DNA of 46,118 nucleotides from a virus. The translations under genes were made by a program, and so were the position numbers. The DNA is taken from IMG/VR virus record IMGVR_UViG_3300028048_000013. One strand, 5' to 3'. Shown here piece after piece: positions 1-46,118 of the stretch. Under the pieces are notes generated by a model. The model searched no databases. It was not told where the DNA came from and saw nothing but the letters and a program-made list of their open reading frames with translations. Position 1 is the first letter of the stretch. The number at the start of each line of letters is the position of its first letter.

Positions 1-127
1 CCCGGTTGCGGTTTGCCAATTACTTTACGGCGTTCTGTTGCGGCGTGGAATTTTGGTCGTTCCTTGAAAACGCGGCCGTTATTTCGGACCATCCCATATT
101 CCGTTGGTTACGCCGATTTATGAAATT
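1..127. repeat. Terminal direct repeat copy 1, identical to 45992..46118 (circular-assembly overlap or terminal redundancy)
   Basis: Base-by-base comparison of both window ends: 1..127 equals 45992..46118 exactly. Confidence 0.97.
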
Positions 128-188
128 CAAGGTTGAGGACCAAATCGGAATGACGTTTGAGGAAGCACAAAAGGACGTGGCAAAATGA
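1..188 (+). CDS. 3' end of the same holin gene (wrap-around); total about 157 aa
   Basis: In frame with 45706.. across the 127-bp overlap. Ends ...FMKFKVEDQIGMTFEEAQKDVAK, TGA at 186..188, overlapping the next ATG (ATGA). Confidence 0.6.
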   Translation, partial: RLRFANYFTAFCCGVEFWSFLENAAVISDHPIFRWLRRFMKFKVEDQIGMTFEEAQKDVAK

Positions 189-685
189 AGAAACAAAACA
201 TTGATGCAATAGTTATCCATTGCACGGCATCCCGGGCCGGTCAAGATTTACGCGCCGCCGACATTGACAAAATGCACCAAGAACGCGGGTTTGCGATGAT
301 TGGTTACAATTATGTCGTGGACCTTGACGGAACGGTTGAGGTTGGCCGCCCGTTAAGCCGTGACGGGGCGCATTGCAACACGGCCGGATTGTCCGGTAAA
401 TCGTACAACAAACATTCAATCGGAATCGTGTACGTGGGCGGCCTTGACGAAAACGGGAACCCGGCCGATACCCGGACCCCGGAACAAAAGTTGTCGTTAG
501 CCAATCTTGTTTACAAGTTGATTGACGAATACCCGATTGTTGAGGTTATCGGGCATCGGGACGCAAGCCCGGACAAAAACGGAAACGGGAAAATCGAACG
601 GAACGAATGGATAAAACAATGTCCGTGTTTTTCTGTACGCGACGAATTTCCGATGGCGGTTTGTGTAGCAGAGAAAAAACAATAA
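185..685 (+). CDS. Endolysin, N-acetylmuramoyl-L-alanine amidase (Amidase_2/PGRP, T7-lysozyme-like)
   Basis: IVIHCTAS, GYNYVV, SIGIVYVGG, GHRD and a downstream CPC match zinc-amidase motifs; adjacent to the holin. Confidence 0.85.
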   Translation: MKKQNIDAIVIHCTASRAGQDLRAADIDKMHQERGFAMIGYNYVVDLDGTVEVGRPLSRDGAHCNTAGLSGKSYNKHSIGIVYVGGLDENGNPADTRTPEQKLSLANLVYKLIDEYPIVEVIGHRDASPDKNGNGKIERNEWIKQCPCFSVRDEFPMAVCVAEKKQ

Positions 686-694
686 CTTTGCCGT

Positions 695-1336
695 ATGATT
701 GGGATTTACAGATACACGAACCGCATTAACGGCAAATCTTATATTGGGAAATCAACCAATATTGAACAACGGAAAAATGGCCATTTGAGGAAAACGAAAA
801 ATGGCGATACGACATATTTTCATAATGCGTTGAGGAAATACGGCGAACAAAATTTTAATTTCGAAATACTTGAACTTTGCCAAGAATCGGAATTAGACGA
901 ACGCGAACGATATTGCATTGAACATTTCAATACAACAATTCCAAACGGGTATAATATGACCGTTGGCGGCGATGGTGGAAATATGTTTGATGTTCGCACG
1001 GCGGAACAACAGGAAGAAACCCGGCGTAAAATGTCGGAATCTCACAAAGGATTAAAACATACGGCAAAAGAAAAGGAAAAAATTTCTTTGGCACAAAAAG
1101 GGAAACCGCGTTTGTATGCGCGTGGTGTTCGTGCGTGGAATCGCGGAATGAAAATGCCGGAAGATTTCGGGCAAAAATCCCGTCGTGTTGGTCGTGAAAA
1201 TGGGATGTTTGGTAAAACACAATCCGATTTGTGCCGTGAAACAAACGCCCGAATCCATAAAGGCCAAACACCCGCCAATAAAGGAAAACATTTGGTTTGG
1301 GATAATCCCGAACACACAAAACACCATTACGAATAA
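695..1336 (+). CDS. GIY-YIG homing endonuclease with NUMOD3-like repeats
   Basis: N-terminus MIGIYRYTNRINGKSYIGKSTNIEQR...NGYN; C-terminal repeats SESHKGLKHTAKEKEKISLAQKGK of I-TevI type. Confidence 0.85.
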   Translation: MIGIYRYTNRINGKSYIGKSTNIEQRKNGHLRKTKNGDTTYFHNALRKYGEQNFNFEILELCQESELDERERYCIEHFNTTIPNGYNMTVGGDGGNMFDVRTAEQQEETRRKMSESHKGLKHTAKEKEKISLAQKGKPRLYARGVRAWNRGMKMPEDFGQKSRRVGRENGMFGKTQSDLCRETNARIHKGQTPANKGKHLVWDNPEHTKHHYE

Positions 1337-1361
1337 TGGCGATTTGCACGGCGAAAAGGAA

Positions 1362-1772
1362 ATGAAACGGATTGTTGCAATACTGTTGTGGATATGGCAA
1401 GCCCCGCAAAACGTTGTCGGGCTTGCCTTGCGTCTTTGGTATCGGGGCCGTGTCGCCGTCGTCCTGTTGTACGACCATCATTGCGGCGGCGTAACGTACC
1501 GGGTCGTTCCGGATTTGCCCGGCGGCGGAATATCGCTTGGCGCAACGGTATTGGTTAGGTATTATTTCATCGAATCCCCGGAATTGTACGCGCACGAATA
1601 CGGACTCGTCAAACAATCCCGGATTCTTGGCCCGTTGTACCTGTTCGTTATTGGCATCCCGTCGTTGTTGTGGGCCTGTTGGTACAGGAAACACAAACGC
1701 GGGTCGTATTACGCTTTTTATACTGAAAAATGGGCCGACCGATTGGGCGGCGTAATCCGTAATGAGAAATGA
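1362..1772 (+). CDS. Membrane protein, possible lysis accessory
   Basis: Internal ATG at 1362 in frame with track ORF 1185..1772, avoiding overlap with the endonuclease gene. Hydrophobic segments IVAILLWIW and ILGPLYLFVIGIPSLLWACWY. Confidence 0.55.
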   Translation: MKRIVAILLWIWQAPQNVVGLALRLWYRGRVAVVLLYDHHCGGVTYRVVPDLPGGGISLGATVLVRYYFIESPELYAHEYGLVKQSRILGPLYLFVIGIPSLLWACWYRKHKRGSYYAFYTEKWADRLGGVIRNEK

Positions 1773-2374
1773 AAAAGTATTTGTTTTTGGCGGCCGTCGC
1801 AATCGTGGCCGCCTTGGCCGTTATATGGGCCGACCGGAAGATTGAGCAATTGACCGCCGAACGGGACCGGTACGCCGGGAACACGGCGGCGTTGTTGTCC
1901 GACATTGAGCGTTACAGGGTTCGGGATTCCTTGAACGCCGCCCGGGTGCAATCACTTGAATTGACCGTAAAGGAATACGAACGATTCCGGGCCGACGATG
2001 CGGTATTGATAAAACAGTTGAAGCAACGCAACCGGGACTTGTCCGCCGTCAATAAGACGCAATCGCAAACCATCATTGATTTGCGGGCCGTTCCACGCGA
2101 TACCGTGGTTGCCGGGGACTCTGTACGGGTTCCGGCCGTGGCGGTCCATTGCGGCGACGCGTGGTTTGACTTTGACGGCATCTTGACGGCCGACCAATTC
2201 ACGGGTAAGTTGACCAATCGGGATTCCCTGTTATTGGCAGAAACGGTCAAATACCGCCGGTTCCTTGGTTTCCTTTGGAAAACGCGAAAAATTGAGGATC
2301 GGCAATTGGACGTTGTAAGCAAAAACCCGCATACGGAAATAATGGGAATCGAACACGTCGTAATTGAAAAATAA
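1769..2374 (+). CDS. N-terminally anchored coiled-coil protein, i-spanin-like candidate
   Basis: MKKYLFLAAVAIVAALAVIWA anchor followed by heptad-rich sequence; ATGA overlap with the previous gene; last gene of the lysis block. Confidence 0.45.
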   Translation: MKKYLFLAAVAIVAALAVIWADRKIEQLTAERDRYAGNTAALLSDIERYRVRDSLNAARVQSLELTVKEYERFRADDAVLIKQLKQRNRDLSAVNKTQSQTIIDLRAVPRDTVVAGDSVRVPAVAVHCGDAWFDFDGILTADQFTGKLTNRDSLLLAETVKYRRFLGFLWKTRKIEDRQLDVVSKNPHTEIMGIEHVVIEK

Positions 2375-2430
2375 CGATATTTGCACCAACCGACCGATTC
2401 TTATACGCAACAATAGGTTGTCGGCCTGTT

Positions 2431-2457
2431 AACCGTCCCGATTGGGGCGGTTTTTTC
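2431..2457 (+). terminator. Rho-independent terminator after the lysis block
   Basis: AACCGTCCC GATT GGGGCGGTT stem (one G-U) followed by TTTTTT. Confidence 0.7.
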
Positions 2458-2612
2458 GTTCCATCCCGGATTTGGCCGTTTTTAGGCGATTTGCGGGGCT
2501 TTCACGGTCCGGGTGGTACAAGTTATCGTCCGGGCCGTAAAAGTGTCTTAAATCGAAGAAACGCAAAAAATAACTTATTTTGCACGAAAGTTTGAAAAAT
2601 AATCAACTTTTT

Positions 2613-2643
2613 TTTGGTAGTTAAAAAATAATGACTAACTTTG
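2613..2643 (+). promoter_or_regulatory. Bacteroidota-type promoter P1 (-33 TTTG 2613..2616, -7 TAACTTTG 2636..2643)
   Basis: 19-nt spacing between boxes; part of a roughly 110-nt cassette repeated at P2, P3 and P4. Confidence 0.7.
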
Positions 2644-2647
2644 TACC

Positions 2648-2688
2648 CGGGTTGAGGTTATGACCCGACGGCCGGGGCCGGTTCCCCG
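2648..2688 (+). promoter_or_regulatory. Two-hairpin 5' leader of P1
   Basis: CGGGT..ACCCG (2648..2667) and CGGGG-CCGGTT-CCCCG (2673..2688); same architecture with compensatory changes in P2-P4. Confidence 0.6.
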
Positions 2689-2707
2689 AACAAAAATAAC
2701 AACAGTT

Positions 2708-2941
2708 ATGGCAACGTTAAAATACACAACCCGCGAAATCAACGGCAATTACAAAATCAAGGTTTCCGGCCTGTTCGATGGCAAAAAGGTTAATACGCTT
2801 GTGGGCGTTTCCGGGTTCCTTAAAATGGTCAACGATATTGAACTTTGCAACCGTCTTTTGGACCGGGCGTTTAACGATATGTCCGATTGTTGTGTGTGCA
2901 AATTACGTCGCGGATTGAAGATTTCATTTTACGTTCATTGA
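2708..2941 (+). CDS. Hypothetical early protein (77 aa)
   Basis: ATG at 2708, 19 nt after leader hairpin 2. The upstream in-frame ATG at 2660 lies inside the leader hairpin. Confidence 0.65.
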   Translation: MATLKYTTREINGNYKIKVSGLFDGKKVNTLVGVSGFLKMVNDIELCNRLLDRAFNDMSDCCVCKLRRGLKISFYVH

Positions 2942-2949
2942 AAAATTAC

Positions 2950-2957
2950 TATCTTTG
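2950..2957 (+). promoter_or_regulatory. -7 box TATCTTTG upstream of the HNH endonuclease gene
   Basis: Matches TAnnTTTG; no clean -33 TTTG seen. Confidence 0.45.
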
Positions 2958-2987
2958 CAACGAACGGTTGTTTGCCCCAACCGATAC

Positions 2988-3050
2988 GAAATTTAATGCC
3001 CTGTAAAGTAAATCCACGGGGGCAAAACGTGGGTTGAAATACGGGGCGTT
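2988..3050 (+). promoter_or_regulatory. Structured leader element copy A (63 nt), terminator-like
   Basis: Outer helix AATGCCCTGTA/TACGGGGCGTT, inner helix CCACG/CGTGG, then T7 and the ATG. Paralogous to 9973..10035. Confidence 0.6.
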
Positions 3051-3059
3051 TTTTTATGT

Positions 3060-3542
3060 ATGGAAAAATGGAAAGATGCGCCCGGATTCCCCGGGTATCA
3101 AGTAAGCGACACGGGCCGCGTGAAACGTTCGATAAACGGAAAGATGTTGCGCCCGGTTCGTTATTCCAATGGTTATTACGTTGTCAATTTGTCCGGCCGT
3201 CGTATTGGCGTACATCGCTTGGTTGGATTGGCATTTATTCCGAATCCGGACGGGTTGCCGCAAATCAACCACAAAAACGAAATCAAGACGGATAACCGGG
3301 TTGAAAATTTGGAATGGTGCGATTCCAAATACAACAACAATTATGGATTAAGAAATCAAAAAGTAAGTGTTTCGCTTTCGAAGCCGGTTAAACAGTTAAC
3401 CCGGGACGGCATATTGATTCGTGTATTTTACGGCATCCACGAAGCCGGGCGGGAAACCAATATTAATTATCGAAATATTTACCTTGTTTTAGCCGGTCAA
3501 AGGAAAACGGCGGGCGGTTATAAATGGGAATATGCGTTATGA
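3060..3542 (+). CDS. HNH homing endonuclease (NUMOD4 N-terminus, HNH_3-type core)
   Basis: MEKWKDAPGFPGYQVSDTGRVKR...VHRLVGLAFIPNPDGLPQINHKNEIKTDNRVENLEW. Confidence 0.85.
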   Translation: MEKWKDAPGFPGYQVSDTGRVKRSINGKMLRPVRYSNGYYVVNLSGRRIGVHRLVGLAFIPNPDGLPQINHKNEIKTDNRVENLEWCDSKYNNNYGLRNQKVSVSLSKPVKQLTRDGILIRVFYGIHEAGRETNINYRNIYLVLAGQRKTAGGYKWEYAL

Positions 3543-3706
3543 CTGTTGAGGATATAAGGAAAGAAATTGCCCGGCGGCAATCATTCATTCACGACGCGTT
3601 AATTGGCCAATCGCCGGAAGATTTGGAACGGCATTGGCGGTTGATGGGTGCGCAAGATGCGTTCAAGGGAATGTTACAATTCATTGATGAAAACAACCAA
3701 AAATAA
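3539..3706 (+). CDS. Hypothetical protein (55 aa)
   Basis: ATGA overlap with the HNH gene stop; frame of track ORF 3524..3706. Confidence 0.55.
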   Translation: MTVEDIRKEIARRQSFIHDALIGQSPEDLERHWRLMGAQDAFKGMLQFIDENNQK

Positions 3707-3712
3707 ACAGAT

Positions 3713-3949
3713 ATGCAAAAATTCAAATTTGGCAATCCGGCGTCGGTCGTTGAGGTTTCGAAAAGCCCGTTGGACCGTCCGGAACCGGGCAACCGGTACA
3801 CGATTTTCGATTGTCTTTGCCGGGGATTCGGGCAAAACAACAAAGGCCCGCGCAAGACGTACCAAATAACCGCAACCACGCCGTCGCAAGCCGCCCGAAT
3901 GGCGATTGACTTTTACCGTAAAGATTTTTTCAGCAATGGCACGGAATAG
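3713..3949 (+). CDS. Hypothetical protein (78 aa)
   Basis: ATG-initiated ORF, tight packing, TAG stop. Confidence 0.6.
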   Translation: MQKFKFGNPASVVEVSKSPLDRPEPGNRYTIFDCLCRGFGQNNKGPRKTYQITATTPSQAARMAIDFYRKDFFSNGTE

Positions 3950-4226
3950 CAAAAGCACGAAAGGCGATGAATACCGCGCCATAATGGAAAAAGACGGTAT
4001 TCGGGAATACAAGGTTTTGGCGTTCGTGTTCCTTTCGGATATGGGACCGCAATATTTCCATTACGAATTGATGATGGCGGACCCGCGCCCGGTTTATTAC
4101 CTGTTCGATTGTTTCGGGGAAACGGCCCAAGTAATCGTCCCGAATAACGAACCGGAAAACGAACGGATGTGCATACAGTTGGCCGAATCTTGCGGCGGTT
4201 CAAAGACAACCCCAAATTTGCGATAA
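3936..4226 (+). CDS. Hypothetical protein (96 aa)
   Basis: First ATG in track ORF 3906..4226 (the track start is TTG). Confidence 0.55.
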   Translation: MARNSKSTKGDEYRAIMEKDGIREYKVLAFVFLSDMGPQYFHYELMMADPRPVYYLFDCFGETAQVIVPNNEPENERMCIQLAESCGGSKTTPNLR

Positions 4227-4227
4227 G

Positions 4228-4785
4228 ATGGAAACAAACCGAATCGTCGAAGAATTACGCGCCAAGGCGTCGTTCGATTGGAACCCGGAACAAAAGGCGT
4301 GGTTCGAACAACAGGCAAACGACGCCCGGCCGGTCCAATGCGTCCGGATGCGCGACGCGTTCACGCCGGAACAATTGCAATTCCTGTTCAAGAATACCGG
4401 GTACAAGACACAACAAAAAATGTGTTACAGGAACGCGGCGGAATTGGTCGAACGTGTGGCGTGGATGGCCGGGCATTTCGACCCGGACGTACCCGAAACA
4501 AAATACGTTGAGGGCTTCGCGTATTGTTACGGCCTGTTACCCATCGAACACGCGTTTGTCAAGGTCGGCGACCTGTACGTGGACCCGACCTTTGAACGGG
4601 CCTTGCATCGGGACGTTCGCAAAGAAATTTACGCATCTTGCATCGAATTGGACTTTGAAACGATGGCCCGTTACCAAGTGGAAACCGGCTTTTACGGCGA
4701 ATTGTACGTGTACGATTATATGTGCAAGAATCGGCCGGAATTGGCCGCCCAAATCCGGGCACGTAACCCGCACAACAGGCGATAA
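4228..4785 (+). CDS. Transglutaminase-like / papain-fold cysteine peptidase candidate
   Basis: Ordered Cys-His-Asp: KMCYRNAAEL ... PIEHAFVKVGDLYVDPT resembles the C..A / HAW.E / DPT pattern of the transglutaminase-like superfamily. Confidence 0.45.
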   Translation: METNRIVEELRAKASFDWNPEQKAWFEQQANDARPVQCVRMRDAFTPEQLQFLFKNTGYKTQQKMCYRNAAELVERVAWMAGHFDPDVPETKYVEGFAYCYGLLPIEHAFVKVGDLYVDPTFERALHRDVRKEIYASCIELDFETMARYQVETGFYGELYVYDYMCKNRPELAAQIRARNPHNRR

Positions 4786-4813
4786 AAAACCGCACCCGGT
4801 TTCCCGGGCGCGG
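4784..4813 (-). terminator. Rho-independent terminator for the minus-strand gene
   Basis: On the minus strand: CCGCGCCCGG GAAA CCGGGTGCGG then TTTTTT. The single mismatch on the plus strand becomes a G-U pair on the minus strand. Confidence 0.6.
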
Positions 4814-4894
4814 CGGTCAAAATACCGTGTGGGCGATACGTGGGTAAAAAGACACGGCAAAGATAGGGAATTTCCGGGATAATCCGGCGGTTCC

Positions 4895-5038
4895 CTATTT
4901 CTTTTTGCTTTGCGTGGGCTTTTCACGATACCCGGCCGCGTATGCGGCGCGGCCTTGGCGTTCGGCCTGTTCTTTGGTGGGATAGACTTTGCCGGTTTGG
5001 CCCCATTGGTAGCCGCCCGGCACACGTTTAACGGGCAT
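4895..5038 (-). CDS. Small conserved-looking protein (47 aa), the only minus-strand gene found
   Basis: Hand translation gives MPVKRVPGGYQWGQTGKVYPTKEQAERQGRAAYAAGYREKPTQSKKK. It is below the 60-aa track cut-off and has its own -7 box and terminator. Confidence 0.55.
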   Translation of the reverse strand: MPVKRVPGGYQWGQTGKVYPTKEQAERQGRAAYAAGYREKPTQSKKK

Positions 5039-5066
5039 AACTGTTGATTTTTGGTGTTATCGTATG

Positions 5067-5074
5067 CAAATATA
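5067..5074 (-). promoter_or_regulatory. -7 box TATATTTG on the minus strand
   Basis: The reverse complement of CAAATATA matches TAnnTTTG, about 28 nt upstream of the minus-strand ATG at 5038. Confidence 0.5.
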
Positions 5075-5147
5075 CCGGGTTCGGCCCGGAATCTTGCACC
5101 CGGAACCCGAAAAAATGCAATTTTTTGCGAAAAATTAAGAAAAATTG

Positions 5148-5177
5148 TTTGGTATTAAGAAAAAAACACTATCTTTG
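5148..5177 (+). promoter_or_regulatory. Bacteroidota-type promoter P2 (-33 TTTG 5148..5151, -7 TATCTTTG 5170..5177)
   Basis: Member of the repeated cassette; divergent from the minus-strand promoter. Confidence 0.7.
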
Positions 5178-5181
5178 TACC

Positions 5182-5221
5182 CGGAACGTTGATGGTTCCG
5201 ACCGACCGGGCGGGTTCCCGG
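5182..5221 (+). promoter_or_regulatory. Two-hairpin 5' leader of P2
   Basis: CGGAAC..GTTCCG (5182..5200) and CCGGG-CGGGTT-CCCGG (5206..5221). Confidence 0.6.
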
Positions 5222-5244
5222 AAACAGTATTGACCGTTTTTGTT

Positions 5245-5451
5245 ATGGCAATCAACATCAATTCCAACCCCAACATCCGCGAATATCGCGTTATGTATCT
5301 TTTCGGCGCGTGGGTTACAAAAGAAATCATCTTTGCCGAATCCGACGACGAAGCGAAATACGACGCGGCCGAATCCGCCGAATCGCTTAAAAATTGGCCT
5401 TATGCCGTGGCCCTGTTTTGTGGCAATCGCAAGGTCGTTTCTTACAAGTAA
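5245..5451 (+). CDS. Hypothetical early protein (68 aa)
   Basis: ATG 23 nt after leader hairpin 2; MAININSNPNIREYRVMYLFG... Confidence 0.65.
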   Translation: MAININSNPNIREYRVMYLFGAWVTKEIIFAESDDEAKYDAAESAESLKNWPYAVALFCGNRKVVSYK

Positions 5452-5461
5452 GTTGAACCCC

Positions 5462-5481
5462 GGGGCCGGTCGCCCGGCCCC
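5462..5481 (+). promoter_or_regulatory. Intercistronic GC hairpin (8-bp stem), exactly 17 nt before the ATG at 5499
   Basis: GGGGCCGG TCGC CCGGCCCC flanked by AACCC and AACAA. Confidence 0.6.
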
Positions 5482-5498
5482 AACAATCCAAAAGCAAT

Positions 5499-5732
5499 AT
5501 GAAATACGGAATCAAGCGCGTTATTTCCATCCCGGTTGAACAACGCGGAATCATTGACGAAACCGGATGCCGCCGGTACACAATGACGTTGGAACAGTTG
5601 CAAGCCCTGTACAAGCAATTCGAAAATTTCGTGGCCGATTGCCCGCAACAGGAATACAACGAAAACAAATCGGCAATCATCGCGGTTTATTCGCTAATCC
5701 ATAAACACATCAACAACGAAATTTACAAGTAA
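5499..5732 (+). CDS. Hypothetical early protein (77 aa)
   Basis: ATG-initiated track ORF. Confidence 0.7.
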   Translation: MKYGIKRVISIPVEQRGIIDETGCRRYTMTLEQLQALYKQFENFVADCPQQEYNENKSAIIAVYSLIHKHINNEIYK

Positions 5733-5739
5733 CGATTGG

Positions 5740-5762
5740 CCCGGGAATCATCCCGGGTTTTT
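5740..5762 (+). terminator. Rho-independent terminator
   Basis: CCCGGGA ATCA TCCCGGG followed by TTTTT. Confidence 0.75.
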
Positions 5763-5764
5763 CG

Positions 5765-5772
5765 TATCTTTG
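5765..5772 (+). promoter_or_regulatory. -7 box TATCTTTG immediately after the terminator
   Basis: Matches TAnnTTTG; no clear -33 box. Confidence 0.4.
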
Positions 5773-5806
5773 CCATTGCTTTTTAGTTTCATAAACGATT
5801 ATGTGG

Positions 5807-5846
5807 GAACGGCCAATGTTGCGAAACGTCGGCCGTTCTTTGTTTT
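5807..5846 (+). terminator. Hairpin plus T-tract about 40 nt downstream of the 5765 box
   Basis: GAACGGCC (5807..5814) pairs with GGCCGTTC (5831..5838), followed by TTTGTTTTG. Confidence 0.45.
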
Positions 5847-6041
5847 GCCCGTATAGGCCAATTTCGGGCGATTTGGCGGCGTTTCCCGGCAAAATGGACC
5901 AACGGACCGTCCGGCGGCCGAAAGGCCCGTAAAACGAAAATCCGGGAAAAATAAGTGTTGGCCGGTCCGGCCCGGTCCCGGTCGGCCAAAAACGGTTTCT
6001 TAATGGCCGAAAAAGAATTTTTGAAAAATTATCAACTTTTT

Positions 6042-6072
6042 TTTGGTAATTAGGAAATAATACCTATCTTTG
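6042..6072 (+). promoter_or_regulatory. Bacteroidota-type promoter P3 (-33 TTTG 6042..6045, -7 TATCTTTG 6065..6072)
   Basis: 19-nt spacing; nearly identical to P1 from TTTGAAAAAT through GTACCCGGGTTGAGG. Confidence 0.75.
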
Positions 6073-6077
6073 TACCC

Positions 6078-6117
6078 GGGTTGAGGAACCAACCCAACCG
6101 ACCCGGCGGGTTCCGGG
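6078..6117 (+). promoter_or_regulatory. Two-hairpin 5' leader of P3
   Basis: GGGTTG..CAACCC (6078..6095) and CCCGG-CGGGTT-CCGGG (6102..6117). Confidence 0.6.
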
Positions 6118-6135
6118 GACTTAAAAACAACGACA

Positions 6136-6333
6136 ATGAACACAATTGAAACCGCCAACCGCACCAAAACAACGTATTTCGTTGAGTACATTTGCGACGA
6201 CCTTAACAACACGTATTGGCAATTGGTCCGTTCCCGTGACGCGGCAATACTTGCGGCCCACAAAGATTTGAACGACATTTACGCCCATTGCTTCATTTGC
6301 GGGATTAACAAACAGGACGTGACGATTTGGTAA
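6136..6333 (+). CDS. Hypothetical early protein (65 aa)
   Basis: ATG 18 nt after leader hairpin 2. Confidence 0.7.
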   Translation: MNTIETANRTKTTYFVEYICDDLNNTYWQLVRSRDAAILAAHKDLNDIYAHCFICGINKQDVTIW

Positions 6334-6340
6334 ATAACCC

Positions 6341-6360
6341 GGCCCCGGGCAACCGGGGCC
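6341..6360 (+). promoter_or_regulatory. Intercistronic GC hairpin with GCAA tetraloop, exactly 17 nt before the ATG at 6378
   Basis: GGCCCCGG GCAA CCGGGGCC flanked by AACCC and ACAA. Confidence 0.6.
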
Positions 6361-6377
6361 ACAACAACGAAAGAATT

Positions 6378-6629
6378 ATGGCAAATAAGGTTTACCGCGT
6401 TGTCGCTTGCATTGGTAGGAAACGCAACGTTATATTCGAATCCAAGGCGTTTGACCCGACCGACGGTTGCGCCGATTACGACGCGTTCAAAGAAACCGTC
6501 CGCGCCCGTGAACAACATTGTATGGACCTTTGGGGCGCGGGCTATTCCGTAACGACGGATGGCCGTTACCATCATATCGGCAAGAACATTGACGCCGGAC
6601 GCATTGAAATTGTTTTATCATCCAAATAA
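6378..6629 (+). CDS. Hypothetical early protein (83 aa)
   Basis: First ATG of track ORF 6327..6629 (the track start is TTG). Confidence 0.65.
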   Translation: MANKVYRVVACIGRKRNVIFESKAFDPTDGCADYDAFKETVRAREQHCMDLWGAGYSVTTDGRYHHIGKNIDAGRIEIVLSSK

Positions 6630-6637
6630 GAACCCGA

Positions 6638-6653
6638 CCGGGCGGATTCCCGG
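6638..6653 (+). promoter_or_regulatory. CCGGG-CGGATT-CCCGG hairpin
   Basis: Same stem and loop family as the leader hairpin 2 copies; 7 nt before the ATG at 6661. Confidence 0.55.
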
Positions 6654-6660
6654 AACTGTT

Positions 6661-7098
6661 ATGCGATTCAAGATTGATGAAAATTTGAAACGGGTTGCGG
6701 CCGCCAAGGCGGCCCGCCCGGAAACCGTGGCGGTCGAACTTTTGGCCGCGTTGGTTGATGCGGGAATGATTGAGGACCCGAACGACAATTGGGGCGAATC
6801 CGTGTTGATTGCGACCGGCCCGCAATACGTTTCCGATGTTTGCGCCGTTTTGGCCGAATACCTGTACAACGACGAAACCCGTTCCATTCCGGCCGACGTG
6901 TTCGACGCGTTTTGCGCCCTTATCGTTTGGGGCGATGGCGATTGCCCGCATTGCGGCGGCGAATTGGAATTTGTCGAAACAGAGGGCCACGAACTGAATG
7001 ATGGCGATTATTACACGCCCAATTCATACGTCGTTGATAATTACGTTTATCGTTGCGCCGAATGTGGCGAATACATTAAAACCCCAAATGAATTATGA
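6661..7098 (+). CDS. Zinc-ribbon protein (145 aa)
   Basis: CPHCGG ... CAECGE pair. Start chosen after the hairpin; an upstream in-frame ATG at 6559 would overlap the previous gene by 70 nt. Confidence 0.6.
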   Translation: MRFKIDENLKRVAAAKAARPETVAVELLAALVDAGMIEDPNDNWGESVLIATGPQYVSDVCAVLAEYLYNDETRSIPADVFDAFCALIVWGDGDCPHCGGELEFVETEGHELNDGDYYTPNSYVVDNYVYRCAECGEYIKTPNEL

Positions 7099-7325
7099 TG
7101 CGAATTGAACAAGCGATTGCCCGCGCAAAGGAACAGGGCAACAAAGTGTTGAAAAAAGACATTGCCGCCCGGTTGTGGCCCGATTCCACGCCGGTTGCAC
7201 AACAGGTTAATTTTACCCGTCTTTGCGCCGGGAAAACCCCGCGCATTTACGAAGAATGGGTTAAAATCATTTGCGAAATGACCGGTTGCACGGCCGATTT
7301 TCTATTTGGACTTTCAAACGAATAA
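7095..7325 (+). CDS. XRE-type helix-turn-helix DNA-binding protein
   Basis: LKKDIAARLW...VNFTRLCAGKT...MTGCTADFLFGL is typical of short Cro/CI-type HTH proteins. Confidence 0.55.
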   Translation: MMRIEQAIARAKEQGNKVLKKDIAARLWPDSTPVAQQVNFTRLCAGKTPRIYEEWVKIICEMTGCTADFLFGLSNE

Positions 7326-7329
7326 CGAT

Positions 7330-7491
7330 ATGGAAAAGGTAAATTTGTTTTGGGCCATTATTTGGTCGGTTATGGCGGCGTTGTGCTTAATAGCCATTTT
7401 TTGGAATCCGTCGCATTTCTTCACGTTGGCAATATCCGTTTTGTTTGCCGCGATGTTTTGGCACGATTACCGTAAAACCAAAGGAATGTAA
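7330..7491 (+). CDS. Small membrane protein (53 aa, two hydrophobic helices)
   Basis: MEKVNLFWAIIWSVMAALCLIAIFW...FFTLAISVLFAAMFW. Confidence 0.55.
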   Translation: MEKVNLFWAIIWSVMAALCLIAIFWNPSHFFTLAISVLFAAMFWHDYRKTKGM

Positions 7492-7509
7492 CATTAAAAA
7501 GGCGATACA

Positions 7510-8844
7510 ATGAAAGACACAAAGACAATTGACCCGGCGTTGGCCGCATTGGCCGAACCGGAACAGGAACAGGCAAAGGAAATCGCGCCCGGAATGACCG
7601 TTGAGGAAATCCGCGCCGTATATTTCAACGCCGACGCATTGAAAGAACCCGCGTACCGTGTTTTCCAACTCAATTCCGACGGACATCGGTATTATTACCG
7701 GTTCAACGAAGCCGGGGAACCCGAATTTTTCCCGTCCGTCACGACGTTGTTAAAACAGGTTATGCCGACGCCGCCCGCCCTGTTGGATTGGATGATTGCG
7801 AACGGCAAGGATGGCGCGACGGAAAAACGCGACCTTGCGGCGGCATACGGAACGTTTATGCACATCCAATTCGAAACGTTGGTAATCAATCGGCGTTACG
7901 ACTTTGATAACGTCCCGGCGGTCCTGTTGGGATATATGGAACGGGAAAATTTGCCCGAAAAGGTATTTTCCGAATGGTTGCCGAAAATCCGCAAGGATGT
8001 GTTGGCGTTCGCCCAATTCGTCCGGGATTACAACGTAAAGCCGTTGGCAATCGAAATCGGGTTGGTCCATCCAAAATACAATTACGCCGGTTGCATTGAT
8101 TTGCCGTGCATAATGACCGACCCGAAAAGCGGGAAACAGTTTACCGCAATCGTTGATTTCAAAAGCGGCCGGAAAGGGTTTTACGAAGAACACGAATTGC
8201 AATTGCATTTGTACCGGGAAATGTGGAACGTAAATTACCCGGAAACCCCGGTTGCCCGCGTGTTCAACTTTTCGCCAAAGGATTGGCGGACGAAACCCAC
8301 GTACAATTTGAAAGACCAAACCGATTCCGTGAACGCCCGGAAATTGCCGTACCTGTTGGCCCTTGCATCCATTGAGGACGAAAAGCGGGATAACACGTTG
8401 ACGATTGTACGCGGCGTTTTGGACCTTGACAACGGAAAGATTGCCGACAACATCTTGACGTTATCGTTGGCCGACCTTATCAAGACGAAAGCGACCGAAA
8501 AGGACGCCCCGGAACAGGCGGCGAAAACCCCGGAAACGACGGATGAACCGGAACCGCCCAAGAAAGGCCGTAAAAGGGCCGTAAAAGCGACGAAAGAACC
8601 CGAACCGATAAATTCCCCGTCCGAACCGGGAAAGCCCGTTAAAACGGAAAATAAGGAAAAACAACTTATCCGGGCGGGCGGTTCCCCGGATGAAAAATTA
8701 CCGTGGGAAAAGGATATTGCCGACGGAACGGGCATTGAGGTTGAAAAAACCGACGATGGCGTGAAAGTGACGGCCCGGTATTTCGAACCGGCCCCGGAAC
8801 AGGCGGCAAAGGATAATTTGTTAAACGACGAAATCGAATTGTAA
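7510..8844 (+). CDS. PD-(D/E)XK family exonuclease with low-complexity Lys/Glu/Pro-rich C-terminal extension
   Basis: GCIDLPC...AIVDFKSG...ELQLHLY fits a D...(D/E)xK...QxxxY nuclease core. Confidence 0.5.
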   Translation: MKDTKTIDPALAALAEPEQEQAKEIAPGMTVEEIRAVYFNADALKEPAYRVFQLNSDGHRYYYRFNEAGEPEFFPSVTTLLKQVMPTPPALLDWMIANGKDGATEKRDLAAAYGTFMHIQFETLVINRRYDFDNVPAVLLGYMERENLPEKVFSEWLPKIRKDVLAFAQFVRDYNVKPLAIEIGLVHPKYNYAGCIDLPCIMTDPKSGKQFTAIVDFKSGRKGFYEEHELQLHLYREMWNVNYPETPVARVFNFSPKDWRTKPTYNLKDQTDSVNARKLPYLLALASIEDEKRDNTLTIVRGVLDLDNGKIADNILTLSLADLIKTKATEKDAPEQAAKTPETTDEPEPPKKGRKRAVKATKEPEPINSPSEPGKPVKTENKEKQLIRAGGSPDEKLPWEKDIADGTGIEVEKTDDGVKVTARYFEPAPEQAAKDNLLNDEIEL

Positions 8845-8845
8845 T

Positions 8846-9202
8846 ATGACGGTTAAAGATTTACAAATTGGGTCGCCGGTTTACCGGGTGCAAATGGATT
8901 CAATAGACGTTTTCCGTGTTCGTCTTATTGAGCAATTCAAAGATGGGACGCGTTCGGTTGAATTGGACGCATCGTGGAAACCGCGTTGCAATGCCAAGGA
9001 AGATGCAACCGAAATGCGCAATATCAATTCGTCGGAAACGGTTTGGTATGTCAATATTGAGGATGCCGAATTGGCACAACTTATGCGCCGTTCCGAATTC
9101 GTCGAAAAATTGAAAAAGGCGATGGAAGATGCACAAAACAAGTTTGCCGATGCAATCCAACGTTACGCATTTGCCGAACCGTCAACACCAAAAGAATTTT
9201 AA
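8846..9202 (+). CDS. Hypothetical protein (118 aa)
   Basis: ATG-initiated ORF, 1-nt gap from its neighbour. Confidence 0.7.
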   Translation: MTVKDLQIGSPVYRVQMDSIDVFRVRLIEQFKDGTRSVELDASWKPRCNAKEDATEMRNINSSETVWYVNIEDAELAQLMRRSEFVEKLKKAMEDAQNKFADAIQRYAFAEPSTPKEF

Positions 9203-9204
9203 TT

Positions 9205-9930
9205 ATGGGCGGAAGAATTTACAGGCCCGAACAGGGCGCGGGAATCCTTGAATTACCCGAAATCGGCCGGTTGCACATTGGCAAAAAACAGATGGGCCAA
9301 AACGGCCGGGAATACCCGGTTTCCGTGGATTATTTCATACCGGCCGGAAAGTATGCCGGGATGTTCACGCAAGCGTTGGGCGAAAAGCCGCAAACCATTC
9401 AAGTAATATTCCCGGATGATTCCCCGGAAAAGGTATGCAACGAACGGTACGAATACCGCGACAACGCGGGCGCATTGGTCGCCAAGGGCGACGGCCGGAC
9501 GTTCGAAATTTGGGACGGCAAAAAATACGTTCCATATTCGGTTGATGCGTACCCGGACATTATGGACCAAATCGCAAAGAACAACCCGACAAAGCGCGGG
9601 GCCGACAATTGGGATATTGTCTTAACGTTGCGGTTCATTGTTCCGGCCGTCCGGGGAATCGTTGGCGTATGGCAATTTTCGACCAAGGGCAAGGCGTCAA
9701 GCGTCCGGAATATCCGGGAATCGTTCGATGGTGTGCAAATGATGCGCGGAACGGTAACGCAAACCGTGTTCGATTTGTCGGTACAGTTTGCAAAGAGTAA
9801 CAAACCCGGCGTTTCATCCCGTTATCCTGTTGTTTCGTTGGTTGCCAATGATACCCGGATTGAGGAAATACGCAAAGCGATTGCACCGACGCAAAATTTG
9901 TCGTTATTGTTGCCGGATAAAGAAAAATGA
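9205..9930 (+). CDS. Conserved-looking hypothetical protein (241 aa); a single-strand annealing or binding role is only a positional guess
   Basis: Lies next to the exonuclease; no motif I can name. Confidence 0.7.
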   Translation: MGGRIYRPEQGAGILELPEIGRLHIGKKQMGQNGREYPVSVDYFIPAGKYAGMFTQALGEKPQTIQVIFPDDSPEKVCNERYEYRDNAGALVAKGDGRTFEIWDGKKYVPYSVDAYPDIMDQIAKNNPTKRGADNWDIVLTLRFIVPAVRGIVGVWQFSTKGKASSVRNIRESFDGVQMMRGTVTQTVFDLSVQFAKSNKPGVSSRYPVVSLVANDTRIEEIRKAIAPTQNLSLLLPDKEK

Positions 9931-9972
9931 TTATATTTACATCAAATAACAGTTGCGGCCACAACTGACACA

Positions 9973-10035
9973 GAAATTTAATGCCCTGTAAAGTACCCCA
10001 ATCGTGGCCGCGATTGGTTGGAAATACGGGGCATT
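9973..10035 (+). promoter_or_regulatory. Structured leader element copy B (63 nt)
   Basis: Outer helix AATGCCCTGTA/TACGGGGCATT; inner helix CCAATCG/CGATTGG, a different sequence from copy A with the same geometry. Confidence 0.6.
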
Positions 10036-10044
10036 GCTCCTTTT

Positions 10045-10875
10045 ATGGATTTACAACGTAAAATTGACTTTGCAATAAAGTTGTTGCGTTCGATTCCGCA
10101 AGATGGACCGATTGAATTGTCGTATAGTGGCGGTAAAGATTCGGACGTAATCTTGGAATTGGCCAAAATGTCCGGTATTCCATTCGAAGCGATTTACAAG
10201 AATACAACGATTGACCCGCCGGGAACGATTGCGCATTGTAAGGAAAAAGGCGTTACGATTTTGAAACCGCGTGTTTCATCTCAAAAGATATTGGAAACAA
10301 AGGGTATGCCGTCAAGATGGCGTCGGTTTTGTTGTTCCGAATTGAAAGAATACAAAGTATATGACCGGGCAATACAGGGAATCCGCCGATGTGAATCAAT
10401 CAAAAGGGCAAAAATGTATAAAGAACCGGAAGAATGTAGAGTTTATCCAAATCGGGAAAAAGTACGTGTTTATTTTCCAATTCTTGAATGGACCGATAAA
10501 GATATTGAACAATTCATTGAGGACCGAAAAATAAAGTGTGCGCCGGTCTATTATGACGAAAACGGACAATTCCACGTTGAACGCCGTTTGGGTTGTTTGG
10601 GGTGTCCTTTGAAATCGGATGTTGGTTTAGCGGACTATACGAAATATCCAAAGTTGTTGAAAGCACATATAAAAGCATATCAAAAATTTTTAGATAACAA
10701 TAAAGGTAAAAAATTCGCTTCATTTCTTAACGGTTCCGCATACAACGGTTTCTTTTATCGTTTATTTTGTCGGTCAACCGGACAATATTTAATGTACATT
10801 GGCGGCGGCTTATTCCCGGAACAAAAGATTGATACAAAGGAATTTTTGGAACAATATTTTGGAATTGAATTATGA
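10045..10875 (+). CDS. PAPS reductase-like PP-loop ATP pyrophosphatase family protein
   Basis: LSYSGGKDSDVILELA PP-loop motif; C-terminal CLGCP; first ATG of the track ORF (the track start is TTG). Confidence 0.8.
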   Translation: MDLQRKIDFAIKLLRSIPQDGPIELSYSGGKDSDVILELAKMSGIPFEAIYKNTTIDPPGTIAHCKEKGVTILKPRVSSQKILETKGMPSRWRRFCCSELKEYKVYDRAIQGIRRCESIKRAKMYKEPEECRVYPNREKVRVYFPILEWTDKDIEQFIEDRKIKCAPVYYDENGQFHVERRLGCLGCPLKSDVGLADYTKYPKLLKAHIKAYQKFLDNNKGKKFASFLNGSAYNGFFYRLFCRSTGQYLMYIGGGLFPEQKIDTKEFLEQYFGIEL

Positions 10876-11636
10876 CGTACCAATTTGATACAGATATTGC
10901 CGCCCTGTATGGCGTGGACGAATCCATAATGATTGCCAATTTGCGATTTTGGATTCGCAAGAACGAAGCGAACGGCAAACATTTTCACGATGGCCGTTTT
11001 TGGACGTATAACAGTATTGAAGCGTTTACGAAATTGTTTCCGTTTTGGACGGCCCGGCAAATCCGGCGTGTTCTCAAATCTTTGGAAGAAAAAGGCGTAA
11101 TTGTCACGGGGAATTATAACACGTCCGCATACGACCGGACAACGTGGTACGCTTTCGGCGATTCGTTCTTACAAAAAGGACAAAAGCATTTTACCGAATC
11201 GTCAAATGGTAACGACGAATCGGGCAAATCCGTTATAAATAACGTAACAGATATTAAACCCGATAATAAACCAAATGAAGCCGCCGACGGCGGTTTGTTC
11301 CCGACCGAACCGGCATTTGAAACGGTTACAGTTACCCGGCCGCGCCGGACCGCCGAACCGGCCGCGTGTCTATTCGAAAATTCCCGGTTCGCCGAATACA
11401 ACGCGTTTGCCGCCGAATTTACGGCCCCGGAATTTGCCGACGTGGATATGGTCTATTATTACCACGCCGTCGCGGATTGGTCCGCGCAAAAGGGCAAGAA
11501 AATGAAAGATTGGATTGCAACGGCGCGTAACTTTATCCGGGGCGATATGGAAAAGGGCAAGTTGCACCGGAAAAGCGGAACCGGCCCGGGATTGTCCCCG
11601 GATGCAATCAAATATTTGCAAGATATGGCCGATTAA
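10872..11636 (+). CDS. Replication organizer, DnaD/phage-O-like winged-helix N-terminal domain
   Basis: YGVDESIMIANLRFWIRKNEANGKHFHDGRFWTYNSIEAFTKLFPFWTARQIRRVLKSLEEKGVI. Confidence 0.5.
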   Translation: MTYQFDTDIAALYGVDESIMIANLRFWIRKNEANGKHFHDGRFWTYNSIEAFTKLFPFWTARQIRRVLKSLEEKGVIVTGNYNTSAYDRTTWYAFGDSFLQKGQKHFTESSNGNDESGKSVINNVTDIKPDNKPNEAADGGLFPTEPAFETVTVTRPRRTAEPAACLFENSRFAEYNAFAAEFTAPEFADVDMVYYYHAVADWSAQKGKKMKDWIATARNFIRGDMEKGKLHRKSGTGPGLSPDAIKYLQDMAD

Positions 11637-11639
11637 GCG

Positions 11640-12539
11640 ATGGAACAGAACAACAACCAAATTGCCGTCCGGCCGGTACAGAAAACGGCCGTTATGATAC
11701 GCCGGGAAATGGTCAAGATTCCCGCCGTTATGGGTGCGTTGGGTCCTGTTGAAAAGGCCGTGTTTCTTGCGTCCACGGCGAAAACCATTGCCGAATATGA
11801 TGTCGCCGAACTTTCCGCCGAATTGGCCGTGGCCTTGAAATGGATTTGCAAAGATGTTGGGTACAGGTCCCCGGATGAAAGCGACCGCCAATATTTGGTT
11901 ATCCGGACCGCCGAAATACTGAAACGGTATTATTCCGGTTTGACGTTAAAGGATTTCCGGATGGCGTTTGAAATGAGCATTACCGGCGAATTGGATGATT
12001 TCTTACCGCGTGGGCGCGATGGACAACCCGACCGGAACCATTACCAACAATTCAACGCCGAATATGTGTGCAAGATTTTGAACGCGTACAAAGGCCGCCG
12101 GGCGTGGGTATTGAAGAAAGCAAACGAAGCGGTCCCGAAAGAGGAACCCAAACCGAACCCGGAACGCGAACGGTATTACAGGAACGAAACCCGTAAAGAT
12201 TGCATCAAGGCGTTCGAATATTTCAAGGAAAACGGGCGGTTGCCCGAAATGTCGCCAATCGGTCAAATGTTGTGTTACGAATCGTTGTCCGCCGTCGGAC
12301 TTGCCGACGAAATCGTTGTGACGATTGAGGAACAAAAAGAAATATGGCAACGGACCGTTAACGAATTTGCCCGGCGCGGGATGATTGGGGATGTTAACCG
12401 GATGAAACGGCAAGGAACCGACGCCAAGGATATTGAACACGGTTCGTTCGCATTGGCCCGGCGCAAGGCGTTAACCGCATCGTTCCGCCGGATGGTTGAA
12501 CAGGGAATAACCATTACGGATTACATAAAATTCGAATAG
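11640..12539 (+). CDS. Hypothetical protein in the replication module (299 aa)
   Basis: ATG ORF with TAG stop at 12537..12539; no P-loop seen. Confidence 0.7.
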   Translation: MEQNNNQIAVRPVQKTAVMIRREMVKIPAVMGALGPVEKAVFLASTAKTIAEYDVAELSAELAVALKWICKDVGYRSPDESDRQYLVIRTAEILKRYYSGLTLKDFRMAFEMSITGELDDFLPRGRDGQPDRNHYQQFNAEYVCKILNAYKGRRAWVLKKANEAVPKEEPKPNPERERYYRNETRKDCIKAFEYFKENGRLPEMSPIGQMLCYESLSAVGLADEIVVTIEEQKEIWQRTVNEFARRGMIGDVNRMKRQGTDAKDIEHGSFALARRKALTASFRRMVEQGITITDYIKFE

Positions 12540-12558
12540 AAAGTAACATATTTTTTCG

Positions 12559-12801
12559 ATGGAAAGTAAAATAAACATTGATATTCGGGACAACATTAAA
12601 CCGGAATTGGCGTTGCGTTTGGTCGCCCGTGTTATTGCGGGCGGTAAAATATCAAAGGGCGAAAACGGAAAAATGTATTACTGTTGGTTAACAACCTTTG
12701 ACACGCCCGACGGCGAAATTGCCGTTTCAACACGTCAATATCGGAAAAACGATTGCTTCATTGTTTGGAAATACGGAAAGAAAGATGGAACAGAAAATTA
12801 A
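12559..12801 (+). CDS. Hypothetical protein (80 aa)
   Basis: ATG-initiated track ORF. Confidence 0.65.
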   Translation: MESKINIDIRDNIKPELALRLVARVIAGGKISKGENGKMYYCWLTTFDTPDGEIAVSTRQYRKNDCFIVWKYGKKDGTEN

Positions 12802-13345
12802 AATCAATTGCGTTATTGGCGTGGACCCGGGAAGCGGCGGCGGAATCGCCGTGTTTGTTCCCGGCCACAATACAAAGGCGTTGAAGATGCCGAAAGACAT
12901 TACCGAATTGCGGGATTTCTTCACGTATTACAAAGACAATTTCAAACCGATTGTCTTTTTGGAAAAATTGTCGGTCCGCCCGGACGACGTGGTTGTACAG
13001 GGCGACCGGGCCGCGATGGGAAAGTTGTACCGGGTGCAAAAGATGATGGCCAATTTCGAACACTTGAAAGCCCTAATTGAAACGTCCGGGATTCCGTATG
13101 TATTGGTTCATCCGCTTTCGTGGCAAACCAAATTGAAATTGCGCGTTCGCGGCGTACACGAAGAAAAGGCCGACCGGAAACGCCGGTACAGGGAAACGGC
13201 CGCGCAATTGTACCCGGGCGTTAATGTGACGTTGTGGAACGCGGACGCCCTGTTGTTAATGCATTTCGGCCGTTGGGCGTTGGTCAATGAACCGAAATGG
13301 GTAAAGGCCAATTTGCCGGAACGGGAATACCAAAAATTGTTTTGA
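12785..13345 (+). CDS. RuvC-like Holliday junction resolvase
   Basis: CVIGVDPGSGGGIAVF catalytic-Asp N-terminus; first ATG of the track ORF (the track start is TTG). Confidence 0.7.
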   Translation: MEQKIKINCVIGVDPGSGGGIAVFVPGHNTKALKMPKDITELRDFFTYYKDNFKPIVFLEKLSVRPDDVVVQGDRAAMGKLYRVQKMMANFEHLKALIETSGIPYVLVHPLSWQTKLKLRVRGVHEEKADRKRRYRETAAQLYPGVNVTLWNADALLLMHFGRWALVNEPKWVKANLPEREYQKLF

Positions 13346-13346
13346 A

Positions 13347-13451
13347 ATGTGCAAGTTGAAAAACGAATGTTTGGGTTTTTGGTTTTGGCACAATGGGAAA
13401 TGCAATGCCGGGCCGGGCGATTATTGCCGAATATTGAAACAACGTTATTGA
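13347..13451 (+). CDS. Possible Cys-rich mini-protein (34 aa)
   Basis: MCKLKNECLGFWFWHNGKCNAGPGDYCRILKQRY fills the gap exactly between its neighbours. Confidence 0.35.
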   Translation: MCKLKNECLGFWFWHNGKCNAGPGDYCRILKQRY

Positions 13452-13452
13452 T

Positions 13453-13629
13453 ATGAGAACAAGCGAATACCAAAAATTGTTCGGTTTGAGGAACAAAGAA
13501 ACGGGAAAGTTGATATTGTATTATTGGGCTTCATCCCAAAAGCACAAAGCGATTTTTTCGACCCGGGAAAAAGCGATGGACGCGGCCCGATGGTTTGATA
13601 ATGAACCCGAAATTGTTGAATTTACATAA
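13453..13629 (+). CDS. Hypothetical protein (58 aa)
   Basis: Hand translation gives MRTSEYQKLFGLRNKETGKLILYYWASSQKHKAIFSTREKAMDAARWFDNEPEIVEFT. Confidence 0.5.
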   Translation: MRTSEYQKLFGLRNKETGKLILYYWASSQKHKAIFSTREKAMDAARWFDNEPEIVEFT

Positions 13630-13630
13630 T

Positions 13631-13801
13631 ATGAAACTCGTTGTTATATCGATTAATATCCAAGACGAAAACGGCCGTTATATTCCGCTTGAAGCATTAA
13701 ACGTAACGCAATTAAAAAACGTTCGATTTTGTTTGTTGGTTGAAGCCGGGAAAATCAAACAAGAAATATTCAACAGAACCGGCGAAATACTTGATGATTA
13801 A
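13631..13801 (+). CDS. Hypothetical protein (56 aa)
   Basis: ATG 1 nt after the previous stop, in frame with track ORF 13595..13801. Confidence 0.5.
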   Translation: MKLVVISINIQDENGRYIPLEALNVTQLKNVRFCLLVEAGKIKQEIFNRTGEILDD

Positions 13802-14074
13802 ATGGACCGAATCTTTGTTGTCGTAACGCCTGTTTGCCCGCATTACCCCGGGCGCAAGTTAGGTTCGAAAGAGTGTACGCAATGCGACCATTTCCGGGGC
13901 GGAATCGTACAAAATTTCGTGGATTGCGCACACAATCGGCCGGAAATAGAACAGAAAACCCCGAAATCGGCACGGAAAGCCGCCAAAATAGCACAACCGG
14001 CCAAGAAAAGAGGACGGCCCGCGAAAAAGGCCATTTCCAAGCCCGTAAAGACACGCAAAAAGAAAAATGGATAA
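13802..14074 (+). CDS. Cys/His-rich protein with basic AT-hook tail
   Basis: CPH...CTQCDH...CAH, then KKRGRPAKK and KTRKKK. Confidence 0.65.
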   Translation: MDRIFVVVTPVCPHYPGRKLGSKECTQCDHFRGGIVQNFVDCAHNRPEIEQKTPKSARKAAKIAQPAKKRGRPAKKAISKPVKTRKKKNG

Positions 14075-14297
14075 GTTGTACCAAGACGGGCAAAAATGCC
14101 CGCAAATCGAAAATTTGGCAAAAATAACGCCCGAACAGGCGGCGGAATACGTGCGATTCGTCGCACACGTCCGGCATACGCAACGCCGGTATTTCACTTT
14201 CCGCAAACCGGAAATCTTGGATGAATCCCGGCGGTTGGAAAAAGAGTTGGACGCGTTGAACGCGCATTTGTTGGACCCAACACCACGGTTGTTTTGA
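14067..14297 (+). CDS. Hypothetical protein (76 aa)
   Basis: ATG-initiated track ORF. Confidence 0.65.
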   Translation: MDKLYQDGQKCPQIENLAKITPEQAAEYVRFVAHVRHTQRRYFTFRKPEILDESRRLEKELDALNAHLLDPTPRLF

Positions 14298-14298
14298 T

Positions 14299-14619
14299 AT
14301 GGAAAAATTAAAACCGTTGACCGTTCCATTGTTGGCCGTAAACCATTACGGCCCGGAACATCAAAAGCGAAAGGCCGTTGAAGAAATGGGCGAATTGATA
14401 ACCGCGTTGTCCCGGGAACAGGACGGCCGCGCCACGCCGAAACAGGTAATAACCGAAATCGCCGACGTTCATTTGATGATTCGCCAATTGATGGTCATAT
14501 ACGGGTTGGATGCCTGTTTGAAAGAATACGACCGGAAACAACGCCGGTTGTTGCGTCGGATGGATAAGGAAAACGGCGGCGATTATCGAAAAGAAAAAGA
14601 CGATGGGAACAAAGGTTGA
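14299..14619 (+). CDS. MazG-like nucleotide pyrophosphohydrolase
   Basis: KAVEEMGELITAL ... ITEIADVHLMIRQL matches the EExGE...E..D all-alpha NTP-PPase pattern. Confidence 0.55.
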   Translation: MEKLKPLTVPLLAVNHYGPEHQKRKAVEEMGELITALSREQDGRATPKQVITEIADVHLMIRQLMVIYGLDACLKEYDRKQRRLLRRMDKENGGDYRKEKDDGNKG

Positions 14620-14806
14620 CGCGTATATTGCACGGGACCCGAACGGGATTTGCCGGATTATGGTCAAGCGGGCCAAATTCAAACATTGGTTCGAATTGGG
14701 CCAACACGGGCCGACCGACGCCGCGTTTGAACAGGCATTGGCGGCCGGAACGGTTCGATGGAATCCGGCGATTGAGGACAAAACAAAACTTTTTCGCAAA
14801 ATTTAA
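14603..14806 (+). CDS. Hypothetical protein (67 aa)
   Basis: ATG-initiated ORF with a 17-nt overlap. Confidence 0.55.
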   Translation: MGTKVDAYIARDPNGICRIMVKRAKFKHWFELGQHGPTDAAFEQALAAGTVRWNPAIEDKTKLFRKI

Positions 14807-14815
14807 CTAAAAATA

Positions 14816-14846
14816 TTTGGTATTATAAAATTTATCCTTATCTTTG
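14816..14846 (+). promoter_or_regulatory. Bacteroidota-type promoter P4 (-33 TTTG 14816..14819, -7 TATCTTTG 14839..14846)
   Basis: 19-nt spacing; fourth copy of the cassette. Confidence 0.7.
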
Positions 14847-14850
14847 TATC

Positions 14851-14890
14851 GGGTTAAGGAAACAACCCAACCGTCCGGGCGGGTTCCCGG
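14851..14890 (+). promoter_or_regulatory. Two-hairpin 5' leader of P4
   Basis: GGGTT..AACCC (14851..14868) and CCGGG-CGGGTT-CCCGG (14875..14890). Confidence 0.6.
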
Positions 14891-14905
14891 TAAAGACAAC
14901 GGGTT

Positions 14906-15070
14906 ATGAAAACGAAAGTAAGTTTTGACAAATTGGTTTATATGGGTGTAAAAATGGTTTTGGATTGCACCCCGGTTGGAATGGCCGTTGCGGTCCTTTC
15001 TCAAACCAATAAATTAAGCGTCGCGGAAGCGGTACAATTGAAAGCCGCAATTATTGACCAATTGCGATAA
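14906..15070 (+). CDS. Hypothetical small protein (54 aa)
   Basis: Hand translation gives MKTKVSFDKLVYMGVKMVLDCTPVGMAVAVLSQTNKLSVAEAVQLKAAIIDQLR; ATG 15 nt after the leader hairpin. Confidence 0.5.
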   Translation: MKTKVSFDKLVYMGVKMVLDCTPVGMAVAVLSQTNKLSVAEAVQLKAAIIDQLR

Positions 15071-15077
15071 TACATTT

Positions 15078-15148
15078 TGCGCCGTGGTGTAACGGCAACA
15101 CCCCGGATTTTGGTTCCGGTAATCCCCGTTCGAATCGGGGCGGCGCAA
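15078..15148 (+). tRNA. tRNA-Gln, anticodon UUG
   Basis: Cloverleaf folded by hand: acceptor TGCGCCG/CGGCGCA (U1-A72, as in bacterial tRNA-Gln), D arm GTGT/ACAC, anticodon arm CCGGA-TTTTGGT-TCCGG, T arm CCCCG-TTCGAAT-CGGGG. Confidence 0.85.
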
Positions 15149-15222
15149 CAAAAAGGGCCGCAAGCCCTGTTCTGTTAAAATTCCCGGGCAAGTAAGGCCG
15201 CGACGGCACGAACGCCCAACAA

Positions 15223-15303
15223 ACCCCCGTGGCGTAATGGTAGCCGCGATGGACTCAAAATCCATTCCCGCAAGGGGTGCCGGTTCGATTCCGGCCGGGG
15301 GTA
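15223..15303 (+). tRNA. tRNA-Leu, anticodon CAA (type II, long variable arm)
   Basis: Acceptor ACCCCCG/CGGGGGT, anticodon arm ATGGA-CTCAAAA-TCCAT, variable arm TCCCGCAAGGGGT, T arm GCCGG-TTCGATT-CCGGC. Confidence 0.85.
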
Positions 15304-15313
15304 CGAAAACGGA

Positions 15314-15329
15314 CCGGGCCGATTCCCGG
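15314..15329 (+). promoter_or_regulatory. CCGGG-CCGATT-CCCGG hairpin
   Basis: Same family as the leader hairpin 2 copies; 19 nt before the ATG at 15349. Confidence 0.55.
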
Positions 15330-15348
15330 GAAATTAAAACATTGTGTT

Positions 15349-15780
15349 ATGGCAAAAATTAAAAAGATTCCGGACAATGGAACATTCCATTTTTCCAATC
15401 TTAACCCCAAGGGCCAAAGTGCCGGGGATTGTGTTATTAGGGCCATTTCGGCGTTTATGCGTTGGGATTGGGAACGGACGTACAGGGAATTGGCCGAACG
15501 CGGAATTAAAGCCGGGTATTTGGTTAACGACGATGAAAATTACCAATCGTTCCTTGCGGAAAAAGGGTTTGAGAAACACAAACAACCACGGCGCGGAAAC
15601 TGTTGCAAATTCACGGCGGCCGAATTTTGCAAGGAAATTGCCGAACCCGGGAAAACGTACATTTTGCGGCTTGCGCATCATTTAACATTCGTTGGCCCCG
15701 ACTGTAAAATTTGGGATACGTGGGATTGTGGGTATAAGACGGTTGGCAATTATTGGGAATCCGAAAATATCGGTTATTAA
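15349..15780 (+). CDS. Papain-fold (C39-like) cysteine peptidase candidate
   Basis: GQSAGDCVIRAIS (Gln 5 residues before Cys), later LAHHLTFVG and WDTWD; first ATG of the track ORF (the track start is GTG). Confidence 0.45.
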   Translation: MAKIKKIPDNGTFHFSNLNPKGQSAGDCVIRAISAFMRWDWERTYRELAERGIKAGYLVNDDENYQSFLAEKGFEKHKQPRRGNCCKFTAAEFCKEIAEPGKTYILRLAHHLTFVGPDCKIWDTWDCGYKTVGNYWESENIGY

Positions 15781-15790
15781 GAATTAACCC

Positions 15791-15810
15791 GGGGCCGGGT
15801 AACCGGCCCC
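15791..15810 (+). promoter_or_regulatory. Intercistronic GC hairpin with GTAA tetraloop, exactly 17 nt before the ATG at 15828
   Basis: GGGGCCGG GTAA CCGGCCCC flanked by AACCC and ACAA. Confidence 0.6.
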
Positions 15811-15827
15811 ACAAAACAGGCGATACG

Positions 15828-17237
15828 ATGTACATTAAAAGATTGGAATTACTGAATTTCCAAGTTATCGAACAGTTTTCCGCCGACTTTGACGGAACGG
15901 TTTATTTCGTGACCGGCGACAACGAATTGGGTAAATCCACGTTGTTAAAAGCAATCGGCGCATTGTTGACCGGCCAACGCGACGACGTGTTGCGCAACGG
16001 CGCATCCAAGGGTTTTGCCAAAATGGTTGTGGGCGACGATGGCGAAGAATACGACGTACAATTGTCGTTCACGGAAGCGAACCCACGCGGAACGCTGACG
16101 ATCAAACAGAAAACAACCGGGATGGCGACCAACAACGTTTCGATGTTGCAACGCATTTTCGGGTATCAAGATTTCGACGCGGTGGAATTTTCCCGTTGGT
16201 CCGAAACGGCCGATGGCCGCCGCAAACAAATTGCCGTGGTTAAATCCCTGTTGCCCGAAAAGGTCCGGAACAGGATTGAGGAAATTGACGAAACCGTTAC
16301 CACGATGAAAGCGGAACGCACCGGCGTAAACCGGGATGTCAAGACGTTTGCCGCCCTGTATGAATCCATCGAAAAACAGTTGGCCCCGGGCGATGTTGAG
16401 AAATACGCCGCGCCCGTGGACGTTACCGCGTTGATGGAACGCCAAAAGACCAATGCGCAATTGATTGAAAAGGCCAAGACGGTACGCGCCGCCGTTGCGC
16501 AACGCACACAACAGTTGGCCGAAATCCCCGGCCGGATGAAAGAGGTTGACGAAAGGTTGACCGCCGAAAAACGCGCCATTGACGAAGCCGTGGCGGCCGC
16601 GAAAGCCGCATACGAAAAGGCCGTTGCCGATGCGAAGATTGCCCGCGAAAAGGCCGATGCCGCCCACGCGGAAGCAATCGCCACAATCGAAGCGGAACGC
16701 AAGGCGTTTTCGGAACGCAAGGCCAACGGCGAAAGTTGGTTGGCAAAGTATGAAGCCAACAACCCCGAAAAAACAGACGTTCCGGCCCTGTTGGCCGATG
16801 CGGAAGCCCACAACAAAAGGTACAATCTTGTTTGCCAATTCAAGGAAAAGAAACAACAGTACGAAACCGTCAAGGCCAAGGCCGAACAGATGGACGCCGA
16901 TATTGCCAAATTGGCAGACGAACGCGCCACGTTGATTGCCAACGCCGAATTGCCGATTGCCGGTTTGTCGTTCACGGACGACGGGTTGGAATTGAACGGA
17001 GTTCCGTTTGTCCCGGGCAAGGTTTCCGATTCCCAAACGATGGAAATTGCGGCCAAATTGGTTATCGCATCCAATCCGAAAGTAAAGGTTTTCCGAATTG
17101 CCCGTGGCGAATCGTTGGGCCAAAAGCGGCTTGAAACAATCATTGACATTGCCCGCCGTAACGGATTCCAAGGATTCATCGAACAGGTCCAACGCGGCCA
17201 AACCGAAATGATGGTTGAAGAATATACGGAAAAATAG
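15828..17237 (+). CDS. SMC/Rad50/RecF-like ATPase with long coiled coil
   Basis: MYIKRLELLNFQ...VTGDNELGKSTLLKAI Walker A; Ala/Lys/Glu coiled-coil middle; C-terminal VSDSQ signature-like motif. Confidence 0.7.
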   Translation: MYIKRLELLNFQVIEQFSADFDGTVYFVTGDNELGKSTLLKAIGALLTGQRDDVLRNGASKGFAKMVVGDDGEEYDVQLSFTEANPRGTLTIKQKTTGMATNNVSMLQRIFGYQDFDAVEFSRWSETADGRRKQIAVVKSLLPEKVRNRIEEIDETVTTMKAERTGVNRDVKTFAALYESIEKQLAPGDVEKYAAPVDVTALMERQKTNAQLIEKAKTVRAAVAQRTQQLAEIPGRMKEVDERLTAEKRAIDEAVAAAKAAYEKAVADAKIAREKADAAHAEAIATIEAERKAFSERKANGESWLAKYEANNPEKTDVPALLADAEAHNKRYNLVCQFKEKKQQYETVKAKAEQMDADIAKLADERATLIANAELPIAGLSFTDDGLELNGVPFVPGKVSDSQTMEIAAKLVIASNPKVKVFRIARGESLGQKRLETIIDIARRNGFQGFIEQVQRGQTEMMVEEYTEK

Positions 17238-17335
17238 CAATATCGCCCCGGGTCGCGTGGAAGCGTTCAAATATAAACACGGGTATAAAAATTCTAAACG
17301 ACGGAAACGGATAACCGGGGCGATTCTTTTTGATT

Positions 17336-17752
17336 ATGTACGACAAAGAAACACAACAAAAGATTGCATCTTGCAAGGCGTTACAGGGAATGACGGTCGA
17401 AGATTTCATTAAAAACGACCGGTTCCGCGAAAACTTGGCCGGTTACTTGACCGAACAACGGGAAACCCGCAAGACGGCCCGCGCATCATACGCGGCGATG
17501 CGAAAGGTTGGCGGCGCAAAGGGTTACAAATTGCCCGCCCACGTATGCGACAAATTCATTGACGTTACCGTTGACCAATTCGCCGAACTGTTTATGGCCG
17601 TAATTGCCAAGCGATACAACGGCCCGTTGGCCGAACGTCAATACATCCGACAATTGGGGATGCAAGCGTACAATTTGACCGTGGCGCAATACGTGGTTGA
17701 AGAATACCCGGAATTGGCCGATGAACTAATACCGAAATCAAAAGCAAATTAA
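17336..17752 (+). CDS. Hypothetical protein (138 aa)
   Basis: First ATG of the track ORF (the track start is TTG). Confidence 0.7.
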   Translation: MYDKETQQKIASCKALQGMTVEDFIKNDRFRENLAGYLTEQRETRKTARASYAAMRKVGGAKGYKLPAHVCDKFIDVTVDQFAELFMAVIAKRYNGPLAERQYIRQLGMQAYNLTVAQYVVEEYPELADELIPKSKAN

Positions 17753-17756
17753 CGTT

Positions 17757-18017
17757 ATGGACACACCGAAACAGGCAAACAAAAGACAAGCCGCAATCCG
17801 TAAAATCATTGGCGCATTGATTGGCGGCCGTCACTTATCATTGTATGACGATGCGGAATTTGAGGTTTCCGAAATGCACACGTGTTTTTGCAACGTGCGC
17901 CAAAAAATCCGGGATGGCAAGATTTCCGGTTACGTTATGAAAGACCGTTGGCGTACCAACGAAAACGGCATACGTTACAAAGAATATTGGTTTGAGAATG
18001 AAAGCGGACAAAATTAG
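17757..18017 (+). CDS. Hypothetical protein (86 aa)
   Basis: ATG-initiated track ORF. Confidence 0.65.
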   Translation: MDTPKQANKRQAAIRKIIGALIGGRHLSLYDDAEFEVSEMHTCFCNVRQKIRDGKISGYVMKDRWRTNENGIRYKEYWFENESGQN

Positions 18018-18420
18018 CGAATCGGGGATTATTACGACGGACGGCGCGTTGCGTATTCCGATGGACCGGTTGAACGCTTGTTTTGCCGAACATAAAGGCG
18101 AACGCGTGGTTGTGCGGTTCTATTTCGGCGTACCCGGTTCCACGGCGGCCCAACAATCGTATTATTACCAATACGTCGTTCCGACCATCCAACAGGCGTT
18201 GCGGGAAACCGGTGTACGGACCAATGAAAAGGCCGTTGACAAATTCTTGATGTCACGATACCCGGGCGACAAATGCGAACCGGACATAAACTTTGGCGAA
18301 GATGTGACGGAAGCCCGGTATTTGAACCGCGACCAAATGGCGGATTTCTTGGAATGGGTAAAGCAATTCGCGGCCGAACCGCCGTTGTCTGTTTATGTTG
18401 ACGACCCACGAACTATTTAA
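17998..18420 (+). CDS. NinB-like recombination protein candidate
   Basis: STAAQQSYYYQYVVPTIQQALRETG ... NRDQMADFLEWVKQFAAE parallels the lambda NinB pattern RSLDQN..LW...STS...EFAELLELIQAF. Confidence 0.4.
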   Translation: MKADKISESGIITTDGALRIPMDRLNACFAEHKGERVVVRFYFGVPGSTAAQQSYYYQYVVPTIQQALRETGVRTNEKAVDKFLMSRYPGDKCEPDINFGEDVTEARYLNRDQMADFLEWVKQFAAEPPLSVYVDDPRTI

Positions 18421-18432
18421 CACAAAACCAAT

Positions 18433-18609
18433 ATGCGAAAGATTAACAAAAACGATTACGTGGATTTTACCATTGTCGGGCCGGGTTGGTCCTTGACTGT
18501 TTCCACGTTCAAAAAGGCATTGGGCGAATGGAAAGATATAACCCGCGCCGGATGCACGTTGTACGGCAACAAGCCCGACGGAACACGGGCAATCATTGAT
18601 TCCAAATAA
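18433..18609 (+). CDS. Hypothetical protein (58 aa)
   Basis: Hand translation gives MRKINKNDYVDFTIVGPGWSLTVSTFKKALGEWKDITRAGCTLYGNKPDGTRAIIDSK. Confidence 0.5.
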   Translation: MRKINKNDYVDFTIVGPGWSLTVSTFKKALGEWKDITRAGCTLYGNKPDGTRAIIDSK

Positions 18610-18629
18610 CACATAAAAGGCGATACGAA

Positions 18630-19475
18630 ATGACAATTAACGACGTTTTATTTTTCGATACCGAAACGACCGGCATTCCGGACCGTTCGGCCAAATGGGA
18701 CACGGACTTTGCAGATTACCCGCACGTCGTGCAAATGGCGTGGATTCACGGTTGCAAGGTCGAAAACCACATTATCCGCCCGGATGGGTGGGAAATCCCG
18801 GATGATACCGTGGCGGTCCACGGCATAACCACGGAATACGCGTTGGAACACGGGGAACCGTTCGCCGCCGTCGTGGATATGTTCATACAGGATTGCAACG
18901 ATGCCGGTTTGATTTGCGGCCACAACATCCATTTCGATACCGGCATTGTCAAAGCAAACATCTTGCGCGAACTTGGCCGGGAATATTACGACGCAAACGA
19001 CGTGGAAACCGCGTTGTATAAGGGCAAGCGAATTGACACGATGCGACCGACGATGAAATGGGTTGATGCCCGGATGGCGAACGGCCGTTTGAAATTCCCG
19101 AATCTTTCCGAACTGTATTCCCGTTGTTTCCCGGGCGAAACGTTCCCGGCGCACAATGCGATTGAGGATGTAAAGGCGGTTGCCCGTTGTTTGCCCGTTA
19201 TCCTTGAATTGGGATTGGTTGAACTGAAAGTGAAAGAATACCCGGATGAACAGGCCAAGCCCACGGCGGACGATTTGAGCAATGCCGCAAAGATTGCGGC
19301 GGAAGCGGCAAAGAAATTCGGCGCGGCCCCGGAAACGGCCGGAAATGGCCCTATTTTGGACGCAAAACAAAAAGATGATAAATTACCCATCAAACCGGCG
19401 AAAGCCCCGCAAATCGAAAATTTGAAGAAAATAACGGATGCGGCGGCCGAACTTTTGGACCAAAACGATTTTTAA
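18630..19475 (+). CDS. DnaQ-like DEDDh 3'-5' exonuclease
   Basis: ExoI FFDTETTG, ExoII GHNIHFDTG, ExoIII HNAIEDV. Confidence 0.8.
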   Translation: MTINDVLFFDTETTGIPDRSAKWDTDFADYPHVVQMAWIHGCKVENHIIRPDGWEIPDDTVAVHGITTEYALEHGEPFAAVVDMFIQDCNDAGLICGHNIHFDTGIVKANILRELGREYYDANDVETALYKGKRIDTMRPTMKWVDARMANGRLKFPNLSELYSRCFPGETFPAHNAIEDVKAVARCLPVILELGLVELKVKEYPDEQAKPTADDLSNAAKIAAEAAKKFGAAPETAGNGPILDAKQKDDKLPIKPAKAPQIENLKKITDAAAELLDQNDF

Positions 19476-19477
19476 CA

Positions 19478-19681
19478 ATGAAAGAAACGGTTAAAGAATT
19501 GCAAAGCGCATTGGAAAAGTTGGCGACCGAATTTTACAACGAATCCGGCGCAGAGGCGTTGAACATCGAAATTCGGATTACCCCATGGGAAACAACCCAC
19601 AAAATCGGGTTGGAATTTGCCGACGGTCACGATAACAACGCGGCCACGGCCAAAGCCCCGGGCGGATGTTGTCACGATTAA
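19478..19681 (+). CDS. Hypothetical protein (67 aa)
   Basis: ATG-initiated track ORF. Confidence 0.6.
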   Translation: MKETVKELQSALEKLATEFYNESGAEALNIEIRITPWETTHKIGLEFADGHDNNAATAKAPGGCCHD

Positions 19682-19694
19682 AACCCCCGATATT

Positions 19695-19892
19695 ATGCCA
19701 AAAACAATTGAATTTCACAACACGCCCCAATTCACGCGTGAATTTGTCAACAATTGGTTGACGCACGTAAAGAAACACAACGATTCTCCAACGCATATTG
19801 CGGTTTTGGAAGATGTGTTGCAACTTATTGATGTTGCGTTAACCGTATTGGAACCCGGACCGACGGCCCCGGATAATAAGAAACAATCCTAA
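19695..19892 (+). CDS. Hypothetical protein (65 aa)
   Basis: First ATG in the frame of track ORF 19617..19892. Confidence 0.55.
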   Translation: MPKTIEFHNTPQFTREFVNNWLTHVKKHNDSPTHIAVLEDVLQLIDVALTVLEPGPTAPDNKKQS

Positions 19893-19905
19893 TACCAAAA
19901 GCGAT

Positions 19906-20526
19906 ATGGAAAAAGAATTACAGACCATCCCGACCGAAAAGGACTTTAATTTGTCCAAGGTCAAGTTGTTGCCCAAAGGCGGAATCCAAGCGGAATACCA
20001 AGTAACGCAAATCGTTGACGGCGAAACGTCGTTGATTGACCGAAATGAAACGTGTACCCGCGACGTACACCCGGATTTGTTGGCGATGTTCACGGACTTG
20101 CGTACAATCGTGGCCCGCGTATTCAACATTACGTCGTTTCTTACTTTGTTGGAATCCGACGAAATGAAATTGCCCGAATCGAAAAAGATGTTGGCCCGCA
20201 ATTTCGCCGACGAACTGTTGTCAAAAATTGAGGTTCGCGGCGTCGCGTGGTCCGGGACCGGCGACAATACGGGCGTCGTCATTACGTCCGTATTCGAAAC
20301 CCCGAACGGCCTAAAAACGTGTATCAATACCCCGCGTATTAAGATGGCCACAATTTCGTTCGGATTCGAAGAAGAATTGGAAACCATCGTGGAATCCATC
20401 AAAAAAGAGGTTTACGCGTATTTGTTCAAGGGCAAACAGGCGCAAATGTCTTTGTTCGGCGACAATGGCGCGGCCGATGATGAACCGGACCCGTTGGATA
20501 ACCCCGACGATATGCCCGACGCGTAA
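19906..20526 (+). CDS. Hypothetical protein with acidic C-terminal tail (206 aa)
   Basis: Ends DDEPDPLDNPDDMPDA; no nameable motif. Confidence 0.7.
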   Translation: MEKELQTIPTEKDFNLSKVKLLPKGGIQAEYQVTQIVDGETSLIDRNETCTRDVHPDLLAMFTDLRTIVARVFNITSFLTLLESDEMKLPESKKMLARNFADELLSKIEVRGVAWSGTGDNTGVVITSVFETPNGLKTCINTPRIKMATISFGFEEELETIVESIKKEVYAYLFKGKQAQMSLFGDNGAADDEPDPLDNPDDMPDA

Positions 20527-20529
20527 CAG

Positions 20530-20955
20530 ATGGAACCGTTTTTGATTGATACCCGCGAACAATACGACCTTTGCAAAGCGCACGGAATCGAACCATTGAT
20601 TGACCGGCGTTTTACAATGGAAATCCGTTTGCGGGTTTCAATCCAACGGGAATTGTTCGGGACCGGCCACACCCCGGCGGAAAACGGAAGGTTTTATCGT
20701 TGGTGTTGGGACCATTACCCGCACATTTGCGCGGAAACGATGCGCCCGTTGCGTCAATATTCGGCAACTTATGTTTCGCACATATTGACGCGCGGGGCGC
20801 ACCCGGAAATGGCCCACGACCCGCGAAACGTCAATATCCTTTCGTTCGAAATGCACAACCGTTGGGAAAATGGCGACCGGCGCAATATGCGGATATATCG
20901 GGCAAACCTGTTGATTGTTGAGCAACTGAAAAAGGAATATGGCGGCATTGACTGA
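20530..20955 (+). CDS. HNH / NinG(Rap)-like nuclease candidate
   Basis: SHILTRGAHPEMAHDPRNVNILSFEMHN fits an H...N...H spacing. Confidence 0.4.
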   Translation: MEPFLIDTREQYDLCKAHGIEPLIDRRFTMEIRLRVSIQRELFGTGHTPAENGRFYRWCWDHYPHICAETMRPLRQYSATYVSHILTRGAHPEMAHDPRNVNILSFEMHNRWENGDRRNMRIYRANLLIVEQLKKEYGGID

Positions 20956-21133
20956 AAAGGAAATTTCGGTACGGAATGTTTTATTAAACCGAATGACAGT
21001 TATAACCGACAAAATTTTGCCAAACGTCAAGGATGAAAAAATGTTGGGATACTTGACCGGTAAAATTGAGGGCTACCAACAAGCGTATGAATTATTGGGC
21101 GAATCGTTGGAAAGTATTAAAATCGAATTGTAA
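20939..21133 (+). CDS. Hypothetical protein (64 aa)
   Basis: ATG-initiated track ORF. Confidence 0.55.
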   Translation: MAALTEKEISVRNVLLNRMTVITDKILPNVKDEKMLGYLTGKIEGYQQAYELLGESLESIKIEL

Positions 21134-21385
21134 ATGGAACCGATTAAATTTGATGGCGCAAACGCCGTTTTCGGGGCGAATCAACCCGAATATACACCGT
21201 TACCGGCCGAATGTGTCGGAAATCCCGAAACGGGCCAAATAAATACGTGTTGGGAACTTTCCCCGGAAGAAATCAAACGGGTACAGGAAACCGGGAAAAT
21301 TTGGTTGTCTGTATTGACTTTCGGCCAACCGTTGCAACCCGTGTTGTTAACGGCCGACAAACCCGGCATATACAATCCGGAATGA
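21134..21385 (+). CDS. Hypothetical protein (83 aa)
   Basis: ATG immediately after the previous stop. Confidence 0.65.
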   Translation: MEPIKFDGANAVFGANQPEYTPLPAECVGNPETGQINTCWELSPEEIKRVQETGKIWLSVLTFGQPLQPVLLTADKPGIYNPE

Positions 21386-21702
21386 AAGATTACAACGAAT
21401 TGGTCCGGCGGTCAATCCGGAAAGACTTTGCCAAAGCGAATTTCAAACGGAACGGCCGCGTACCAAAGACGCCACACCCGAAACACACCCGGCGCGTTGT
21501 TGATTTGAACGACGCAAGCGCATACAAGCAATTCCGGCGGTTGATTGTTGGCCGGTTGGTCCGAATCATTGAACCGGGATATAACGGCGGATATTGGGTT
21601 GAATTTATCCGGGACGCCGACCGGGACGCCCTAAACGCGGCGGCCGGATGGTCAAAGGACAAACGCCGGTTCCTGTTGGATGGCGTGAAATTCGATGATT
21701 GA
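21382..21702 (+). CDS. Hypothetical basic protein (106 aa)
   Basis: ATGA overlap; in the frame of track ORF 21211..21702. Confidence 0.6.
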   Translation: MKDYNELVRRSIRKDFAKANFKRNGRVPKTPHPKHTRRVVDLNDASAYKQFRRLIVGRLVRIIEPGYNGGYWVEFIRDADRDALNAAAGWSKDKRRFLLDGVKFDD

Positions 21703-21716
21703 ACAATAAAAATCAA

Positions 21717-21724
21717 TAAATTTG
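21717..21724 (+). promoter_or_regulatory. -7 box TAAATTTG upstream of ssb
   Basis: Matches TAnnTTTG, 18 nt before the ATG. Confidence 0.4.
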
Positions 21725-21742
21725 TACAGGGATTTATAAGTT

Positions 21743-22168
21743 ATGAACAAAGTATTTTTGAAAGGGAACGTCGGCCAAGACCCGCGCATTACCACGTTCC
21801 AAGACGGCGGAAAGGTTGCACAATTCACGTTGGCAACGACCGAACGCGGCTTTACGACCCGGGACGGCAAACAGATTCCGGACGTAACAGATTGGCACAA
21901 TATCGTTGTCAAGCGCACCGGCCTTGCGGGCGTGTGCGAACAATTCGTGAAAAAGGGAACCCCGCTTTTGATTGTGGGAAAGATTCAAACCCGGCAATAC
22001 CAAGACAACGGCGGACAAACCCGGTACGTTACCGAAATCGTCGTTGAAGAAATGGAATTGTTGGGCGGAAAGAAGCCCGAACAGGCCCCGGCCCCGGCCA
22101 CGGAATACACGCCCGGCGGCGGTTATCAACCAATGGGCGGCGATGATGATTTGCCCGCCGGATTCTAA
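21743..22168 (+). CDS. ssb: Single-stranded DNA-binding protein
   Basis: MNKVFLKGNVGQDPR...TDWHNIVV...KGTPLLIVGKIQTRQY OB fold, Gly/Pro linker, acidic tip DDDLPAGF. Confidence 0.9.
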   Translation: MNKVFLKGNVGQDPRITTFQDGGKVAQFTLATTERGFTTRDGKQIPDVTDWHNIVVKRTGLAGVCEQFVKKGTPLLIVGKIQTRQYQDNGGQTRYVTEIVVEEMELLGGKKPEQAPAPATEYTPGGGYQPMGGDDDLPAGF

Positions 22169-22179
22169 ACCGAACGATT

Positions 22180-22692
22180 ATGCAAATTGACCGTAAAGAT
22201 TTCAACCCGGACCAACACGACGTTTTCAAGGCGTTGTCGGTAAAACAACCGTATGCGGATTTGTTAACGCGTGTTGTGTTCCGGGATGAAAACGGCGAAT
22301 ACCACGCCGATAAAACAATTGAGGTCCGAACCCGGAACACGAATTACCGGGGCGACCTGTTGGTTTGTTCGTCATCAAAACCCGAAATCCCGGGCCGGTT
22401 GTCCGGCGTCACTTGCGGATTCTTGGAATTGTACGACGTTAAACCAATCGAAGATTTCACGCCGGAAGATTGGGCCGCAACCTGTATTCCGGAACAGGAA
22501 CGCCCGCGTAAGGGTTACGGATGGATGATGCGCAACCCGCGCCGCGTCGTGGAAATGCCGATACGCGGCCAATTGGGCGTTTACAATCTTATCGTGCCGA
22601 AAGGCGATATCGCAGAATACCCGCGTGAAATGGCATTGGGGCCGGATGGATGGGATATGTTGAACAAACGCATAAACAGGAACGCAAAATGA
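22180..22692 (+). CDS. ASCH (PUA-like) domain protein
   Basis: ALSVKQPYADLL...KTIEVRTRNTNYRGDLLV. Confidence 0.55.
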   Translation: MQIDRKDFNPDQHDVFKALSVKQPYADLLTRVVFRDENGEYHADKTIEVRTRNTNYRGDLLVCSSSKPEIPGRLSGVTCGFLELYDVKPIEDFTPEDWAATCIPEQERPRKGYGWMMRNPRRVVEMPIRGQLGVYNLIVPKGDIAEYPREMALGPDGWDMLNKRINRNAK

Positions 22693-22865
22693 CAATCAAA
22701 ACCATTTTATTGCCCGTTGATAAAGCGGCATTTATCCAAAAGAACGCGGCCGAATATGGTTGCAATTTGGTTGAACTTGCCGTTGCCGGGAACAATTCGG
22801 CCAAAGTGACCGTTTCCGGCGAAAACGAAAACGTGAAAAAGTTGTTTGACCAAATCGGCGAATGA
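22689..22865 (+). CDS. Hypothetical protein (58 aa)
   Basis: ATGA overlap with the ASCH gene; an alternative in-frame ATG lies at 22650. Confidence 0.5.
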   Translation: MTIKTILLPVDKAAFIQKNAAEYGCNLVELAVAGNNSAKVTVSGENENVKKLFDQIGE

Positions 22866-23173
22866 TGAAAAATTATTGGCAAACCAAATTAACGGCCTTT
22901 GATGCTGAATTGTGTAAAATGGTCGAATCGTTGACCGGGAAACCGTGCGAACTAAAAAACGGCGGAAGCCATTATTTTTTCGAAGCGGATTACGAAAAGC
23001 ACAACGACCCGCAATATATTTTGGCCATTTGGGACGCAATAGAGGGCCGGACGGGAAAACGCCTTATTTCCATTAAGGACGACGCCGACCGCCACGCCCT
23101 GTTTGTCCGTGTCAAGTTTTACAACGACGGTTGCCCGGATGCGGCATTTATCCCTAAAATCGAACAGGAATGA
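22862..23173 (+). CDS. Hypothetical protein (103 aa)
   Basis: ATGA overlap, track ORF. Confidence 0.65.
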   Translation: MMKNYWQTKLTAFDAELCKMVESLTGKPCELKNGGSHYFFEADYEKHNDPQYILAIWDAIEGRTGKRLISIKDDADRHALFVRVKFYNDGCPDAAFIPKIEQE

Positions 23174-23442
23174 ATAACGAACAATTACCGTTGGCAATGT
23201 CGGAATCCTTTTGGGCCAATTCCCAATTTTCCATTGCCCGATATACCGGCCGAATCCGTGTTGGAAAATACGATTACGTCATTTGTAACAAAGACGGCAA
23301 AGACATTTTCGAATGTTCCATTGAAGCGGAAAAGGCGGGCCGGGATGGATTCTTGCATTTTTGTAAAGCCAACCCGGATTGTTGGACGTTGAAACAAGCA
23401 AAGGAACGTTTGAAGCAATGGCAACAGAAACCGAACGATTAA
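23170..23442 (+). CDS. Hypothetical protein (90 aa)
   Basis: ATGA overlap, track ORF. Confidence 0.65.
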   Translation: MNNEQLPLAMSESFWANSQFSIARYTGRIRVGKYDYVICNKDGKDIFECSIEAEKAGRDGFLHFCKANPDCWTLKQAKERLKQWQQKPND

Positions 23443-23603
23443 CCGATTTGAAATGCCGCGATTGTTTGCATTTCGTGTTATCGGGTTGGTGGGACCCGCA
23501 ACGCGTGTGCGAAATAGGCGGATTCCCCGTTGACAAAGACGGCCCCGCTTGTATTTCAGTATTACCAAAAAACACAAAACACAATGGCAAGACCCGCGAT
23601 TGA
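23418..23603 (+). CDS. Hypothetical Cys-containing protein (61 aa)
   Basis: First ATG in track ORF 23379..23603; CRDC...C...C. Confidence 0.45.
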   Translation: MATETERLTDLKCRDCLHFVLSGWWDPQRVCEIGGFPVDKDGPACISVLPKNTKHNGKTRD

Positions 23604-23832
23604 AATTGTTTCCGAAGCGAAACGAAAGATTGACAAAGAACGACAACGTGGCGATTTTCGACCCGCACCGTTTTTCGATGCGCAAGCGGCCGCCGGGATG
23701 TGCGACCCGACGAATTACGGCGGTAACAACAAATCCGAATGGATAAAGAAATTGGCAAAGGCCGCCGCGCACATCCTTTGCGAAATCGAAACAATACAAG
23801 CCATTAAAGGCGATGGCATTTACCAACGTTGA
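23584..23832 (+). CDS. Hypothetical protein (82 aa)
   Basis: First ATG in track ORF 23530..23832. Confidence 0.55.
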   Translation: MARPAIEIVSEAKRKIDKERQRGDFRPAPFFDAQAAAGMCDPTNYGGNNKSEWIKKLAKAAAHILCEIETIQAIKGDGIYQR

Positions 23833-23889
23833 CAAATTCCCGGACGGAATACAACCCCGCCCGGGATTCGTCGTATTTTGAATTATTGT

Positions 23890-23897
23890 TAACTTTG
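23890..23897 (+). promoter_or_regulatory. -7 box TAACTTTG upstream of the small terminase gene
   Basis: Matches TAnnTTTG, 16 nt before the ATG at 23914. Confidence 0.45.
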
Positions 23898-23913
23898 CAA
23901 AAACCCCGGAATT

Positions 23914-24453
23914 ATGGAACAGACCGAACCCAAAAAGAAAGGACGCAAACCACAATGGACCGATACCAAAGTGGAAATTATGTGCAAGGCCATTGCAGAC
24001 GGCAAGAGTTACAAAGACGCATTTACGGCCGCCCGTGTGTCCAAAGCGGCGTTTTATAAGCATCTTGCCGAAGATATGGACTTTCAAGACCGGGTTAAAA
24101 AGGCCGAACAGACATACCAAGATTGGTACGATTCCCAATTGGTCGTTGACTGTAAACGTTCGTTGCTTGAACTGATACGCGGTTACGAATGGGATGAAAC
24201 CACAACGGAAACGGCAACGGGGAAAGACGGCAAAGAAACGGTTACGAAAAAAAAGACCGTCCACAAAAAGGCCGCGCCGAATCCAACGGCGATTATCTTT
24301 GCGTTGTGCAACCGCGCCCCGGGCGAATGGTCCAATAAGCACATCCAAGAATTGACCGGCAAGATTGAAACGGAAACCAAACCGGGTATAACCTTGGCCA
24401 ACGTCCCGGATAACCTGTTGGCGCAAGTTATTGACGCGATAAACGGAAAGTAA
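23914..24453 (+). CDS. Terminase small subunit (HTH N-terminus)
   Basis: KKKGRKPQWTDTKVEIMCKAIADGKSYKDAFTAARVSKAAFYKHL; lies just upstream of the large terminase. Confidence 0.55.
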   Translation: MEQTEPKKKGRKPQWTDTKVEIMCKAIADGKSYKDAFTAARVSKAAFYKHLAEDMDFQDRVKKAEQTYQDWYDSQLVVDCKRSLLELIRGYEWDETTTETATGKDGKETVTKKKTVHKKAAPNPTAIIFALCNRAPGEWSNKHIQELTGKIETETKPGITLANVPDNLLAQVIDAINGK

Positions 24454-24454
24454 G

Positions 24455-24706
24455 ATGGAACACGAATTTATTGATGAAATGTTGGAACGTCTGTTGGTAA
24501 ACGAACAAAAGACGTTTGGAAAGGCGTTTGAACAAATTATACAGGAACGGGCCAAAATCATACAGGATTTGGGACGCATCGAAAACGCATACCAATTGTT
24601 TGTGAAAAAACACCCGGGCGCGAAACCGGAATATTTCCGGCAATACATCCAAGGAACCCGCCCGGATGATTACAACAAATGTGTTCGTTGTTTCGGTTGG
24701 AAATAA
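24455..24706 (+). CDS. Hypothetical protein (83 aa)
   Basis: ATG 1 nt after the previous stop. Confidence 0.65.
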   Translation: MEHEFIDEMLERLLVNEQKTFGKAFEQIIQERAKIIQDLGRIENAYQLFVKKHPGAKPEYFRQYIQGTRPDDYNKCVRCFGWK

Positions 24707-24812
24707 TGGCCGGAATACATTAACAAAGATTTATGTTTGTTTCTCAAAATTCGTTTCAGTTGGCCCAAAGGCGGCGAAACCCGGCCCGTCGCCAATGGGC
24801 CATTTTTGATTT

Positions 24813-26357
24813 ATGGACGTTGATACGATGCAAATAACCCGGGCGTTATCAGAACACCCGGAATTGTTCTTACAAGAGGGCGCACGGCGAAACCTGTTGT
24901 GGTTTGCGGAATATATGGACCCGAACTTTCAACCGACGCCGTTTCATAAAGCGTATTACCGCGTTTTGGATATGTTCGCAAAACGTTGGATTAAGAAATT
25001 GATTATACAGGCCCCGCCGCAACACGGCAAATCGCAAGGGTCAAGCCGGTTTCTTCCGGCCGATATGTTGGGATTATACCCGGATATTCGTATTTGCATT
25101 TGTTCGTATGCGGCAACGATTGCAAAGGATTTCAACCGGGACGTTCAACGGTTGATTGATTCGGAAAATTACCGGGCCGTTTTCCCGGAAACAGTATTGA
25201 ACGGGTCCAACGTCGTAACGGTTGCCAACAATTACTTGCGCAATTCGGACGTGTTCGAAATCGTGAATCATACCGGTTCGTTGCGCGTCGTTGGCCGTGG
25301 CGGTTCGTTGACGTCAAAGACGGTTGACGTTATGATTTACGACGATTTGTACAAGGATTCGTCGGAAGCCAATAGCCCGATAATCCGGGCGGCCGCGTGG
25401 GATTGGTTCACAAAGGTTGCACAAACCCGTTTGCACAACGATTCGCAACAACTAATCGTGTTTACGCGATGGCATCCCGACGACATTATTGGCAAAATCA
25501 TTGATTCGGAAAAGGTCGTATTTGTTGAATCGTGGTCAGACCTTGAAAACATCCCGTCCGGGGCGTGGGTATTGGTCAATTTTGAAGCAATCAAAACCGG
25601 GCAACCAACGGAAATTGACCAACGCGAAGCCGGGCAACCGTTGTGGGCGCAACGCCATTCGTTGGAACGCTTGTTGGCGCAAAAACAATTGGACCCGTTG
25701 GGTTTTCAATGCCTGTACCAAGGTAACCCGGGCGACGCAACCGCATTTTTGTACCAACCGTTCAAAACGTGGGTCGAAAAATCGGATTGGGGCCAATATA
25801 TCCGTTCCGGATGTTACGTTGATGTTGCCGACCAAGGCGACGACTTTTTGTTTGCCGCGTCTTATGACATTTACAAATCGGAAAACCAAATTTGGAATGA
25901 GAACAAACGCCGGTACGAACCGTTGTTGTTCGCTCTTATAACCGACGTTGAATTTACCGACGAATCAACGGATGTTACGGCCGTAACCGTTCCCCGGATG
26001 ATAAACAACAATGGCGTTCAAAAAGCGTGGATAGAATCGAACAACGGCGGGTCCCAATTCGAAAAGGCCGTGAAAAAAAAAGTTCGGGCGTTGACCGTTC
26101 CGTTTTACCAAGGCGAAAACAAAGAATCCCGGATTGTCACGAACGCGCCGTTTGTAAATCAACATATCATTATGCCGTTCGGATGGGAAAGCCGGTACAA
26201 GAAATTCCACGACCATATTGTGGGATTCTTGCGCAAGTTTGACGCGAACGAACACGACGACGACGCCGACGGATTGACCGGAATATACGAAAAGGAAATT
26301 GCCGACGGGAATACGAAACCATACGGCGCGGCCAATCGTGGCGTCCGTGTCCATTAA
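24813..26357 (+). CDS. Terminase large subunit
   Basis: Walker A-like QAPPQHGKSQ, Walker B VDVMIYDDLY, C-terminal nuclease-like acidic residues; size and position fit. Confidence 0.8.
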   Translation: MDVDTMQITRALSEHPELFLQEGARRNLLWFAEYMDPNFQPTPFHKAYYRVLDMFAKRWIKKLIIQAPPQHGKSQGSSRFLPADMLGLYPDIRICICSYAATIAKDFNRDVQRLIDSENYRAVFPETVLNGSNVVTVANNYLRNSDVFEIVNHTGSLRVVGRGGSLTSKTVDVMIYDDLYKDSSEANSPIIRAAAWDWFTKVAQTRLHNDSQQLIVFTRWHPDDIIGKIIDSEKVVFVESWSDLENIPSGAWVLVNFEAIKTGQPTEIDQREAGQPLWAQRHSLERLLAQKQLDPLGFQCLYQGNPGDATAFLYQPFKTWVEKSDWGQYIRSGCYVDVADQGDDFLFAASYDIYKSENQIWNENKRRYEPLLFALITDVEFTDESTDVTAVTVPRMINNNGVQKAWIESNNGGSQFEKAVKKKVRALTVPFYQGENKESRIVTNAPFVNQHIIMPFGWESRYKKFHDHIVGFLRKFDANEHDDDADGLTGIYEKEIADGNTKPYGAANRGVRVH

Positions 26358-26359
26358 AC

Positions 26360-26443
26360 GCGATTTCGGGCGATTTGAGCGACTTTTAGCGAAAAGATGA
26401 GGAATTACCCATTTTTGAAAAGAAAAGCGATTTAACGCGATTT
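26360..26443. repeat. Phased GCGA-T-rich repeats (six units at about 10-bp spacing)
   Basis: GCGA starts at 26360, 26370, 26379, 26389, 26427 and 26437 (GCGATTT x4, GCGACTTTT, GCGAAAA). Confidence 0.7.
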
Positions 26444-26457
26444 TTATAAAAAATAAC

Positions 26458-26465
26458 TATTTTTG
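26458..26465 (+). promoter_or_regulatory. -7 box TATTTTTG, candidate late (structural operon) promoter
   Basis: Matches TAnnTTTG in the 167-nt gap after the terminase gene, 59 nt before the ATG at 26525. Confidence 0.5.
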
Positions 26466-26524
26466 CAAACGAAAGCGGCTACGGGTCGCCGTGAAAATCA
26501 TTTAACACTTAAAATTACAAGATT

Positions 26525-27175
26525 ATGTCTTTGATTTGTCAATGTCCGGCCGCCGCCGCAATCGCGACAATCCCGAATGTCACTTGCCCGGAAAATTTCG
26601 GCCAAATCCAAAAGGTCGCGTTCCAACGTTTGCGTAAGGCCGACGGAACGCGCAACAGTTTTACCACAACCGCCGCGATTACCGCGTTGGCGTCTTGGAC
26701 CGCGTTATTGGCCGCCGCCGACGGTGGAAAAATCGTCGTGTCCCCGTACATCAATGCACCGGCCGATTCCGGCGGCGACGCCCGTATGACGTCCGGCGGC
26801 AACGATGATTTGGGCGGAATCCCCAACGTTTTGGGCGGCAATCCCGTTCAATTCGACGGTTCGATGCGTTCCGTTCCTCAATCCGTAATTAAGGCGATGA
26901 AAGCGTTGCAATGCGAAGCCAATGCGGGAAATCTTGGCGTTTTCCTGTTCGATGAAAACGGGAAAATCGAAGCAATCCAAGACGAAACCACGCCGACCAC
27001 GTATTACCCGATTCCCATTCGTGCGTTGTTCATCGGTTCCAAGATTCACGGCAATTTCGACGCCAAGGATTCCAACGCCATTTCGTGGCAATATCCCGAC
27101 AATTATTCGGACGATTTGGCCATTGTCACACCGGCCGATTTCAACCCGTTAACCGATTTGGTCCCCGCCGACTAA
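26525..27175 (+). CDS. Hypothetical virion-module protein (216 aa)
   Basis: First gene after the late promoter; function unknown. Confidence 0.75.
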   Translation: MSLICQCPAAAAIATIPNVTCPENFGQIQKVAFQRLRKADGTRNSFTTTAAITALASWTALLAAADGGKIVVSPYINAPADSGGDARMTSGGNDDLGGIPNVLGGNPVQFDGSMRSVPQSVIKAMKALQCEANAGNLGVFLFDENGKIEAIQDETTPTTYYPIPIRALFIGSKIHGNFDAKDSNAISWQYPDNYSDDLAIVTPADFNPLTDLVPAD

Positions 27176-27366
27176 TGAACGCCAAGACAACCACGGTAAC
27201 GTTGGTTGCAAACGGCGTTACCCGGGAATTTGAATTTTCCCACGCGGAACGCCTGTTGAGGATGCCACGCAACGGCGGTTGGCATTTGCCGGAAAAATCG
27301 AAATTCGAATTTGTGGATTATGGGTTACGACGTCGCCAAGATAAAAAAGGAAATAGCGGAAAATAA
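27175..27366 (+). CDS. Hypothetical protein (63 aa)
   Basis: TAATG overlap; in the frame of track ORF 27085..27366. Confidence 0.5.
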   Translation: MNAKTTTVTLVANGVTREFEFSHAERLLRMPRNGGWHLPEKSKFEFVDYGLRRRQDKKGNSGK

Positions 27367-29062
27367 GCGTTCCGCCGTTTTGAGCCGTGCGAAATTGCAC
27401 CAAATGCGCATCAAATTTCACACGGTTAAACGGGTTACGTCTTTCAATTCGCCGTACATTTCCATTCCGCTAACGCAATTTCTTGCGATGGCGGAAAATA
27501 TCTTGCCGCACGATAAGTTTGTATTGTTCAAAGCACTTTTCCGTTATCCCATCAAAACCAATGAGATAACGGAAATATGCTTTGACAAATTAAGCCGCAT
27601 TTTCGACGGAAGAAACCCCGCGTTCAATTATCAATTCGCAAATTCCGCCCAACGCGATGATTGGGAAGAATACAGGCAAACAAAGTTGAACGAACCCGAA
27701 ATATGGTCAACGAAAGGATGGGAATTTTTCAAATCCGAAATCAATTCCGTTTTGATTGTTGACGTTGCCCGGGAACAGACAACCGAATTGCCCGAACCGT
27801 ATTTTTATTGGCTTCCTATTGACGACGTTATTACGTACAAGTCCGACCCAACAACGGGCGTTATGGACTTTATCGTTTTCCGTCGCCGCGATGAAATCAT
27901 TGTTTTGGACGATGAAACGTACAGGGTTTGGGACGATAAGAAGCACACCGGCCAATTGGTCGGTATGCCGAAAATCGAAGCGACCCACGATTTGGGTTAT
28001 TGCCCGGCCCGGTTCTTTTGGAATGAACCAATTTCGTTGGATGAACCGGACGTAAAGGCGTCCCCGTTGTCCGCCGAATTGGAAAGTTTGGATTGGTTCG
28101 AATTTTTCCATATTTCCAAACGCCAATTGGACCTTATGGGCGCATATCCCATTTTGTCCGGGTACGAACAAAGTTGCGATTTCACGAACGCCGAAAACGG
28201 GGATTATTGCGACGGCGGGTTTTTGCGCGACAAACAAGGCCATTACAAATTGGATATGGCCGGATTGTTGATGCGTTGCCCGAAATGCGGAAACAAACGT
28301 ATAATCGGGGCCGGTTCGTTCGTGGAAATCCCCGTACCGAACGCGGAAGAAAACCAACCCGATTTGCGTAACCCCGTCCAAATCTTGAACGTTGACCGCA
28401 ACGCCCTTGATTACAACGTTGAGGAACAAAAGCGGTTGCGCGAAGAAATCATTACGGCCGTTGTTGGCCAAGATGAAATCGTAACGAACCGCGATGCGTT
28501 CAACGAACAACAGGTGCAAGCGAATTTCGAAAGCGTTACAACCGTTTTGACCCGGGTTAAAAAGGGTTTCGAACAGGCCCAACAATGGGTTGACGAAACC
28601 ATTTGCCGGTTGCGTTATGGAAAGTATTTCATTTCGGCGAAAATCAATTACGGAACGGAATTTTACTTGTATTCCACGGATGAATTGCGGAAACGGTACA
28701 AGGCCGCCAAGGATGCGGGCGCGTCGGAATCCGAATTGGATATGATGCAAAACCAAATCTTGGAAACCGAATACCGGAACGACCCGACGCAATTACGCCG
28801 TATGTTGATATTGGCCGAACTTGAACCGTTCCGCCATTTGTCACGCGTTGAGGTTTCCGACCTGTTTTCCAAAAATCTTGTTTCCGAAACCGATTTGCGT
28901 ATTAAATTGAATTTTCCCAATTTTGTACGCCGGTTCGAACGCGAAAACACAAACATTTTGGATTTCGGTTCGGAAATACCGTACCAACGCAAGATTGAAA
29001 AGATTACGGCCGAATTGCGGCGATATGCGGATGAACAGAAACCGCAACCGGCCAATGTTTAA
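27320..29062 (+). CDS. Portal protein (by size and position)
   Basis: About 580 aa ORF between the terminase and scaffold/capsid genes; first ATG (the track start at 27311 is TTG). Confidence 0.55.
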   Translation: MGYDVAKIKKEIAENKRSAVLSRAKLHQMRIKFHTVKRVTSFNSPYISIPLTQFLAMAENILPHDKFVLFKALFRYPIKTNEITEICFDKLSRIFDGRNPAFNYQFANSAQRDDWEEYRQTKLNEPEIWSTKGWEFFKSEINSVLIVDVAREQTTELPEPYFYWLPIDDVITYKSDPTTGVMDFIVFRRRDEIIVLDDETYRVWDDKKHTGQLVGMPKIEATHDLGYCPARFFWNEPISLDEPDVKASPLSAELESLDWFEFFHISKRQLDLMGAYPILSGYEQSCDFTNAENGDYCDGGFLRDKQGHYKLDMAGLLMRCPKCGNKRIIGAGSFVEIPVPNAEENQPDLRNPVQILNVDRNALDYNVEEQKRLREEIITAVVGQDEIVTNRDAFNEQQVQANFESVTTVLTRVKKGFEQAQQWVDETICRLRYGKYFISAKINYGTEFYLYSTDELRKRYKAAKDAGASESELDMMQNQILETEYRNDPTQLRRMLILAELEPFRHLSRVEVSDLFSKNLVSETDLRIKLNFPNFVRRFERENTNILDFGSEIPYQRKIEKITAELRRYADEQKPQPANV

Positions 29063-29082
29063 CAATAAAACTGTGTAAAGCG

Positions 29083-29532
29083 ATGATTACAAAAGACGGG
29101 CGCGATACCCCGATTGAAAAGTTGACCGCCGAAAATTACATTGTTCCCACGGGCGAAGAAAAGGATTACCACGCCGTTATTGAGGTCGTGCAATACGACC
29201 CGAAAACCGGAAAGCGTATTTCCCGGCCCCGGGTGCAAAAATTCGGCAAAAAGATTTTTGAAGCCCACGTTGCGGATTCCTTGCGGAAACAGGGTTACAC
29301 CGTTACGATTTTGCACGACCCGAACGTGTGGTTGAAAGAACAGGCCGCCAAGCGCGAACAGGCCGCCAAGGAAGCCGCCGCCGCCAAGGCCAAGGCCGAC
29401 CAAGAAAAATTCGATGCGGCCGTTGCAGCCGCCGTTGCCAAGGCCCTTGCCGAACGCGACGCCGCCAAGGCCGAAACCGAACAGGCCGAACCGGCCAAGA
29501 AACCGGGACGTCCCGCCAATGAAAAGGAATAA
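29083..29532 (+). CDS. Hypothetical head-module protein with Ala/Lys/Glu-rich C-terminal half
   Basis: Track ORF; low-complexity AAKEAAAAKAKAD and a KKPGRPA tail. Confidence 0.7.
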   Translation: MITKDGRDTPIEKLTAENYIVPTGEEKDYHAVIEVVQYDPKTGKRISRPRVQKFGKKIFEAHVADSLRKQGYTVTILHDPNVWLKEQAAKREQAAKEAAAAKAKADQEKFDAAVAAAVAKALAERDAAKAETEQAEPAKKPGRPANEKE

Positions 29533-29555
29533 CAACCATTTAACAAGTTACAATT

Positions 29556-29813
29556 ATGGCACAAATCGCACAACAGGACCATTTGTTCATTGAGGTTTCC
29601 GCTTTGGGGACCTTTACCGACGCCCAAAAGGCAAAGTTGGTCGAATGTTACAAAGCCGGAACAATCCTTGACGTCGTGCAACGCGCGGCAACCGGGGTTT
29701 CCAAGTGTATTTCCGCGTCGTATGCTGATGCAAGCACGACCCGCACGTATACGTTTGTTTTCGGCGGCGCAACCTTGCAAAGCGTAACCGCGACCGAAAC
29801 CATTTCCGCGTAA
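29556..29813 (+). CDS. Hypothetical protein (85 aa)
   Basis: ATG-initiated track ORF. Confidence 0.65.
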   Translation: MAQIAQQDHLFIEVSALGTFTDAQKAKLVECYKAGTILDVVQRAATGVSKCISASYADASTTRTYTFVFGGATLQSVTATETISA

Positions 29814-29870
29814 CGTCCGATTGGGCGATACCATAACAAGACATTACCAAAAATTCAAAGGGAAAGAATT

Positions 29871-30827
29871 ATGGCACTTACAACCGAATTGTTGAACGCC
29901 AACGCCGCGTTATCGGGCTTGACGGATGAACAGAAAACGGCAATCGTCGAAATGTCGAAGAACGACGAAACGGCGGTTATCGGTCAAAAGACCGGCGAAA
30001 TTTACGGCGGTTTGGATGCTGACATTTTGGCGGCGTCCGGAATCGCAAAGAATGGGGCCGAAAAGACCTACGATTACGCCAAACGTGTTATTGGCGAAAT
30101 CAAAGGCCAAGCGGGTAACGCCGCCGAATTGCAAACCAAGGTTTCCGAATTGGAAAAAGAGAAAACCCGTTTGGAATCCGTTATTGCAAAGGGCGGCGGG
30201 GATGCGGAAACCAAACGCCAATTGGACCAAGCCAAGGCGGATTTGGCCAACGTGACCAAAGAATATACCGACCTTAAAACCAAGTACGACACGGCCGAAA
30301 GCGAACACGCAAAGGCCCTGTTCGGAATGAAGATTGACGGCGAATTTGCGAAAGCAACCGCCGGATTGAAATTCAAGGCCGATTTGCCCGCGTCTGTTAC
30401 GTCCGTATTGACCGAACAGGCCGTGGCCAAGGTTAAGGCGATGAACCCGGAATACATTGATGACGGGAACGGCGGCAAGACTTTGGCATTTATGGAAAAC
30501 GGCGCGGTCAAGCGCAACCCGGAAAACAATTTGCGTCCATTCACGGCCGCCGAACTTGTGGCCAAGGAACTTTCCACGATGGGCGTTTTGGAAACCGGGC
30601 GCAAACAGACCGGGGCCGGGTCCACGGGAGGACATACCGGCGGCCAAGGCGGCAACGGTGGAACGGTTGATATTTCCGGGGCGCGTACCCAAAACGAAGC
30701 CCACGAAATCATTGCAAAACAATTGATGGCGCAAGGAAAAATCAATGGTTCCAAGGAATTTTCGGATGCGATGGCGCAAGCGTGGAAAGACAACCACGAC
30801 GCAATCAAGGCGTTACCCATCCAATAA
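29871..30827 (+). CDS. Scaffolding protein candidate
   Basis: Coiled-coil, Ala/Lys/Glu-rich 318-aa protein directly upstream of the capsid gene; no prohead protease is present. Confidence 0.5.
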   Translation: MALTTELLNANAALSGLTDEQKTAIVEMSKNDETAVIGQKTGEIYGGLDADILAASGIAKNGAEKTYDYAKRVIGEIKGQAGNAAELQTKVSELEKEKTRLESVIAKGGGDAETKRQLDQAKADLANVTKEYTDLKTKYDTAESEHAKALFGMKIDGEFAKATAGLKFKADLPASVTSVLTEQAVAKVKAMNPEYIDDGNGGKTLAFMENGAVKRNPENNLRPFTAAELVAKELSTMGVLETGRKQTGAGSTGGHTGGQGGNGGTVDISGARTQNEAHEIIAKQLMAQGKINGSKEFSDAMAQAWKDNHDAIKALPIQ

Positions 30828-30892
30828 GAACAGTAACAACACCGGGTAAAGGGTCAATCCGGCAAACATTAACAATTTAACACAAAAAAATT

Positions 30893-32011
30893 ATGTCACT
30901 TGTAGCAACCCGTTTGCAAAATTGGCGTGTCGAAAACCCGCAATTTGACCGGAATATGGCCCGCCCGTTGGAATATGGCGCGTTGGATTTCTTCATTGAG
31001 CAAACCAACGCCGCAAATTCCATCATCAACCCCAACTTGCGCGACCGTGCCTTTGAATCCATCGGCAACACCGTGCAAATTCCCGTTATCAATTACGATG
31101 GCGACGTGACCGTTTCCAACGTCCGTTCGTGCGTCATTGCCGACGACGAAAACACGTCCGCGTTGTACACCGTGAATTGGGTAACGCTTTCCGTCGGTTT
31201 CACGATGGTTCCCCAACTGTACAGGAACAACGAAATTTCCTACGAACACGACTTTGCCCGCAAGATGGAAAAGATTTGCCGCGCCCTTGCAACCGCAATG
31301 GATGTACAGGCAATCGCCGCCCTTGAAGCGAACAAAACCCAAGTGTTCAAGGATTCGTTGTATTACACCGTCACGTCCAATTCCGTGCAAATTCCTTGGA
31401 ACGCCCGTATGGAATTTTTGGCGGATATGAACGCGATTATGCGTGCAAACGCATATCCCGAAATGTTGCACGTCATTGGCGGGGCCGGGTTCGATTCTCT
31501 TGTGCGCAAGATGGCCGAACACGACATTTACAACGACGTCAACAAGCGTTTGGAATACGACAACAAAGTGTTCCACTATACCAACAACATTGTGAACGCT
31601 TCCGGCATCTTTGCAACCGGTTACATCGTGGCCGATGGCAACGTTGGCGTTCTTACCCGCGTGGACCGCGAAGCGTTGAGCCGCACCCGCGCCAATTTCC
31701 ACGAATGGGACGTTGTGCGTCTGCCGTTCATTGACTTGCCCGTAGGTTCCCACTATTACACCGCCGTTGGCGACCAATCCGGCATTGCCGGGGATGCGTC
31801 CGCCGATATGGTGTGCAACGTCAAGGAATATTTCGGATTTTCCGTTGACGTGGCCTTTTTGGTCGCGTACAATTCCGACCCGACAACCGTTGCCAACCCG
31901 ATTATCAAGGTTGAGTTGGCCGCCCCGGGTTCCGCAAATCCGTTCGCAACGCCTGTTGAGGTCGTGAACAGTACGACCAATCCGGTTAACACTCTTGAGG
32001 TCACGCCTTAA
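30893..32011 (+). CDS. Major capsid protein candidate
   Basis: 372 aa, follows the scaffold-like gene, and is followed by the strongest terminator in the window. Confidence 0.6.
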   Translation: MSLVATRLQNWRVENPQFDRNMARPLEYGALDFFIEQTNAANSIINPNLRDRAFESIGNTVQIPVINYDGDVTVSNVRSCVIADDENTSALYTVNWVTLSVGFTMVPQLYRNNEISYEHDFARKMEKICRALATAMDVQAIAALEANKTQVFKDSLYYTVTSNSVQIPWNARMEFLADMNAIMRANAYPEMLHVIGGAGFDSLVRKMAEHDIYNDVNKRLEYDNKVFHYTNNIVNASGIFATGYIVADGNVGVLTRVDREALSRTRANFHEWDVVRLPFIDLPVGSHYYTAVGDQSGIAGDASADMVCNVKEYFGFSVDVAFLVAYNSDPTTVANPIIKVELAAPGSANPFATPVEVVNSTTNPVNTLEVTP

Positions 32012-32040
32012 TTTCGGGCACATCCTAAACCATTATTTCG

Positions 32041-32075
32041 CGGGGACGGGTCGAATTAACCCCGTCCCCGTTTTC
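32041..32075 (+). terminator. Rho-independent terminator after the capsid gene
   Basis: Perfect 10-bp stem CGGGGACGGG/CCCGTCCCCG, 10-nt loop, then TTTT. Confidence 0.8.
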
Positions 32076-32130
32076 AGTTTGTAAAAGATTTTTACACGTT
32101 CGGCAAACCTGTAAAGAAAGAACGAATTTT

Positions 32131-33447
32131 ATGATACGATTGCAAGACATTCAAAACGCATTGTTGCCCGTCGTTGGTTGGCAACAGGATTACAACCCGG
32201 AAAATCAAATTGACGATGCGTTAACCCAATCGGAAAGCGGCTTGACGTTCCAAGGTGCGCACCCGCTTTGCACGTTGGCGAACGTCCGGGCGATTATGCC
32301 GGACGATTACTTGTACAAATATCCGGATTGGAACAACGCGACCGCATACGCGGCCGGGGCCAAGGTAAAAAACACCGGCAAAGTTTGGATTGCCAAAAAC
32401 GCCAATGCGGGTTCCGAACCGGCCGACGGAAATTCCGATTGGGACGAATACAATATGGTTTCCGATTTCGTGCGACAATTGACCATTAACGGAATCAATA
32501 CCGCCGTCCAAAATTTCATCCAAGAAAAGCAATTGCAACAGGAAACAAAGAATCTTTTGGAACATCGTACATTCTTCGACGGGGCCGCCCGGTTGGCCGC
32601 AACAATAGACCCGACCGGAAAGATTGTCGGTTTCGAAATCGTGCCGGTTCGGGCGATGGGCGTAACAACCAAAATCGAACGAATCGGGTTGCAAATGGTC
32701 GGCGCGACCGGAACGGTTCGGTTGTACCTGTTCCATTCGTCCCAAATTGCGCCGATGCGCGTTATTGACTTTGAATTTACCAACACCAAAGGCGGGTTCC
32801 AATGGTTTACCCCGGCCGAACCAATTTATTTGCCATACATACCGGGAACGGATGGCGACGGAAACGACGCGGGCGGCGCGTGGTTCCTTTGCTACAATCA
32901 AAACGAATTGCCCGCCGGTATGCGGGCGTTGAACGTTTCCAAGGATTGGTCCGTTGAACCGTGCCAAACGTGCCTTGGCGGTTCGATTGAATCTTGGCGG
33001 CAAATGACCAAGTATTTACAGGTTTCCCCGTTCGGGATTCACGCCCCGTTGGATTTCGCCGAATACCCGGAAATGTTCGATATTGGCCAAATCGGTTACA
33101 CGAACACGATGAATTACGGAATGAACGTCGAAATATCCGTTGGTTGCGACATTTCCGATTTCATCATTTCCCAACGGGCCATATTCGCAACGGTAATCCA
33201 AAAACAGGTCGCGGCAAACGTGTTGCGTACAATCGCAATGAATCCGGATGTTCGGGTTAACCGCAACCAAGTAAACGTCACGCGTGACGAACTGTTGTAT
33301 GAACTTGACGGCGCACCCACGGGCCGGGCGTCCGGGCTTGGGTATGAACTGAAACAGGCGTACCGGGCTTTGGAATTGGACACGCGGGGATTGGACCGCA
33401 TTTGTTTGCAATGCAACAACCACGGCGTGAAATACCGCACCGTTTAG
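32131..33447 (+). CDS. Structural protein with CBM5/12-like aromatic motif (438 aa)
   Basis: YAAGAKVKNTGKVWIAKNANAGSEPADGNSDWDEY resembles chitin/carbohydrate-binding module repeats. Confidence 0.7.
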   Translation: MIRLQDIQNALLPVVGWQQDYNPENQIDDALTQSESGLTFQGAHPLCTLANVRAIMPDDYLYKYPDWNNATAYAAGAKVKNTGKVWIAKNANAGSEPADGNSDWDEYNMVSDFVRQLTINGINTAVQNFIQEKQLQQETKNLLEHRTFFDGAARLAATIDPTGKIVGFEIVPVRAMGVTTKIERIGLQMVGATGTVRLYLFHSSQIAPMRVIDFEFTNTKGGFQWFTPAEPIYLPYIPGTDGDGNDAGGAWFLCYNQNELPAGMRALNVSKDWSVEPCQTCLGGSIESWRQMTKYLQVSPFGIHAPLDFAEYPEMFDIGQIGYTNTMNYGMNVEISVGCDISDFIISQRAIFATVIQKQVAANVLRTIAMNPDVRVNRNQVNVTRDELLYELDGAPTGRASGLGYELKQAYRALELDTRGLDRICLQCNNHGVKYRTV

Positions 33448-33576
33448 TTTGAACTAAACTTGTAAGTTAATTTTCCAAGAAATGGCGTATAACGGGCTTT
33501 CGCCGGAAAGATGATAAATTACCCGTCTTTTTGACGAAAGCCCCGGAAAACGCCCAAAAACGGCCAAAACGGGGAT

Positions 33577-34092
33577 ATGGGAATATTAAACGACTTGCGC
33601 ACCCGCGTTCAATCGGTAAACGACGGTATGGAAACCGGCGAATTGGTCCGTAACGTCATTGTCCAACATCCCGACGACATTTTGGATTTGCAAAAAATGC
33701 AATTGTTCCAAGGGTTGGCGGCCAACGGCCAAGATATACGGCCGTATTATTCGGAAGATTTGAAACCGTCCGGGTATTTTCATTCCGTCGAATCGGCGGG
33801 CCGGTACGCGGCTTGGAAAAAAGACGGTATCAATTACCCGTACAAAGCGAACAGGAACCCGGATGCGCCAAACCTGTATATCAACGGCCGCTTTCACGAC
33901 GAATTGGGCGTACAGTTTGCGGCCGATACCGTGGGAATCGTCCCGACAACGCCGTATTCGGCCGGGATTATGGCGAAATACGGAATTACGACGTTCGGTT
34001 TGATGATGGCAAATTGGATGGTCGTATTTGTCCAACGCGGCGCATACGCCGAATTGATGCAACAATTAAAACAACGTCTTTATGTCTATTAA
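33577..34092 (+). CDS. Hypothetical head-tail joining or tail protein (171 aa)
   Basis: Track ORF; position only. Confidence 0.7.
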   Translation: MGILNDLRTRVQSVNDGMETGELVRNVIVQHPDDILDLQKMQLFQGLAANGQDIRPYYSEDLKPSGYFHSVESAGRYAAWKKDGINYPYKANRNPDAPNLYINGRFHDELGVQFAADTVGIVPTTPYSAGIMAKYGITTFGLMMANWMVVFVQRGAYAELMQQLKQRLYVY

Positions 34093-34672
34093 CGCACCCG
34101 TTATCCAAAACCCGGTTATGTTGGACCGGGTTATTGGGGAAATACAAACCGGATTGGTCGAAAATTTGCCGTGGTTGGACGTGGCCTTTGGCCGGTCCCA
34201 ACGTCTTACAAAGATGTTGAACGGAAAACGGATTATTACGCCGAACGTCTATTGCGGCGGATGGAACGGCCACGGCGATAACGATTACATCGAAACGTCC
34301 CCGGATTCCAAGATTGGCAATTTTTCGTTCTTCGAAATTGAGGACCCGCAAACCATTGACGCCGGGCCGTGGGCGCGTCAAATCAAAGCCCCGTTCGGCC
34401 TTATCGTTTGGTTCGACTTGACGCGGGTTTACAACGAACCGGCCAACAGGAATACCGAATACATCAAAGCCCAAATCTTGCGCGTGTTGAACGGCCGGGC
34501 CGGTTGGCATTTAACCGGCGGGCGTATCGTCTTGAACAGGATATACGAACGCGCCGAAAACATTTACCGCGGTTATACGCTTTCCGAAATTGACAACCAA
34601 TTTTTGATGCACCCGTTTGCCGGATTCCGGTTCGATGGGCTTTTGGAATTTGACGAATTATGTTTGGAATAA
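34082..34672 (+). CDS. Hypothetical tail protein; major tail (tube) protein by synteny only
   Basis: 196 aa, upstream of the chaperone-like gene and the tape measure. Confidence 0.7.
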   Translation: MSINAPVIQNPVMLDRVIGEIQTGLVENLPWLDVAFGRSQRLTKMLNGKRIITPNVYCGGWNGHGDNDYIETSPDSKIGNFSFFEIEDPQTIDAGPWARQIKAPFGLIVWFDLTRVYNEPANRNTEYIKAQILRVLNGRAGWHLTGGRIVLNRIYERAENIYRGYTLSEIDNQFLMHPFAGFRFDGLLEFDELCLE

Positions 34673-34929
34673 TCGAATTTGTGTGTTGGGTCGCGGTCGT
34701 TGCTTTGGCGGCCGCGTTCCTGTTGGGGCTTGCCGTCAAATGGCATTGGTTGGAATGGTTACAAATCCACGCGCCCAACGATTTTTTCGGACAACTGTTC
34801 AATTGTAAATTCTGTTGTTCGTGGTGGGTTTCCGTCGTTATTTCGTTACCTTTGTGCGTGGCAACGGGCCAATGGTGGTTGTTGGCCGTGCCGGTTTGTT
34901 CAACAGTAATTGCCCGGGAATTATGGTAA
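34660..34929 (+). CDS. Small integral membrane protein (DUF1360-like)
   Basis: Three hydrophobic helices and FNCKFCCSWW. Confidence 0.6.
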   Translation: MFGIIEFVCWVAVVALAAAFLLGLAVKWHWLEWLQIHAPNDFFGQLFNCKFCCSWWVSVVISLPLCVATGQWWLLAVPVCSTVIARELW

Positions 34930-35708
34930 CGGTCAAGATAGGAAAACACACGGTCGAAATGTACGACACAATCGAAGAATTGCCGATTGTGCGTTTTCAT
35001 AAATACCAAAAGTTGTTGTTGATTGATGCGGGAATTGGGGCCGATATTACGGCGTTCGACCAACGCATTGAGAAAACGCGCCGGTTTCTTATGGATGGCA
35101 AGACCGAAAAGGCGCAACAGGAATTGGAAAATTTGCGCCAAGCGGTTTTCCTAATCCAAACGGAAATCAACCCGAAACATCGGGCGTTCGCCGCATTGGT
35201 CACGAAGATTGACGGCCGGGATTGCAACGACCTTTCCGACGTGGCGTTGACGGATTTGTTGAACACTTTGCAAGATGCGCCCGAAAAGGAATTGACCGCC
35301 CAATTGGATGCGGTCAAAAAAAAAATTGACGCGGAATTAAGGTTGTATTTCCCGGGCATATTCGCCGATTCCGAAATTAAAGAATATTACGACCTTTTGA
35401 AGAAACGGACATTGGCGGTTTTGGCGAACATCATTGCGGGCGTAAACAACCCGGATGCAACGCCGGAAATCGAAAAGTTGACCACGGCGTTAATAACGTA
35501 TTCCAATCCGAAATCGTTTGCCGGTTCGGATGGCGTGGAAATTCAGTTTGACCGCCAATTTGAAAACCTTTGTTTGGTTTTGTCAGAACAATTGCACGTC
35601 AAACCCAAGGATTATTCCGTTTTTGAATTTTACAACGCGTTCGATTTTGTCAAGGAAAGGGCGAAACAGGCCGAAAAGGCCCAAAAACGGGCCAAATCCG
35701 GGCGTTAA
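34923..35708 (+). CDS. Tail assembly chaperone candidate (261 aa)
   Basis: ATGGTAA overlap; immediately upstream of the tape measure; acidic helical protein. Confidence 0.65.
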   Translation: MVTVKIGKHTVEMYDTIEELPIVRFHKYQKLLLIDAGIGADITAFDQRIEKTRRFLMDGKTEKAQQELENLRQAVFLIQTEINPKHRAFAALVTKIDGRDCNDLSDVALTDLLNTLQDAPEKELTAQLDAVKKKIDAELRLYFPGIFADSEIKEYYDLLKKRTLAVLANIIAGVNNPDATPEIEKLTTALITYSNPKSFAGSDGVEIQFDRQFENLCLVLSEQLHVKPKDYSVFEFYNAFDFVKERAKQAEKAQKRAKSGR

Positions 35709-35780
35709 GGCGAAAAGACATACAATTTACCATCCAAGGAAAGAAACGCCGTTATACGGCATTTTTAACGAAAATAAGTT

Positions 35781-38700
35781 ATGGACAACCCGAACCCAAT
35801 TTATTACCGCGATTTAATTACGCCGGACAATTCAATTACCAATTTGATTGCCCAATTGGATGAATTGATACAAAAGTACGAATCCGCCAAAAGCAAGATT
35901 CAAGGCGCGGCGGCGGAAGCGGCAAAGAGTATGGGCAATTTATCCGGGGCGACGGAAGAACAACGGCAACAAATTTCGATGTTAACGGCGGAATCCTACA
36001 AATTGGCCGCCGCATACAAGAAAAGCAACGACGCCGAAAGTGAAACGTACCGCCGCCGTCAACAGGTTATCGCGGCCGTCAAGGAACAACAACGGATTGA
36101 CAAATTGGTTGTTGAATTGAACAATTCCAAAGTGGGTTCTTATAACAGGTTGTCGGCCCAATACCGTTTGAACAAAATTCGTCTTAACGAAATGTCGGCG
36201 GAAGAACGGAAAGGAACGGAAGCCGGGCGACAACTTGAAACCGAAACGCGGTTGATTTATGAGGAAATGAGCCGGTTGCAACAGGCGACCGGAAAATACA
36301 CGTTGGAAGTTGGCCATTATCAAAACGCATTAAAGGCGTTGCCCGGACCCATCAACCAAGTTGTCACGGGCTTTTCCAATATGCGTTCCCAATTGCACAC
36401 AATCGGGTCGTCCAACTTGCCGTTGGCCGCCAAGGCGATGCAAGGTTTTTCGACGGTTATGTTTGGAACAATCGGTATTCTTATGTCGTTTGTTCGTTAC
36501 TTGACCGGCGCGGCGCAAACGATGCGTGAATTTGAACAGGCAAACGCCAATTTGTCCACGATTTTGGGAACGTCCCGGGATGGGATGAAAGCGTTAACCG
36601 ATTCGGCGTTGTCGTTGGGCCGAACAACTGAATACACGGCCCGCCAAGTTACCGAATTGCAAACCGAATTGGCAAAACTTGGTTTTGGTCAAGGTTCTAT
36701 TATTGCGATGCAAAAACCGGTTTTGCAATTCGCAACGGCCGTCGGGGCGAATCTTGCCGACGCGGCCGCCGTGGCCGGTTCGACCTTGCGGGCGTTCAAT
36801 CTTCGAAGCGCGGAAACGGAAGAAACGCTTGCAACGTTGGCCGTCGCAACCAACAAATCCGCATTGTCGTTTGACCGCATCCAAACGTCCATCGGTACGG
36901 TATTCCCCGTTGCAAATGCGTTCGGTTTGACGGTTAAGGACACGACCGCGTTGTTGGGCGCATTGGCCAACGCCGGTTTCGATGCGTCAAGCGCGGCAAC
37001 CGCAACCCGTAACATCATTTTGAATTTAGCCGATGCCAACAGAAAGTTGGCCAAAGCGATGGGCGGACCGGCAAAGACGTTCGACGAAATCATTGATGGG
37101 TTGATTTCTTTACGCAAGGCCGGAACGGATTTGAACGAAGCGTTGGAATTGACCGACAAACGAAGCGTTGCGGCCTTTTCGGCCCTGTTGTCCGGTGCTG
37201 AATCCGCCCGGGAATTGCGGCAATCTTTGGAAGATGTTAACGGGGAATTGGACCGCATTTCGGAAGAACGTTTGAATACGGTTGAGGGTTCGACCAAATT
37301 GTTGCAATCGGCGTGGGAAGGATTAACACTTGCGTTCCAAAATTCAAACGGTGCGATAAAAGATACGATTGATTGGTTAACGCGGTTGGTGCAAGCCACG
37401 CAACGCGCGTTGTTCCCGGAATCCACGTTTATTTCGGAATCGGCGGACAAATATACAAAGCAATTCCAAGATTATTACGCAAAGAATGGCGCGGAAGCGG
37501 CAACGGCATTCATTGACAATTTCGAAAAGAGTTACCAAAAGATGGCCGATAAATATACGGACGATGCCGAACGCGACCCGATTATTAACCGATGGTTTGG
37601 AATTGGAAAAAATCAAAGAGGTTCAAAGGTTGCACAATCCACGTTGCAAGCCATTGAACAGGCTCGTGGCGTTGTTCTTTCTCAAATCGAAAATGATACA
37701 CGGGAACGTGAACAACAGGCGTTGAGGGCGGCCGAATTGGCCGAACAACAGGCGAACCAAAAGAAACAAGAATCGGACTCCGCCGCCAAAAAGGCGGTCG
37801 AAGCGGCAAAGAAACAACGCATTGCCGACCGCAGGGCCGTTATCGAATCAATTGATTTGGAAATTGCCATAACGGAAGCCGGTACGGATAAGATGTTGCA
37901 ATTGCGTCAAGATAGAATCGAAGCGCAACGGCAATTGGAATTGGAACAGAACCGGCAAAAAACCGAGTCCGAACGACAAGATGAAGCCGCCATTAACGCC
38001 AAATATGACAAACAACGGTTGGATGCCGTCAAGGCGTTTAATTCTGAAATAGACAAGTTAAAAGTCCAACGTTTGCAAGCCGAACAACAGGCAATACAGT
38101 TGGAAATTTCGATAACGGAAGATGGGACGGAACGGATGTTGGAATTGCGGTTGGCCAACATCGAAAAACAACGTGAAATCGAAATTGCGCAAAACCGCCA
38201 AAAGGATGAAAAGGTACGCCAAGCGGAAACGGCCATTAACGCCAAATACGATGCGTTGCGTTTGAGGGAATCGGCCGATTTCAACAATAAGTTGGCACAA
38301 CGCGATTTGGCGGCCGCGCAAGACTTGGCCCAAGCGGAATTTGATTTGATGGACCGGAACGAACGCCAAAAAACGTTGTTCCGGTTGCAACAGGAAAAGG
38401 CCCGGTTGGAAGCCATTTTGAAATTGAATGAAACGGCCACAAAGAAAATGACGGCCGACGAAATCGCCGCCGTTAAAGCGACAATCGCAGGTATTGAAAA
38501 GGAATCCAAGCGGTTAGGTTATAACAATCTTTACGAATTGTTGGGTATCGGGTTGGATTCTGAACAACAACGGGCATTGAACACGGCGATTGATTCCGTT
38601 AAAGATTCAATCGGTTCGTTGGTTGATTCTTGGAACGCGGCGGCGGAAGCGGCCGTTAATGCGGCCAACGCGCAAGTAGAAGCCGCACAACGCACGTTGG

Positions 38701-39410
38701 ATGCGGAAATTGAAGCCCGAAACGCCGGTTATGCCAATTCGGTTGAAACGGCGCAAAAGGAATTGGAATTGGCGCGAAAAAACCAAGAACAAGCATTGCG
38801 GGAACAACAGAAAGCGCAACGGGCGCAATTGGCCGCCGATTCCATCGAACAGGCGTCAAGCCTTACCACGGCATCGGCAAATATTTGGAAGGCGTTGTCC
38901 GGGATTAACGTAATTGGGCCGGGCCTTGCTGTTGCGGCAATTGCGACTATGTGGGCGTCGTTTGCCGCCGCGAAAATAAGGGCCGTTCAAGTGTCTAAAC
39001 AAAACACCGAGCAATACGGCGAAGGAACGGTTGAACTGTTACAGGGCGGAAGCCACGCAAGCGGCCACGACATTGATTTGGGGACGAAGAAAGACGGAAC
39101 CCGGCGACGTGCAGAGGGTGGCGAATTTTTCGCCGTTATTAACAAGCGAAATTCCCGCCGATTCCGCGACGTTATCCCGGACGTTATCAATTCGTTTAAC
39201 GATGGCACATTTGCGGACCGTTACCAACGCGCAAACGCCGCGATGGCCGGTTATGCGGTGCAATTGATTGGCGGCGGGAAAACGGACGTTTCCGGCCTTG
39301 AAAAAGACGTGGCCGCAATCCGTCAACAGGGCGACGAAACCCGGTATGTGGATGGTCAAGGAAACACGATTATTCGGTACAAGAATTTAACCCGTAAAAT
39401 CAAGTCGTAA
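35781..39410 (+). CDS. Tape measure protein (1209 aa)
   Basis: Length, extensive coiled coil, and hydrophobic segments GTIGILMSFVRYLTGAA and GPGLAVAAIATMWASFAAA. Confidence 0.85.
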   Translation: MDNPNPIYYRDLITPDNSITNLIAQLDELIQKYESAKSKIQGAAAEAAKSMGNLSGATEEQRQQISMLTAESYKLAAAYKKSNDAESETYRRRQQVIAAVKEQQRIDKLVVELNNSKVGSYNRLSAQYRLNKIRLNEMSAEERKGTEAGRQLETETRLIYEEMSRLQQATGKYTLEVGHYQNALKALPGPINQVVTGFSNMRSQLHTIGSSNLPLAAKAMQGFSTVMFGTIGILMSFVRYLTGAAQTMREFEQANANLSTILGTSRDGMKALTDSALSLGRTTEYTARQVTELQTELAKLGFGQGSIIAMQKPVLQFATAVGANLADAAAVAGSTLRAFNLRSAETEETLATLAVATNKSALSFDRIQTSIGTVFPVANAFGLTVKDTTALLGALANAGFDASSAATATRNIILNLADANRKLAKAMGGPAKTFDEIIDGLISLRKAGTDLNEALELTDKRSVAAFSALLSGAESARELRQSLEDVNGELDRISEERLNTVEGSTKLLQSAWEGLTLAFQNSNGAIKDTIDWLTRLVQATQRALFPESTFISESADKYTKQFQDYYAKNGAEAATAFIDNFEKSYQKMADKYTDDAERDPIINRWFGIGKNQRGSKVAQSTLQAIEQARGVVLSQIENDTREREQQALRAAELAEQQANQKKQESDSAAKKAVEAAKKQRIADRRAVIESIDLEIAITEAGTDKMLQLRQDRIEAQRQLELEQNRQKTESERQDEAAINAKYDKQRLDAVKAFNSEIDKLKVQRLQAEQQAIQLEISITEDGTERMLELRLANIEKQREIEIAQNRQKDEKVRQAETAINAKYDALRLRESADFNNKLAQRDLAAAQDLAQAEFDLMDRNERQKTLFRLQQEKARLEAILKLNETATKKMTADEIAAVKATIAGIEKESKRLGYNNLYELLGIGLDSEQQRALNTAIDSVKDSIGSLVDSWNAAAEAAVNAANAQVEAAQRTLDAEIEARNAGYANSVETAQKELELARKNQEQALREQQKAQRAQLAADSIEQASSLTTASANIWKALSGINVIGPGLAVAAIATMWASFAAAKIRAVQVSKQNTEQYGEGTVELLQGGSHASGHDIDLGTKKDGTRRRAEGGEFFAVINKRNSRRFRDVIPDVINSFNDGTFADRYQRANAAMAGYAVQLIGGGKTDVSGLEKDVAAIRQQGDETRYVDGQGNTIIRYKNLTRKIKS
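37857..38342 (+). repeat. Tandem duplication inside the tape measure gene (2 x 243 nt = 2 x 81 aa)
   Basis: TTGGAAATT..ATAACGGAAG at 37857 and 38100; GCCATTAACGCCAAATA at 37989 and 38232; both pairs are offset by 243 nt. Confidence 0.8.
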
Positions 39411-42211
39411 TGAATCCTATTTACAAATTTGATATTAACCGCACGACGGTTAACTTGTTTAATCCAAAAGTTGTTTTTGTCGAAAAGCAACTTGACACGG
39501 GAACGGGCGAATTGACAAATGCGTTGGCGTATGATTCATCGGATTTCATAGCCGTTCAACCTAATAGGAATTATCATTTTCTTTTGAATGATAACACGGT
39601 TGTTCCGTCAAGTAAAGTTCTTGTTTGTGCATATAAGACAAACAAAGAATTTATAAGTTACATTTCTTATTCCACGTTGCAATTTTCGACCCCGGCCAAT
39701 TGTGGATTTGTGCGGTTTTCTTTTTATAACGAAAATTATGGCGGATATTTACCGGCACAAATAGGGCTATTCCGGTCCAACATTTCGTCTTTTTCCAACT
39801 ACATAACGACAATTGCATACCCCGTTTATAAAGATGATTTAACGAAGGATTTTGAAAAGGAGTCGAATCAAGAATTTTTCCGGGCCAAGTTGTCCGGGAA
39901 ACTTTCTTTTGTCGGCCCGGATTACGATTGGATTGTCGCACAGGCATTCGATTTTCAGTTCGTTTTAATTCTGTCTATATCTTATGACGCGGGGGAAACA
40001 TGGACCGAATATTGGCGCGGAAATTTTTGGAAAACCGATTGCGACTTTGACGACGATGCAAAAACGGTTACAGTTACCCCGACCGTCATGGACAAATACA
40101 ATGCGGTTTTGGCCGGTTTGGAAAAAGAATATAACCTAATTGAGTTGGCCCCGGAAATCGTGCCCGTAAAGGCAGACAAACGGCCGATGGTGCAAGTTTA
40201 TGTTCCGGGCCAATCCGTTATTGGTTGTTTTCTTTCCGGAATGTGGTGGGAACAAGAATGCGAGCCAATTTTTTCGGAAACGGATTTGGTCAAGGCAGGT
40301 GATGGCGAGTTGAACTTCGCAAAAAATAAGACAACGCGCATTATTGAATTGACAAGCGGCGCATCTTCTGATGTCCCGACATTTTCCAAGTTTGACAACC
40401 CAAGCGATAATGTTTATGGGACATATTCATTAAACAACGGATATAGACTTGAAATATTCGATATTACAGAGTCGCCCGACAATCCGATGGTTCGCATTCT
40501 TTTGACGAAAGAGGGCGTCAGTTATTCTTGGCTTCGTGATATGTCGGCGGTAAATTTCGGGCTGCCAATTGATATTGAATTGAATCCTATGGATGGTGCG
40601 CCATATACGATGTCGTTATATATGCACGATTTCAATGTTTATGCGCGGTATCTTTTGGATGTGGATACTATTATAGGCGTTCCAACGTTCGCCATATCAA
40701 AAGATAATGATATTGTTCCGAACAATCGCAATTATAATCGCGTTGTTCGATGCGATTCGGAAGATATTATCTATTTCTCAACGGAGTTCAGTAGCACCCC
40801 GACGCAGTGGGGCATTCGTCAACCGGGCGAGTATTATATGCCGCCGGCATCTATTTATGGCCAAGAGTTTTTCCCGGTTTCTCGGAGCGGGTGGGGAAAT
40901 ATGTCTGTATGGTTCACGCAATCGGTCGTGTATTGGCTTTGGGAAGAAGCGGGGCGGGCACCATTCACGATTCGTCACGCGTACCCGCTATATTCGGTCA
41001 TATCTGTATTACTGGCGCAAATCGCGCCCGGAATAACACACGATGGAACCACGGATTATTCGCAATTTTTGTATGGCGAAAATCTGATTGGGATAACGCA
41101 AACATTGTTGATTACTCCAAAATCAAACATCGTTTCAGCCGGTTATGACCAACCGGCACAGAAAGCACCAATTACGTTAAAGAACGTTTTGGATATGTTG
41201 CGCGATTGTTTCCGTTGTTATTGGTTCATTGACGACCAAAACCGATTCCGTGTTGAGCATATCCAATATTTCCGTAATGGCGGTTCGTATTCCGGTTCGC
41301 CTGTTGTGGGTATTGACTTGACGACACAAAAAGTTTCACGCAACGGGAAAGAATGGGCGTTTGCACGGAATCAATACAAGTTTGATAAACCCGAAATGGC
41401 GGCACGGTATCAATTTGGTTGGATGGACGATGTAACCCAATTGTTTGAGGGATACCCGATTGATATTGTTTCAAAGTACGTCAATCCGGACAATATCGAA
41501 CAAATTGGTGTGTCAAACTTTACGTCCGATATTGATTATATTTTATTGAATCCGAGCGAAATATCAAAGGATGGTTTCGTTTTATTGGCGGCGGTTGAAG
41601 CGAACGAATTAACGGAAGAATATACGAATACATTTGGTTCAACGGGCGTTATTACGTATAAAAGAGAGGTTCCAAATACTTGGTTGGGAAAACTTGCGAA
41701 AATAAATTATTATCTTTCAAATGGGAGTTGTAAAATTAGAATTTTTCGGCAAACGGGGCAATTTATCGAATCGGATACAATGTCGGGTTCGGGAAATATT
41801 ACAATACAAGTTCCAAGCGATGCGACGATGTTTTTTTTCATTAATGGAACAGAGGGCGCAACGATAACATTATATTCGTTATATGCTGAAAATTTGGGAT
41901 TGCCATATATTAATTTCAATTTTAATGAAACGGACCATATATTACAAAATGCGTATGTCGCATTTATATATTTACAACGATATTACGCATTTGATATGCC
42001 CGCGCCGTTGTATTCAATCAATGGCGAACAAATGGTGGCGCAAGGAATCAAGAAATTAAAGACACAAACATTAAGATTCCCGGTTTTGAACGACCCGGAT
42101 TTGGTGCAATTGGTCAAAACGAATTTGGGAAACGGAACAATCGAAAAATTGTCCGTAAATTTGTCATCAAGAAACGCAAACGTAACGTTGAAATATGATA
42201 CCGAACAATAA
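39410..42211 (+). CDS. Large distal tail / baseplate protein (933 aa)
   Basis: TAATG overlap with the tape measure stop; contains modules similar to those in the fibre. Confidence 0.8.
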   Translation: MNPIYKFDINRTTVNLFNPKVVFVEKQLDTGTGELTNALAYDSSDFIAVQPNRNYHFLLNDNTVVPSSKVLVCAYKTNKEFISYISYSTLQFSTPANCGFVRFSFYNENYGGYLPAQIGLFRSNISSFSNYITTIAYPVYKDDLTKDFEKESNQEFFRAKLSGKLSFVGPDYDWIVAQAFDFQFVLILSISYDAGETWTEYWRGNFWKTDCDFDDDAKTVTVTPTVMDKYNAVLAGLEKEYNLIELAPEIVPVKADKRPMVQVYVPGQSVIGCFLSGMWWEQECEPIFSETDLVKAGDGELNFAKNKTTRIIELTSGASSDVPTFSKFDNPSDNVYGTYSLNNGYRLEIFDITESPDNPMVRILLTKEGVSYSWLRDMSAVNFGLPIDIELNPMDGAPYTMSLYMHDFNVYARYLLDVDTIIGVPTFAISKDNDIVPNNRNYNRVVRCDSEDIIYFSTEFSSTPTQWGIRQPGEYYMPPASIYGQEFFPVSRSGWGNMSVWFTQSVVYWLWEEAGRAPFTIRHAYPLYSVISVLLAQIAPGITHDGTTDYSQFLYGENLIGITQTLLITPKSNIVSAGYDQPAQKAPITLKNVLDMLRDCFRCYWFIDDQNRFRVEHIQYFRNGGSYSGSPVVGIDLTTQKVSRNGKEWAFARNQYKFDKPEMAARYQFGWMDDVTQLFEGYPIDIVSKYVNPDNIEQIGVSNFTSDIDYILLNPSEISKDGFVLLAAVEANELTEEYTNTFGSTGVITYKREVPNTWLGKLAKINYYLSNGSCKIRIFRQTGQFIESDTMSGSGNITIQVPSDATMFFFINGTEGATITLYSLYAENLGLPYINFNFNETDHILQNAYVAFIYLQRYYAFDMPAPLYSINGEQMVAQGIKKLKTQTLRFPVLNDPDLVQLVKTNLGNGTIEKLSVNLSSRNANVTLKYDTEQ

Positions 42212-43064
42212 CTTGTCAATATTGCCGTGGTATACATCCATTGAGCAACAGAACGCCCGCAAATGGTGGTTATATGGCCGTGTGTATCCGCTATTTACAC
42301 CGGCCGGGTTCCTGTTGCCGTTTCAAATACTCTTGGATTATCGGGCCACGCCGTCAATGTCCGCGTGTGTACTTTATGATGCGAATACAAATGCGGTGGT
42401 TGATTCGGCGGTTGCGGCAAAGTTGAACAATACCGGATTCACGTTCAAACAGTTTTCCGCGTTGGGTTACACGGTTGCGGTTTATCCGGGACTGTTACCG
42501 GCGTTTACTTCATTGGTCAATGGCCGTTATTATTTGCGTATTACCATCAACGGCGTTTATTATTATTCGGAAATCTTTACGGTTGTAAACGACATTGAAC
42601 CGTACTTGAAAATTACTTGGTGGGACCTTTCCGATTTCACGATGGACGCGGGAACAATTGTGTACACGAATCCGGCTTTTAAGAACGTGTTGTATCTACA
42701 AAGCGATTTGGCAAAACCCGAATATCCATTTGAGGAAGAGGGCGAAACCCGGGATGGTTACTTTTTCCCGACCAAACAAATTACCGAAAAACGATACCGG
42801 TTCAATTTTCTTGCGTCCGAATATCTGTTGGACGTTATGCGGTTTATTCGAATGGCGGATTTCGCGGAAATCGAATACCACGGCCAACGTTATAGTTTAG
42901 ACACATTTTTAATAACCCCGGAATGGGAAGATAACGGCGACGTTGCGGCCGTTGAAGCGGTTTTTGATACCGCGACGGTTGCAAAGAAAATCGGTTTGGG
43001 TTACATCAAGGCGCAACGCGGCGATTTCAACGATGATTTCAATAATGATTTTAACAACCAATAA
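42195..43064 (+). CDS. Tail protein (289 aa)
   Basis: Track ORF between the two large tail genes. Confidence 0.75.
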   Translation: MIPNNNLSILPWYTSIEQQNARKWWLYGRVYPLFTPAGFLLPFQILLDYRATPSMSACVLYDANTNAVVDSAVAAKLNNTGFTFKQFSALGYTVAVYPGLLPAFTSLVNGRYYLRITINGVYYYSEIFTVVNDIEPYLKITWWDLSDFTMDAGTIVYTNPAFKNVLYLQSDLAKPEYPFEEEGETRDGYFFPTKQITEKRYRFNFLASEYLLDVMRFIRMADFAEIEYHGQRYSLDTFLITPEWEDNGDVAAVEAVFDTATVAKKIGLGYIKAQRGDFNDDFNNDFNNQ

Positions 43065-43076
43065 TACATTTTGATT

Positions 43077-45713
43077 ATGGCAAATTACGCAACACTTAAA
43101 TCGGCGATACAAAATGTTGTAAAGACAAATGGAAACAACGAAATAACCGGCGCGTTGCTTCAACAATCATTGTTGGCAATGATAGATTCTTTGGGGGCCG
43201 GTTATCAATTTGCAGGTGTTGCCATTCCATCAACTAATCCGGGAACGCCTGACCAAAATGTTTTTTATATGGCCGGTTCGGGAACATTCCCAAATTTCAA
43301 TAATACGATTGTTCCGGATGGACAATTGGCGGTATTCAAATATAACGGTTCGTGGACAACCGATTTAATCCCCGTTGGAAAAAATTATGATGCGGAAATT
43401 TTATACAAATCAAGCCGTGTTCCGGGATTAATTTTTATGAATATATTCAATGCGCTTGACAAAGAAAATCAAAGTGGATATTATGTTTCGTCTGTGACCG
43501 GTTCTTTGACACGAAATGCGAATTATATTGCATCTCACTATATACCCGTATTTGGCGGTCGTTCATATTATATTTCATATAAAAATCAAATTGCGTGGTA
43601 TGATAGCGATAAAAATTTTATATCGGGGTCCGCGGCATCCGAAACGTCAAGAATACAAATCGCGCCACAAAATGCGGCATTTTTGCGGTGTTCAATATCG
43701 TTGTCGGCATTTGATACGTTTATGGTTGCAGAATCCACAACGGAACAAACATACGTAAAGTATGGAATTATACGCAACGATGTTCTTGAACAAGAAATTC
43801 AAGATTTGATAATAAACGCATTAATAATAAAACCCGGGAAAAATAAATTTGACGTTTCGGCCGCGACAAATGGGCGCTTGCGTGAAGATGGAACAACGGT
43901 TGGCGCATCATTGTATAAAGTTTCCGGATTTATCCCTGTATCGCCAAACGTGACATATTGTATTTCGGACGAACAAAATATTTTTCAATCCGGGCAATTG
44001 ATTTGTTTTTATGACAACGAACGCAATTTTTTGTCTTATCAAAGTGTGACCTCGGGGAAAAAACAAGTTATAACAACGCCAAATAATTGTTATTATTTTC
44101 GGTTTGTGTTGCTGATTGCAAACATAGTACGGCCGCAAGTGGAAATCGGGACGGAAAGGACAAATTACGTCCCTTATAGCGAAATTGGGGGCTATATACC
44201 GGAAATCAAAGAAAACACGGTTTATAATCAATCAATTGTTGATAATGCCATAACGACGGAAAAGGTTTTAGACGGTTCAATTAGCGCACAAAAAACGGAT
44301 TTTATTATTAGTAAAAATCTGCTGAATAAAAACGATTCGGATGTTGCGATTGGAAAATATATTATTTCGACAACCGGCAATTTGTCGGCGAACGCCGGAT
44401 ATAATACAAGTGGATTTATAAAAGTATTTCCCGGGGCAACTTATTATTTTGGTTCAATTGAAAACCAAGTTGCGGCGCGTTTTTATGCGTTTTTCGATGA
44501 AAACAAAACATACGTTTCCGGTGGGAGTGATATTTCATCAATAGTTGTTCCGGAAAATGTTGTGTTTATTCGTTTTTCTTTTTCGACATCCATTTGGAAC
44601 GGAAATGGTGCGCAATTATCGAAAGATGCAATTATACCATATACGGAATATCAATTAGAATTTTCGAATGGAATTGGGCTTGGTTCTTCAATTAAAGCCC
44701 CGATTTCAAGTTTGGGGAATGCCGCAAGTATTACAAATTCGCAAACATTGGCAAGCGGGGAAACATTAACATTTGATGTGTTCCCACGCTATCAATTGCG
44801 TGGTCTTGTTATGTCTTTCGCGTGTAAAATATTAATATTTAGTGAATTGATAATTGGGAAAGGTTATCAACAACGATTGGGCAAATATATAAGAATTACA
44901 TCGACGAATGTTGAATTAATTTCTTGCGATTTGTCCGGAAATGAAACAGTAAAAGACGTGGCGGCGCACGGATTATCAATTAATACTTTTTTGCGGGTAT
45001 CTTTACAATATGTCAATGGTGGGCAATTGCGTTACATTATATCATCCATCGGCGGATATTTTACAAAAACGGTAAATTGGGGATATATTGGCGAATATCA
45101 ACCGTTTGTTATGAGCGTCGGCACGTCCGCGACTGAATTAACATTGGCAATCGGTTCTTTGGACCTTAAAAAAAGCGTTTGGGCATTTGGGGATAGTTAT
45201 ATGAGCATATCGCCGGAAAGATGGCCCGGGGTTTTACAATCTGTTGGGGTTGAATCTTTTATGATTAATGCGTTAAGTGGCATTAATAGCGTTAATATGT
45301 TAACGGATGCAATTAAAGCATTTAAGAATTATTCGCCAAAATTTGCTATTTGGGGGCTTGGTATGAATGATTCAAGCGATACGGATAATTCCACCCCGGC
45401 CCCAAATTGGTTGTCTGCAATTAATTCGTTTTTGGTGTTATGTTCAGAAAATGGGACAATCCCTATTCTTGCGACAATTCCTTGTGTGCCAAGTAAAAAC
45501 CACGCCGCAAAAAACAGTTGGGTTCGTTCAAGTGGATACCGATATATTGATTTCGCGGATGCCGTTGGCGCAAATGTATATACAAGTGGCGTAAATAATT
45601 GGTACGAAAATATGCTTTCAAGCGACGAAATCCACCCGACGGCATTGGGGGCGCAAGCGTTAGCGTCGCGTGTTTTGGCGGATTTCCCGGAAATTTTACA
45701 ATACAATGATTAA
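43077..45713 (+). CDS. Tail fibre with three tandem beta-sandwich-like modules and C-terminal SGNH/GDSL esterase
   Basis: First ATG (the track start at 43071 is TTG). SGNH blocks FGDSY, ALSG, GMNDS, DEIHP in the last roughly 180 aa. Confidence 0.8.
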   Translation: MANYATLKSAIQNVVKTNGNNEITGALLQQSLLAMIDSLGAGYQFAGVAIPSTNPGTPDQNVFYMAGSGTFPNFNNTIVPDGQLAVFKYNGSWTTDLIPVGKNYDAEILYKSSRVPGLIFMNIFNALDKENQSGYYVSSVTGSLTRNANYIASHYIPVFGGRSYYISYKNQIAWYDSDKNFISGSAASETSRIQIAPQNAAFLRCSISLSAFDTFMVAESTTEQTYVKYGIIRNDVLEQEIQDLIINALIIKPGKNKFDVSAATNGRLREDGTTVGASLYKVSGFIPVSPNVTYCISDEQNIFQSGQLICFYDNERNFLSYQSVTSGKKQVITTPNNCYYFRFVLLIANIVRPQVEIGTERTNYVPYSEIGGYIPEIKENTVYNQSIVDNAITTEKVLDGSISAQKTDFIISKNLLNKNDSDVAIGKYIISTTGNLSANAGYNTSGFIKVFPGATYYFGSIENQVAARFYAFFDENKTYVSGGSDISSIVVPENVVFIRFSFSTSIWNGNGAQLSKDAIIPYTEYQLEFSNGIGLGSSIKAPISSLGNAASITNSQTLASGETLTFDVFPRYQLRGLVMSFACKILIFSELIIGKGYQQRLGKYIRITSTNVELISCDLSGNETVKDVAAHGLSINTFLRVSLQYVNGGQLRYIISSIGGYFTKTVNWGYIGEYQPFVMSVGTSATELTLAIGSLDLKKSVWAFGDSYMSISPERWPGVLQSVGVESFMINALSGINSVNMLTDAIKAFKNYSPKFAIWGLGMNDSSDTDNSTPAPNWLSAINSFLVLCSENGTIPILATIPCVPSKNHAAKNSWVRSSGYRYIDFADAVGANVYTSGVNNWYENMLSSDEIHPTALGAQALASRVLADFPEILQYND

Positions 45714-46118
45714 AACGATAACATTATACCCGGCAAAGATTTTGGCCGGAATCCTTGCCGGGTTCCTTTCCGTATTCGTCGAAAACCTGTTGCCGTTGTT
45801 CATAACGGTAACGGTTTTCGAATTGGTTGATTTCATAACCGGCGTTATCAAATCGGCCGTCGTGGCCAAGCGTACCAAACAACGGTTTGCGTTCGAATCG
45901 GTAAAGGCGTGGCGGACCATATACAAATTCGTTTTTATATTGGTCGGTATCGTATTGGCCGAAATGTTGGACCAAACCGTTGCCGCCGAAACCCGGTTGC
46001 GGTTTGCCAATTACTTTACGGCGTTCTGTTGCGGCGTGGAATTTTGGTCGTTCCTTGAAAACGCGGCCGTTATTTCGGACCATCCCATATTCCGTTGGTT
46101 ACGCCGATTTATGAAATT
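45706..46118 (+). CDS. Holin (Phage_holin_4_1-like), 5' part; frame runs off the window end and continues at 128..188
   Basis: ATG at 45706 overlaps the fibre stop (ATGATTAA). Translation MIKTITLYPAKILAGILAGFLSVFVENLLPLFITVTVFELVDFITGVIKS... has three hydrophobic segments and the DxxTG motif. It sits directly upstream of the endolysin once the circle is closed. Confidence 0.6.
   Translation, partial: MIKTITLYPAKILAGILAGFLSVFVENLLPLFITVTVFELVDFITGVIKSAVVAKRTKQRFAFESVKAWRTIYKFVFILVGIVLAEMLDQTVAAETRLRFANYFTAFCCGVEFWSFLENAAVISDHPIFRWLRRFMK
45992..46118. repeat. Terminal direct repeat copy 2, identical to 1..127
   Basis: Same comparison; unique genome length is 46118-127 = 45991 bp. Confidence 0.97.

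Follow-up and report, generated by a model that had tools for sequence, protein, structure and literature searches.

The genome analysed here raises the question of why a phage should be strongly depleted of two dinucleotides, AG and CT, and what keeps it in this state. The window, i.e. the whole stretch of 46,118 nucleotides, comes from a 'Paboviridae'-like phage of gut Bacteroidales. The 46-kb genome is apparently complete, and its + strand carries nearly all genes. The subject of the analysis (by rho*, 1-kb windows, BAG per gene and tri- and tetranucleotide contexts) was:

1..46118, no strand: the whole genome, poor in AG/CT and specifically in BAG/CTV

The symmetrised rho*(AG/CT) of the whole genome is 0.309, far below the band of 0.78-1.23, compared to 0.860 for GA/TC, 1.671 for CG, 1.594 for AA/TT and 0.614 for TA. 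On the + strand, 1,777 AG+CT were observed vs 5,791 expected from base composition, and 200 mononucleotide shuffles gave a mean of 5,792 (sd 63, minimum 5,651), corresponding to z = -52.7. All 46 one-kb windows have a rho*(AG) of 0.22-0.44. The hand counts by which a sequence-only reading had drawn attention to the deficit were exact for 44221-44520 (AG 7, CT 3) and for 30901-31200 (AG 2, CT 4, GA 15, TC 17); for 5851-6000, AG (3), CT (1) and TC (8) were correct, but GA is 6 and not 4. The second of these regions lies in the following gene, taken from the ORF list:

30893..32011, + strand: capsid-region gene

The deficit is real, extreme, uniform and present at the DNA level. No published description of an AG/CT purge of such a phage genome was found.

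As claimed in that reading, the bias goes beyond codon preference: intergenic DNA (4.0 kb) has an AG/CT value of 0.32, with AG (0.34) and CT (0.29) symmetric on the + strand, and codon junctions are likewise depleted. The AG/CT values are 0.28/0.36 at codon positions 1-2, 0.40/0.18 at positions 2-3 and 0.38/0.18 at the 3-1 junction. A codon or translational bias confined to in-frame coding DNA is ruled out by the intergenic and junction (A|G, C|T) values, and it is also contradicted by the dependence of third-base choice on the following codon: in four-fold families, third-base A amounts to 2% before G vs 14-35% elsewhere, and third-base C to 4% before T vs 27-49% elsewhere. The codon usage described from the sequence was mostly correct, but overstated. 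Gln is indeed CAA in 84%, Glu GAA in 92%, Arg CGN in 91% and Ser TCN in 85% of the codons, and TAG stops are rare (5/62). TTG is the dominant Leu codon (66%), but TTA (13%) and CTT (14%) are also used, and AAA makes up a majority of just 63% of the Lys codons. The long antisense ORFs ascribed to CTA scarcity were found as well: codon-aligned antisense stops occur at 1.7% per codon, there are just 16 CTA codons, and a 375-aa antisense ORF at 30896-32023 shadows the capsid-region gene.

The extent of the recoding was assessed at 23,210 identical-residue positions in comparison to non-depleted relatives, which have host-like codons at conserved residues. From these relatives to the window, CTN drops from 70% to 22%, CAG from 73% to 15%, GAG from 63% to 7%, AGR from 27% to 5%, AGY from 29% to 8%, and GCT, CCT and ACT from 15-21% to 1%, 3% and 2%, respectively. 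Codons have been exchanged via C>T, G>A, A>C and T>C/G/A and, in several steps, via AGC>TCC. Even the protein sequence is affected, as Glu-[VADEG] dipeptides are at 0.42 of expectation vs 0.83 in non-depleted orthologues; Lys-[VADEG] dipeptides are unchanged.

The AG/CT deficit thus described holds, but depends on the trinucleotide: CAG (0.21-0.22), GAG (0.10) and TAG (0.09) are depleted vs 0.82 for AAG, and the true avoided unit is BAG/CTV, not AG as such. BAG observed/expected is 0.03-0.25 in every gene of at least 300 nt, and about 553 BAG/CTV sites are left in the genome (~1 per 83 bp). AAAG, CAAG and ACAG are spared. Tolerated contexts reach 4-5 nt (AACAG 1.78 vs GACAG 0.05 and CACAG 0.07), and 4-mer and 5-mer preferences vary by clade; CAGG is at 0.03 in some lineages of the family and at 1.14 in another, and a human-gut clade of relatives tolerates GAGG.

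The family marker used for a comparative survey was:

24813..26357, + strand: large terminase gene (TerL)

The window is homologous to AS73P1, PD491P1 and BKO1-3 by megablast and tblastn, syntenic with AS73P1 and PD491P1 over the terminase, portal, capsid and replication module, and its TerL is 66-67% identical to cultured 'Paboviridae' relatives; on this homology and synteny we base its membership of the candidate family of Bacteroidales siphophages so named (PMC10773633, PMC12694917). The survey comprised 68 IMG/VR loci (63-98% TerL identity), and rho* was mapped on an NJ tree of TerL. Within the family, rho* spans 0.27-0.99 in a graded manner, and non-depleted lineages, which have the replication module in common with depleted ones, are scattered through the tree. 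The trait is evolutionarily labile within the family. The candidate Bacteroidales hosts, for which a comparison had been proposed, are free of the bias (45 genomic stretches, rho*(AG) 0.80-1.09, CG mostly 0.6-1.3), which rules out host amelioration and shows that the phage did not take over the deficit from its host as a by-product of mutation. Among unrelated Bacteroides phages, rho*(AG) is 0.92 in B40-8 and 1.32 in crAss001; the latter has an even stronger purge of a single dinucleotide, CG (44 vs 1,397 expected).

A difference between depleted and non-depleted relatives lies, according to the synteny tables, after the 22862-23173 gene and before the small terminase gene:

23170..23913, + strand: empty cassette site

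In the window, nothing but two small ORFs lies here (23170-23442 and 23530-23832), neither with a Pfam match. Non-depleted relatives have Pfam matches to ParB_N and to a TET-associated glycosyltransferase (TAGT) there, and some relatives' cassettes also hold ArdC-like or radical-SAM genes. The site is covered in 77 loci, 10 TAGT-positive and 67 TAGT-negative. Nine of the 10 are non-depleted (rho* 0.76-0.97), the tenth being a weak 30% match at a different position, and 64 of the 67 have rho* <= 0.59; this is a correlation among related genomes that ignores kinship. The non-depleted relatives L047, L048, L062, L035 and L060 have no TAGT in the stretch covered. No TAGT homologue was detected in the window by tblastn, and three complete cultured depleted genomes likewise lack TAGT. 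Searches with PHROGs, Pfam and PADLOC gave no match to TAGT, methyltransferase, TET or hydroxymethylase in the window, with the smallest ORFs (below about 60-100 aa) partly scanned. Nearest to modification-type genes are only a MazG-like protein and the following one:

10018..10875, + strand: PAPS-reductase-domain protein (PF01507, 1e-13; phrog_424; PADLOC BrxP, 1.2e-11)

BrxP is its best match in the defence library. We rejected this gene as determinant of the bias, as it is accessory, with just 6 loci of the family having a homologue, of which 2 are non-depleted. The link to DNA modification suggested by the sequence-only reading therefore exists but is inverse: the relatives with a TAGT cassette lack the depletion, and the window lacks a recognisable modification gene. 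As in T-even hypermodification (glucosyl-hmC; TAGT family, PF20691; function in T6-like phages: PMC13390438), the relatives carry a TAGT gene, here beside the terminase genes, and their missing purge is consistent with modification as an alternative shield, whereas TAGT, methyltransferase and hydroxymethylase are all lacking from the window. The relatives' TAGT is invariably accompanied by the ParB_N protein, and neither a TET nor a hydroxymethylase was observed beside it.

Two tRNA genes were predicted by ARAGORN:

15078..15149, + strand: tRNA-Gln(UUG), reading CAA, the AG-free Gln codon
15223..15304, + strand: tRNA-Leu(CAA), reading TTG, the CT-free Leu codon

The tRNA-Gln(UUG) gene contains neither AG nor CT in its 72 nt. 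The pair is present in 24 relatives and Gln(UUG) alone in 1 more, all with rho* 0.28-0.45, and the pair is missing from 60 loci with rho* 0.43-0.89; the compensating tRNAs go with the strongest depletion. Some relatives carry tRNA-Lys(UUU) or tRNA-Arg(ACG), and in the human-gut clade depletion (0.43-0.5) occurs without tRNAs. As in known cases of phage tRNAs offsetting host codon differences, all four decode codons that the phage uses more than host-like relatives do; unlike in those cases, the codon shift stems from a DNA-level dinucleotide constraint and not from GC content or late-gene expression.

The genome also avoids palindromes. Among 4-bp palindromes, there are 2 GATC and 3 CATG sites and no AGCT or CTAG, where about 180 of each would be expected; of the 64 6-bp palindromes, 31 are absent. 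The avoided sets are clade-specific and include GGCC, CGCG, TCGA and CCGG; several palindromes are still avoided in TAGT-positive relatives. This near-complete, lineage-differing loss is the classical form of Type II restriction-site avoidance, as in GATC-free or GGCC-free phages, where sites read by the host are counter-selected. The AG/CT purge differs in that its core is non-palindromic and 2-3 nt long, in that it is graded (5-10-fold) over thousands of sites rather than all-or-none, and in that its effects extend to codon usage, codon pairs and even dipeptides, with tRNA acquisition alongside. The BAG/CTV unit, the compensating tRNAs and the loss of GATC, CATG and half of the 6-bp palindromes are observations beyond the earlier reading.

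We consider it probable that the whole genome has been recoded adaptively, that weak but sustained selection maintains the AG/CT deficit, and that the phage thereby evades DNA-targeting defences reading AG/CT-cored sites. Of the three causes originally suggested, evasion of a sequence-directed defence has the strongest, though indirect, support; a pure mutational signature is disfavoured, since every substitution route is used, 4-mers are lineage-specific and the replication genes are the same in non-depleted relatives. Bacteroidales hosts would deploy defences whose short, asymmetric recognition sites have an AG/CT core in common. Candidates are adenine-methylase-based Type IIG, III and I systems and BREX/DISARM, many motifs of which, to judge by REBASE and BREX examples, may end in ...AG. 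Phosphorothioate systems with 3-4-nt sites (BREX type 4, Dnd, Ssp) are candidates with the gut motifs NCTC, CpsAG, GAAG and GpsAGC/GpsCTC (PMC12914056), and short AG/CT-cored phosphorothioate motifs occur in gut Bacteroidales (PMC12914056; bioRxiv 10.1101/2024.06.03.597111). Each BAG/CTV site would carry a small time-averaged risk of belonging to a recognition site of the host infected next, so that selection would slightly favour any substitution destroying it. In the long run, about 70% of AG/CT and 80-90% of BAG/CTV would have been lost through synonymous codon replacement and junction choice or, failing both, avoidance of Glu-[V/A/D/E/G] dipeptides, and the phage tRNAs would make up for the translational burden of having to use TTG and CAA (in some relatives, AAA and CGN). 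Relatives with ParB_N and TAGT would modify their DNA instead, escape the pressure and retain a host-like AG/CT content. The all-or-none purge of Type II palindromes in the same genome argues for motif avoidance as a general anti-restriction strategy.

Phosphorothioate defence (including BREX type 4 BrxPCZL) resembles what the window would evade in its 3-4-nt, partially modified sites, several with AG/CT. Depleted in the window are GAGC (0.07), GAG/CTC (CTC 0.10), CAG/CTG (CAG 0.22), GAAG (0.36) and GATC (0.00), and the PAPS-reductase gene is BrxP-like. However, GACG (1.50), CCA (1.15), GAAC (1.78) and GGCC (2.29) are not depleted, the depleted TAG/CTA is not among the phosphorothioate motifs of the papers cited, and CCTC, which is modified more than any other site in B. 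salyersiae, behaves in the opposite way, being the one tolerated by the human-gut clade.

The residual ~553 BAG/CTV sites preclude outright immunity against an enzyme reading a 3-nt site, and so the defence-evasion model has to assume that there are many longer motifs or else that a sensor responds to site density. That one Bacteroidales sensor or nuclease gauges directly how dense the unmodified sites with a 2-3-nt AG/CT core are, instead of a pool of longer motifs, seems rather unlikely to us. It would agree with the partial depletion in intermediate lineages, which is graded and near-uniform over almost all NBAG 4-mers, with the confinement of the difference between depleted and non-depleted pools to AG/CT k-mers, with the CG purge of crAss001 and with the occurrence of partially modifying phosphorothioate systems with 3-nt cores in Bacteroidales. 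The tolerated contexts of 4-5 nt vary by clade, however, and therefore look more like many specificities than one, and no such sensor is known. Such sensing would be the DNA counterpart of CpG recognition by ZAP in vertebrate RNA viruses. CpG/UpA suppression in these viruses is likewise a genome-wide synonymous dinucleotide bias with a small effect per site, thought to lower recognition by an innate sensor (ZAP, OAS/RNase L), but the likeness is an analogy only: it is eukaryotic, RNA-level and single-stranded, whereas the bias of the window is strand-symmetric and absent where a DNA glycosyltransferase is present, and thus appears to act on duplex DNA.

We judge it unlikely that the genome is at equilibrium under a context-specific mutational pressure, in which an enzyme (e.g. 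a DNA deaminase, or biased repair/short-patch) mutates the C of CTV or the A/G of BAG and the glycosylated DNA of TAGT-positive relatives is a poor substrate. In its favour, the single steps CT>TT / AG>AA and AG>CG yield exactly the over-represented products (AA/TT 1.59, CG 1.67), intermediate lineages are graded, and the effect is strand-symmetric, as expected of a duplex process. Residual AG sites also turn over 1.5-2.4x faster than other dinucleotides and BAG about 2-3x; under weak selection (scaled S about 1-2.3), modelling leads one to expect 1.65x and 2-2.6x, respectively, whereas a pure mutation-bias model predicts 3.2x and 5-10x. Against it, GCT, CCT and ACT are depleted like CTN and NAG, although C>T is non-synonymous there, Ser AGC>TCC requires three changes, the 4-mer preferences are sharply clade-specific, the window lacks its own polymerase, the genes it uses for replication and recombination are common to non-depleted relatives, and no bias is seen in the candidate hosts, which the same machinery replicates. 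A single-type signature (e.g. a deaminase) was rejected, as NCT, AGR and AGY are lost as fully as CTN and NAG via different substitution classes.

It is very improbable that the phage avoids a short motif cut by its own endonuclease, which would degrade host DNA while TAGT-positive relatives modify the motif instead of lacking it. The window does encode several nucleases:

695-1336: GIY-YIG nuclease
3060-3542 and 20530-20955: HNH nucleases
7510-8844: PD-(D/E)XK nuclease
18630-19475: DnaQ-like exonuclease

The alternative of modification or avoidance also resembles T-even logic, as T4 modification shields against its own cytosine-specific nucleases. However, relatives have the conserved nucleases whether depleted or not, the BAG/CTV sites left would still have the genome shredded, the 4-mer differences between clades are not readily explained, and no 3-nt-specific nuclease is known in the family. 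Translational selection, with codons tuned to phage tRNAs or the host tRNA pool and the dinucleotide bias as a side effect, is effectively refuted by the equally biased intergenic and junction DNA: tRNA-Gln(UUG) and tRNA-Leu(CAA) match the dominant codons, but two tRNAs are insufficient for the avoidance of NCT, AGN and junctions, the bias is conditional on the neighbouring codon, the tRNA genes themselves are affected, and the human-gut clade is depleted without them.

More speculatively, evasion of defence may extend to a widespread DNA immunity of Bacteroidales, one system or a related family, that quantitatively senses unmodified sites with AG/CT 2-3-nt cores and is neutralised by ParB_N+TAGT glycosylation, a possibility which we put forward tentatively. 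If true, an undescribed immunity would have forced whole-genome recoding, dipeptide avoidance and tRNA capture in a highly prevalent family of gut phages, the ParB_N + TAGT DNA glycosylation module would be packaging-linked, and crAss001, with its near-total CpG purge, would bear another footprint of such short-motif immunity.

The genome-wide depletion of AG and CT claimed by the sequence-only reading was confirmed and sharpened. With base counts of 13,245 A, 11,730 G, 10,827 T and 10,316 C in the window, the symmetrised dinucleotide odds ratio (rho*) was 0.309 for AG/CT, compared to 0.860 for GA/TC, 1.671 for CG, 1.594 for AA/TT and 0.614 for TA. On the + strand, 1,777 AG and CT dinucleotides were observed vs 5,791 expected (z = -52.7, based on 200 shuffles yielding 5,792 +/- 63 with a minimum of 5,651), and rho*(AG) stayed between 0.22 and 0.44 in all 46 one-kb windows. 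The hand counts of the earlier reading were right except for GA in 5851-6000, which occurs 6 times instead of the claimed 4. Using 67 genes called by a self-trained codon model, nearly all of them on the + strand, the deficit was found at each codon junction and, as had also been claimed, in noncoding DNA.

AG/CT deficit in the window by codon position and in intergenic DNA (values are AG / CT)
Codon positions 1-2: 0.28 / 0.36
Codon positions 2-3: 0.40 / 0.18
Codon positions 3-1: 0.38 / 0.18
Intergenic DNA (4.0 kb): 0.32; + strand alone 0.34 / 0.29

Since all codon junctions and the intergenic DNA are deficient, the bias is a property of the DNA and not of the codons. All genes of at least 300 nt are affected, with observed/expected ratios of 0.03-0.25 for BAG (AG preceded by C, G or T). 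Islands of recent horizontal acquisition were rejected, as none was found and each gene is depleted. The tail-fibre region (39410-45713) is lower in G+C (0.39-0.41), shows less of an excess of AA/TT and retains the most BAG (0.17-0.25), a composition compatible with more recent exchange of host-range modules. A base-calling or sequencing artefact of a modified base was also rejected, because conserved residues are encoded by multi-step synonyms (AGC, TCC) and the proteins are intact.

The depletion of AG hinges on the 5' base, as the trinucleotides CAG (0.21), GAG (0.10) and TAG (0.09) are low relative to the mononucleotide expectation and AAG (0.82) is not. Among the 4-mers of the window, only AAAG (1.43), CAAG (1.14) and ACAG (0.63) are spared; GAAG (0.40), TAAG (0.29) and the remaining NBAG are depleted, down to 0.00 for CCAG and CTAG. 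The context extends to 5-mers, with 1.78 for AACAG vs 0.05 for GACAG and 0.07 for CACAG. Approximately 553 sites of BAG or its reverse complement CTV remain in the window. Between pools of genomes with low (depleted) and ordinary (non-depleted) rho*(AG/CT), the differences in k-mers are almost confined to those containing AG or CT; TCGAG occurs once in the depleted pool vs 493 times in a similar-sized pool of non-depleted relatives.

The consequences for the genes were assessed at 23,210 positions of orthologous genes where the window and non-depleted relatives share the encoded residue.

Codon usage at these positions (non-depleted relatives, then window)
CTN share of Leu: 70%, 22%
CAG: 73%, 15%
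GAG: 63%, 7%
AGR: 27%, 5%
AGY: 29%, 8%
GCT: 15%, 1%
CCT: 21%, 3%
ACT: 15%, 2%

All replacement routes are used, namely CTN to TTG, NAG to NAA, AGR to CGN, NCT to NCC, NCG or NCA, and AGC to TCC. The avoidance extends across codon boundaries: in four-fold families, A is the third base in 2% of codons ahead of a G-starting codon vs 14-35% otherwise, and C in 4% ahead of T vs 27-49% otherwise, and in two-fold NNY codons the third base is C in 12% ahead of T vs 57-70% otherwise. Where no synonymous escape from AG exists, the protein itself is altered. Dipeptides of Glu followed by Val, Ala, Asp, Glu or Gly number 136 in the window vs 321 expected (ratio 0.42, compared to 0.83 in non-depleted orthologues), whereas the corresponding Lys dipeptides, which yield the tolerated AAAG, are unchanged (0.99 vs 1.01). 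The window encodes two tRNAs, and the codons read by them are those forced by the purge:

15078-15149, tRNA-Gln(UUG), decoding CAA
15223-15304, tRNA-Leu(CAA), decoding TTG

The tRNA-Gln gene itself contains neither AG nor CT. This pair was present in 24 of the 85 family loci covering the tRNA site, with Lys(UUU) added in two and Arg(ACG) in one of them, and one further locus carries Gln(UUG) alone. The 25 tRNA-bearing loci have rho* values of 0.28-0.45 vs 0.43-0.89 in the 60 loci without tRNAs.

The window belongs to a siphophage of the candidate family 'Paboviridae' (PMC12694917, PMC10773633) and matches Alistipes phage AS73P1, Parabacteroides phage PD491P1 and Bacteroides phage BKO1-3, all three of which show the bias (rho* 0.40-0.45). 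Its nearest relatives are IMG/VR viral contigs and contigs mis-binned into metagenome-assembled genomes (MAGs) of sheep and other animal guts. An identical bias of the host, raised by the earlier reading, was not found: rho*(AG) was 0.80-1.09 in 45 host-clade stretches upstream of 16S genes, mostly from Prevotella, Segatella, Bacteroides, Phocaeicola, Parabacteroides and Paludibacteraceae. A search for the host with the amidase gene (185-685) in genome contigs matched only mis-binned phage contigs. The matching contigs L154-L164 (up to ~48 kb) have amidases 81-95% identical to that of the window and are filed under MAGs with labels such as Alphaproteobacteria, Acutalibacteraceae, Eubacteriales and Kiritimatiellia, several of them named for sheep gut samples; these are almost certainly phage contigs mis-binned through their composition. 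The unrelated Bacteroides phages B40-8 (0.92) and crAss001 (1.32) lack the bias. The latter (MH675552, bases 1-50000) displays a second, different purge of a single dinucleotide among Bacteroides phages, with 44 CG vs 1,397 expected (rho* 0.03) and a normal number of GC (1,299); roughly half of the 44 sit in the tRNA array at 1.6-5.8 kb, and we found no description of this CpG loss in the literature.

Over 68 terminase-anchored loci, rho*(AG) ranged from 0.27 to 0.99 with intermediates of 0.46-0.57, and the non-depleted lineages were scattered among depleted ones in a neighbour-joining tree of the large terminase. In three loci (L047:3586-6135, L050:8822-11338 and L057:2080-4659), the large terminase ORF has 838-859 instead of ~514 residues, which suggests an in-frame insertion, e.g. 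a putative intein or homing-endonuclease domain. Intermediate lineages have nearly all NBAG 4-mers partly depleted, rather than a few of them wholly lost. The contexts differ sharply by clade, with CAGG at 0.03-0.05 in one lineage and 1.14 in another, and GAGG at 0.8-0.9 in the human-gut clade vs 0.18 in the window. The C5-methyltransferase of BKO1-3 was rejected as the cause of the tolerance of GAGG/CCTC in the human-gut clade, because the gene occurs in only 1 of the 106 loci covering its site. Likewise, the small ORF at 22650-22865 is not explanatory as a depletion-specific gene, since only a subset of depleted loci carries it.

In order to find genes linked to the trait, we screened for those present in non-depleted loci and absent from all 133 depleted loci. 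[quoted passage not shown] Some loci additionally encode an ArdC-like anti-restriction or a radical-SAM protein there.

ParB_N and TAGT module directly upstream of the terminase genes (also in L287-L365)
L065:5278-6974
L070:6825-8179
L031:6985-8614
L061:3102-4818

Among 77 loci spanning the cassette site, ten were TAGT-positive, nine of them with rho* of 0.76-0.97 and the tenth being a weak 30% match elsewhere in position. Of the 67 TAGT-negative loci, 64 had rho* of at most 0.59; the non-depleted exceptions are L047 and L048 (0.84) and L062 (0.99), the last with an ArdC-like gene. No TAGT was found in the window or the three complete cultured genomes, and the cassette site of the window holds just two small ORFs without Pfam match. 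According to the contig names, depleted and TAGT-carrying genomes come from the same metagenomes. In single-protein searches, whose matches were mostly unrelated phages, 78 out of 79 unrelated IMG/VR contigs bearing a TAGT had the pairing beside terminase genes; neither a TET nor a hydroxymethylase was observed next to the module. In T6-like phages, enzymes of the TAGT family glycosylate modified cytosines (PMC13390438). We infer that the pair is a putative DNA-modification module and that genomes so modified are freed from the pressure against AG/CT, which implies a pressure that acts on DNA and is defence-like. ArdC-like proteins (ArdcN plus zincin-like metallopeptidase domain) are encoded in two non-depleted relatives, at L062:665-1576 and L065:4274-5161, and tblastn revealed no homologues in the other family loci searched.

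Two other genes of the window are of note:

10018-10875, PAPS-reductase-domain protein (PF01507; best defence-library match BrxP)
14299-14619, MazG-like nucleoside triphosphate pyrophosphohydrolase (phrog_2245)

BrxP forms the phosphorothioates in BREX type 4, and the window protein could have a function in phage-borne DNA modification or counter-defence. As a cause of the depletion it was rejected: homologues occur in only six family loci, two of them non-depleted, making it a rare accessory uncorrelated with the trait. In locus L073, a distant homologue adjoins the TAGT cassette. In phages whose DNA is modified, MazG-like enzymes often go along with manipulation of the nucleotide pool; the gene is present in 14 family loci, one of them non-depleted.

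We consider it reasonably probable, and more so than any rival, that the purge is an adaptive evasion of DNA-targeting host immunity by removal of AG/CT-cored sites, accompanied by tRNA compensation in the window and with DNA glycosylation as the alternative strategy of relatives. Many asymmetric systems based on adenine methylases (MmeI-like Type IIG/IIL, Type III, BREX PglX, DISARM) recognize motifs ending in AG and are candidates for the agent. A second group of candidates is formed by the phosphorothioate systems of gut Bacteroidales with their partially modified motifs of 3-4 nt, e.g. NCTC (B. salyersiae BREX type 4), GAAG/GACG (Butyricimonas), CpsAG (faecal metagenomes) and GpsAGC/GpsCTC (PMC12914056; bioRxiv 10.1101/2024.06.03.597111). 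The fit of this second group is partial, as GAG, CAG, GAAG and GATC are depleted in the window, but GACG, CCA and GAAC are not. One rival, a dedicated sensor of short-motif density, would be a special and more novel case of such evasion.

Another rival to immune evasion is mutation pressure that depends on context, albeit one mutational process cannot strip NCT, AGR and AGY codons synonymously. Clade-specific contexts speak against it too, as does the fact that the window and non-depleted relatives have their replication genes (ATPase, exonuclease, SSB and others) in common; no phage-borne polymerase was found in the window. In comparisons of close relatives among the depleted genomes (divergence 2.6-9.8%), the remaining AG/CT sites were unshared 1.5-2.4 times and BAG sites ~2-3 times as often as other dinucleotides. 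Assuming mutation-selection balance and deficits of 3.2-fold (AG) and 5-10-fold (BAG), weak selection (scaled S ~1.1-2.3) predicts a loss acceleration of 1.65-fold and 2-2.6-fold, respectively, and pure mutation bias one of 3.2-fold and 5-10-fold. The turnover is thus better matched by weak selection, although this is suggestive only, as constrained residual sites blur the test. Weak selection per site would be expected if a BAG only sometimes lies in a sequence that the next host recognizes or, alternatively, if a sensor tracks site density. Avoidance of a nuclease of the phage itself is a further rival; the window carries three putative homing/HNH endonuclease genes:

695-1336, 3060-3542 and 20530-20955, one GIY-YIG and two HNH

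These genes are as AG/CT-poor as the remaining genome and therefore not recent arrivals, and the sole tblastn match of the GIY-YIG protein among the loci used for comparison was in crAss001. Translational selection is effectively excluded for a bias that intergenic DNA shares.

Motif avoidance is well established for palindromes of 4-6 bp, and those under-represented in the window include GATC (2), CATG (3), AGCT (0) and CTAG (0), with ~180 expected each, and the 31 of 64 six-bp palindromes that are missing; hardly any sites are left of GAATTC, CCGCGG, GCCGGC, GGCGCC and some others. CCGG, with 545 sites, and GGCC, with 379, are far more frequent than expected. Relatives have lost other sets in an all-or-none fashion: the human-gut clade lacks GGCC and CGCG, L059 lacks TCGA and L062 lacks CCGG. 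Avoiding motifs is thus how the family generally counters restriction. Over this lies the AG/CT purge as a wider, graded layer, in kind a variant of motif avoidance that is unusual both in its extremity and in its structure; we found no prior description of it in the literature, including the papers on the phage family. Removal of 70-90% of a di- or trinucleotide core over an entire dsDNA phage genome goes far past palindrome avoidance and leaves its mark on the choice of codons, on codon pairs, on dipeptides in the proteins and on the set of tRNAs. Software that calls genes or predicts hosts from k-mers or codon usage will go astray on these genomes, e.g. through long antisense ORFs and non-host composition, and engineered Bacteroides phages may have to be recoded AG/CT-poor if their host range is to be preserved. 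Depleted genomes and non-depleted genomes carrying the TAGT in the same metagenomes constitute a natural experiment which, together with the cultured isolates, makes the agent experimentally tractable, and the purge itself is a quantitative, sequence-only read-out of selective pressure in a highly prevalent family of gut phages.

Follow-up and report, generated by a model that had tools for sequence, protein, structure and literature searches.

A compact H-type pseudoknot of 20 nt recurs six times in the window (the whole stretch of 46,118 nt that was analysed, a complete Bacteroidota phage genome) and suggests that early phage genes are subject to a hitherto undescribed RNA signal. The preliminary description had recognized a four-copy promoter cassette with a leader of two hairpins. 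The four cassettes and the first hairpin are real, but the second "hairpin" is a pseudoknot with interleaved, covarying stems, and two of its six copies stand without a promoter (Table 1). The conserved, portable unit is the pseudoknot, which is found also without promoter or hairpin 1. Compensating mutations keep it intact throughout a family of rumen and gut phages.

The four cassettes were located where they had first been reported, each with a TTTG at -33, a spacer of 18-19 nt and a -7 box of the form TAnnTTTG, exactly matching the primary-sigma consensus of Bacteroidota. In the window, TANNTTTGTA occurred 7 times against 1.4 expected, a count reached in 0 of 100 shuffles. The consensus and, for F. 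johnsoniae, a rule that puts the G of the -7 box at -5 come from PMC6847099; the transcription starts of P1-P4 are predicted by this rule. Each cassette runs from the sigma-A promoter through a hairpin at the predicted 5' end and a second structure to an ATG 15-23 nt further on (19, 23, 18 and 15 nt for P1-P4), in agreement with the distance given earlier. The cassettes head blocks of small ORFs and replication genes downstream of the lysis genes, and each is probably a strong host-type promoter for phage genes that are presumably expressed early. The upstream part of promoter P3 is near-identical to that of P1. The similarity reported further upstream of these two promoters is present but weak (local alignment score of 28; shuffles had a mean of 15.4, an sd of 2.1 and a maximum of 24). 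We do not retain the shared operator proposed on this basis, as the similarity is weak, phased T-tracts are abundant (one lies at 2463-2503, within the P1 upstream stretch) and a third, inverted copy of the stretch lies at 33536-33576, remote from every cassette. Part of the P3 upstream region resembles the remains of another gene's 5' end.

Table 1. Promoter, leader and terminator features in the window.
Feature	Position	Strand	Details
Intrinsic terminator	2431..2457	+	upstream of P1; closes late/lysis unit
P1 upstream stretch	2465..2570	+	weakly similar to 5848-5951, upstream of P3 (local alignment)
Promoter P1	2575..2643	+	A/T-rich upstream; -33 TTTG 2613-2616; 19-nt spacer
P1 -7 box	2636-2643	+	TAACTTTG; predicted start ~2648; ATG 2708
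Hairpin 1 of P1	2648..2667	+	CGGGUU...GACCCG; fold and covariation; at predicted RNA 5' end
Pseudoknot 1	2669..2688	+	CGG-C-CGGGG-CCG-GUU-CCCCG; 33.7 bits; ATG 2708 19 nt downstream
Promoter P2	5110..5177	+	-33 TTTG 5148-5151; 18-nt spacer
P2 -7 box	5170-5177	+	TATCTTTG; predicted start ~5182; ATG 5245
Hairpin 1 of P2	5182..5200	+	CGGAAC...GUUCCG; fold and covariation
Pseudoknot 2	5202..5221	+	CCG-A-CCGGG-CGG-GUU-CCCGG; 40.7 bits; ATG 5245 23 nt downstream
Intrinsic terminator	5738..5764	+	upstream of P3; closes P2 unit
Promoter P3	6005..6072	+	-33 TTTG 6042-6045; 19-nt spacer
P3 -7 box	6065-6072	+	TATCTTTG; predicted start ~6077; ATG 6136
Hairpin 1 of P3	6078..6095	+	GGGUUG...CAACCC; fold and covariation
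Pseudoknot 3	6098..6117	+	CCG-A-CCCGG-CGG-GUU-CCGGG; 36.8 bits; ATG 6136 18 nt downstream
Pseudoknot 4, promoter-less	6634..6653	+	CCG-A-CCGGG-CGG-AUU-CCCGG; 32.6 bits; ends 7 nt before ATG 6661
Promoter P4	14780..14846	+	-33 TTTG 14816-14819; 19-nt spacer
P4 -7 box	14839-14846	+	TATCTTTG; predicted start ~14851; ATG 14906
Hairpin 1 of P4	14851..14868	+	GGGUU...AACCC; fold and covariation
Pseudoknot 5	14871..14890	+	CCG-U-CCGGG-CGG-GUU-CCCGG; 36.6 bits; ATG 14906 15 nt downstream
Pseudoknot 6, promoter-less	15310..15329	+	CGG-A-CCGGG-CCG-AUU-CCCGG; 37.8 bits; ATG 15349 19 nt downstream

Hairpin 1 starts at the predicted +1, and its arms pair in the four copies as originally listed. Loop and stem vary freely among copies; in the leader alignment described below, helix 1 was 91.7% paired, with both sides changed in 4 of the 6 pairs. 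This hairpin belongs mainly to the rumen clade, with one cultured example (phage AS73P1). The pseudoknot starts 2-3 nt after hairpin 1 and comprises a 3-bp stem 1, a loop of 1 nt, a 5-bp stem 2, no spacer and a 3-nt A/U-rich loop. The start codon follows after an A-rich spacer without structure. The 16-mer of the former hairpin 2, with up to 3 mismatches allowed, occurred 13 times in the window against 1.5 expected.

Support for these structures is comparative, not thermodynamic, since the single-sequence folding energies of the leaders were no better than those of shuffles (z of -1.1 to +0.3). The test for covariation suggested in the preliminary description was positive. In an alignment of 50 distinct leaders (the window plus 35 related loci) over 14 pairs, 95.6% of the cells were paired versus 81.8% in shuffles, and the observed values were reached in 0 of 500 shuffles. 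Both sides were changed in 9 of the 14 pairs, and slid controls paired at 23-57%. An alignment of the pseudoknot alone was 96.4% paired, with both sides changed in 6 of 8 pairs (0/500 shuffles). The middle pair of stem 1 was CG in 24 leaders, GC in 24, UA in one and UG in one, and was never unpaired. In contigs of related phages, covariation of both stems extended over >100 instances, with at least 9 pair types of stem 1 and at least 13 of stem 2 that assorted independently. The innermost pairs of stem 2 also changed (CGCAC:GTGCG, CCGGA:UCCGG), and loop 3 was found as GUU, AUU, UUU, AUA, UUA or (G/A)AUA. In a pattern-independent test on the stretches upstream of ORF1 homologues, a perfect 8/8 pseudoknot of the same geometry was present in 38 of 55 distinct regions (0.66 expected), and a scan anchored on stem 2 recovered a perfect stem 1 in 51 of 120 matches (about 1.6% expected). 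An Rfam search with the leaders gave no match.

The retention of structure under changing sequence had been taken to argue for an RNA-level function, and the statistically supported covariation upholds this argument. Furthermore, G-U pairs were confined to the sense strand (a G-U on the + strand is a C-A on the opposite strand), which favours a function of the RNA. It is highly improbable that the G+C-rich sequence past the -7 box is instead a DNA operator or recombination site, bound for example by the HTH protein encoded at 7095-7325, with the RNA structure being incidental. Some variants do contain a 12-bp DNA palindrome (e.g., CGGCCCGGGCCG), the P3 unit carries an Xre-like HTH gene (annotation of PDS1_12) and the cassettes are prone to recombination. 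However, most variants have no palindrome, and the two sets of complementary segments alternate (a, b, a', b') and covary independently of each other, as expected of a pseudoknot but not of a dyad operator. The copies, both the six in the window and all those in relatives, lie on the coding strand with none reversed, and those without a promoter occur past tRNA genes and between cistrons. The DNA-level element is disfavoured on the grounds of interleaved covariation, sense-only G-U pairs, strandedness and promoter-less copies.

The pseudoknot also occurs, mostly without hairpin 1, in cultured phages of Alistipes, Parabacteroides, Bacteroides and Elizabethkingia. Its end lies 14-22 nt before the ATG of an ORF in 106 of 112 instances. 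In a separate class, shared by the rumen and human-gut clades, exactly 7 nt separate the pseudoknot from the ATG of a Zn-ribbon protein gene (in the window, the gene at 6661-7098 that follows pseudoknot 4), with both stems wholly different in sequence between the two clades. In the gut clade, the distance from the predicted start to the pseudoknot is 12-15 nt, and the cultured phages carry a second copy between ORF1 and ORF2, ~295 nt past the first. Promoter-less copies come after tRNA genes or a stable hairpin and also between cistrons; those 5-8 nt past tRNA genes are kept in relatives, and pseudoknot 6 begins 5 nt past tRNA-Leu (15223-15304). Phages of the family can do without the element: Parabacteroides distasonis is infected by both PD691P4 and PDS1, relatives without and with the pseudoknot, so that it is not imposed by the host.

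These positions would partly suit a passive module, in which hairpin 1 and the pseudoknot are stable folds without a specific partner. Such folds would guard 5' ends, whether primary or left by processing of tRNAs or hairpins, against ribonucleases and keep upstream RNA from mispairing with the A-rich initiation region. In addition, the conserved cassette would be a recombination linker, as are the promoter-early stem-loop (PeSL) mobile regulatory cassettes of T4-type phages (PMC2839356, PMC4122927). Both kinds of cassette are multi-copy, intergenic and ~100 bp long, and combine an A/T-rich upstream part and a strong early promoter for the host sigma factor with a structured G/C-rich element and the site where translation of a small, uncharacterized ORF starts. 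One and the same cassette is followed by different ORFs in different contigs, as in the T4-type phages, which argues for recombination within cassettes in both cases. On the other hand, the PeSL stem-loop overlaps or flanks the promoter and terminates upstream transcription, whereas the structures described here lack a U-tract, are located past the predicted start and comprise, besides hairpin 1, a covarying pseudoknot with promoter-less copies. They also belong to siphoviruses of Bacteroidota, with another sigma consensus and no Shine-Dalgarno element. The mosaicism of the cassettes among relatives, for which PeSL is a precedent (PMC2839356), the dispensability of the element and its constraint, loose on sequence and strong on shape, are consistent with a passive role, as is its usual proximity to real or likely 5' ends (near the predicted start in the gut clade, just past tRNA 3' ends, and behind the 5'-terminal hairpin in the rumen clade). 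Nevertheless, we regard this explanation as possible but rather doubtful: a single exact geometry in distant clades is unexpected if any stable fold suffices and contrasts with the free variation of hairpin 1, the 12-15 unpaired nucleotides before the pseudoknot in gut-clade leaders would leave RNase E-type 5'-end sensing unblocked, and the exact 7-nt class beside the ATG suggests a positional role.

Phage HK022 put RNA confers factor-independent processive antitermination through two stem-loops of ~65-70 nt without a pseudoknot, and the lambda-type nut sites, two in lambda, consist of boxA and boxB and act with N protein. By analogy, the nascent pseudoknot, alone or together with a phage protein, could modify the elongating RNA polymerase and let it pass terminators to reach genes further on, and the copies past tRNA genes would re-arm the polymerase after tRNA processing cuts the tether to the upstream copy. 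The pseudoknot indeed lies just past every strong early promoter, like put and nutL, and between cistrons, like nutR; as with put, a two-part structured RNA (here hairpin plus pseudoknot) is present in multiple copies and in cis on the sense transcript. The retention of copies past tRNA genes would fit as well, and so would the arrangement of all genes on one strand in long units with terminator-like hairpins inside or after them, and the conservation of shape in phages of Bacteroidia and Flavobacteriia hosts, which suits a conserved target such as RNA polymerase. Even so, antitermination appears unlikely. It needs no tight spacing to the ATG, least of all the exact 7-nt class, and two copies ~295 nt apart on one transcript would be redundant and are hard to reconcile with any action exerted once per transcript. 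The P1 and P2 units are still closed by strong terminators, and candidate -7 boxes without a pseudoknot precede later genes (21717, 26458, 34847), so that a need for read-through is not obvious. Unlike the leaders, put has no fixed relation to a start codon, and the two share no sequence or model similarity. The six copies also differ from the two nut sites in having no boxA and no boxB-type hairpin with a GNRA-like loop, and no arginine-rich, N-like protein was recognized among the translated early ORFs.

The reading that we prefer, with a probability of roughly 40%, is that the element is a signal for translation initiation or mRNA fate acting post-transcriptionally, with hairpin 1 protecting the 5' end. 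It is favoured because the pseudoknot always adjoins a cistron, at starts that are unable to couple to an upstream gene. Two known pseudoknots offer parallels. The leader pseudoknot of T4/T2 gene 32 has been connected with mRNA stability and with translational control, and the rpsO pseudoknot with S15 is a structured translational operator docking on the 30S platform. The former (reviewed in PMC3014915) is likewise a compact H-type with a 1-nt first loop, near a phage mRNA 5' end and followed by an unstructured A/U-rich stretch. In contrast to that single autoregulatory site on the T4 SSB gene itself, the six copies here have shorter stems (3 + 5 bp) and lie on unrelated early cistrons, the SSB gene (21743-22168) having none. 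As in rpsO, the pseudoknot lies upstream of a start codon and could sit on the ribosome platform, trapped by a protein or released; operators of that type are, however, single-copy host autoregulatory sites overlapping a Shine-Dalgarno sequence, whereas the phage element is multi-copy and its hosts lack Shine-Dalgarno pairing. Some observations weigh against our preferred reading. The narrow distance to the ATG could merely reflect genome compaction and a minimal initiation region of ~15-20 nt, and a stable structure 7 nt before an ATG would ordinarily inhibit, not promote, initiation. The pseudoknot is missing from about half of the early-region untranslated gaps of >40 nt, so that de novo initiation does not generally require it. 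Fold matching of the co-occurring Zn-ribbon protein gave no informative match, and no binding partner was found.

Under the translation-initiation reading, the pseudoknot would be a self-contained RNA mark on a small set of early cistrons, those that come first after each promoter or after an untranslated gap (tRNA genes, a stable hairpin). Bacteroidota mRNAs work without Shine-Dalgarno sequences; what tunes their initiation is a low degree of structure between -20 and +20 together with adenines upstream (PMC6847099). Without Shine-Dalgarno pairing, the pseudoknot, placed at the upstream border of the 30S binding window, may act on the immediately downstream cistron and set translation initiation while docked on the ribosome platform or bound to a trans-acting factor, and would thereby also affect the fate of the mRNA; hairpin 1 would shield the 5' end against 5'-end-dependent decay. 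The cassettes, at 110-130 bp, may double as linkers through whose homology early ORFs are shuffled among phages.

The pattern running from the -7 box through hairpin 2 was found in 35 stretches that belong to approximately 20 genomes of uncultured viruses (40-46 kb); several of these genomes have three or four copies of the cassette. A looser match inside these stretches gave 59 cassette instances with 50 distinct leaders. The preliminary description had presented the leader as two hairpins. The first of them was retained in the alignment of the 50 leaders, but the opening three bases of the loop of hairpin 2 are in every leader complementary to the three bases just before this hairpin, and the second hairpin is a pseudoknot. 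In the layout, a(3)-N-b(5)-a'(3)-NUU-b'(5), the segments are ordered a, b, a', b' as in an H-type pseudoknot, and each of the two helices bears compensatory changes. The covariation check that the preliminary description had proposed was positive: across hairpin 1 and both pseudoknot stems, 95.6% of the cells were paired in the 50 leaders in comparison with 81.8% in shuffles, and 9 of the 14 pairs had changed on both sides. The observed pairing values were reached in none of 500 shuffles, and pairing was 23-57% in slid controls. In stem 1, the middle pair was C-G in 24 leaders, G-C in 24, U-A in one and U-G in one, and it was never unpaired.

As the search pattern fixed part of the element, we conducted two tests that are independent of stem 1. 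The first searched the viral collection with stem 2 and the loops only (ACCGGGNNNTTTCCCGG) and returned 120 matches, 51 of which were preceded by a perfect complement to NNN, against an expectation of approximately 1.6%. The other test was anchored on the protein of ORF1 (the first ORF after cassette P1; 2708-2941) and free of any RNA pattern; a perfect 8/8 pseudoknot of the exact geometry was present in 38 of the 55 distinct 70-nt regions upstream of ORF1 homologues, while shuffles gave 0.66. When 42 sequences were aligned for the pseudoknot alone, 96.4% of the cells were paired and six of the eight pairs had changed on both sides (0 of 500 shuffles). Stem 1 occurred as CCG:CGG, CGG:CCG, ACG:CGU, UUG:CAA, CUG:CAG, CAG:CUG, CGC:GCG, CCC:GGG and CCU:AGG, and combined freely among instances with stem 2, which occurred as CCGGG:CCCGG, CCCGG:CCGGG, CGGGG:CCCCG, CGCGG:CCGCG, UGAGG:CCUCA, CACGG:CCGUG, UGCGG:CCGCA, UCGGG:CCCGA, CCAGG:CCUGG, CCGGA:UCCGG and CGCAC:GUGCG, as well as the G-U variants CGGGG:CCUCG and UGGGG:CCUCA.

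The G-U pairs preserve pairing only on the plus strand, and the pseudoknot therefore belongs to the sense RNA. For the same reason, and because the covariation is interleaved, we disfavour the cassette being a DNA palindrome or operator. By classical pseudoknot rules, a loop of 1 nt can span the deep groove of stem 2 (5 bp) and one of 3 nt can span stem 1 (3 bp), with no spacer between the stems, so that the simultaneous formation of both stems should be sterically feasible. Stems 1 and 2 may instead be two alternating hairpins, of which stem 1, with its 3 bp, would be unstable alone. When the four leaders of the window were folded singly, hairpin 1 and stem 2 were predicted in each, with energies no better than those of shuffles. 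Pairing of the 3' arm of hairpin 1 (AACCC) with GGGUU in the pseudoknot was considered by eye and discarded, as it is not conserved (P2 has GUUCC).

The promoter part of the four cassettes is exactly as initially described, namely an A/T-rich stretch, TTTG, 18-19 nt and TA(A/T)CTTTG, followed by the structures and an ATG 15-23 nt further on. The consensus published for the primary sigma factor of Bacteroidota is TTTG/TAnnTTTG, with the G of its -7 box at position -5 in Flavobacterium johnsoniae (PMC6847099). All four cassettes fit the Bacteroidota sigma-A criteria exactly (TAnnTTTG, TTTG at -33, 18-19-nt spacing and A/T-rich context), the n positions being AC or TC where the criterion demands that there be no G. 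By the F. johnsoniae position, transcription would start at the sites listed in the table, each of which coincides with the first base of hairpin 1 or the base before it. The classical 5'-terminal stabiliser hairpin is that of E. coli ompA, and hairpin 1, starting at the predicted +1, would fit such a role. The candidate -7 boxes upstream of later genes (21717, 26458 and 34847) are not accompanied by a pseudoknot. Upstream of the ORF1 homologues in four related sequences (L306, L308, L336 and L338), a different conserved leader (…GAACTTCGCGGTGTGATTAC…) replaces the TTTG/TAnnTTTG promoter and the pseudoknot, and may represent another promoter or leader type.

Positions of cassettes, pseudoknots and neighbouring features in the window
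Feature	Position	Strand	Remarks
Cassette P1	-7 box 2636; predicted start 2648; ATG 2708	+	promoter-linked pseudoknot
Cassette P2	-7 box 5170; predicted start 5182; ATG 5245	+	promoter-linked pseudoknot
Cassette P3	-7 box 6065; predicted start 6077; ATG 6136	+	promoter-linked pseudoknot
Cassette P4	-7 box 14839; predicted start 14851; ATG 14906	+	promoter-linked pseudoknot
Promoter-less pseudoknot	6634-6653	+	ends 7 nt before ATG of Zn-ribbon protein gene
Promoter-less pseudoknot	15310-15329	+	5 nt after tRNA-Leu; 19 nt before next ATG
Hairpin CCCGGCCCCGG-GCAA-CCGGGGCC	6338-6361		just past ORF 6136-6333
T-tract element	2463-2503		upstream of P1
T-tract element copy	5855-5895		diverged; upstream of P3
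T-tract element copy	33536-33576	-	88%; late intergenic gap
Putative relic gene fragment	5916-5954		upstream of P3
Likely homing endonucleases	695-1336; 3060-3542		
Small gene, 47 aa (MPVKRVPGGYQWGQTGKVY...)	5038 to 4895	-	divergent from P2
-7 box TATATTTG of the small gene	5074 to 5067	-	without pseudoknot
Terminator-like hairpin	4789-4814	-	terminator-like when read on this strand
tRNA-Gln(UUG), tRNA-Leu(CAA)	15078-15304		inside P4 mRNA; CCA encoded in neither
Hairpin between the tRNA genes	15154-15168		
Direct repeat, 128 bp	1-128; 45991-46118		

Instead of the four copies initially counted, a covariance model run with filters off detected exactly six pseudoknots in the window, all on the plus strand and scoring 32.6-40.7 bits, with the next match at 19.3 bits. 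Two of the six are promoter-less. Loop 3 is GUU in the four promoter-linked copies and AUU in the promoter-less copies. Both promoter-less contexts recur in relatives, with stem 1 of the types CGG:CCG and CCG:CGG. In relatives, the copy of the 6634 type directly abuts a stable hairpin of 9 bp located where the preceding ORF ends; the window has the counterpart of this hairpin, separated from the pseudoknot by an extra ORF of approximately 270 nt. The promoter-less copies (CCGGG-CCGAUU-CCCGG) were likened to a tRNA T-arm, which differs in topology. A seventh candidate at 25164-25192, the match of 19.3 bits, was rejected as a hairpin without stem 1 in the coding region 24813-26357. It consists of the hairpin CCGGGCCGTTTTCCCGG followed by AAACAGTATTGA, the tail being identical to that of the P2 leader, and may be a chance match or a relic.

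The position of the pseudoknot relative to the start codon is constrained. The distance from its end to the ATG was 14-22 nt in 106 of the 112 instances with a callable ORF (mode 19-21), the outliers being 7 and 28-31 nt. In front of the Zn-ribbon gene, the rumen clade and the human-gut clade share an invariant spacing of 7 nt, even with both stems fully different in sequence, and a few ORF1 leaders have a spacing of 6 nt. The cistrons bearing a pseudoknot are the first after each promoter or lie behind an untranslated gap, and about half of the early-region gaps of >40 nt have no pseudoknot. The annotated starts of three genes in cultured phages (11041-11343 in Alistipes phage AS73P1; 1886-2203 and 4430-5050 in Parabacteroides phage PDS1) lie upstream of the promoter or the pseudoknot, as does the start that the longest-ORF rule assigns to ORF 2660-2941 of the window, and these leaders are therefore hidden in over-long coding regions. 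Translation of these genes likely begins at an ATG that follows the pseudoknot by 18-21 nt or by 7 nt.

As its first 128 bases recur at the other end, the window represents a phage genome that is complete and circularly closed, with approximately 45,990 bp. The genes lie almost without exception on the plus strand, in the order of lysis genes, small ORFs with recombination and replication genes, two tRNA genes, and further replication and structural genes. A GIY-YIG-like N terminus was recognised, by sequence inspection only, in one of the two likely homing endonucleases; the other, which sits inside the P1 unit, has HNH and NUMOD domains and its own -7 box (TATCTTTG at 2950). A megablast search with the first 20 kb of the window found no nucleotide-level match in cultured phages, and relatives were recovered only through protein and pattern searches. 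ORF1 protein homologues were detected in cultured siphoviruses of Bacteroidota with genomes of 40-47 kb and the gene order of the window, namely AS73P1, PDS1 and the PD series of Parabacteroides phages, Bacteroides phages C1_85S2P and BKO1-3, Elizabethkingia phage TCUEAP2, and Croceibacter phage P2559S. In one record, a capsid protein is annotated as similar to that of Bacteroides phage B40-8.

The pseudoknot of AS73P1, PDS1, BKO1-3 and TCUEAP2 is ACG-A-C(C/G)GGG-CGU-UUU-CC(C/U)(C/G)G. A promoter of the same kind precedes it, the pseudoknot starting approximately 18 nt past the -7 box and usually without hairpin 1, although a hairpin and then the pseudoknot occur at one AS73P1 promoter. Thus, hairpin 1 largely characterises the rumen clade, and the unit that occurs widely is the pseudoknot. 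The cultured phages have a second copy in the 45-nt gap between ORF1 and ORF2. Their Zn-ribbon gene has a variant of its own, in which loop 3 comprises 4 nt and the distance to the ATG is again exactly 7 nt. The pseudoknot is optional within the phage family: it is absent in PD691P4 and P2559S despite promoters or an ORF1 homologue, and PD691P4 shares its host, Parabacteroides distasonis, with PDS1. Chance matches in high-G+C genomes dominated a scan of bacterial and archaeal genomes, in which stem 1 was complementary in 34 of 122 among the matches listed, close to chance. The only clear low-G+C pseudoknots among these matches were in the phage-like leader contexts of three sequences (L055, L069 and L140).

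The preliminary description also noted homology upstream of P1 and P3 and suggested a shared operator. The similarity is present but weak (2465-2570 against 5848-5951 scored 28, with a shuffle maximum of 24), apart from a near-identical stretch of 22 nt just upstream of the -33 box. Its core is an element of approximately 40 nt with T-tracts phased about every 10 bp (CCCGGATTTGGCCGTTTTTAGGCGATTTGCGGGGCTTTC), which may be bent DNA or a protein site. Part of the region upstream of P3 (5916-5954) matches the 5' coding end of the homologues of gene 14067-14297 in related phages, and looks like a relic gene fragment. With the weak similarity, the inverted T-tract copy in a late intergenic gap and this relic-like gene end, the shared operator found no support.

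No leader matched Rfam 15 even at E-values up to 10, the families considered including preQ1, SAM-II/V, fluoride and guanidine-III, and gathering and permissive scans of the window and one cultured relative returned only two tRNAs and chance-level matches. Literature searches found no description of the pseudoknot element. A riboswitch is unlikely, given six copies on unrelated early genes and no Rfam match. The cassettes resemble the PeSL elements of T4-type phages in being multi-copy, strong early promoters of the host type with A/T-rich upstream sequence and adjoining small ORFs of unknown function, and in that one cassette type precedes different ORFs in different contigs; the PeSL stem-loop, in contrast, is a terminator or attenuator around the promoter boxes (PMC2839356). 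Here, the structures lie beyond the predicted start, with A-rich sequence and no U-tract behind them and separate terminators upstream. Recombination between cassettes that shuffles the flanking ORFs is suggested here by the differing ORFs between contigs.

As in HK022 put and lambda nut, the structured leader follows early promoters. The put sites are two stem-loops, and nut comprises boxA and a boxB hairpin that acts with an N-type protein, whereas this leader is a hairpin and a pseudoknot without a boxB-like loop. None of the early ORFs translated has an arginine-rich N terminus. The positional evidence for antitermination of the put/nut type is mixed. The leader of T4 gene 32 likewise has a 5' pseudoknot before an A/U-rich start region, but is an autoregulatory element with one pseudoknot, borne by the mRNA of the very single-stranded-DNA-binding protein whose production it regulates; none of the six copies here is upstream of the SSB gene at 21743, which is preceded only by a -7 box. 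Each of these systems thus has one or more defining features that the element lacks, and we class it among the cis-acting leader RNAs of phages, as a new RNA motif family.

We favour the pseudoknot being a post-transcriptional signal on the adjacent cistron, because it always adjoins a start codon at a constrained distance, positioned just outside the region from -20 to +20 that must stay unstructured in these bacteria, which initiate without Shine-Dalgarno pairing (PMC6847099); because one transcript can bear two copies less than 300 nt apart; because it is present at starts that translational coupling could not serve; and because one class holds an exact 7-nt spacing. The signal may recruit ribosomes, bind a repressor or an activator, or mainly influence decay. 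Antitermination, in which the pseudoknot would re-arm the polymerase after the transcript is cut at tRNA genes, is attractive for the copies behind these genes, but the spacing and the closely placed duplicates fit it less well. A further explanation is a stabiliser or insulator with a purely passive role, which would account for the loose sequence constraint and leaves the rigid geometry unexplained. A more specific form of the post-transcriptional signal is an element that recruits ribosomes without Shine-Dalgarno pairing, its preformed 8-bp coaxial helix docking on the 30S platform or in the empty chamber of the Shine-Dalgarno helix; we regard this as rather improbable. The anti-Shine-Dalgarno tail of Bacteroidota ribosomes is sequestered, and in the 7-nt class the helix would occupy the place of a Shine-Dalgarno duplex. 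If ribosomes were so recruited, the early cistrons of the phage would initiate de novo and outcompete host mRNAs.

Three proteins of the window (1769-2374, 6661-7098 and 14067-14297) occur in four of four cultured phages with the pseudoknot and in neither of the two without it, a weak profile since only two pseudoknot-free genomes, also the most distant, were compared. As a lead, the Zn-ribbon protein (6661-7098) is the more suggestive partner because its own start region bears the special 7-nt pseudoknot, which would suit autoregulation. Its structural model (pLDDT of 87.5) had no significant neighbour in PDB (best E-value of 0.17, generic zinc ribbons only), and Pfam and PHROGs were uninformative for this protein.

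Gene regulation is poorly known in the phages of Bacteroidota. These hosts, among which are the dominant bacteria of the human gut and rumen, have an unusual promoter consensus and no Shine-Dalgarno pairing. Gene callers and deposited records draw over-long ORFs across these leaders and thereby conceal them. The pseudoknot is a candidate for a new Rfam family, and the module of promoter and leader could serve expression tools in Bacteroidales. Very strongly supported by covariation and common to uncultured rumen phages and cultured phages of Alistipes, Parabacteroides, Bacteroides and Elizabethkingia, the pseudoknot marks defined early cistrons and offers a testable handle on the control of early expression in these phages.

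Follow-up and report, generated by a model that had tools for sequence, protein, structure and literature searches.

In the 46,118-nt stretch of viral DNA analysed here (IMG/VR record IMGVR_UViG_3300028048_000013, referred to below as the window), a 63-nt element lies at 2988..3050 (copy A), ahead of an HNH endonuclease gene, and again at 9973..10035 (copy B), ahead of a PAPS-reductase-like gene. What is this element, and what might it do at the head of these genes? The original prediction described a duplicated structured leader at these two positions. Both copies are present there, and the 5' block GAAATTTAATGCCCTGTAAAGTA and the 3' block GAAATACGGGGC are identical in the two. The 16-mer AATGCCCTGTAAAGTA, with up to 3 mismatches allowed, matches the window exactly twice against a shuffled expectation of 0.27, and none of 100 shuffles contained two or more matches. 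A covariance model built from homologues scored A and B at 82.8 and 62.7 bits as the sole copies, with nothing further at E ≤ 1; neither the pattern search nor the model returned an extra copy in the window. A generic kissing-hairpin scanner run on the window gave a strong pass for copy A only and was otherwise noisy.

The plus strand folds as had been proposed, with an outer helix of 11-12 bp enclosing an inner hairpin that differs between A and B; at one outer-helix pair A has U.G where B has U-A. The fold energies are -27.2 kcal/mol for A (z = -4.8) and -28.1 kcal/mol for B (z = -4.5), and none of 200 shuffles was as stable. The minus strand folds much more weakly, at -15.5 (A) and -23.3 kcal/mol (B). 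Downstream of copy A come 7 consecutive T and an ATG, and copy B ends 9 nt before the ATG at 10045, again as first described. The 63-nt element is thus real, but its bounds cut off the promoter, a 5' hairpin (H1) and a kissing interaction between the H1 loop and the loop of the inner hairpin (P3). The similarity between A and B extends about 50 nt upstream of the 63-nt repeats and takes in a promoter box and hairpin H1, which covaries as well and carries in its loop the complement of the inner-hairpin loop. The 63-nt repeats are the cores of a previously undescribed structured leader RNA of about 90 nt from Bacteroidota phages. Its parts are listed in Table 1, where P2 denotes the outer helix.

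Table 1. Parts of the two leader copies and the genes behind them, in window coordinates
Feature	Position	Strand	Composition or basis
Whole cassette, copy A	about 2927-3055	+	promoter, H1, A-rich linker, long hairpin, U-tract
Whole cassette, copy B	about 9910-10044	+	promoter, H1, A-rich linker, long hairpin, degenerate U-tract
Copy A putative promoter	2927..2957	+	weak -33-like TTTTAC 2927-2932; -7 box TATCTTTG 2950-2957
Copy A H1	2965..2983	+	CGGTTG 2965-2970, loop TTTGCCC 2971-2977, CAACCG 2978-2983
Copy A linker	2984..2994	+	AUACGAAAUUU; alignments
Copy A long hairpin	2995..3050	+	P2 = 2995-3005 with 3040-3050
Copy A internal loop	3006-3010 and 3036-3039	+	AAGUA 3006-3010 opposite GAAA 3036-3039
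Copy A P3	3011-3018 with 3028-3035	+	apical loop GGGGCAAAA 3019-3027
Copy A kiss	2971..3026	+	UUUGCCCC 2971-2978 with GGGGCAAA 3019-3026
Copy A U-tract	3049-3055	+	T7; sequence
HNH endonuclease gene behind copy A	3060-3542	+	ATG 3060; Pfam NUMOD4 and HNH_3; PHROG HNH endonuclease
Copy B putative promoter	9910..9939	+	-33 TTGC 9910-9913, 18-nt spacer, -7 box TATATTTA 9932-9939
Copy B H1	9950..9967	+	CAGTTG 9950-9955, loop CGGCCA 9956-9961, CAACTG 9962-9967
Copy B long hairpin	9980..10035	+	P2 = 9980-9990 with 10025-10035
Copy B internal loop		+	AAGUA(CC) opposite (UUG)GAAA
Copy B P3	9998-10004 with 10011-10017	+	apical loop UGGCCG 10005-10010
Copy B kiss	9955-9962 with 10004-10011	+	GCGGCCAC with GUGGCCGC
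Copy B tail	10036..10047	+	GCUCCUUUU, running into ATG; U-tract degenerate
PAPS-reductase-like gene behind copy B	10045-10875	+	Pfam PAPS_reduct

Helices, kissing loops and internal loop across the family

Covariation was evaluated in an alignment of 36 sequences from rumen and gut phage contigs (30 in an earlier version). MAFFT alone misaligned H1, and structure-aware, N-padded alignments, which MAFFT left gap-free, were used instead. In the 36-sequence alignment 93.2% of the cells are paired, as against 65.4% in shuffles, none of 500 of which reached the observed value, and 38-44% with slid partners. Changes on both sides are seen in 29 of 33 pairs and all four helices are supported. H1 has such changes in each of its 6 pairs (95% of cells paired), P3 in 9/9 and P2 in 7/11, and RNAalifold recovers H1, P2 and P3 independently. 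The two helices seen in the original prediction are P2 and P3, and covariation among homologues supports both.

The fourth helix, the kiss, is 100% paired in the alignment, with changes on both sides in 7/7 pairs; this complete pairing is partly a matter of construction because the kissing columns were placed by complementarity. The independent evidence for the kiss is the occurrence of the H1-loop complement in every sequence, together with the contrast between cognate and non-cognate loops. An exact 6-nt complement of the P3 kissing core is present in the H1 loop of all 43 parsed sequences, which had been gathered by pattern scans or by a model that carried no kiss pairing information. Cognate loops are complementary over 6-8 nt in 36/36 sequences, non-cognate loops mostly over 2-5 nt. 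In all, 20 different loop pairs occur, and their duplex energies range from -8 to -16 kcal/mol; the kissing core always starts 9 nt after AGUA. Two copies within one genome carry different loop pairs, both in the window and in a second contig (L008).

In the internal loop between P2 and P3, AGUA (columns 63-66) and GAA (columns 94-96) are invariant in the 36 sequences, including members that were not ascertained by pattern. We take this loop, which had gone unrecognised in the original prediction, to be the sarcin-ricin or loop-E (bulged-G) consensus, as 5'-AGUA-3' stands opposite 5'-GAA-3' within a helix, in the sarcin-ricin orientation and flanked by an A.A (or G.A, A.C) mismatch. Loop E is here a candidate module within the leader and not a family assignment; Rfam gave no similarity to 5S or 23S rRNA. 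A kink-turn, which consists of a 3-nt bulge followed by tandem sheared G.A/A.G pairs, was rejected, as the AAGUA and GAAA strands fit no C-stem/NNN/GA register. Only P2, AGUA/GAA and the apparently single-stranded linker (family consensus R-GAAA-(N)-UUAAU) are strictly conserved in sequence, with H1, P3 and the loops free to covary. A G.U wobble at P2 position 57 or 58 is kept in 32 of the 36 sequences.

Is the element an RNA of the plus strand? In the family alignment, G.U accounts for 108 of the 1084 standard pairs; read from the opposite strand these would be A.C mismatches, and the strand assignment made at the outset is upheld. The accompanying argument that the wobble only works as RNA went too far, since single-stranded DNA tolerates G.T; the RNA reading rests more on the promoter, the U-tract and the strand asymmetry than on the wobble.

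The RNA had not been recognised as any named family, and a scan of Rfam 15 agrees, with no match at gathering thresholds and only noise at E ≤ 10. Across the whole window Rfam 15 reports two tRNAs only; in 200-nt regions around A and B the best match at E ≤ 10 is sar RNA, at 19 bits versus a gathering score of 43, and at 14 related loci nothing was found. Several other identities were considered and rejected. A tRNA, tmRNA or tRNA-like element does not apply, as ARAGORN and Rfam place only tRNA-Gln at 15078 and tRNA-Leu at 15223; a CRISPR-repeat mimic had a noise match of 13.6 bits (E = 9.7). For hammerhead, twister, pistol and hairpin ribozymes there was no consensus core by eye and no Rfam match, and nothing in these two comparisons suggests self-cleavage.

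Promoter, U-tract and downstream genes

Bacteroidetes sigma-A promoters follow the consensus TTTG at -33 and TAnnTTTG at -7, about 19 nt apart. The leader family carries a putative promoter of this Bacteroidota sigma-A type: in 46 of 48 distinct family members a TAnnTTT[GA] box precedes the kissing core by 11-19 nt, and 36 members have TTG at about -33 (15-25 nt upstream of the box), the -33 element of copy A being weak. The ORF upstream of copy A has its stop at 2939-2941, and the copy B promoter overlaps the 3' end of a Gp3-like gene (stop 9928-9930).

At the other end, at least 6 T occur in the 10 nt after the outer helix in 45/48 family members. In copy A, P2 (GCCCUGUA/UACGGGGC plus outer A-U pairs) runs into U7 and has the sequence of an intrinsic terminator, resembling in its A-tract/stem/U-tract layout the plain terminators that close operons at 2431-2452 and 5738-5759, which have short loops and no 5' partner. 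The element had been called terminator- or attenuator-like, and this description suits copy A and the same 45 members, but not copy B, because its U-tract has been lost and its stem is followed by a degenerate tail (Table 1). A terminator scan of copy B found an alternative 5-bp hairpin, GGGGC/GCUCC, followed by UUUU. In about 6% of the copies, including copy B and one relative (L006), the U-tract is degraded and the fold intact, which hints at a role beyond termination. Shine-Dalgarno-poor Bacteroidota use A/U-rich translation-initiation regions, and the U-tract could instead be one of these. A leader-peptide attenuator was also rejected, as the copy A ATG at 2997 (AATGCCC, a 13-codon ORF) is absent in L012, L013, L016, L067, L083 and L088.

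The carrier is a Bacteroidota siphophage of about 45 kb. It has a terminase, and among the genes scanned there was no integrase or repressor. Searches of 50,697 GenBank phages, by megablast with 10 kb of the window and by blastn with the leader, gave no relevant match; Bacteroides phage BKO1-3, the nearest isolate by portal protein, has no leader at the syntenic site; and a host search against genome contigs matched phage contigs binned into unrelated MAGs.

Which genes follow the leader? It always stands upstream of a same-strand ORF, with the ATG 9-15 nt after P2, and is never free-standing. HNH endonucleases account for 23 of 44 distinct downstream proteins (Pfam HNH_3), PAPS reductase for 3, and the others include replication and HTH proteins and ORFans. 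The suggested tie to homing endonucleases holds to the extent of this count, but the leader is not part of one endonuclease's mobile unit: the HNH proteins behind it belong to two unrelated families, and it also heads a replication module and other genes. The HNH ORFs sit flush between leader and next gene. A group I intron with an HNH gene (I-HmuI-like) was rejected, as there is no Intron_gpI match, the element lies between complete ORFs behind a promoter box, and the HNH ORFs abut the next gene directly.

This range of genes bears on whether the leader might be a riboswitch, in which an aptamer for a small molecule is joined to a terminator. The leader's position at the 5' end, its pseudoknot-like tertiary contact and its terminator would suit such a device, and the lysine riboswitch likewise combines loop-E motifs with kissing loops. 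However, the downstream genes have no metabolic theme, the invariant nucleotides are just those of the loop-E consensus with no conserved junction or pocket visible, there is no alternative antiterminator pairing, and Rfam gives no match. We regard a riboswitch as highly improbable.

The gene arrangement also raises the question of whether the element works on DNA, as a recombination joint or a landing pad for homing endonucleases, its RNA fold being incidental. The leader forms the 5' boundary of a gene-swap slot, which holds the HNH gene and a small ORF in the window and an 85-aa gene in another contig (L016). Many relatives have no leader after the phrog_32997 gene, and because of this the leader-plus-gene cassette looks inserted there. 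In these respects, and in the flush insertion of two HNH families, the leader resembles the PeSLs of T4-type phages, which are repeated cassettes of promoter and stem-loop terminator that border variable, often ORFan or mobile genes, mark swap junctions and mediate modular shuffling (PMC2839356, PMC4122927). The two window copies, their position at a swap-slot boundary, their presence or absence among relatives and the varying downstream gene all agree with a cassette of PeSL type, and the leader may have a putative recombination activity of this kind. PeSL stem-loops, however, are simple GGGG...CCCC hairpins that terminate upstream transcription; they occur in Proteobacteria hosts with sigma-70-type promoters, and no covarying tertiary interaction has been reported for them (PMC2839356, PMC4122927). 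Nor can recombination homology explain the compensation in four helices, the 20 loop pairs, the strand-specific G.U pairs and the invariant AGUA/GAA amid variable helices, and a variable P3 between two conserved P2 arms is not the pattern of a gene-conversion tract. A function at the DNA level has an even chance of being a second role of the leader; as the sole explanation it is quite unlikely.

At the site after the Gp3-like gene, related phages carry diverged members of the family in which AGUA/GAA, linker, U-tract and kiss are kept. The site also hosts a second, unrelated leader family, in which H1 is followed by a small middle hairpin and then by a terminator of 12 bp whose loop has 11 nt. 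Here too the loops of H1 and the terminator are complementary to each other, with 5 covarying versions seen, and the kiss is the sole feature common to the two otherwise unrelated families. A pattern scan for further members of the second family returned only the two contigs already known.

A proposed promoter-proximal attenuator and its alternatives

What, then, may the leader do? The reading that we favour, with about even confidence, is that each copy is a self-contained, promoter-proximal leader cassette acting as an attenuator. A host-type promoter would start an RNA of about 85-95 nt, which would fold into the 5' hairpin H1 and a long hairpin composed of P2, the loop-E/sarcin-ricin-type internal loop and P3. 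P2 runs straight into the U-tract, giving intrinsic-terminator anatomy, and the kissing complex of 6-8 bp between the H1 and P3 loops would fasten the 5' end to the tip of the terminator hairpin. Transcripts from the cassette's own promoter and from upstream would largely stop at the U-tract, releasing a compact, nuclease-resistant small RNA, and a set or regulated fraction would continue past it into the following gene, which has its ATG about 10 nt further on. The kiss and the invariant AGUA/GAA, perhaps with the help of a recognising factor, would determine the efficiency of terminator formation or the lifetime of the RNA. The cassette heads an early or replication operon, and its promoter and tightly metered start would explain why homing-endonuclease ORFs have repeatedly lodged directly behind it. 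The structure, the complementarity of the loops, the promoter and U-tract layout, the gene setting and the spread of the family are observations; the termination, read-through control and RNA stability assumed here are predictions from sequence. Essential replication genes stand behind intact terminator-like copies, and read-through would therefore have to be substantial or regulated; a tetraloop is enough for a good terminator, and the kiss therefore implies an extra function.

Promoter-proximal terminator and attenuator leaders are well known from lambda pR'-6S RNA-tR' under Q control and from the antisense-controlled attenuators of pT181 and pIP501. The leader shares with them a constitutive promoter, a short structured leader, a GC-rich stem with a U-tract, and adjoining genes that need read-through. 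It differs in having no alternative antiterminator pairing, antisense promoter or known factor, and in that the apical loop of its terminator is paired with the 5'-end hairpin of the same RNA.

The geometry of the kiss needs attention. By our estimate, a linker of 10-14 nt leaves little length for a head-on kiss within one molecule at the tip of a P2/loop-E/P3 rod of about 24 layers, so one has to consider that the RNA bends sharply, kisses between molecules as a dimer or switches between mutually exclusive states. An antiparallel homodimer would, on geometric grounds, remove the linker-length problem, and this would suit a stand-alone small RNA gene of promoter, about 90 nt and terminator, whose product would act in trans as a decoy, regulator or self-pairing RNA, its loops perhaps joining two molecules hand in hand as phi29 pRNA does, with downstream expression a side-effect of leaky termination. 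The full promoter and terminator anatomy would be that of such a gene; the fold is compact with both ends tied by the kiss and is kept where the U-tract is degraded (copy B, L006), and the invariant loop-E module and the conserved single-stranded linker are candidate binding sites. But the leader is never found apart from a closely following ORF on the same strand, and linker-complementary sites are not in excess in the phage (9 matches versus 14.6 expected). No target or partner was identified, and the spacer of the second leader family is long enough for an intramolecular kiss, so that dimerisation is not required. We consider a small RNA gene possible, though unlikely.

Paired loops in phage RNA are also known from phi29 pRNA, a single-copy packaging RNA of about 120-174 nt from protein-primed podoviruses, which uses intermolecular loop pairing. 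Both are phage RNAs with two mutually complementary loops that covary between relatives; the present RNA differs in its leader position, its two copies and its phage with a terminase. ColE1 RNA I/RNA II form fully paired loop-loop helices of 6-8 nt whose sequence is free if complementarity is kept, as in the leader; the ColE1 loops are on two antisense transcripts, whereas both leader loops are on the same sense RNA. The immunity systems of phage P4 (CI RNA, with seqA/seqB/seqC) and of P1/P7 (c4 RNA) resemble the leader in that they too are sense leader RNAs with mutually complementary short sequences, covarying among related phages, that control premature termination or expression. The P4 RNA is processed, targets sites in nascent transcripts and underlies lysogenic immunity. 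In the leader, by contrast, the complementary segments are in two hairpin loops about 50 nt apart, within a unit of about 90 nt that has its own intrinsic terminator; no lysogeny genes were found in the scanned set, and action of the leader in trans is putative.

A bolder reading is that the kiss serves as an address, written in its sequence, through which each leader would be an RNA switch specific to itself. Nascent copies with the same loop pair would be acted on by the terminated leader RNA, or by a factor reading the kiss, and their termination would be set in this way; every operon and every phage strain would thereby possess an orthogonal, protein-free code of its own for feedback or incompatibility. 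The 20 orthogonal loop pairs, the differing pairs per genome and the design common to two families are compatible with this reading, which we think rather improbable.

Alternatively, the leader could be an operator-like RNA for a protein or RNA polymerase, be it a nut/put-like site for processive antitermination, a site of the BglG/PyrR type at which binding alters termination, or a target for translational repression such as the T4 gene 32 leader pseudoknot. HK022 put and lambda nut act in cis on transcription, and like the leader they occur as two copies per phage genome (nutL/nutR, putL/putR), with two RNA hairpins close behind an early promoter in each. Position and copy number thus fit, but the leader's own U-tract terminator does not, since put and nut have no terminator of their own; they also lack kissing loops, and no sequence similarity to the leader is evident. 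Rop recognises the ColE1 RNA I/II kissing complex by shape, and a kiss that is all that two unrelated families share would be expected for shape recognition. An operator would likewise accommodate the restriction of strict conservation to P2, AGUA/GAA and the linker, the retained P2 wobble and the fixed spacing to the ATG. Leader-specific NusG paralogues (UpxY) that enhance elongation in Bacteroides, as described in PMC11685472, lend it some plausibility. Against it, the window has no NusG/KOW, Q, N or RNA-binding Pfam match, and no antiterminator, NusG-like or RNA-binding domain was recognised among 43 non-structural ORFs. An operator RNA is really a refinement of the attenuator model and not an alternative to it, so the probabilities of the two overlap; taken by itself, we would call it doubtful.

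What does the leader mean for these phages? It represents a strongly supported RNA family, absent from Rfam, with an unusual and defined architecture, in phages of the Bacteroidota, the dominant gut and rumen bacteria, for which very little is known about the timing of gene expression. That the same design recurs in an unrelated second leader family speaks for a general principle of regulation and not an isolated case. The leader explains where homing endonucleases settle, flush behind it, and marks joints of gene exchange. Its approximately 20 naturally orthogonal loop pairs offer a test set for the effects of loop-loop pairing on intrinsic termination and parts for Bacteroides synthetic biology. 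If the leader is only a decorated terminator, its value would lie mainly in annotation. If the address reading is true, kissing between a 5' hairpin and the terminator loop would define a general and hitherto overlooked class of transcription-control device in Bacteroidota phages.

The extended leader and its loop-loop interaction

The duplicated 63-nt element of the original prediction is present at both of its sites, copy A at 2988-3050 and copy B at 9973-10035, and the two have the blocks GAAATTTAATGCCCTGTAAAGTA and GAAATACGGGGC in common. At up to 3 mismatches, the 16-mer core has exactly 2 sites in 46 kb against 0.27 expected from shuffles, and none of 100 shuffles contained two or more matches. 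Folded as plus-strand RNA, both copies form the proposed outer helix, 11-12 bp long, around differing inner hairpins, with energies of -27.2 (A) and -28.1 kcal/mol (B) and z values of -4.8 and -4.5; the minus strand folds far more weakly (-15.5 and -23.3 kcal/mol). The repeat is real, but its predicted extent was too short. Alignment of 180 nt around each copy carries the similarity ~50 nt further upstream, over a promoter box, a hairpin (H1) and an A-rich linker. The box matches the established Bacteroidetes -7 promoter consensus, and TTGC lies 18 nt upstream of it in copy B. The loops of H1 and of the inner hairpin (P3) are complementary, and we refer to their pairing as the kiss. Downstream of the P2/internal loop/P3 hairpin, copy B is among the few leader members with a degraded U-tract (GGGGCAUUGCUCCUUUUAUG). 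In copy B only (10028-10044), the P2 3' arm GGGGC can alternatively pair with GCUCC, giving a 5-bp terminator-like hairpin that is followed by UUUU and mutually exclusive with P2. In copy A, a 13-codon ORF (2997-3038) begins at an ATG within the leader (AATGCCC), and in some relatives, such as locus L069, it is in frame into the HNH gene; a functional ORF is unlikely, as the ATG is missing from many family members.

Features of the leaders and other elements; positions refer to the window
Feature	Sequence or parts	Position	Strand	Remark
-7-type promoter box, copy A	TATCTTTG	2950-2957	+	matches TAnnTTTG
-7-type promoter box, copy B	TATATTTA	9932-9939	+	matches TAnnTTTG
H1, copy A	CGGTTG-TTTGCCC-CAACCG	2965-2983	+	6-bp hairpin
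H1, copy B	CAGTTG-CGGCCA-CAACTG	9950-9967	+	6-bp hairpin
Kiss, copy A	UUUGCCCC with GGGGCAAA	2971-2978 with 3019-3026	+	
Kiss, copy B	GCGGCCAC with GUGGCCGC	9955-9962 with 10004-10011	+	
HNH endonuclease gene		3060-3542	+	
PAPS reductase gene		10045-10875	+	
GIY-YIG-type homing endonuclease gene		695-1336		PHROG 314/7168
tRNA-Gln(UUG)		15078-15149		
tRNA-Leu(CAA)		15223-15304		
Operon-end terminator-like hairpins	A-tract, 9-bp stem, 4-6-nt loop, U-tract	2431-2452, 5738-5759		
Four-copy promoter/5'UTR family		2592-2700, 5126-5250, 6021-6140, 14795-14905		-7 boxes 2636, 5170, 6065, 14839

Covariation and conserved anatomy among homologues

Pattern scans of IMG/VR, JGI metagenomes and GTDB genomes yielded ~30 distinct homologues, mainly on 40-47-kb contigs that are viral according to IMG/VR. 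Contigs L045-L051 also carry the element, and some of them are of whole-phage size (~45 kb). They have been placed in MAGs under the labels Alphaproteobacteria, Eubacteriales, Acutalibacteraceae or Candidatus Enterousia, probably through mis-binning of phage DNA, and the labels should not be taken for hosts. Further loci were fetched through neighbour proteins (PAPS reductase, Gp3-like and phrog_32997 proteins), which makes their membership independent of the element's own sequence, and were searched with a covariance model, R1, that holds no kiss pairing information. R1 added members with divergent P2 (L067/68, L076/82, L078, L080, L081, L083, L087, L088, L090 and L071). In each of the 43 parsed sequences, the H1 loop contains 6 nt that are exactly complementary to the core of the P3 loop, and this core invariably starts 9 nt after AGUA.

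Covariation was tested on a structure-aware 36-sequence alignment (A5) with the kiss encoded as a pseudoknot. Standard pairs occupied 93.2% of cells versus 65.4% when shuffled, the observed value being reached in 0 of 500 shuffles; a slid-partner control paired in 38-44% of cells. The structure is borne out by both-side changes in every helix, at 29 of 33 pairs (H1 6/6, kiss 7/7, P2 7/11, P3 9/9), and RNAalifold independently recovered H1, P2 and P3 on a model-derived alignment. The kiss columns are 100% paired in A5, partly by construction because they were placed by complementarity. The independent evidence for the kiss is the 43 complements together with the contrast between cognate and non-cognate loops: cognate complementarity spans 8 nt in 25, 7 nt in 8 and 6 nt in 3 of the 36 sequences, whereas loops combined across pairs are mostly complementary over no more than 2-5 nt. 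The 20 distinct loop pairs have duplex energies of -8 to -16 kcal/mol.

The invariant columns are AGUA and GAA, on the 5' and 3' sides of the internal loop, and two P2 C-G pairs. AGUA opposite GAA is the sarcin-ricin/loop E (bulged-G) consensus in the orientation of the sarcin-ricin loop; a kink-turn does not fit. A G.U wobble is retained at P2 position 57 or 58 in 32/36 sequences. Over 48 distinct members, a TAnnTTT[GA] box lies 11-19 nt upstream of the kissing core in 46, so that H1 would sit at the extreme 5' end of the transcript, and TTG occurs at about -33 in 36. At least 6 T follow within 10 nt of P2 in 45 members, and a same-strand ORF starts 9-15 nt (mostly 10-11 nt) past P2. P2 and the U-tract resemble the plain operon-end terminators of the same genome, which have no 5' partner hairpin and offer a useful internal contrast. 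Rfam 15 gave no match at gathering thresholds, nor at E<=10 on the two copy regions, in agreement with the earlier view that the element is unnamed, and we consider a riboswitch extremely improbable.

Genomic setting and other leaders

The window is approximately an entire siphovirus-like genome with every gene on the plus strand. It also encodes an amidase, a GIY-YIG endonuclease, an exonuclease, a Gp3-like protein, a replication initiator, a resolvase, two tRNAs, terminase subunits, portal, head proteins and a tape measure protein. The portal shares 67-69% identity with portals from Bacteroides, Alistipes and Parabacteroides phages, consistent with the promoter type. The leader was found in none of 50,697 GenBank phages and is absent from the syntenic site of the nearest isolate, BKO1-3; many relatives have none after the phrog_32997 gene.

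At site B, before the PAPS reductase gene in the window, the leader heads the replication module. An optional insert (a 121-aa HNH gene or PAPS reductase) comes next, and behind it lie a replication organiser, in alternative alleles, and a 300-aa gene that is conserved. Insertion of the HNH ORF is flush: in L069 it ends at 4204 (from 3839), and the next ORF starts at 4205. At site A, before the HNH gene, homology between the window and locus L016 spans the leader, breaks and resumes at 3701, the HNH gene and a small ORF of the window (3070-3700) being exchanged for an 85-aa gene. Pfam HNH_3 occurs in 23 of 44 distinct downstream proteins, 15 of these also with NUMOD4, and PAPS_reduct in 3. The suggested tie to a homing endonuclease holds to this extent, but the leader is not a component of one endonuclease, because two unrelated HNH families lie behind it; rather, endonuclease ORFs settle behind what is a resident regulatory cassette. 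Proteins of ~145 aa after two leaders (L030, 321-755; L083, 4659-5105) have a GIY-YIG-like N-terminus (..FVYIV..PLYVGGT..), which suggests a third endonuclease type in the same slot; Pfam at E<=0.001 gave no match to them. The window's own GIY-YIG gene, a second mobile nuclease, lies between the amidase and DUF6549 genes, with a TAACTTTG box just 4 nt before its ATG.

In these genome dynamics the leader is like the PeSL cassettes of T4-type phages (PMC2839356, PMC4122927). As the sole explanation, a PeSL-like pad for recombination or homing that works purely at the level of DNA is nevertheless very improbable: G.U accounts for 108 of 1084 standard pairs, and the fold is therefore specific to the plus strand. 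Such activity is plausible as an additional role.

Site B of other relatives (L052/L074, L072, L079, L084, L085/L092, L058/L065), between the Gp3-like gene and the next gene, carries a second leader family without sequence similarity to copies A and B. Behind its promoter box, an H1 with a loop of 8 nt and a small hairpin in the middle precede a 12-bp terminator whose loop has 11 nt; a U-tract and the ATG follow. Its H1 and terminator loops are complementary in five covarying versions (CCACUAC/GUAGUGG, CCACGAC/GUCGUGG, CUGCGAC/GUCGCAG, CCGUCAC/GUGACGG and CCGCGAC/GUCGCGG), and the design principle is the same. The window also holds a four-copy promoter/5'UTR family, TTTGGTA-N19-TAnCTTTG followed by UACCCGGGUUGAGG...CCGGGCGGGUUCCCGG and, 20-40 nt on, ATG; one member lies directly upstream of the tRNAs. 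Neither a U-tract nor conserved loop-loop complementarity was found in these four copies, which indicates that the kiss accompanies promoter-proximal terminators. They are probably the leader of another temporal operon class.

A candidate attenuator and its alternatives

At the level of sequence, a structured plus-strand RNA unit is established: a promoter and a 5' hairpin, then a hairpin that contains loop E and is built like a terminator, a loop-loop interaction that covaries, and a short, fixed spacing to the start codon. We put at about even the chance that it is an attenuator whose kiss and loop-E module tune or gate read-through. Most transcripts would stop at the U-tract as a compact ~90-nt RNA, and a set or regulated fraction would continue into the downstream genes, adjusted by the kiss and loop-E module, possibly via a factor. 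A plain terminator would have no need of the large loop and partner hairpin; a few copies retain the fold without the U-tract. Because essential replication genes lie downstream of intact copies, read-through would have to be efficient or induced. Another reading, an operator-like RNA (nut/put, PyrR or gene-32 type) for RNA polymerase or a protein, overlaps with attenuation, and the shape of the kissing complex could be what is recognised, as in recognition by Rop; no antiterminator-like protein was recognisable among 43 non-structural window ORFs, and we hold this reading to be distinctly unlikely. By our estimate, a linker of 10-14 nt leaves little room for H1 to kiss, head-on and within one molecule, the tip of a ~24-layer rod, so bending, dimerisation or states that exclude each other have to be considered. 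A trans-acting or dimerising small RNA is unlikely, and the spacer of the second leader family suffices for an intramolecular kiss.

In P4 CI RNA and P1 c4, complementary sense-leader segments covary and control premature termination. The leader is conceptually like these systems, like promoter-proximal attenuators in function and like ColE1-type kissing complexes in RNA-RNA chemistry, and we would place it in none of them, nor in PeSL. Literature searches returned no description of an architecture that combines a loop-E module with a 5' hairpin whose loop pairs with the apical loop of the leader's own terminator. A real new RNA family is strongly supported; judged from its sequence, it would be of the leader/attenuator kind in a new form. 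Nuclease genes would be well served by low, metered expression, and we propose that this is why they accumulate behind the leader.
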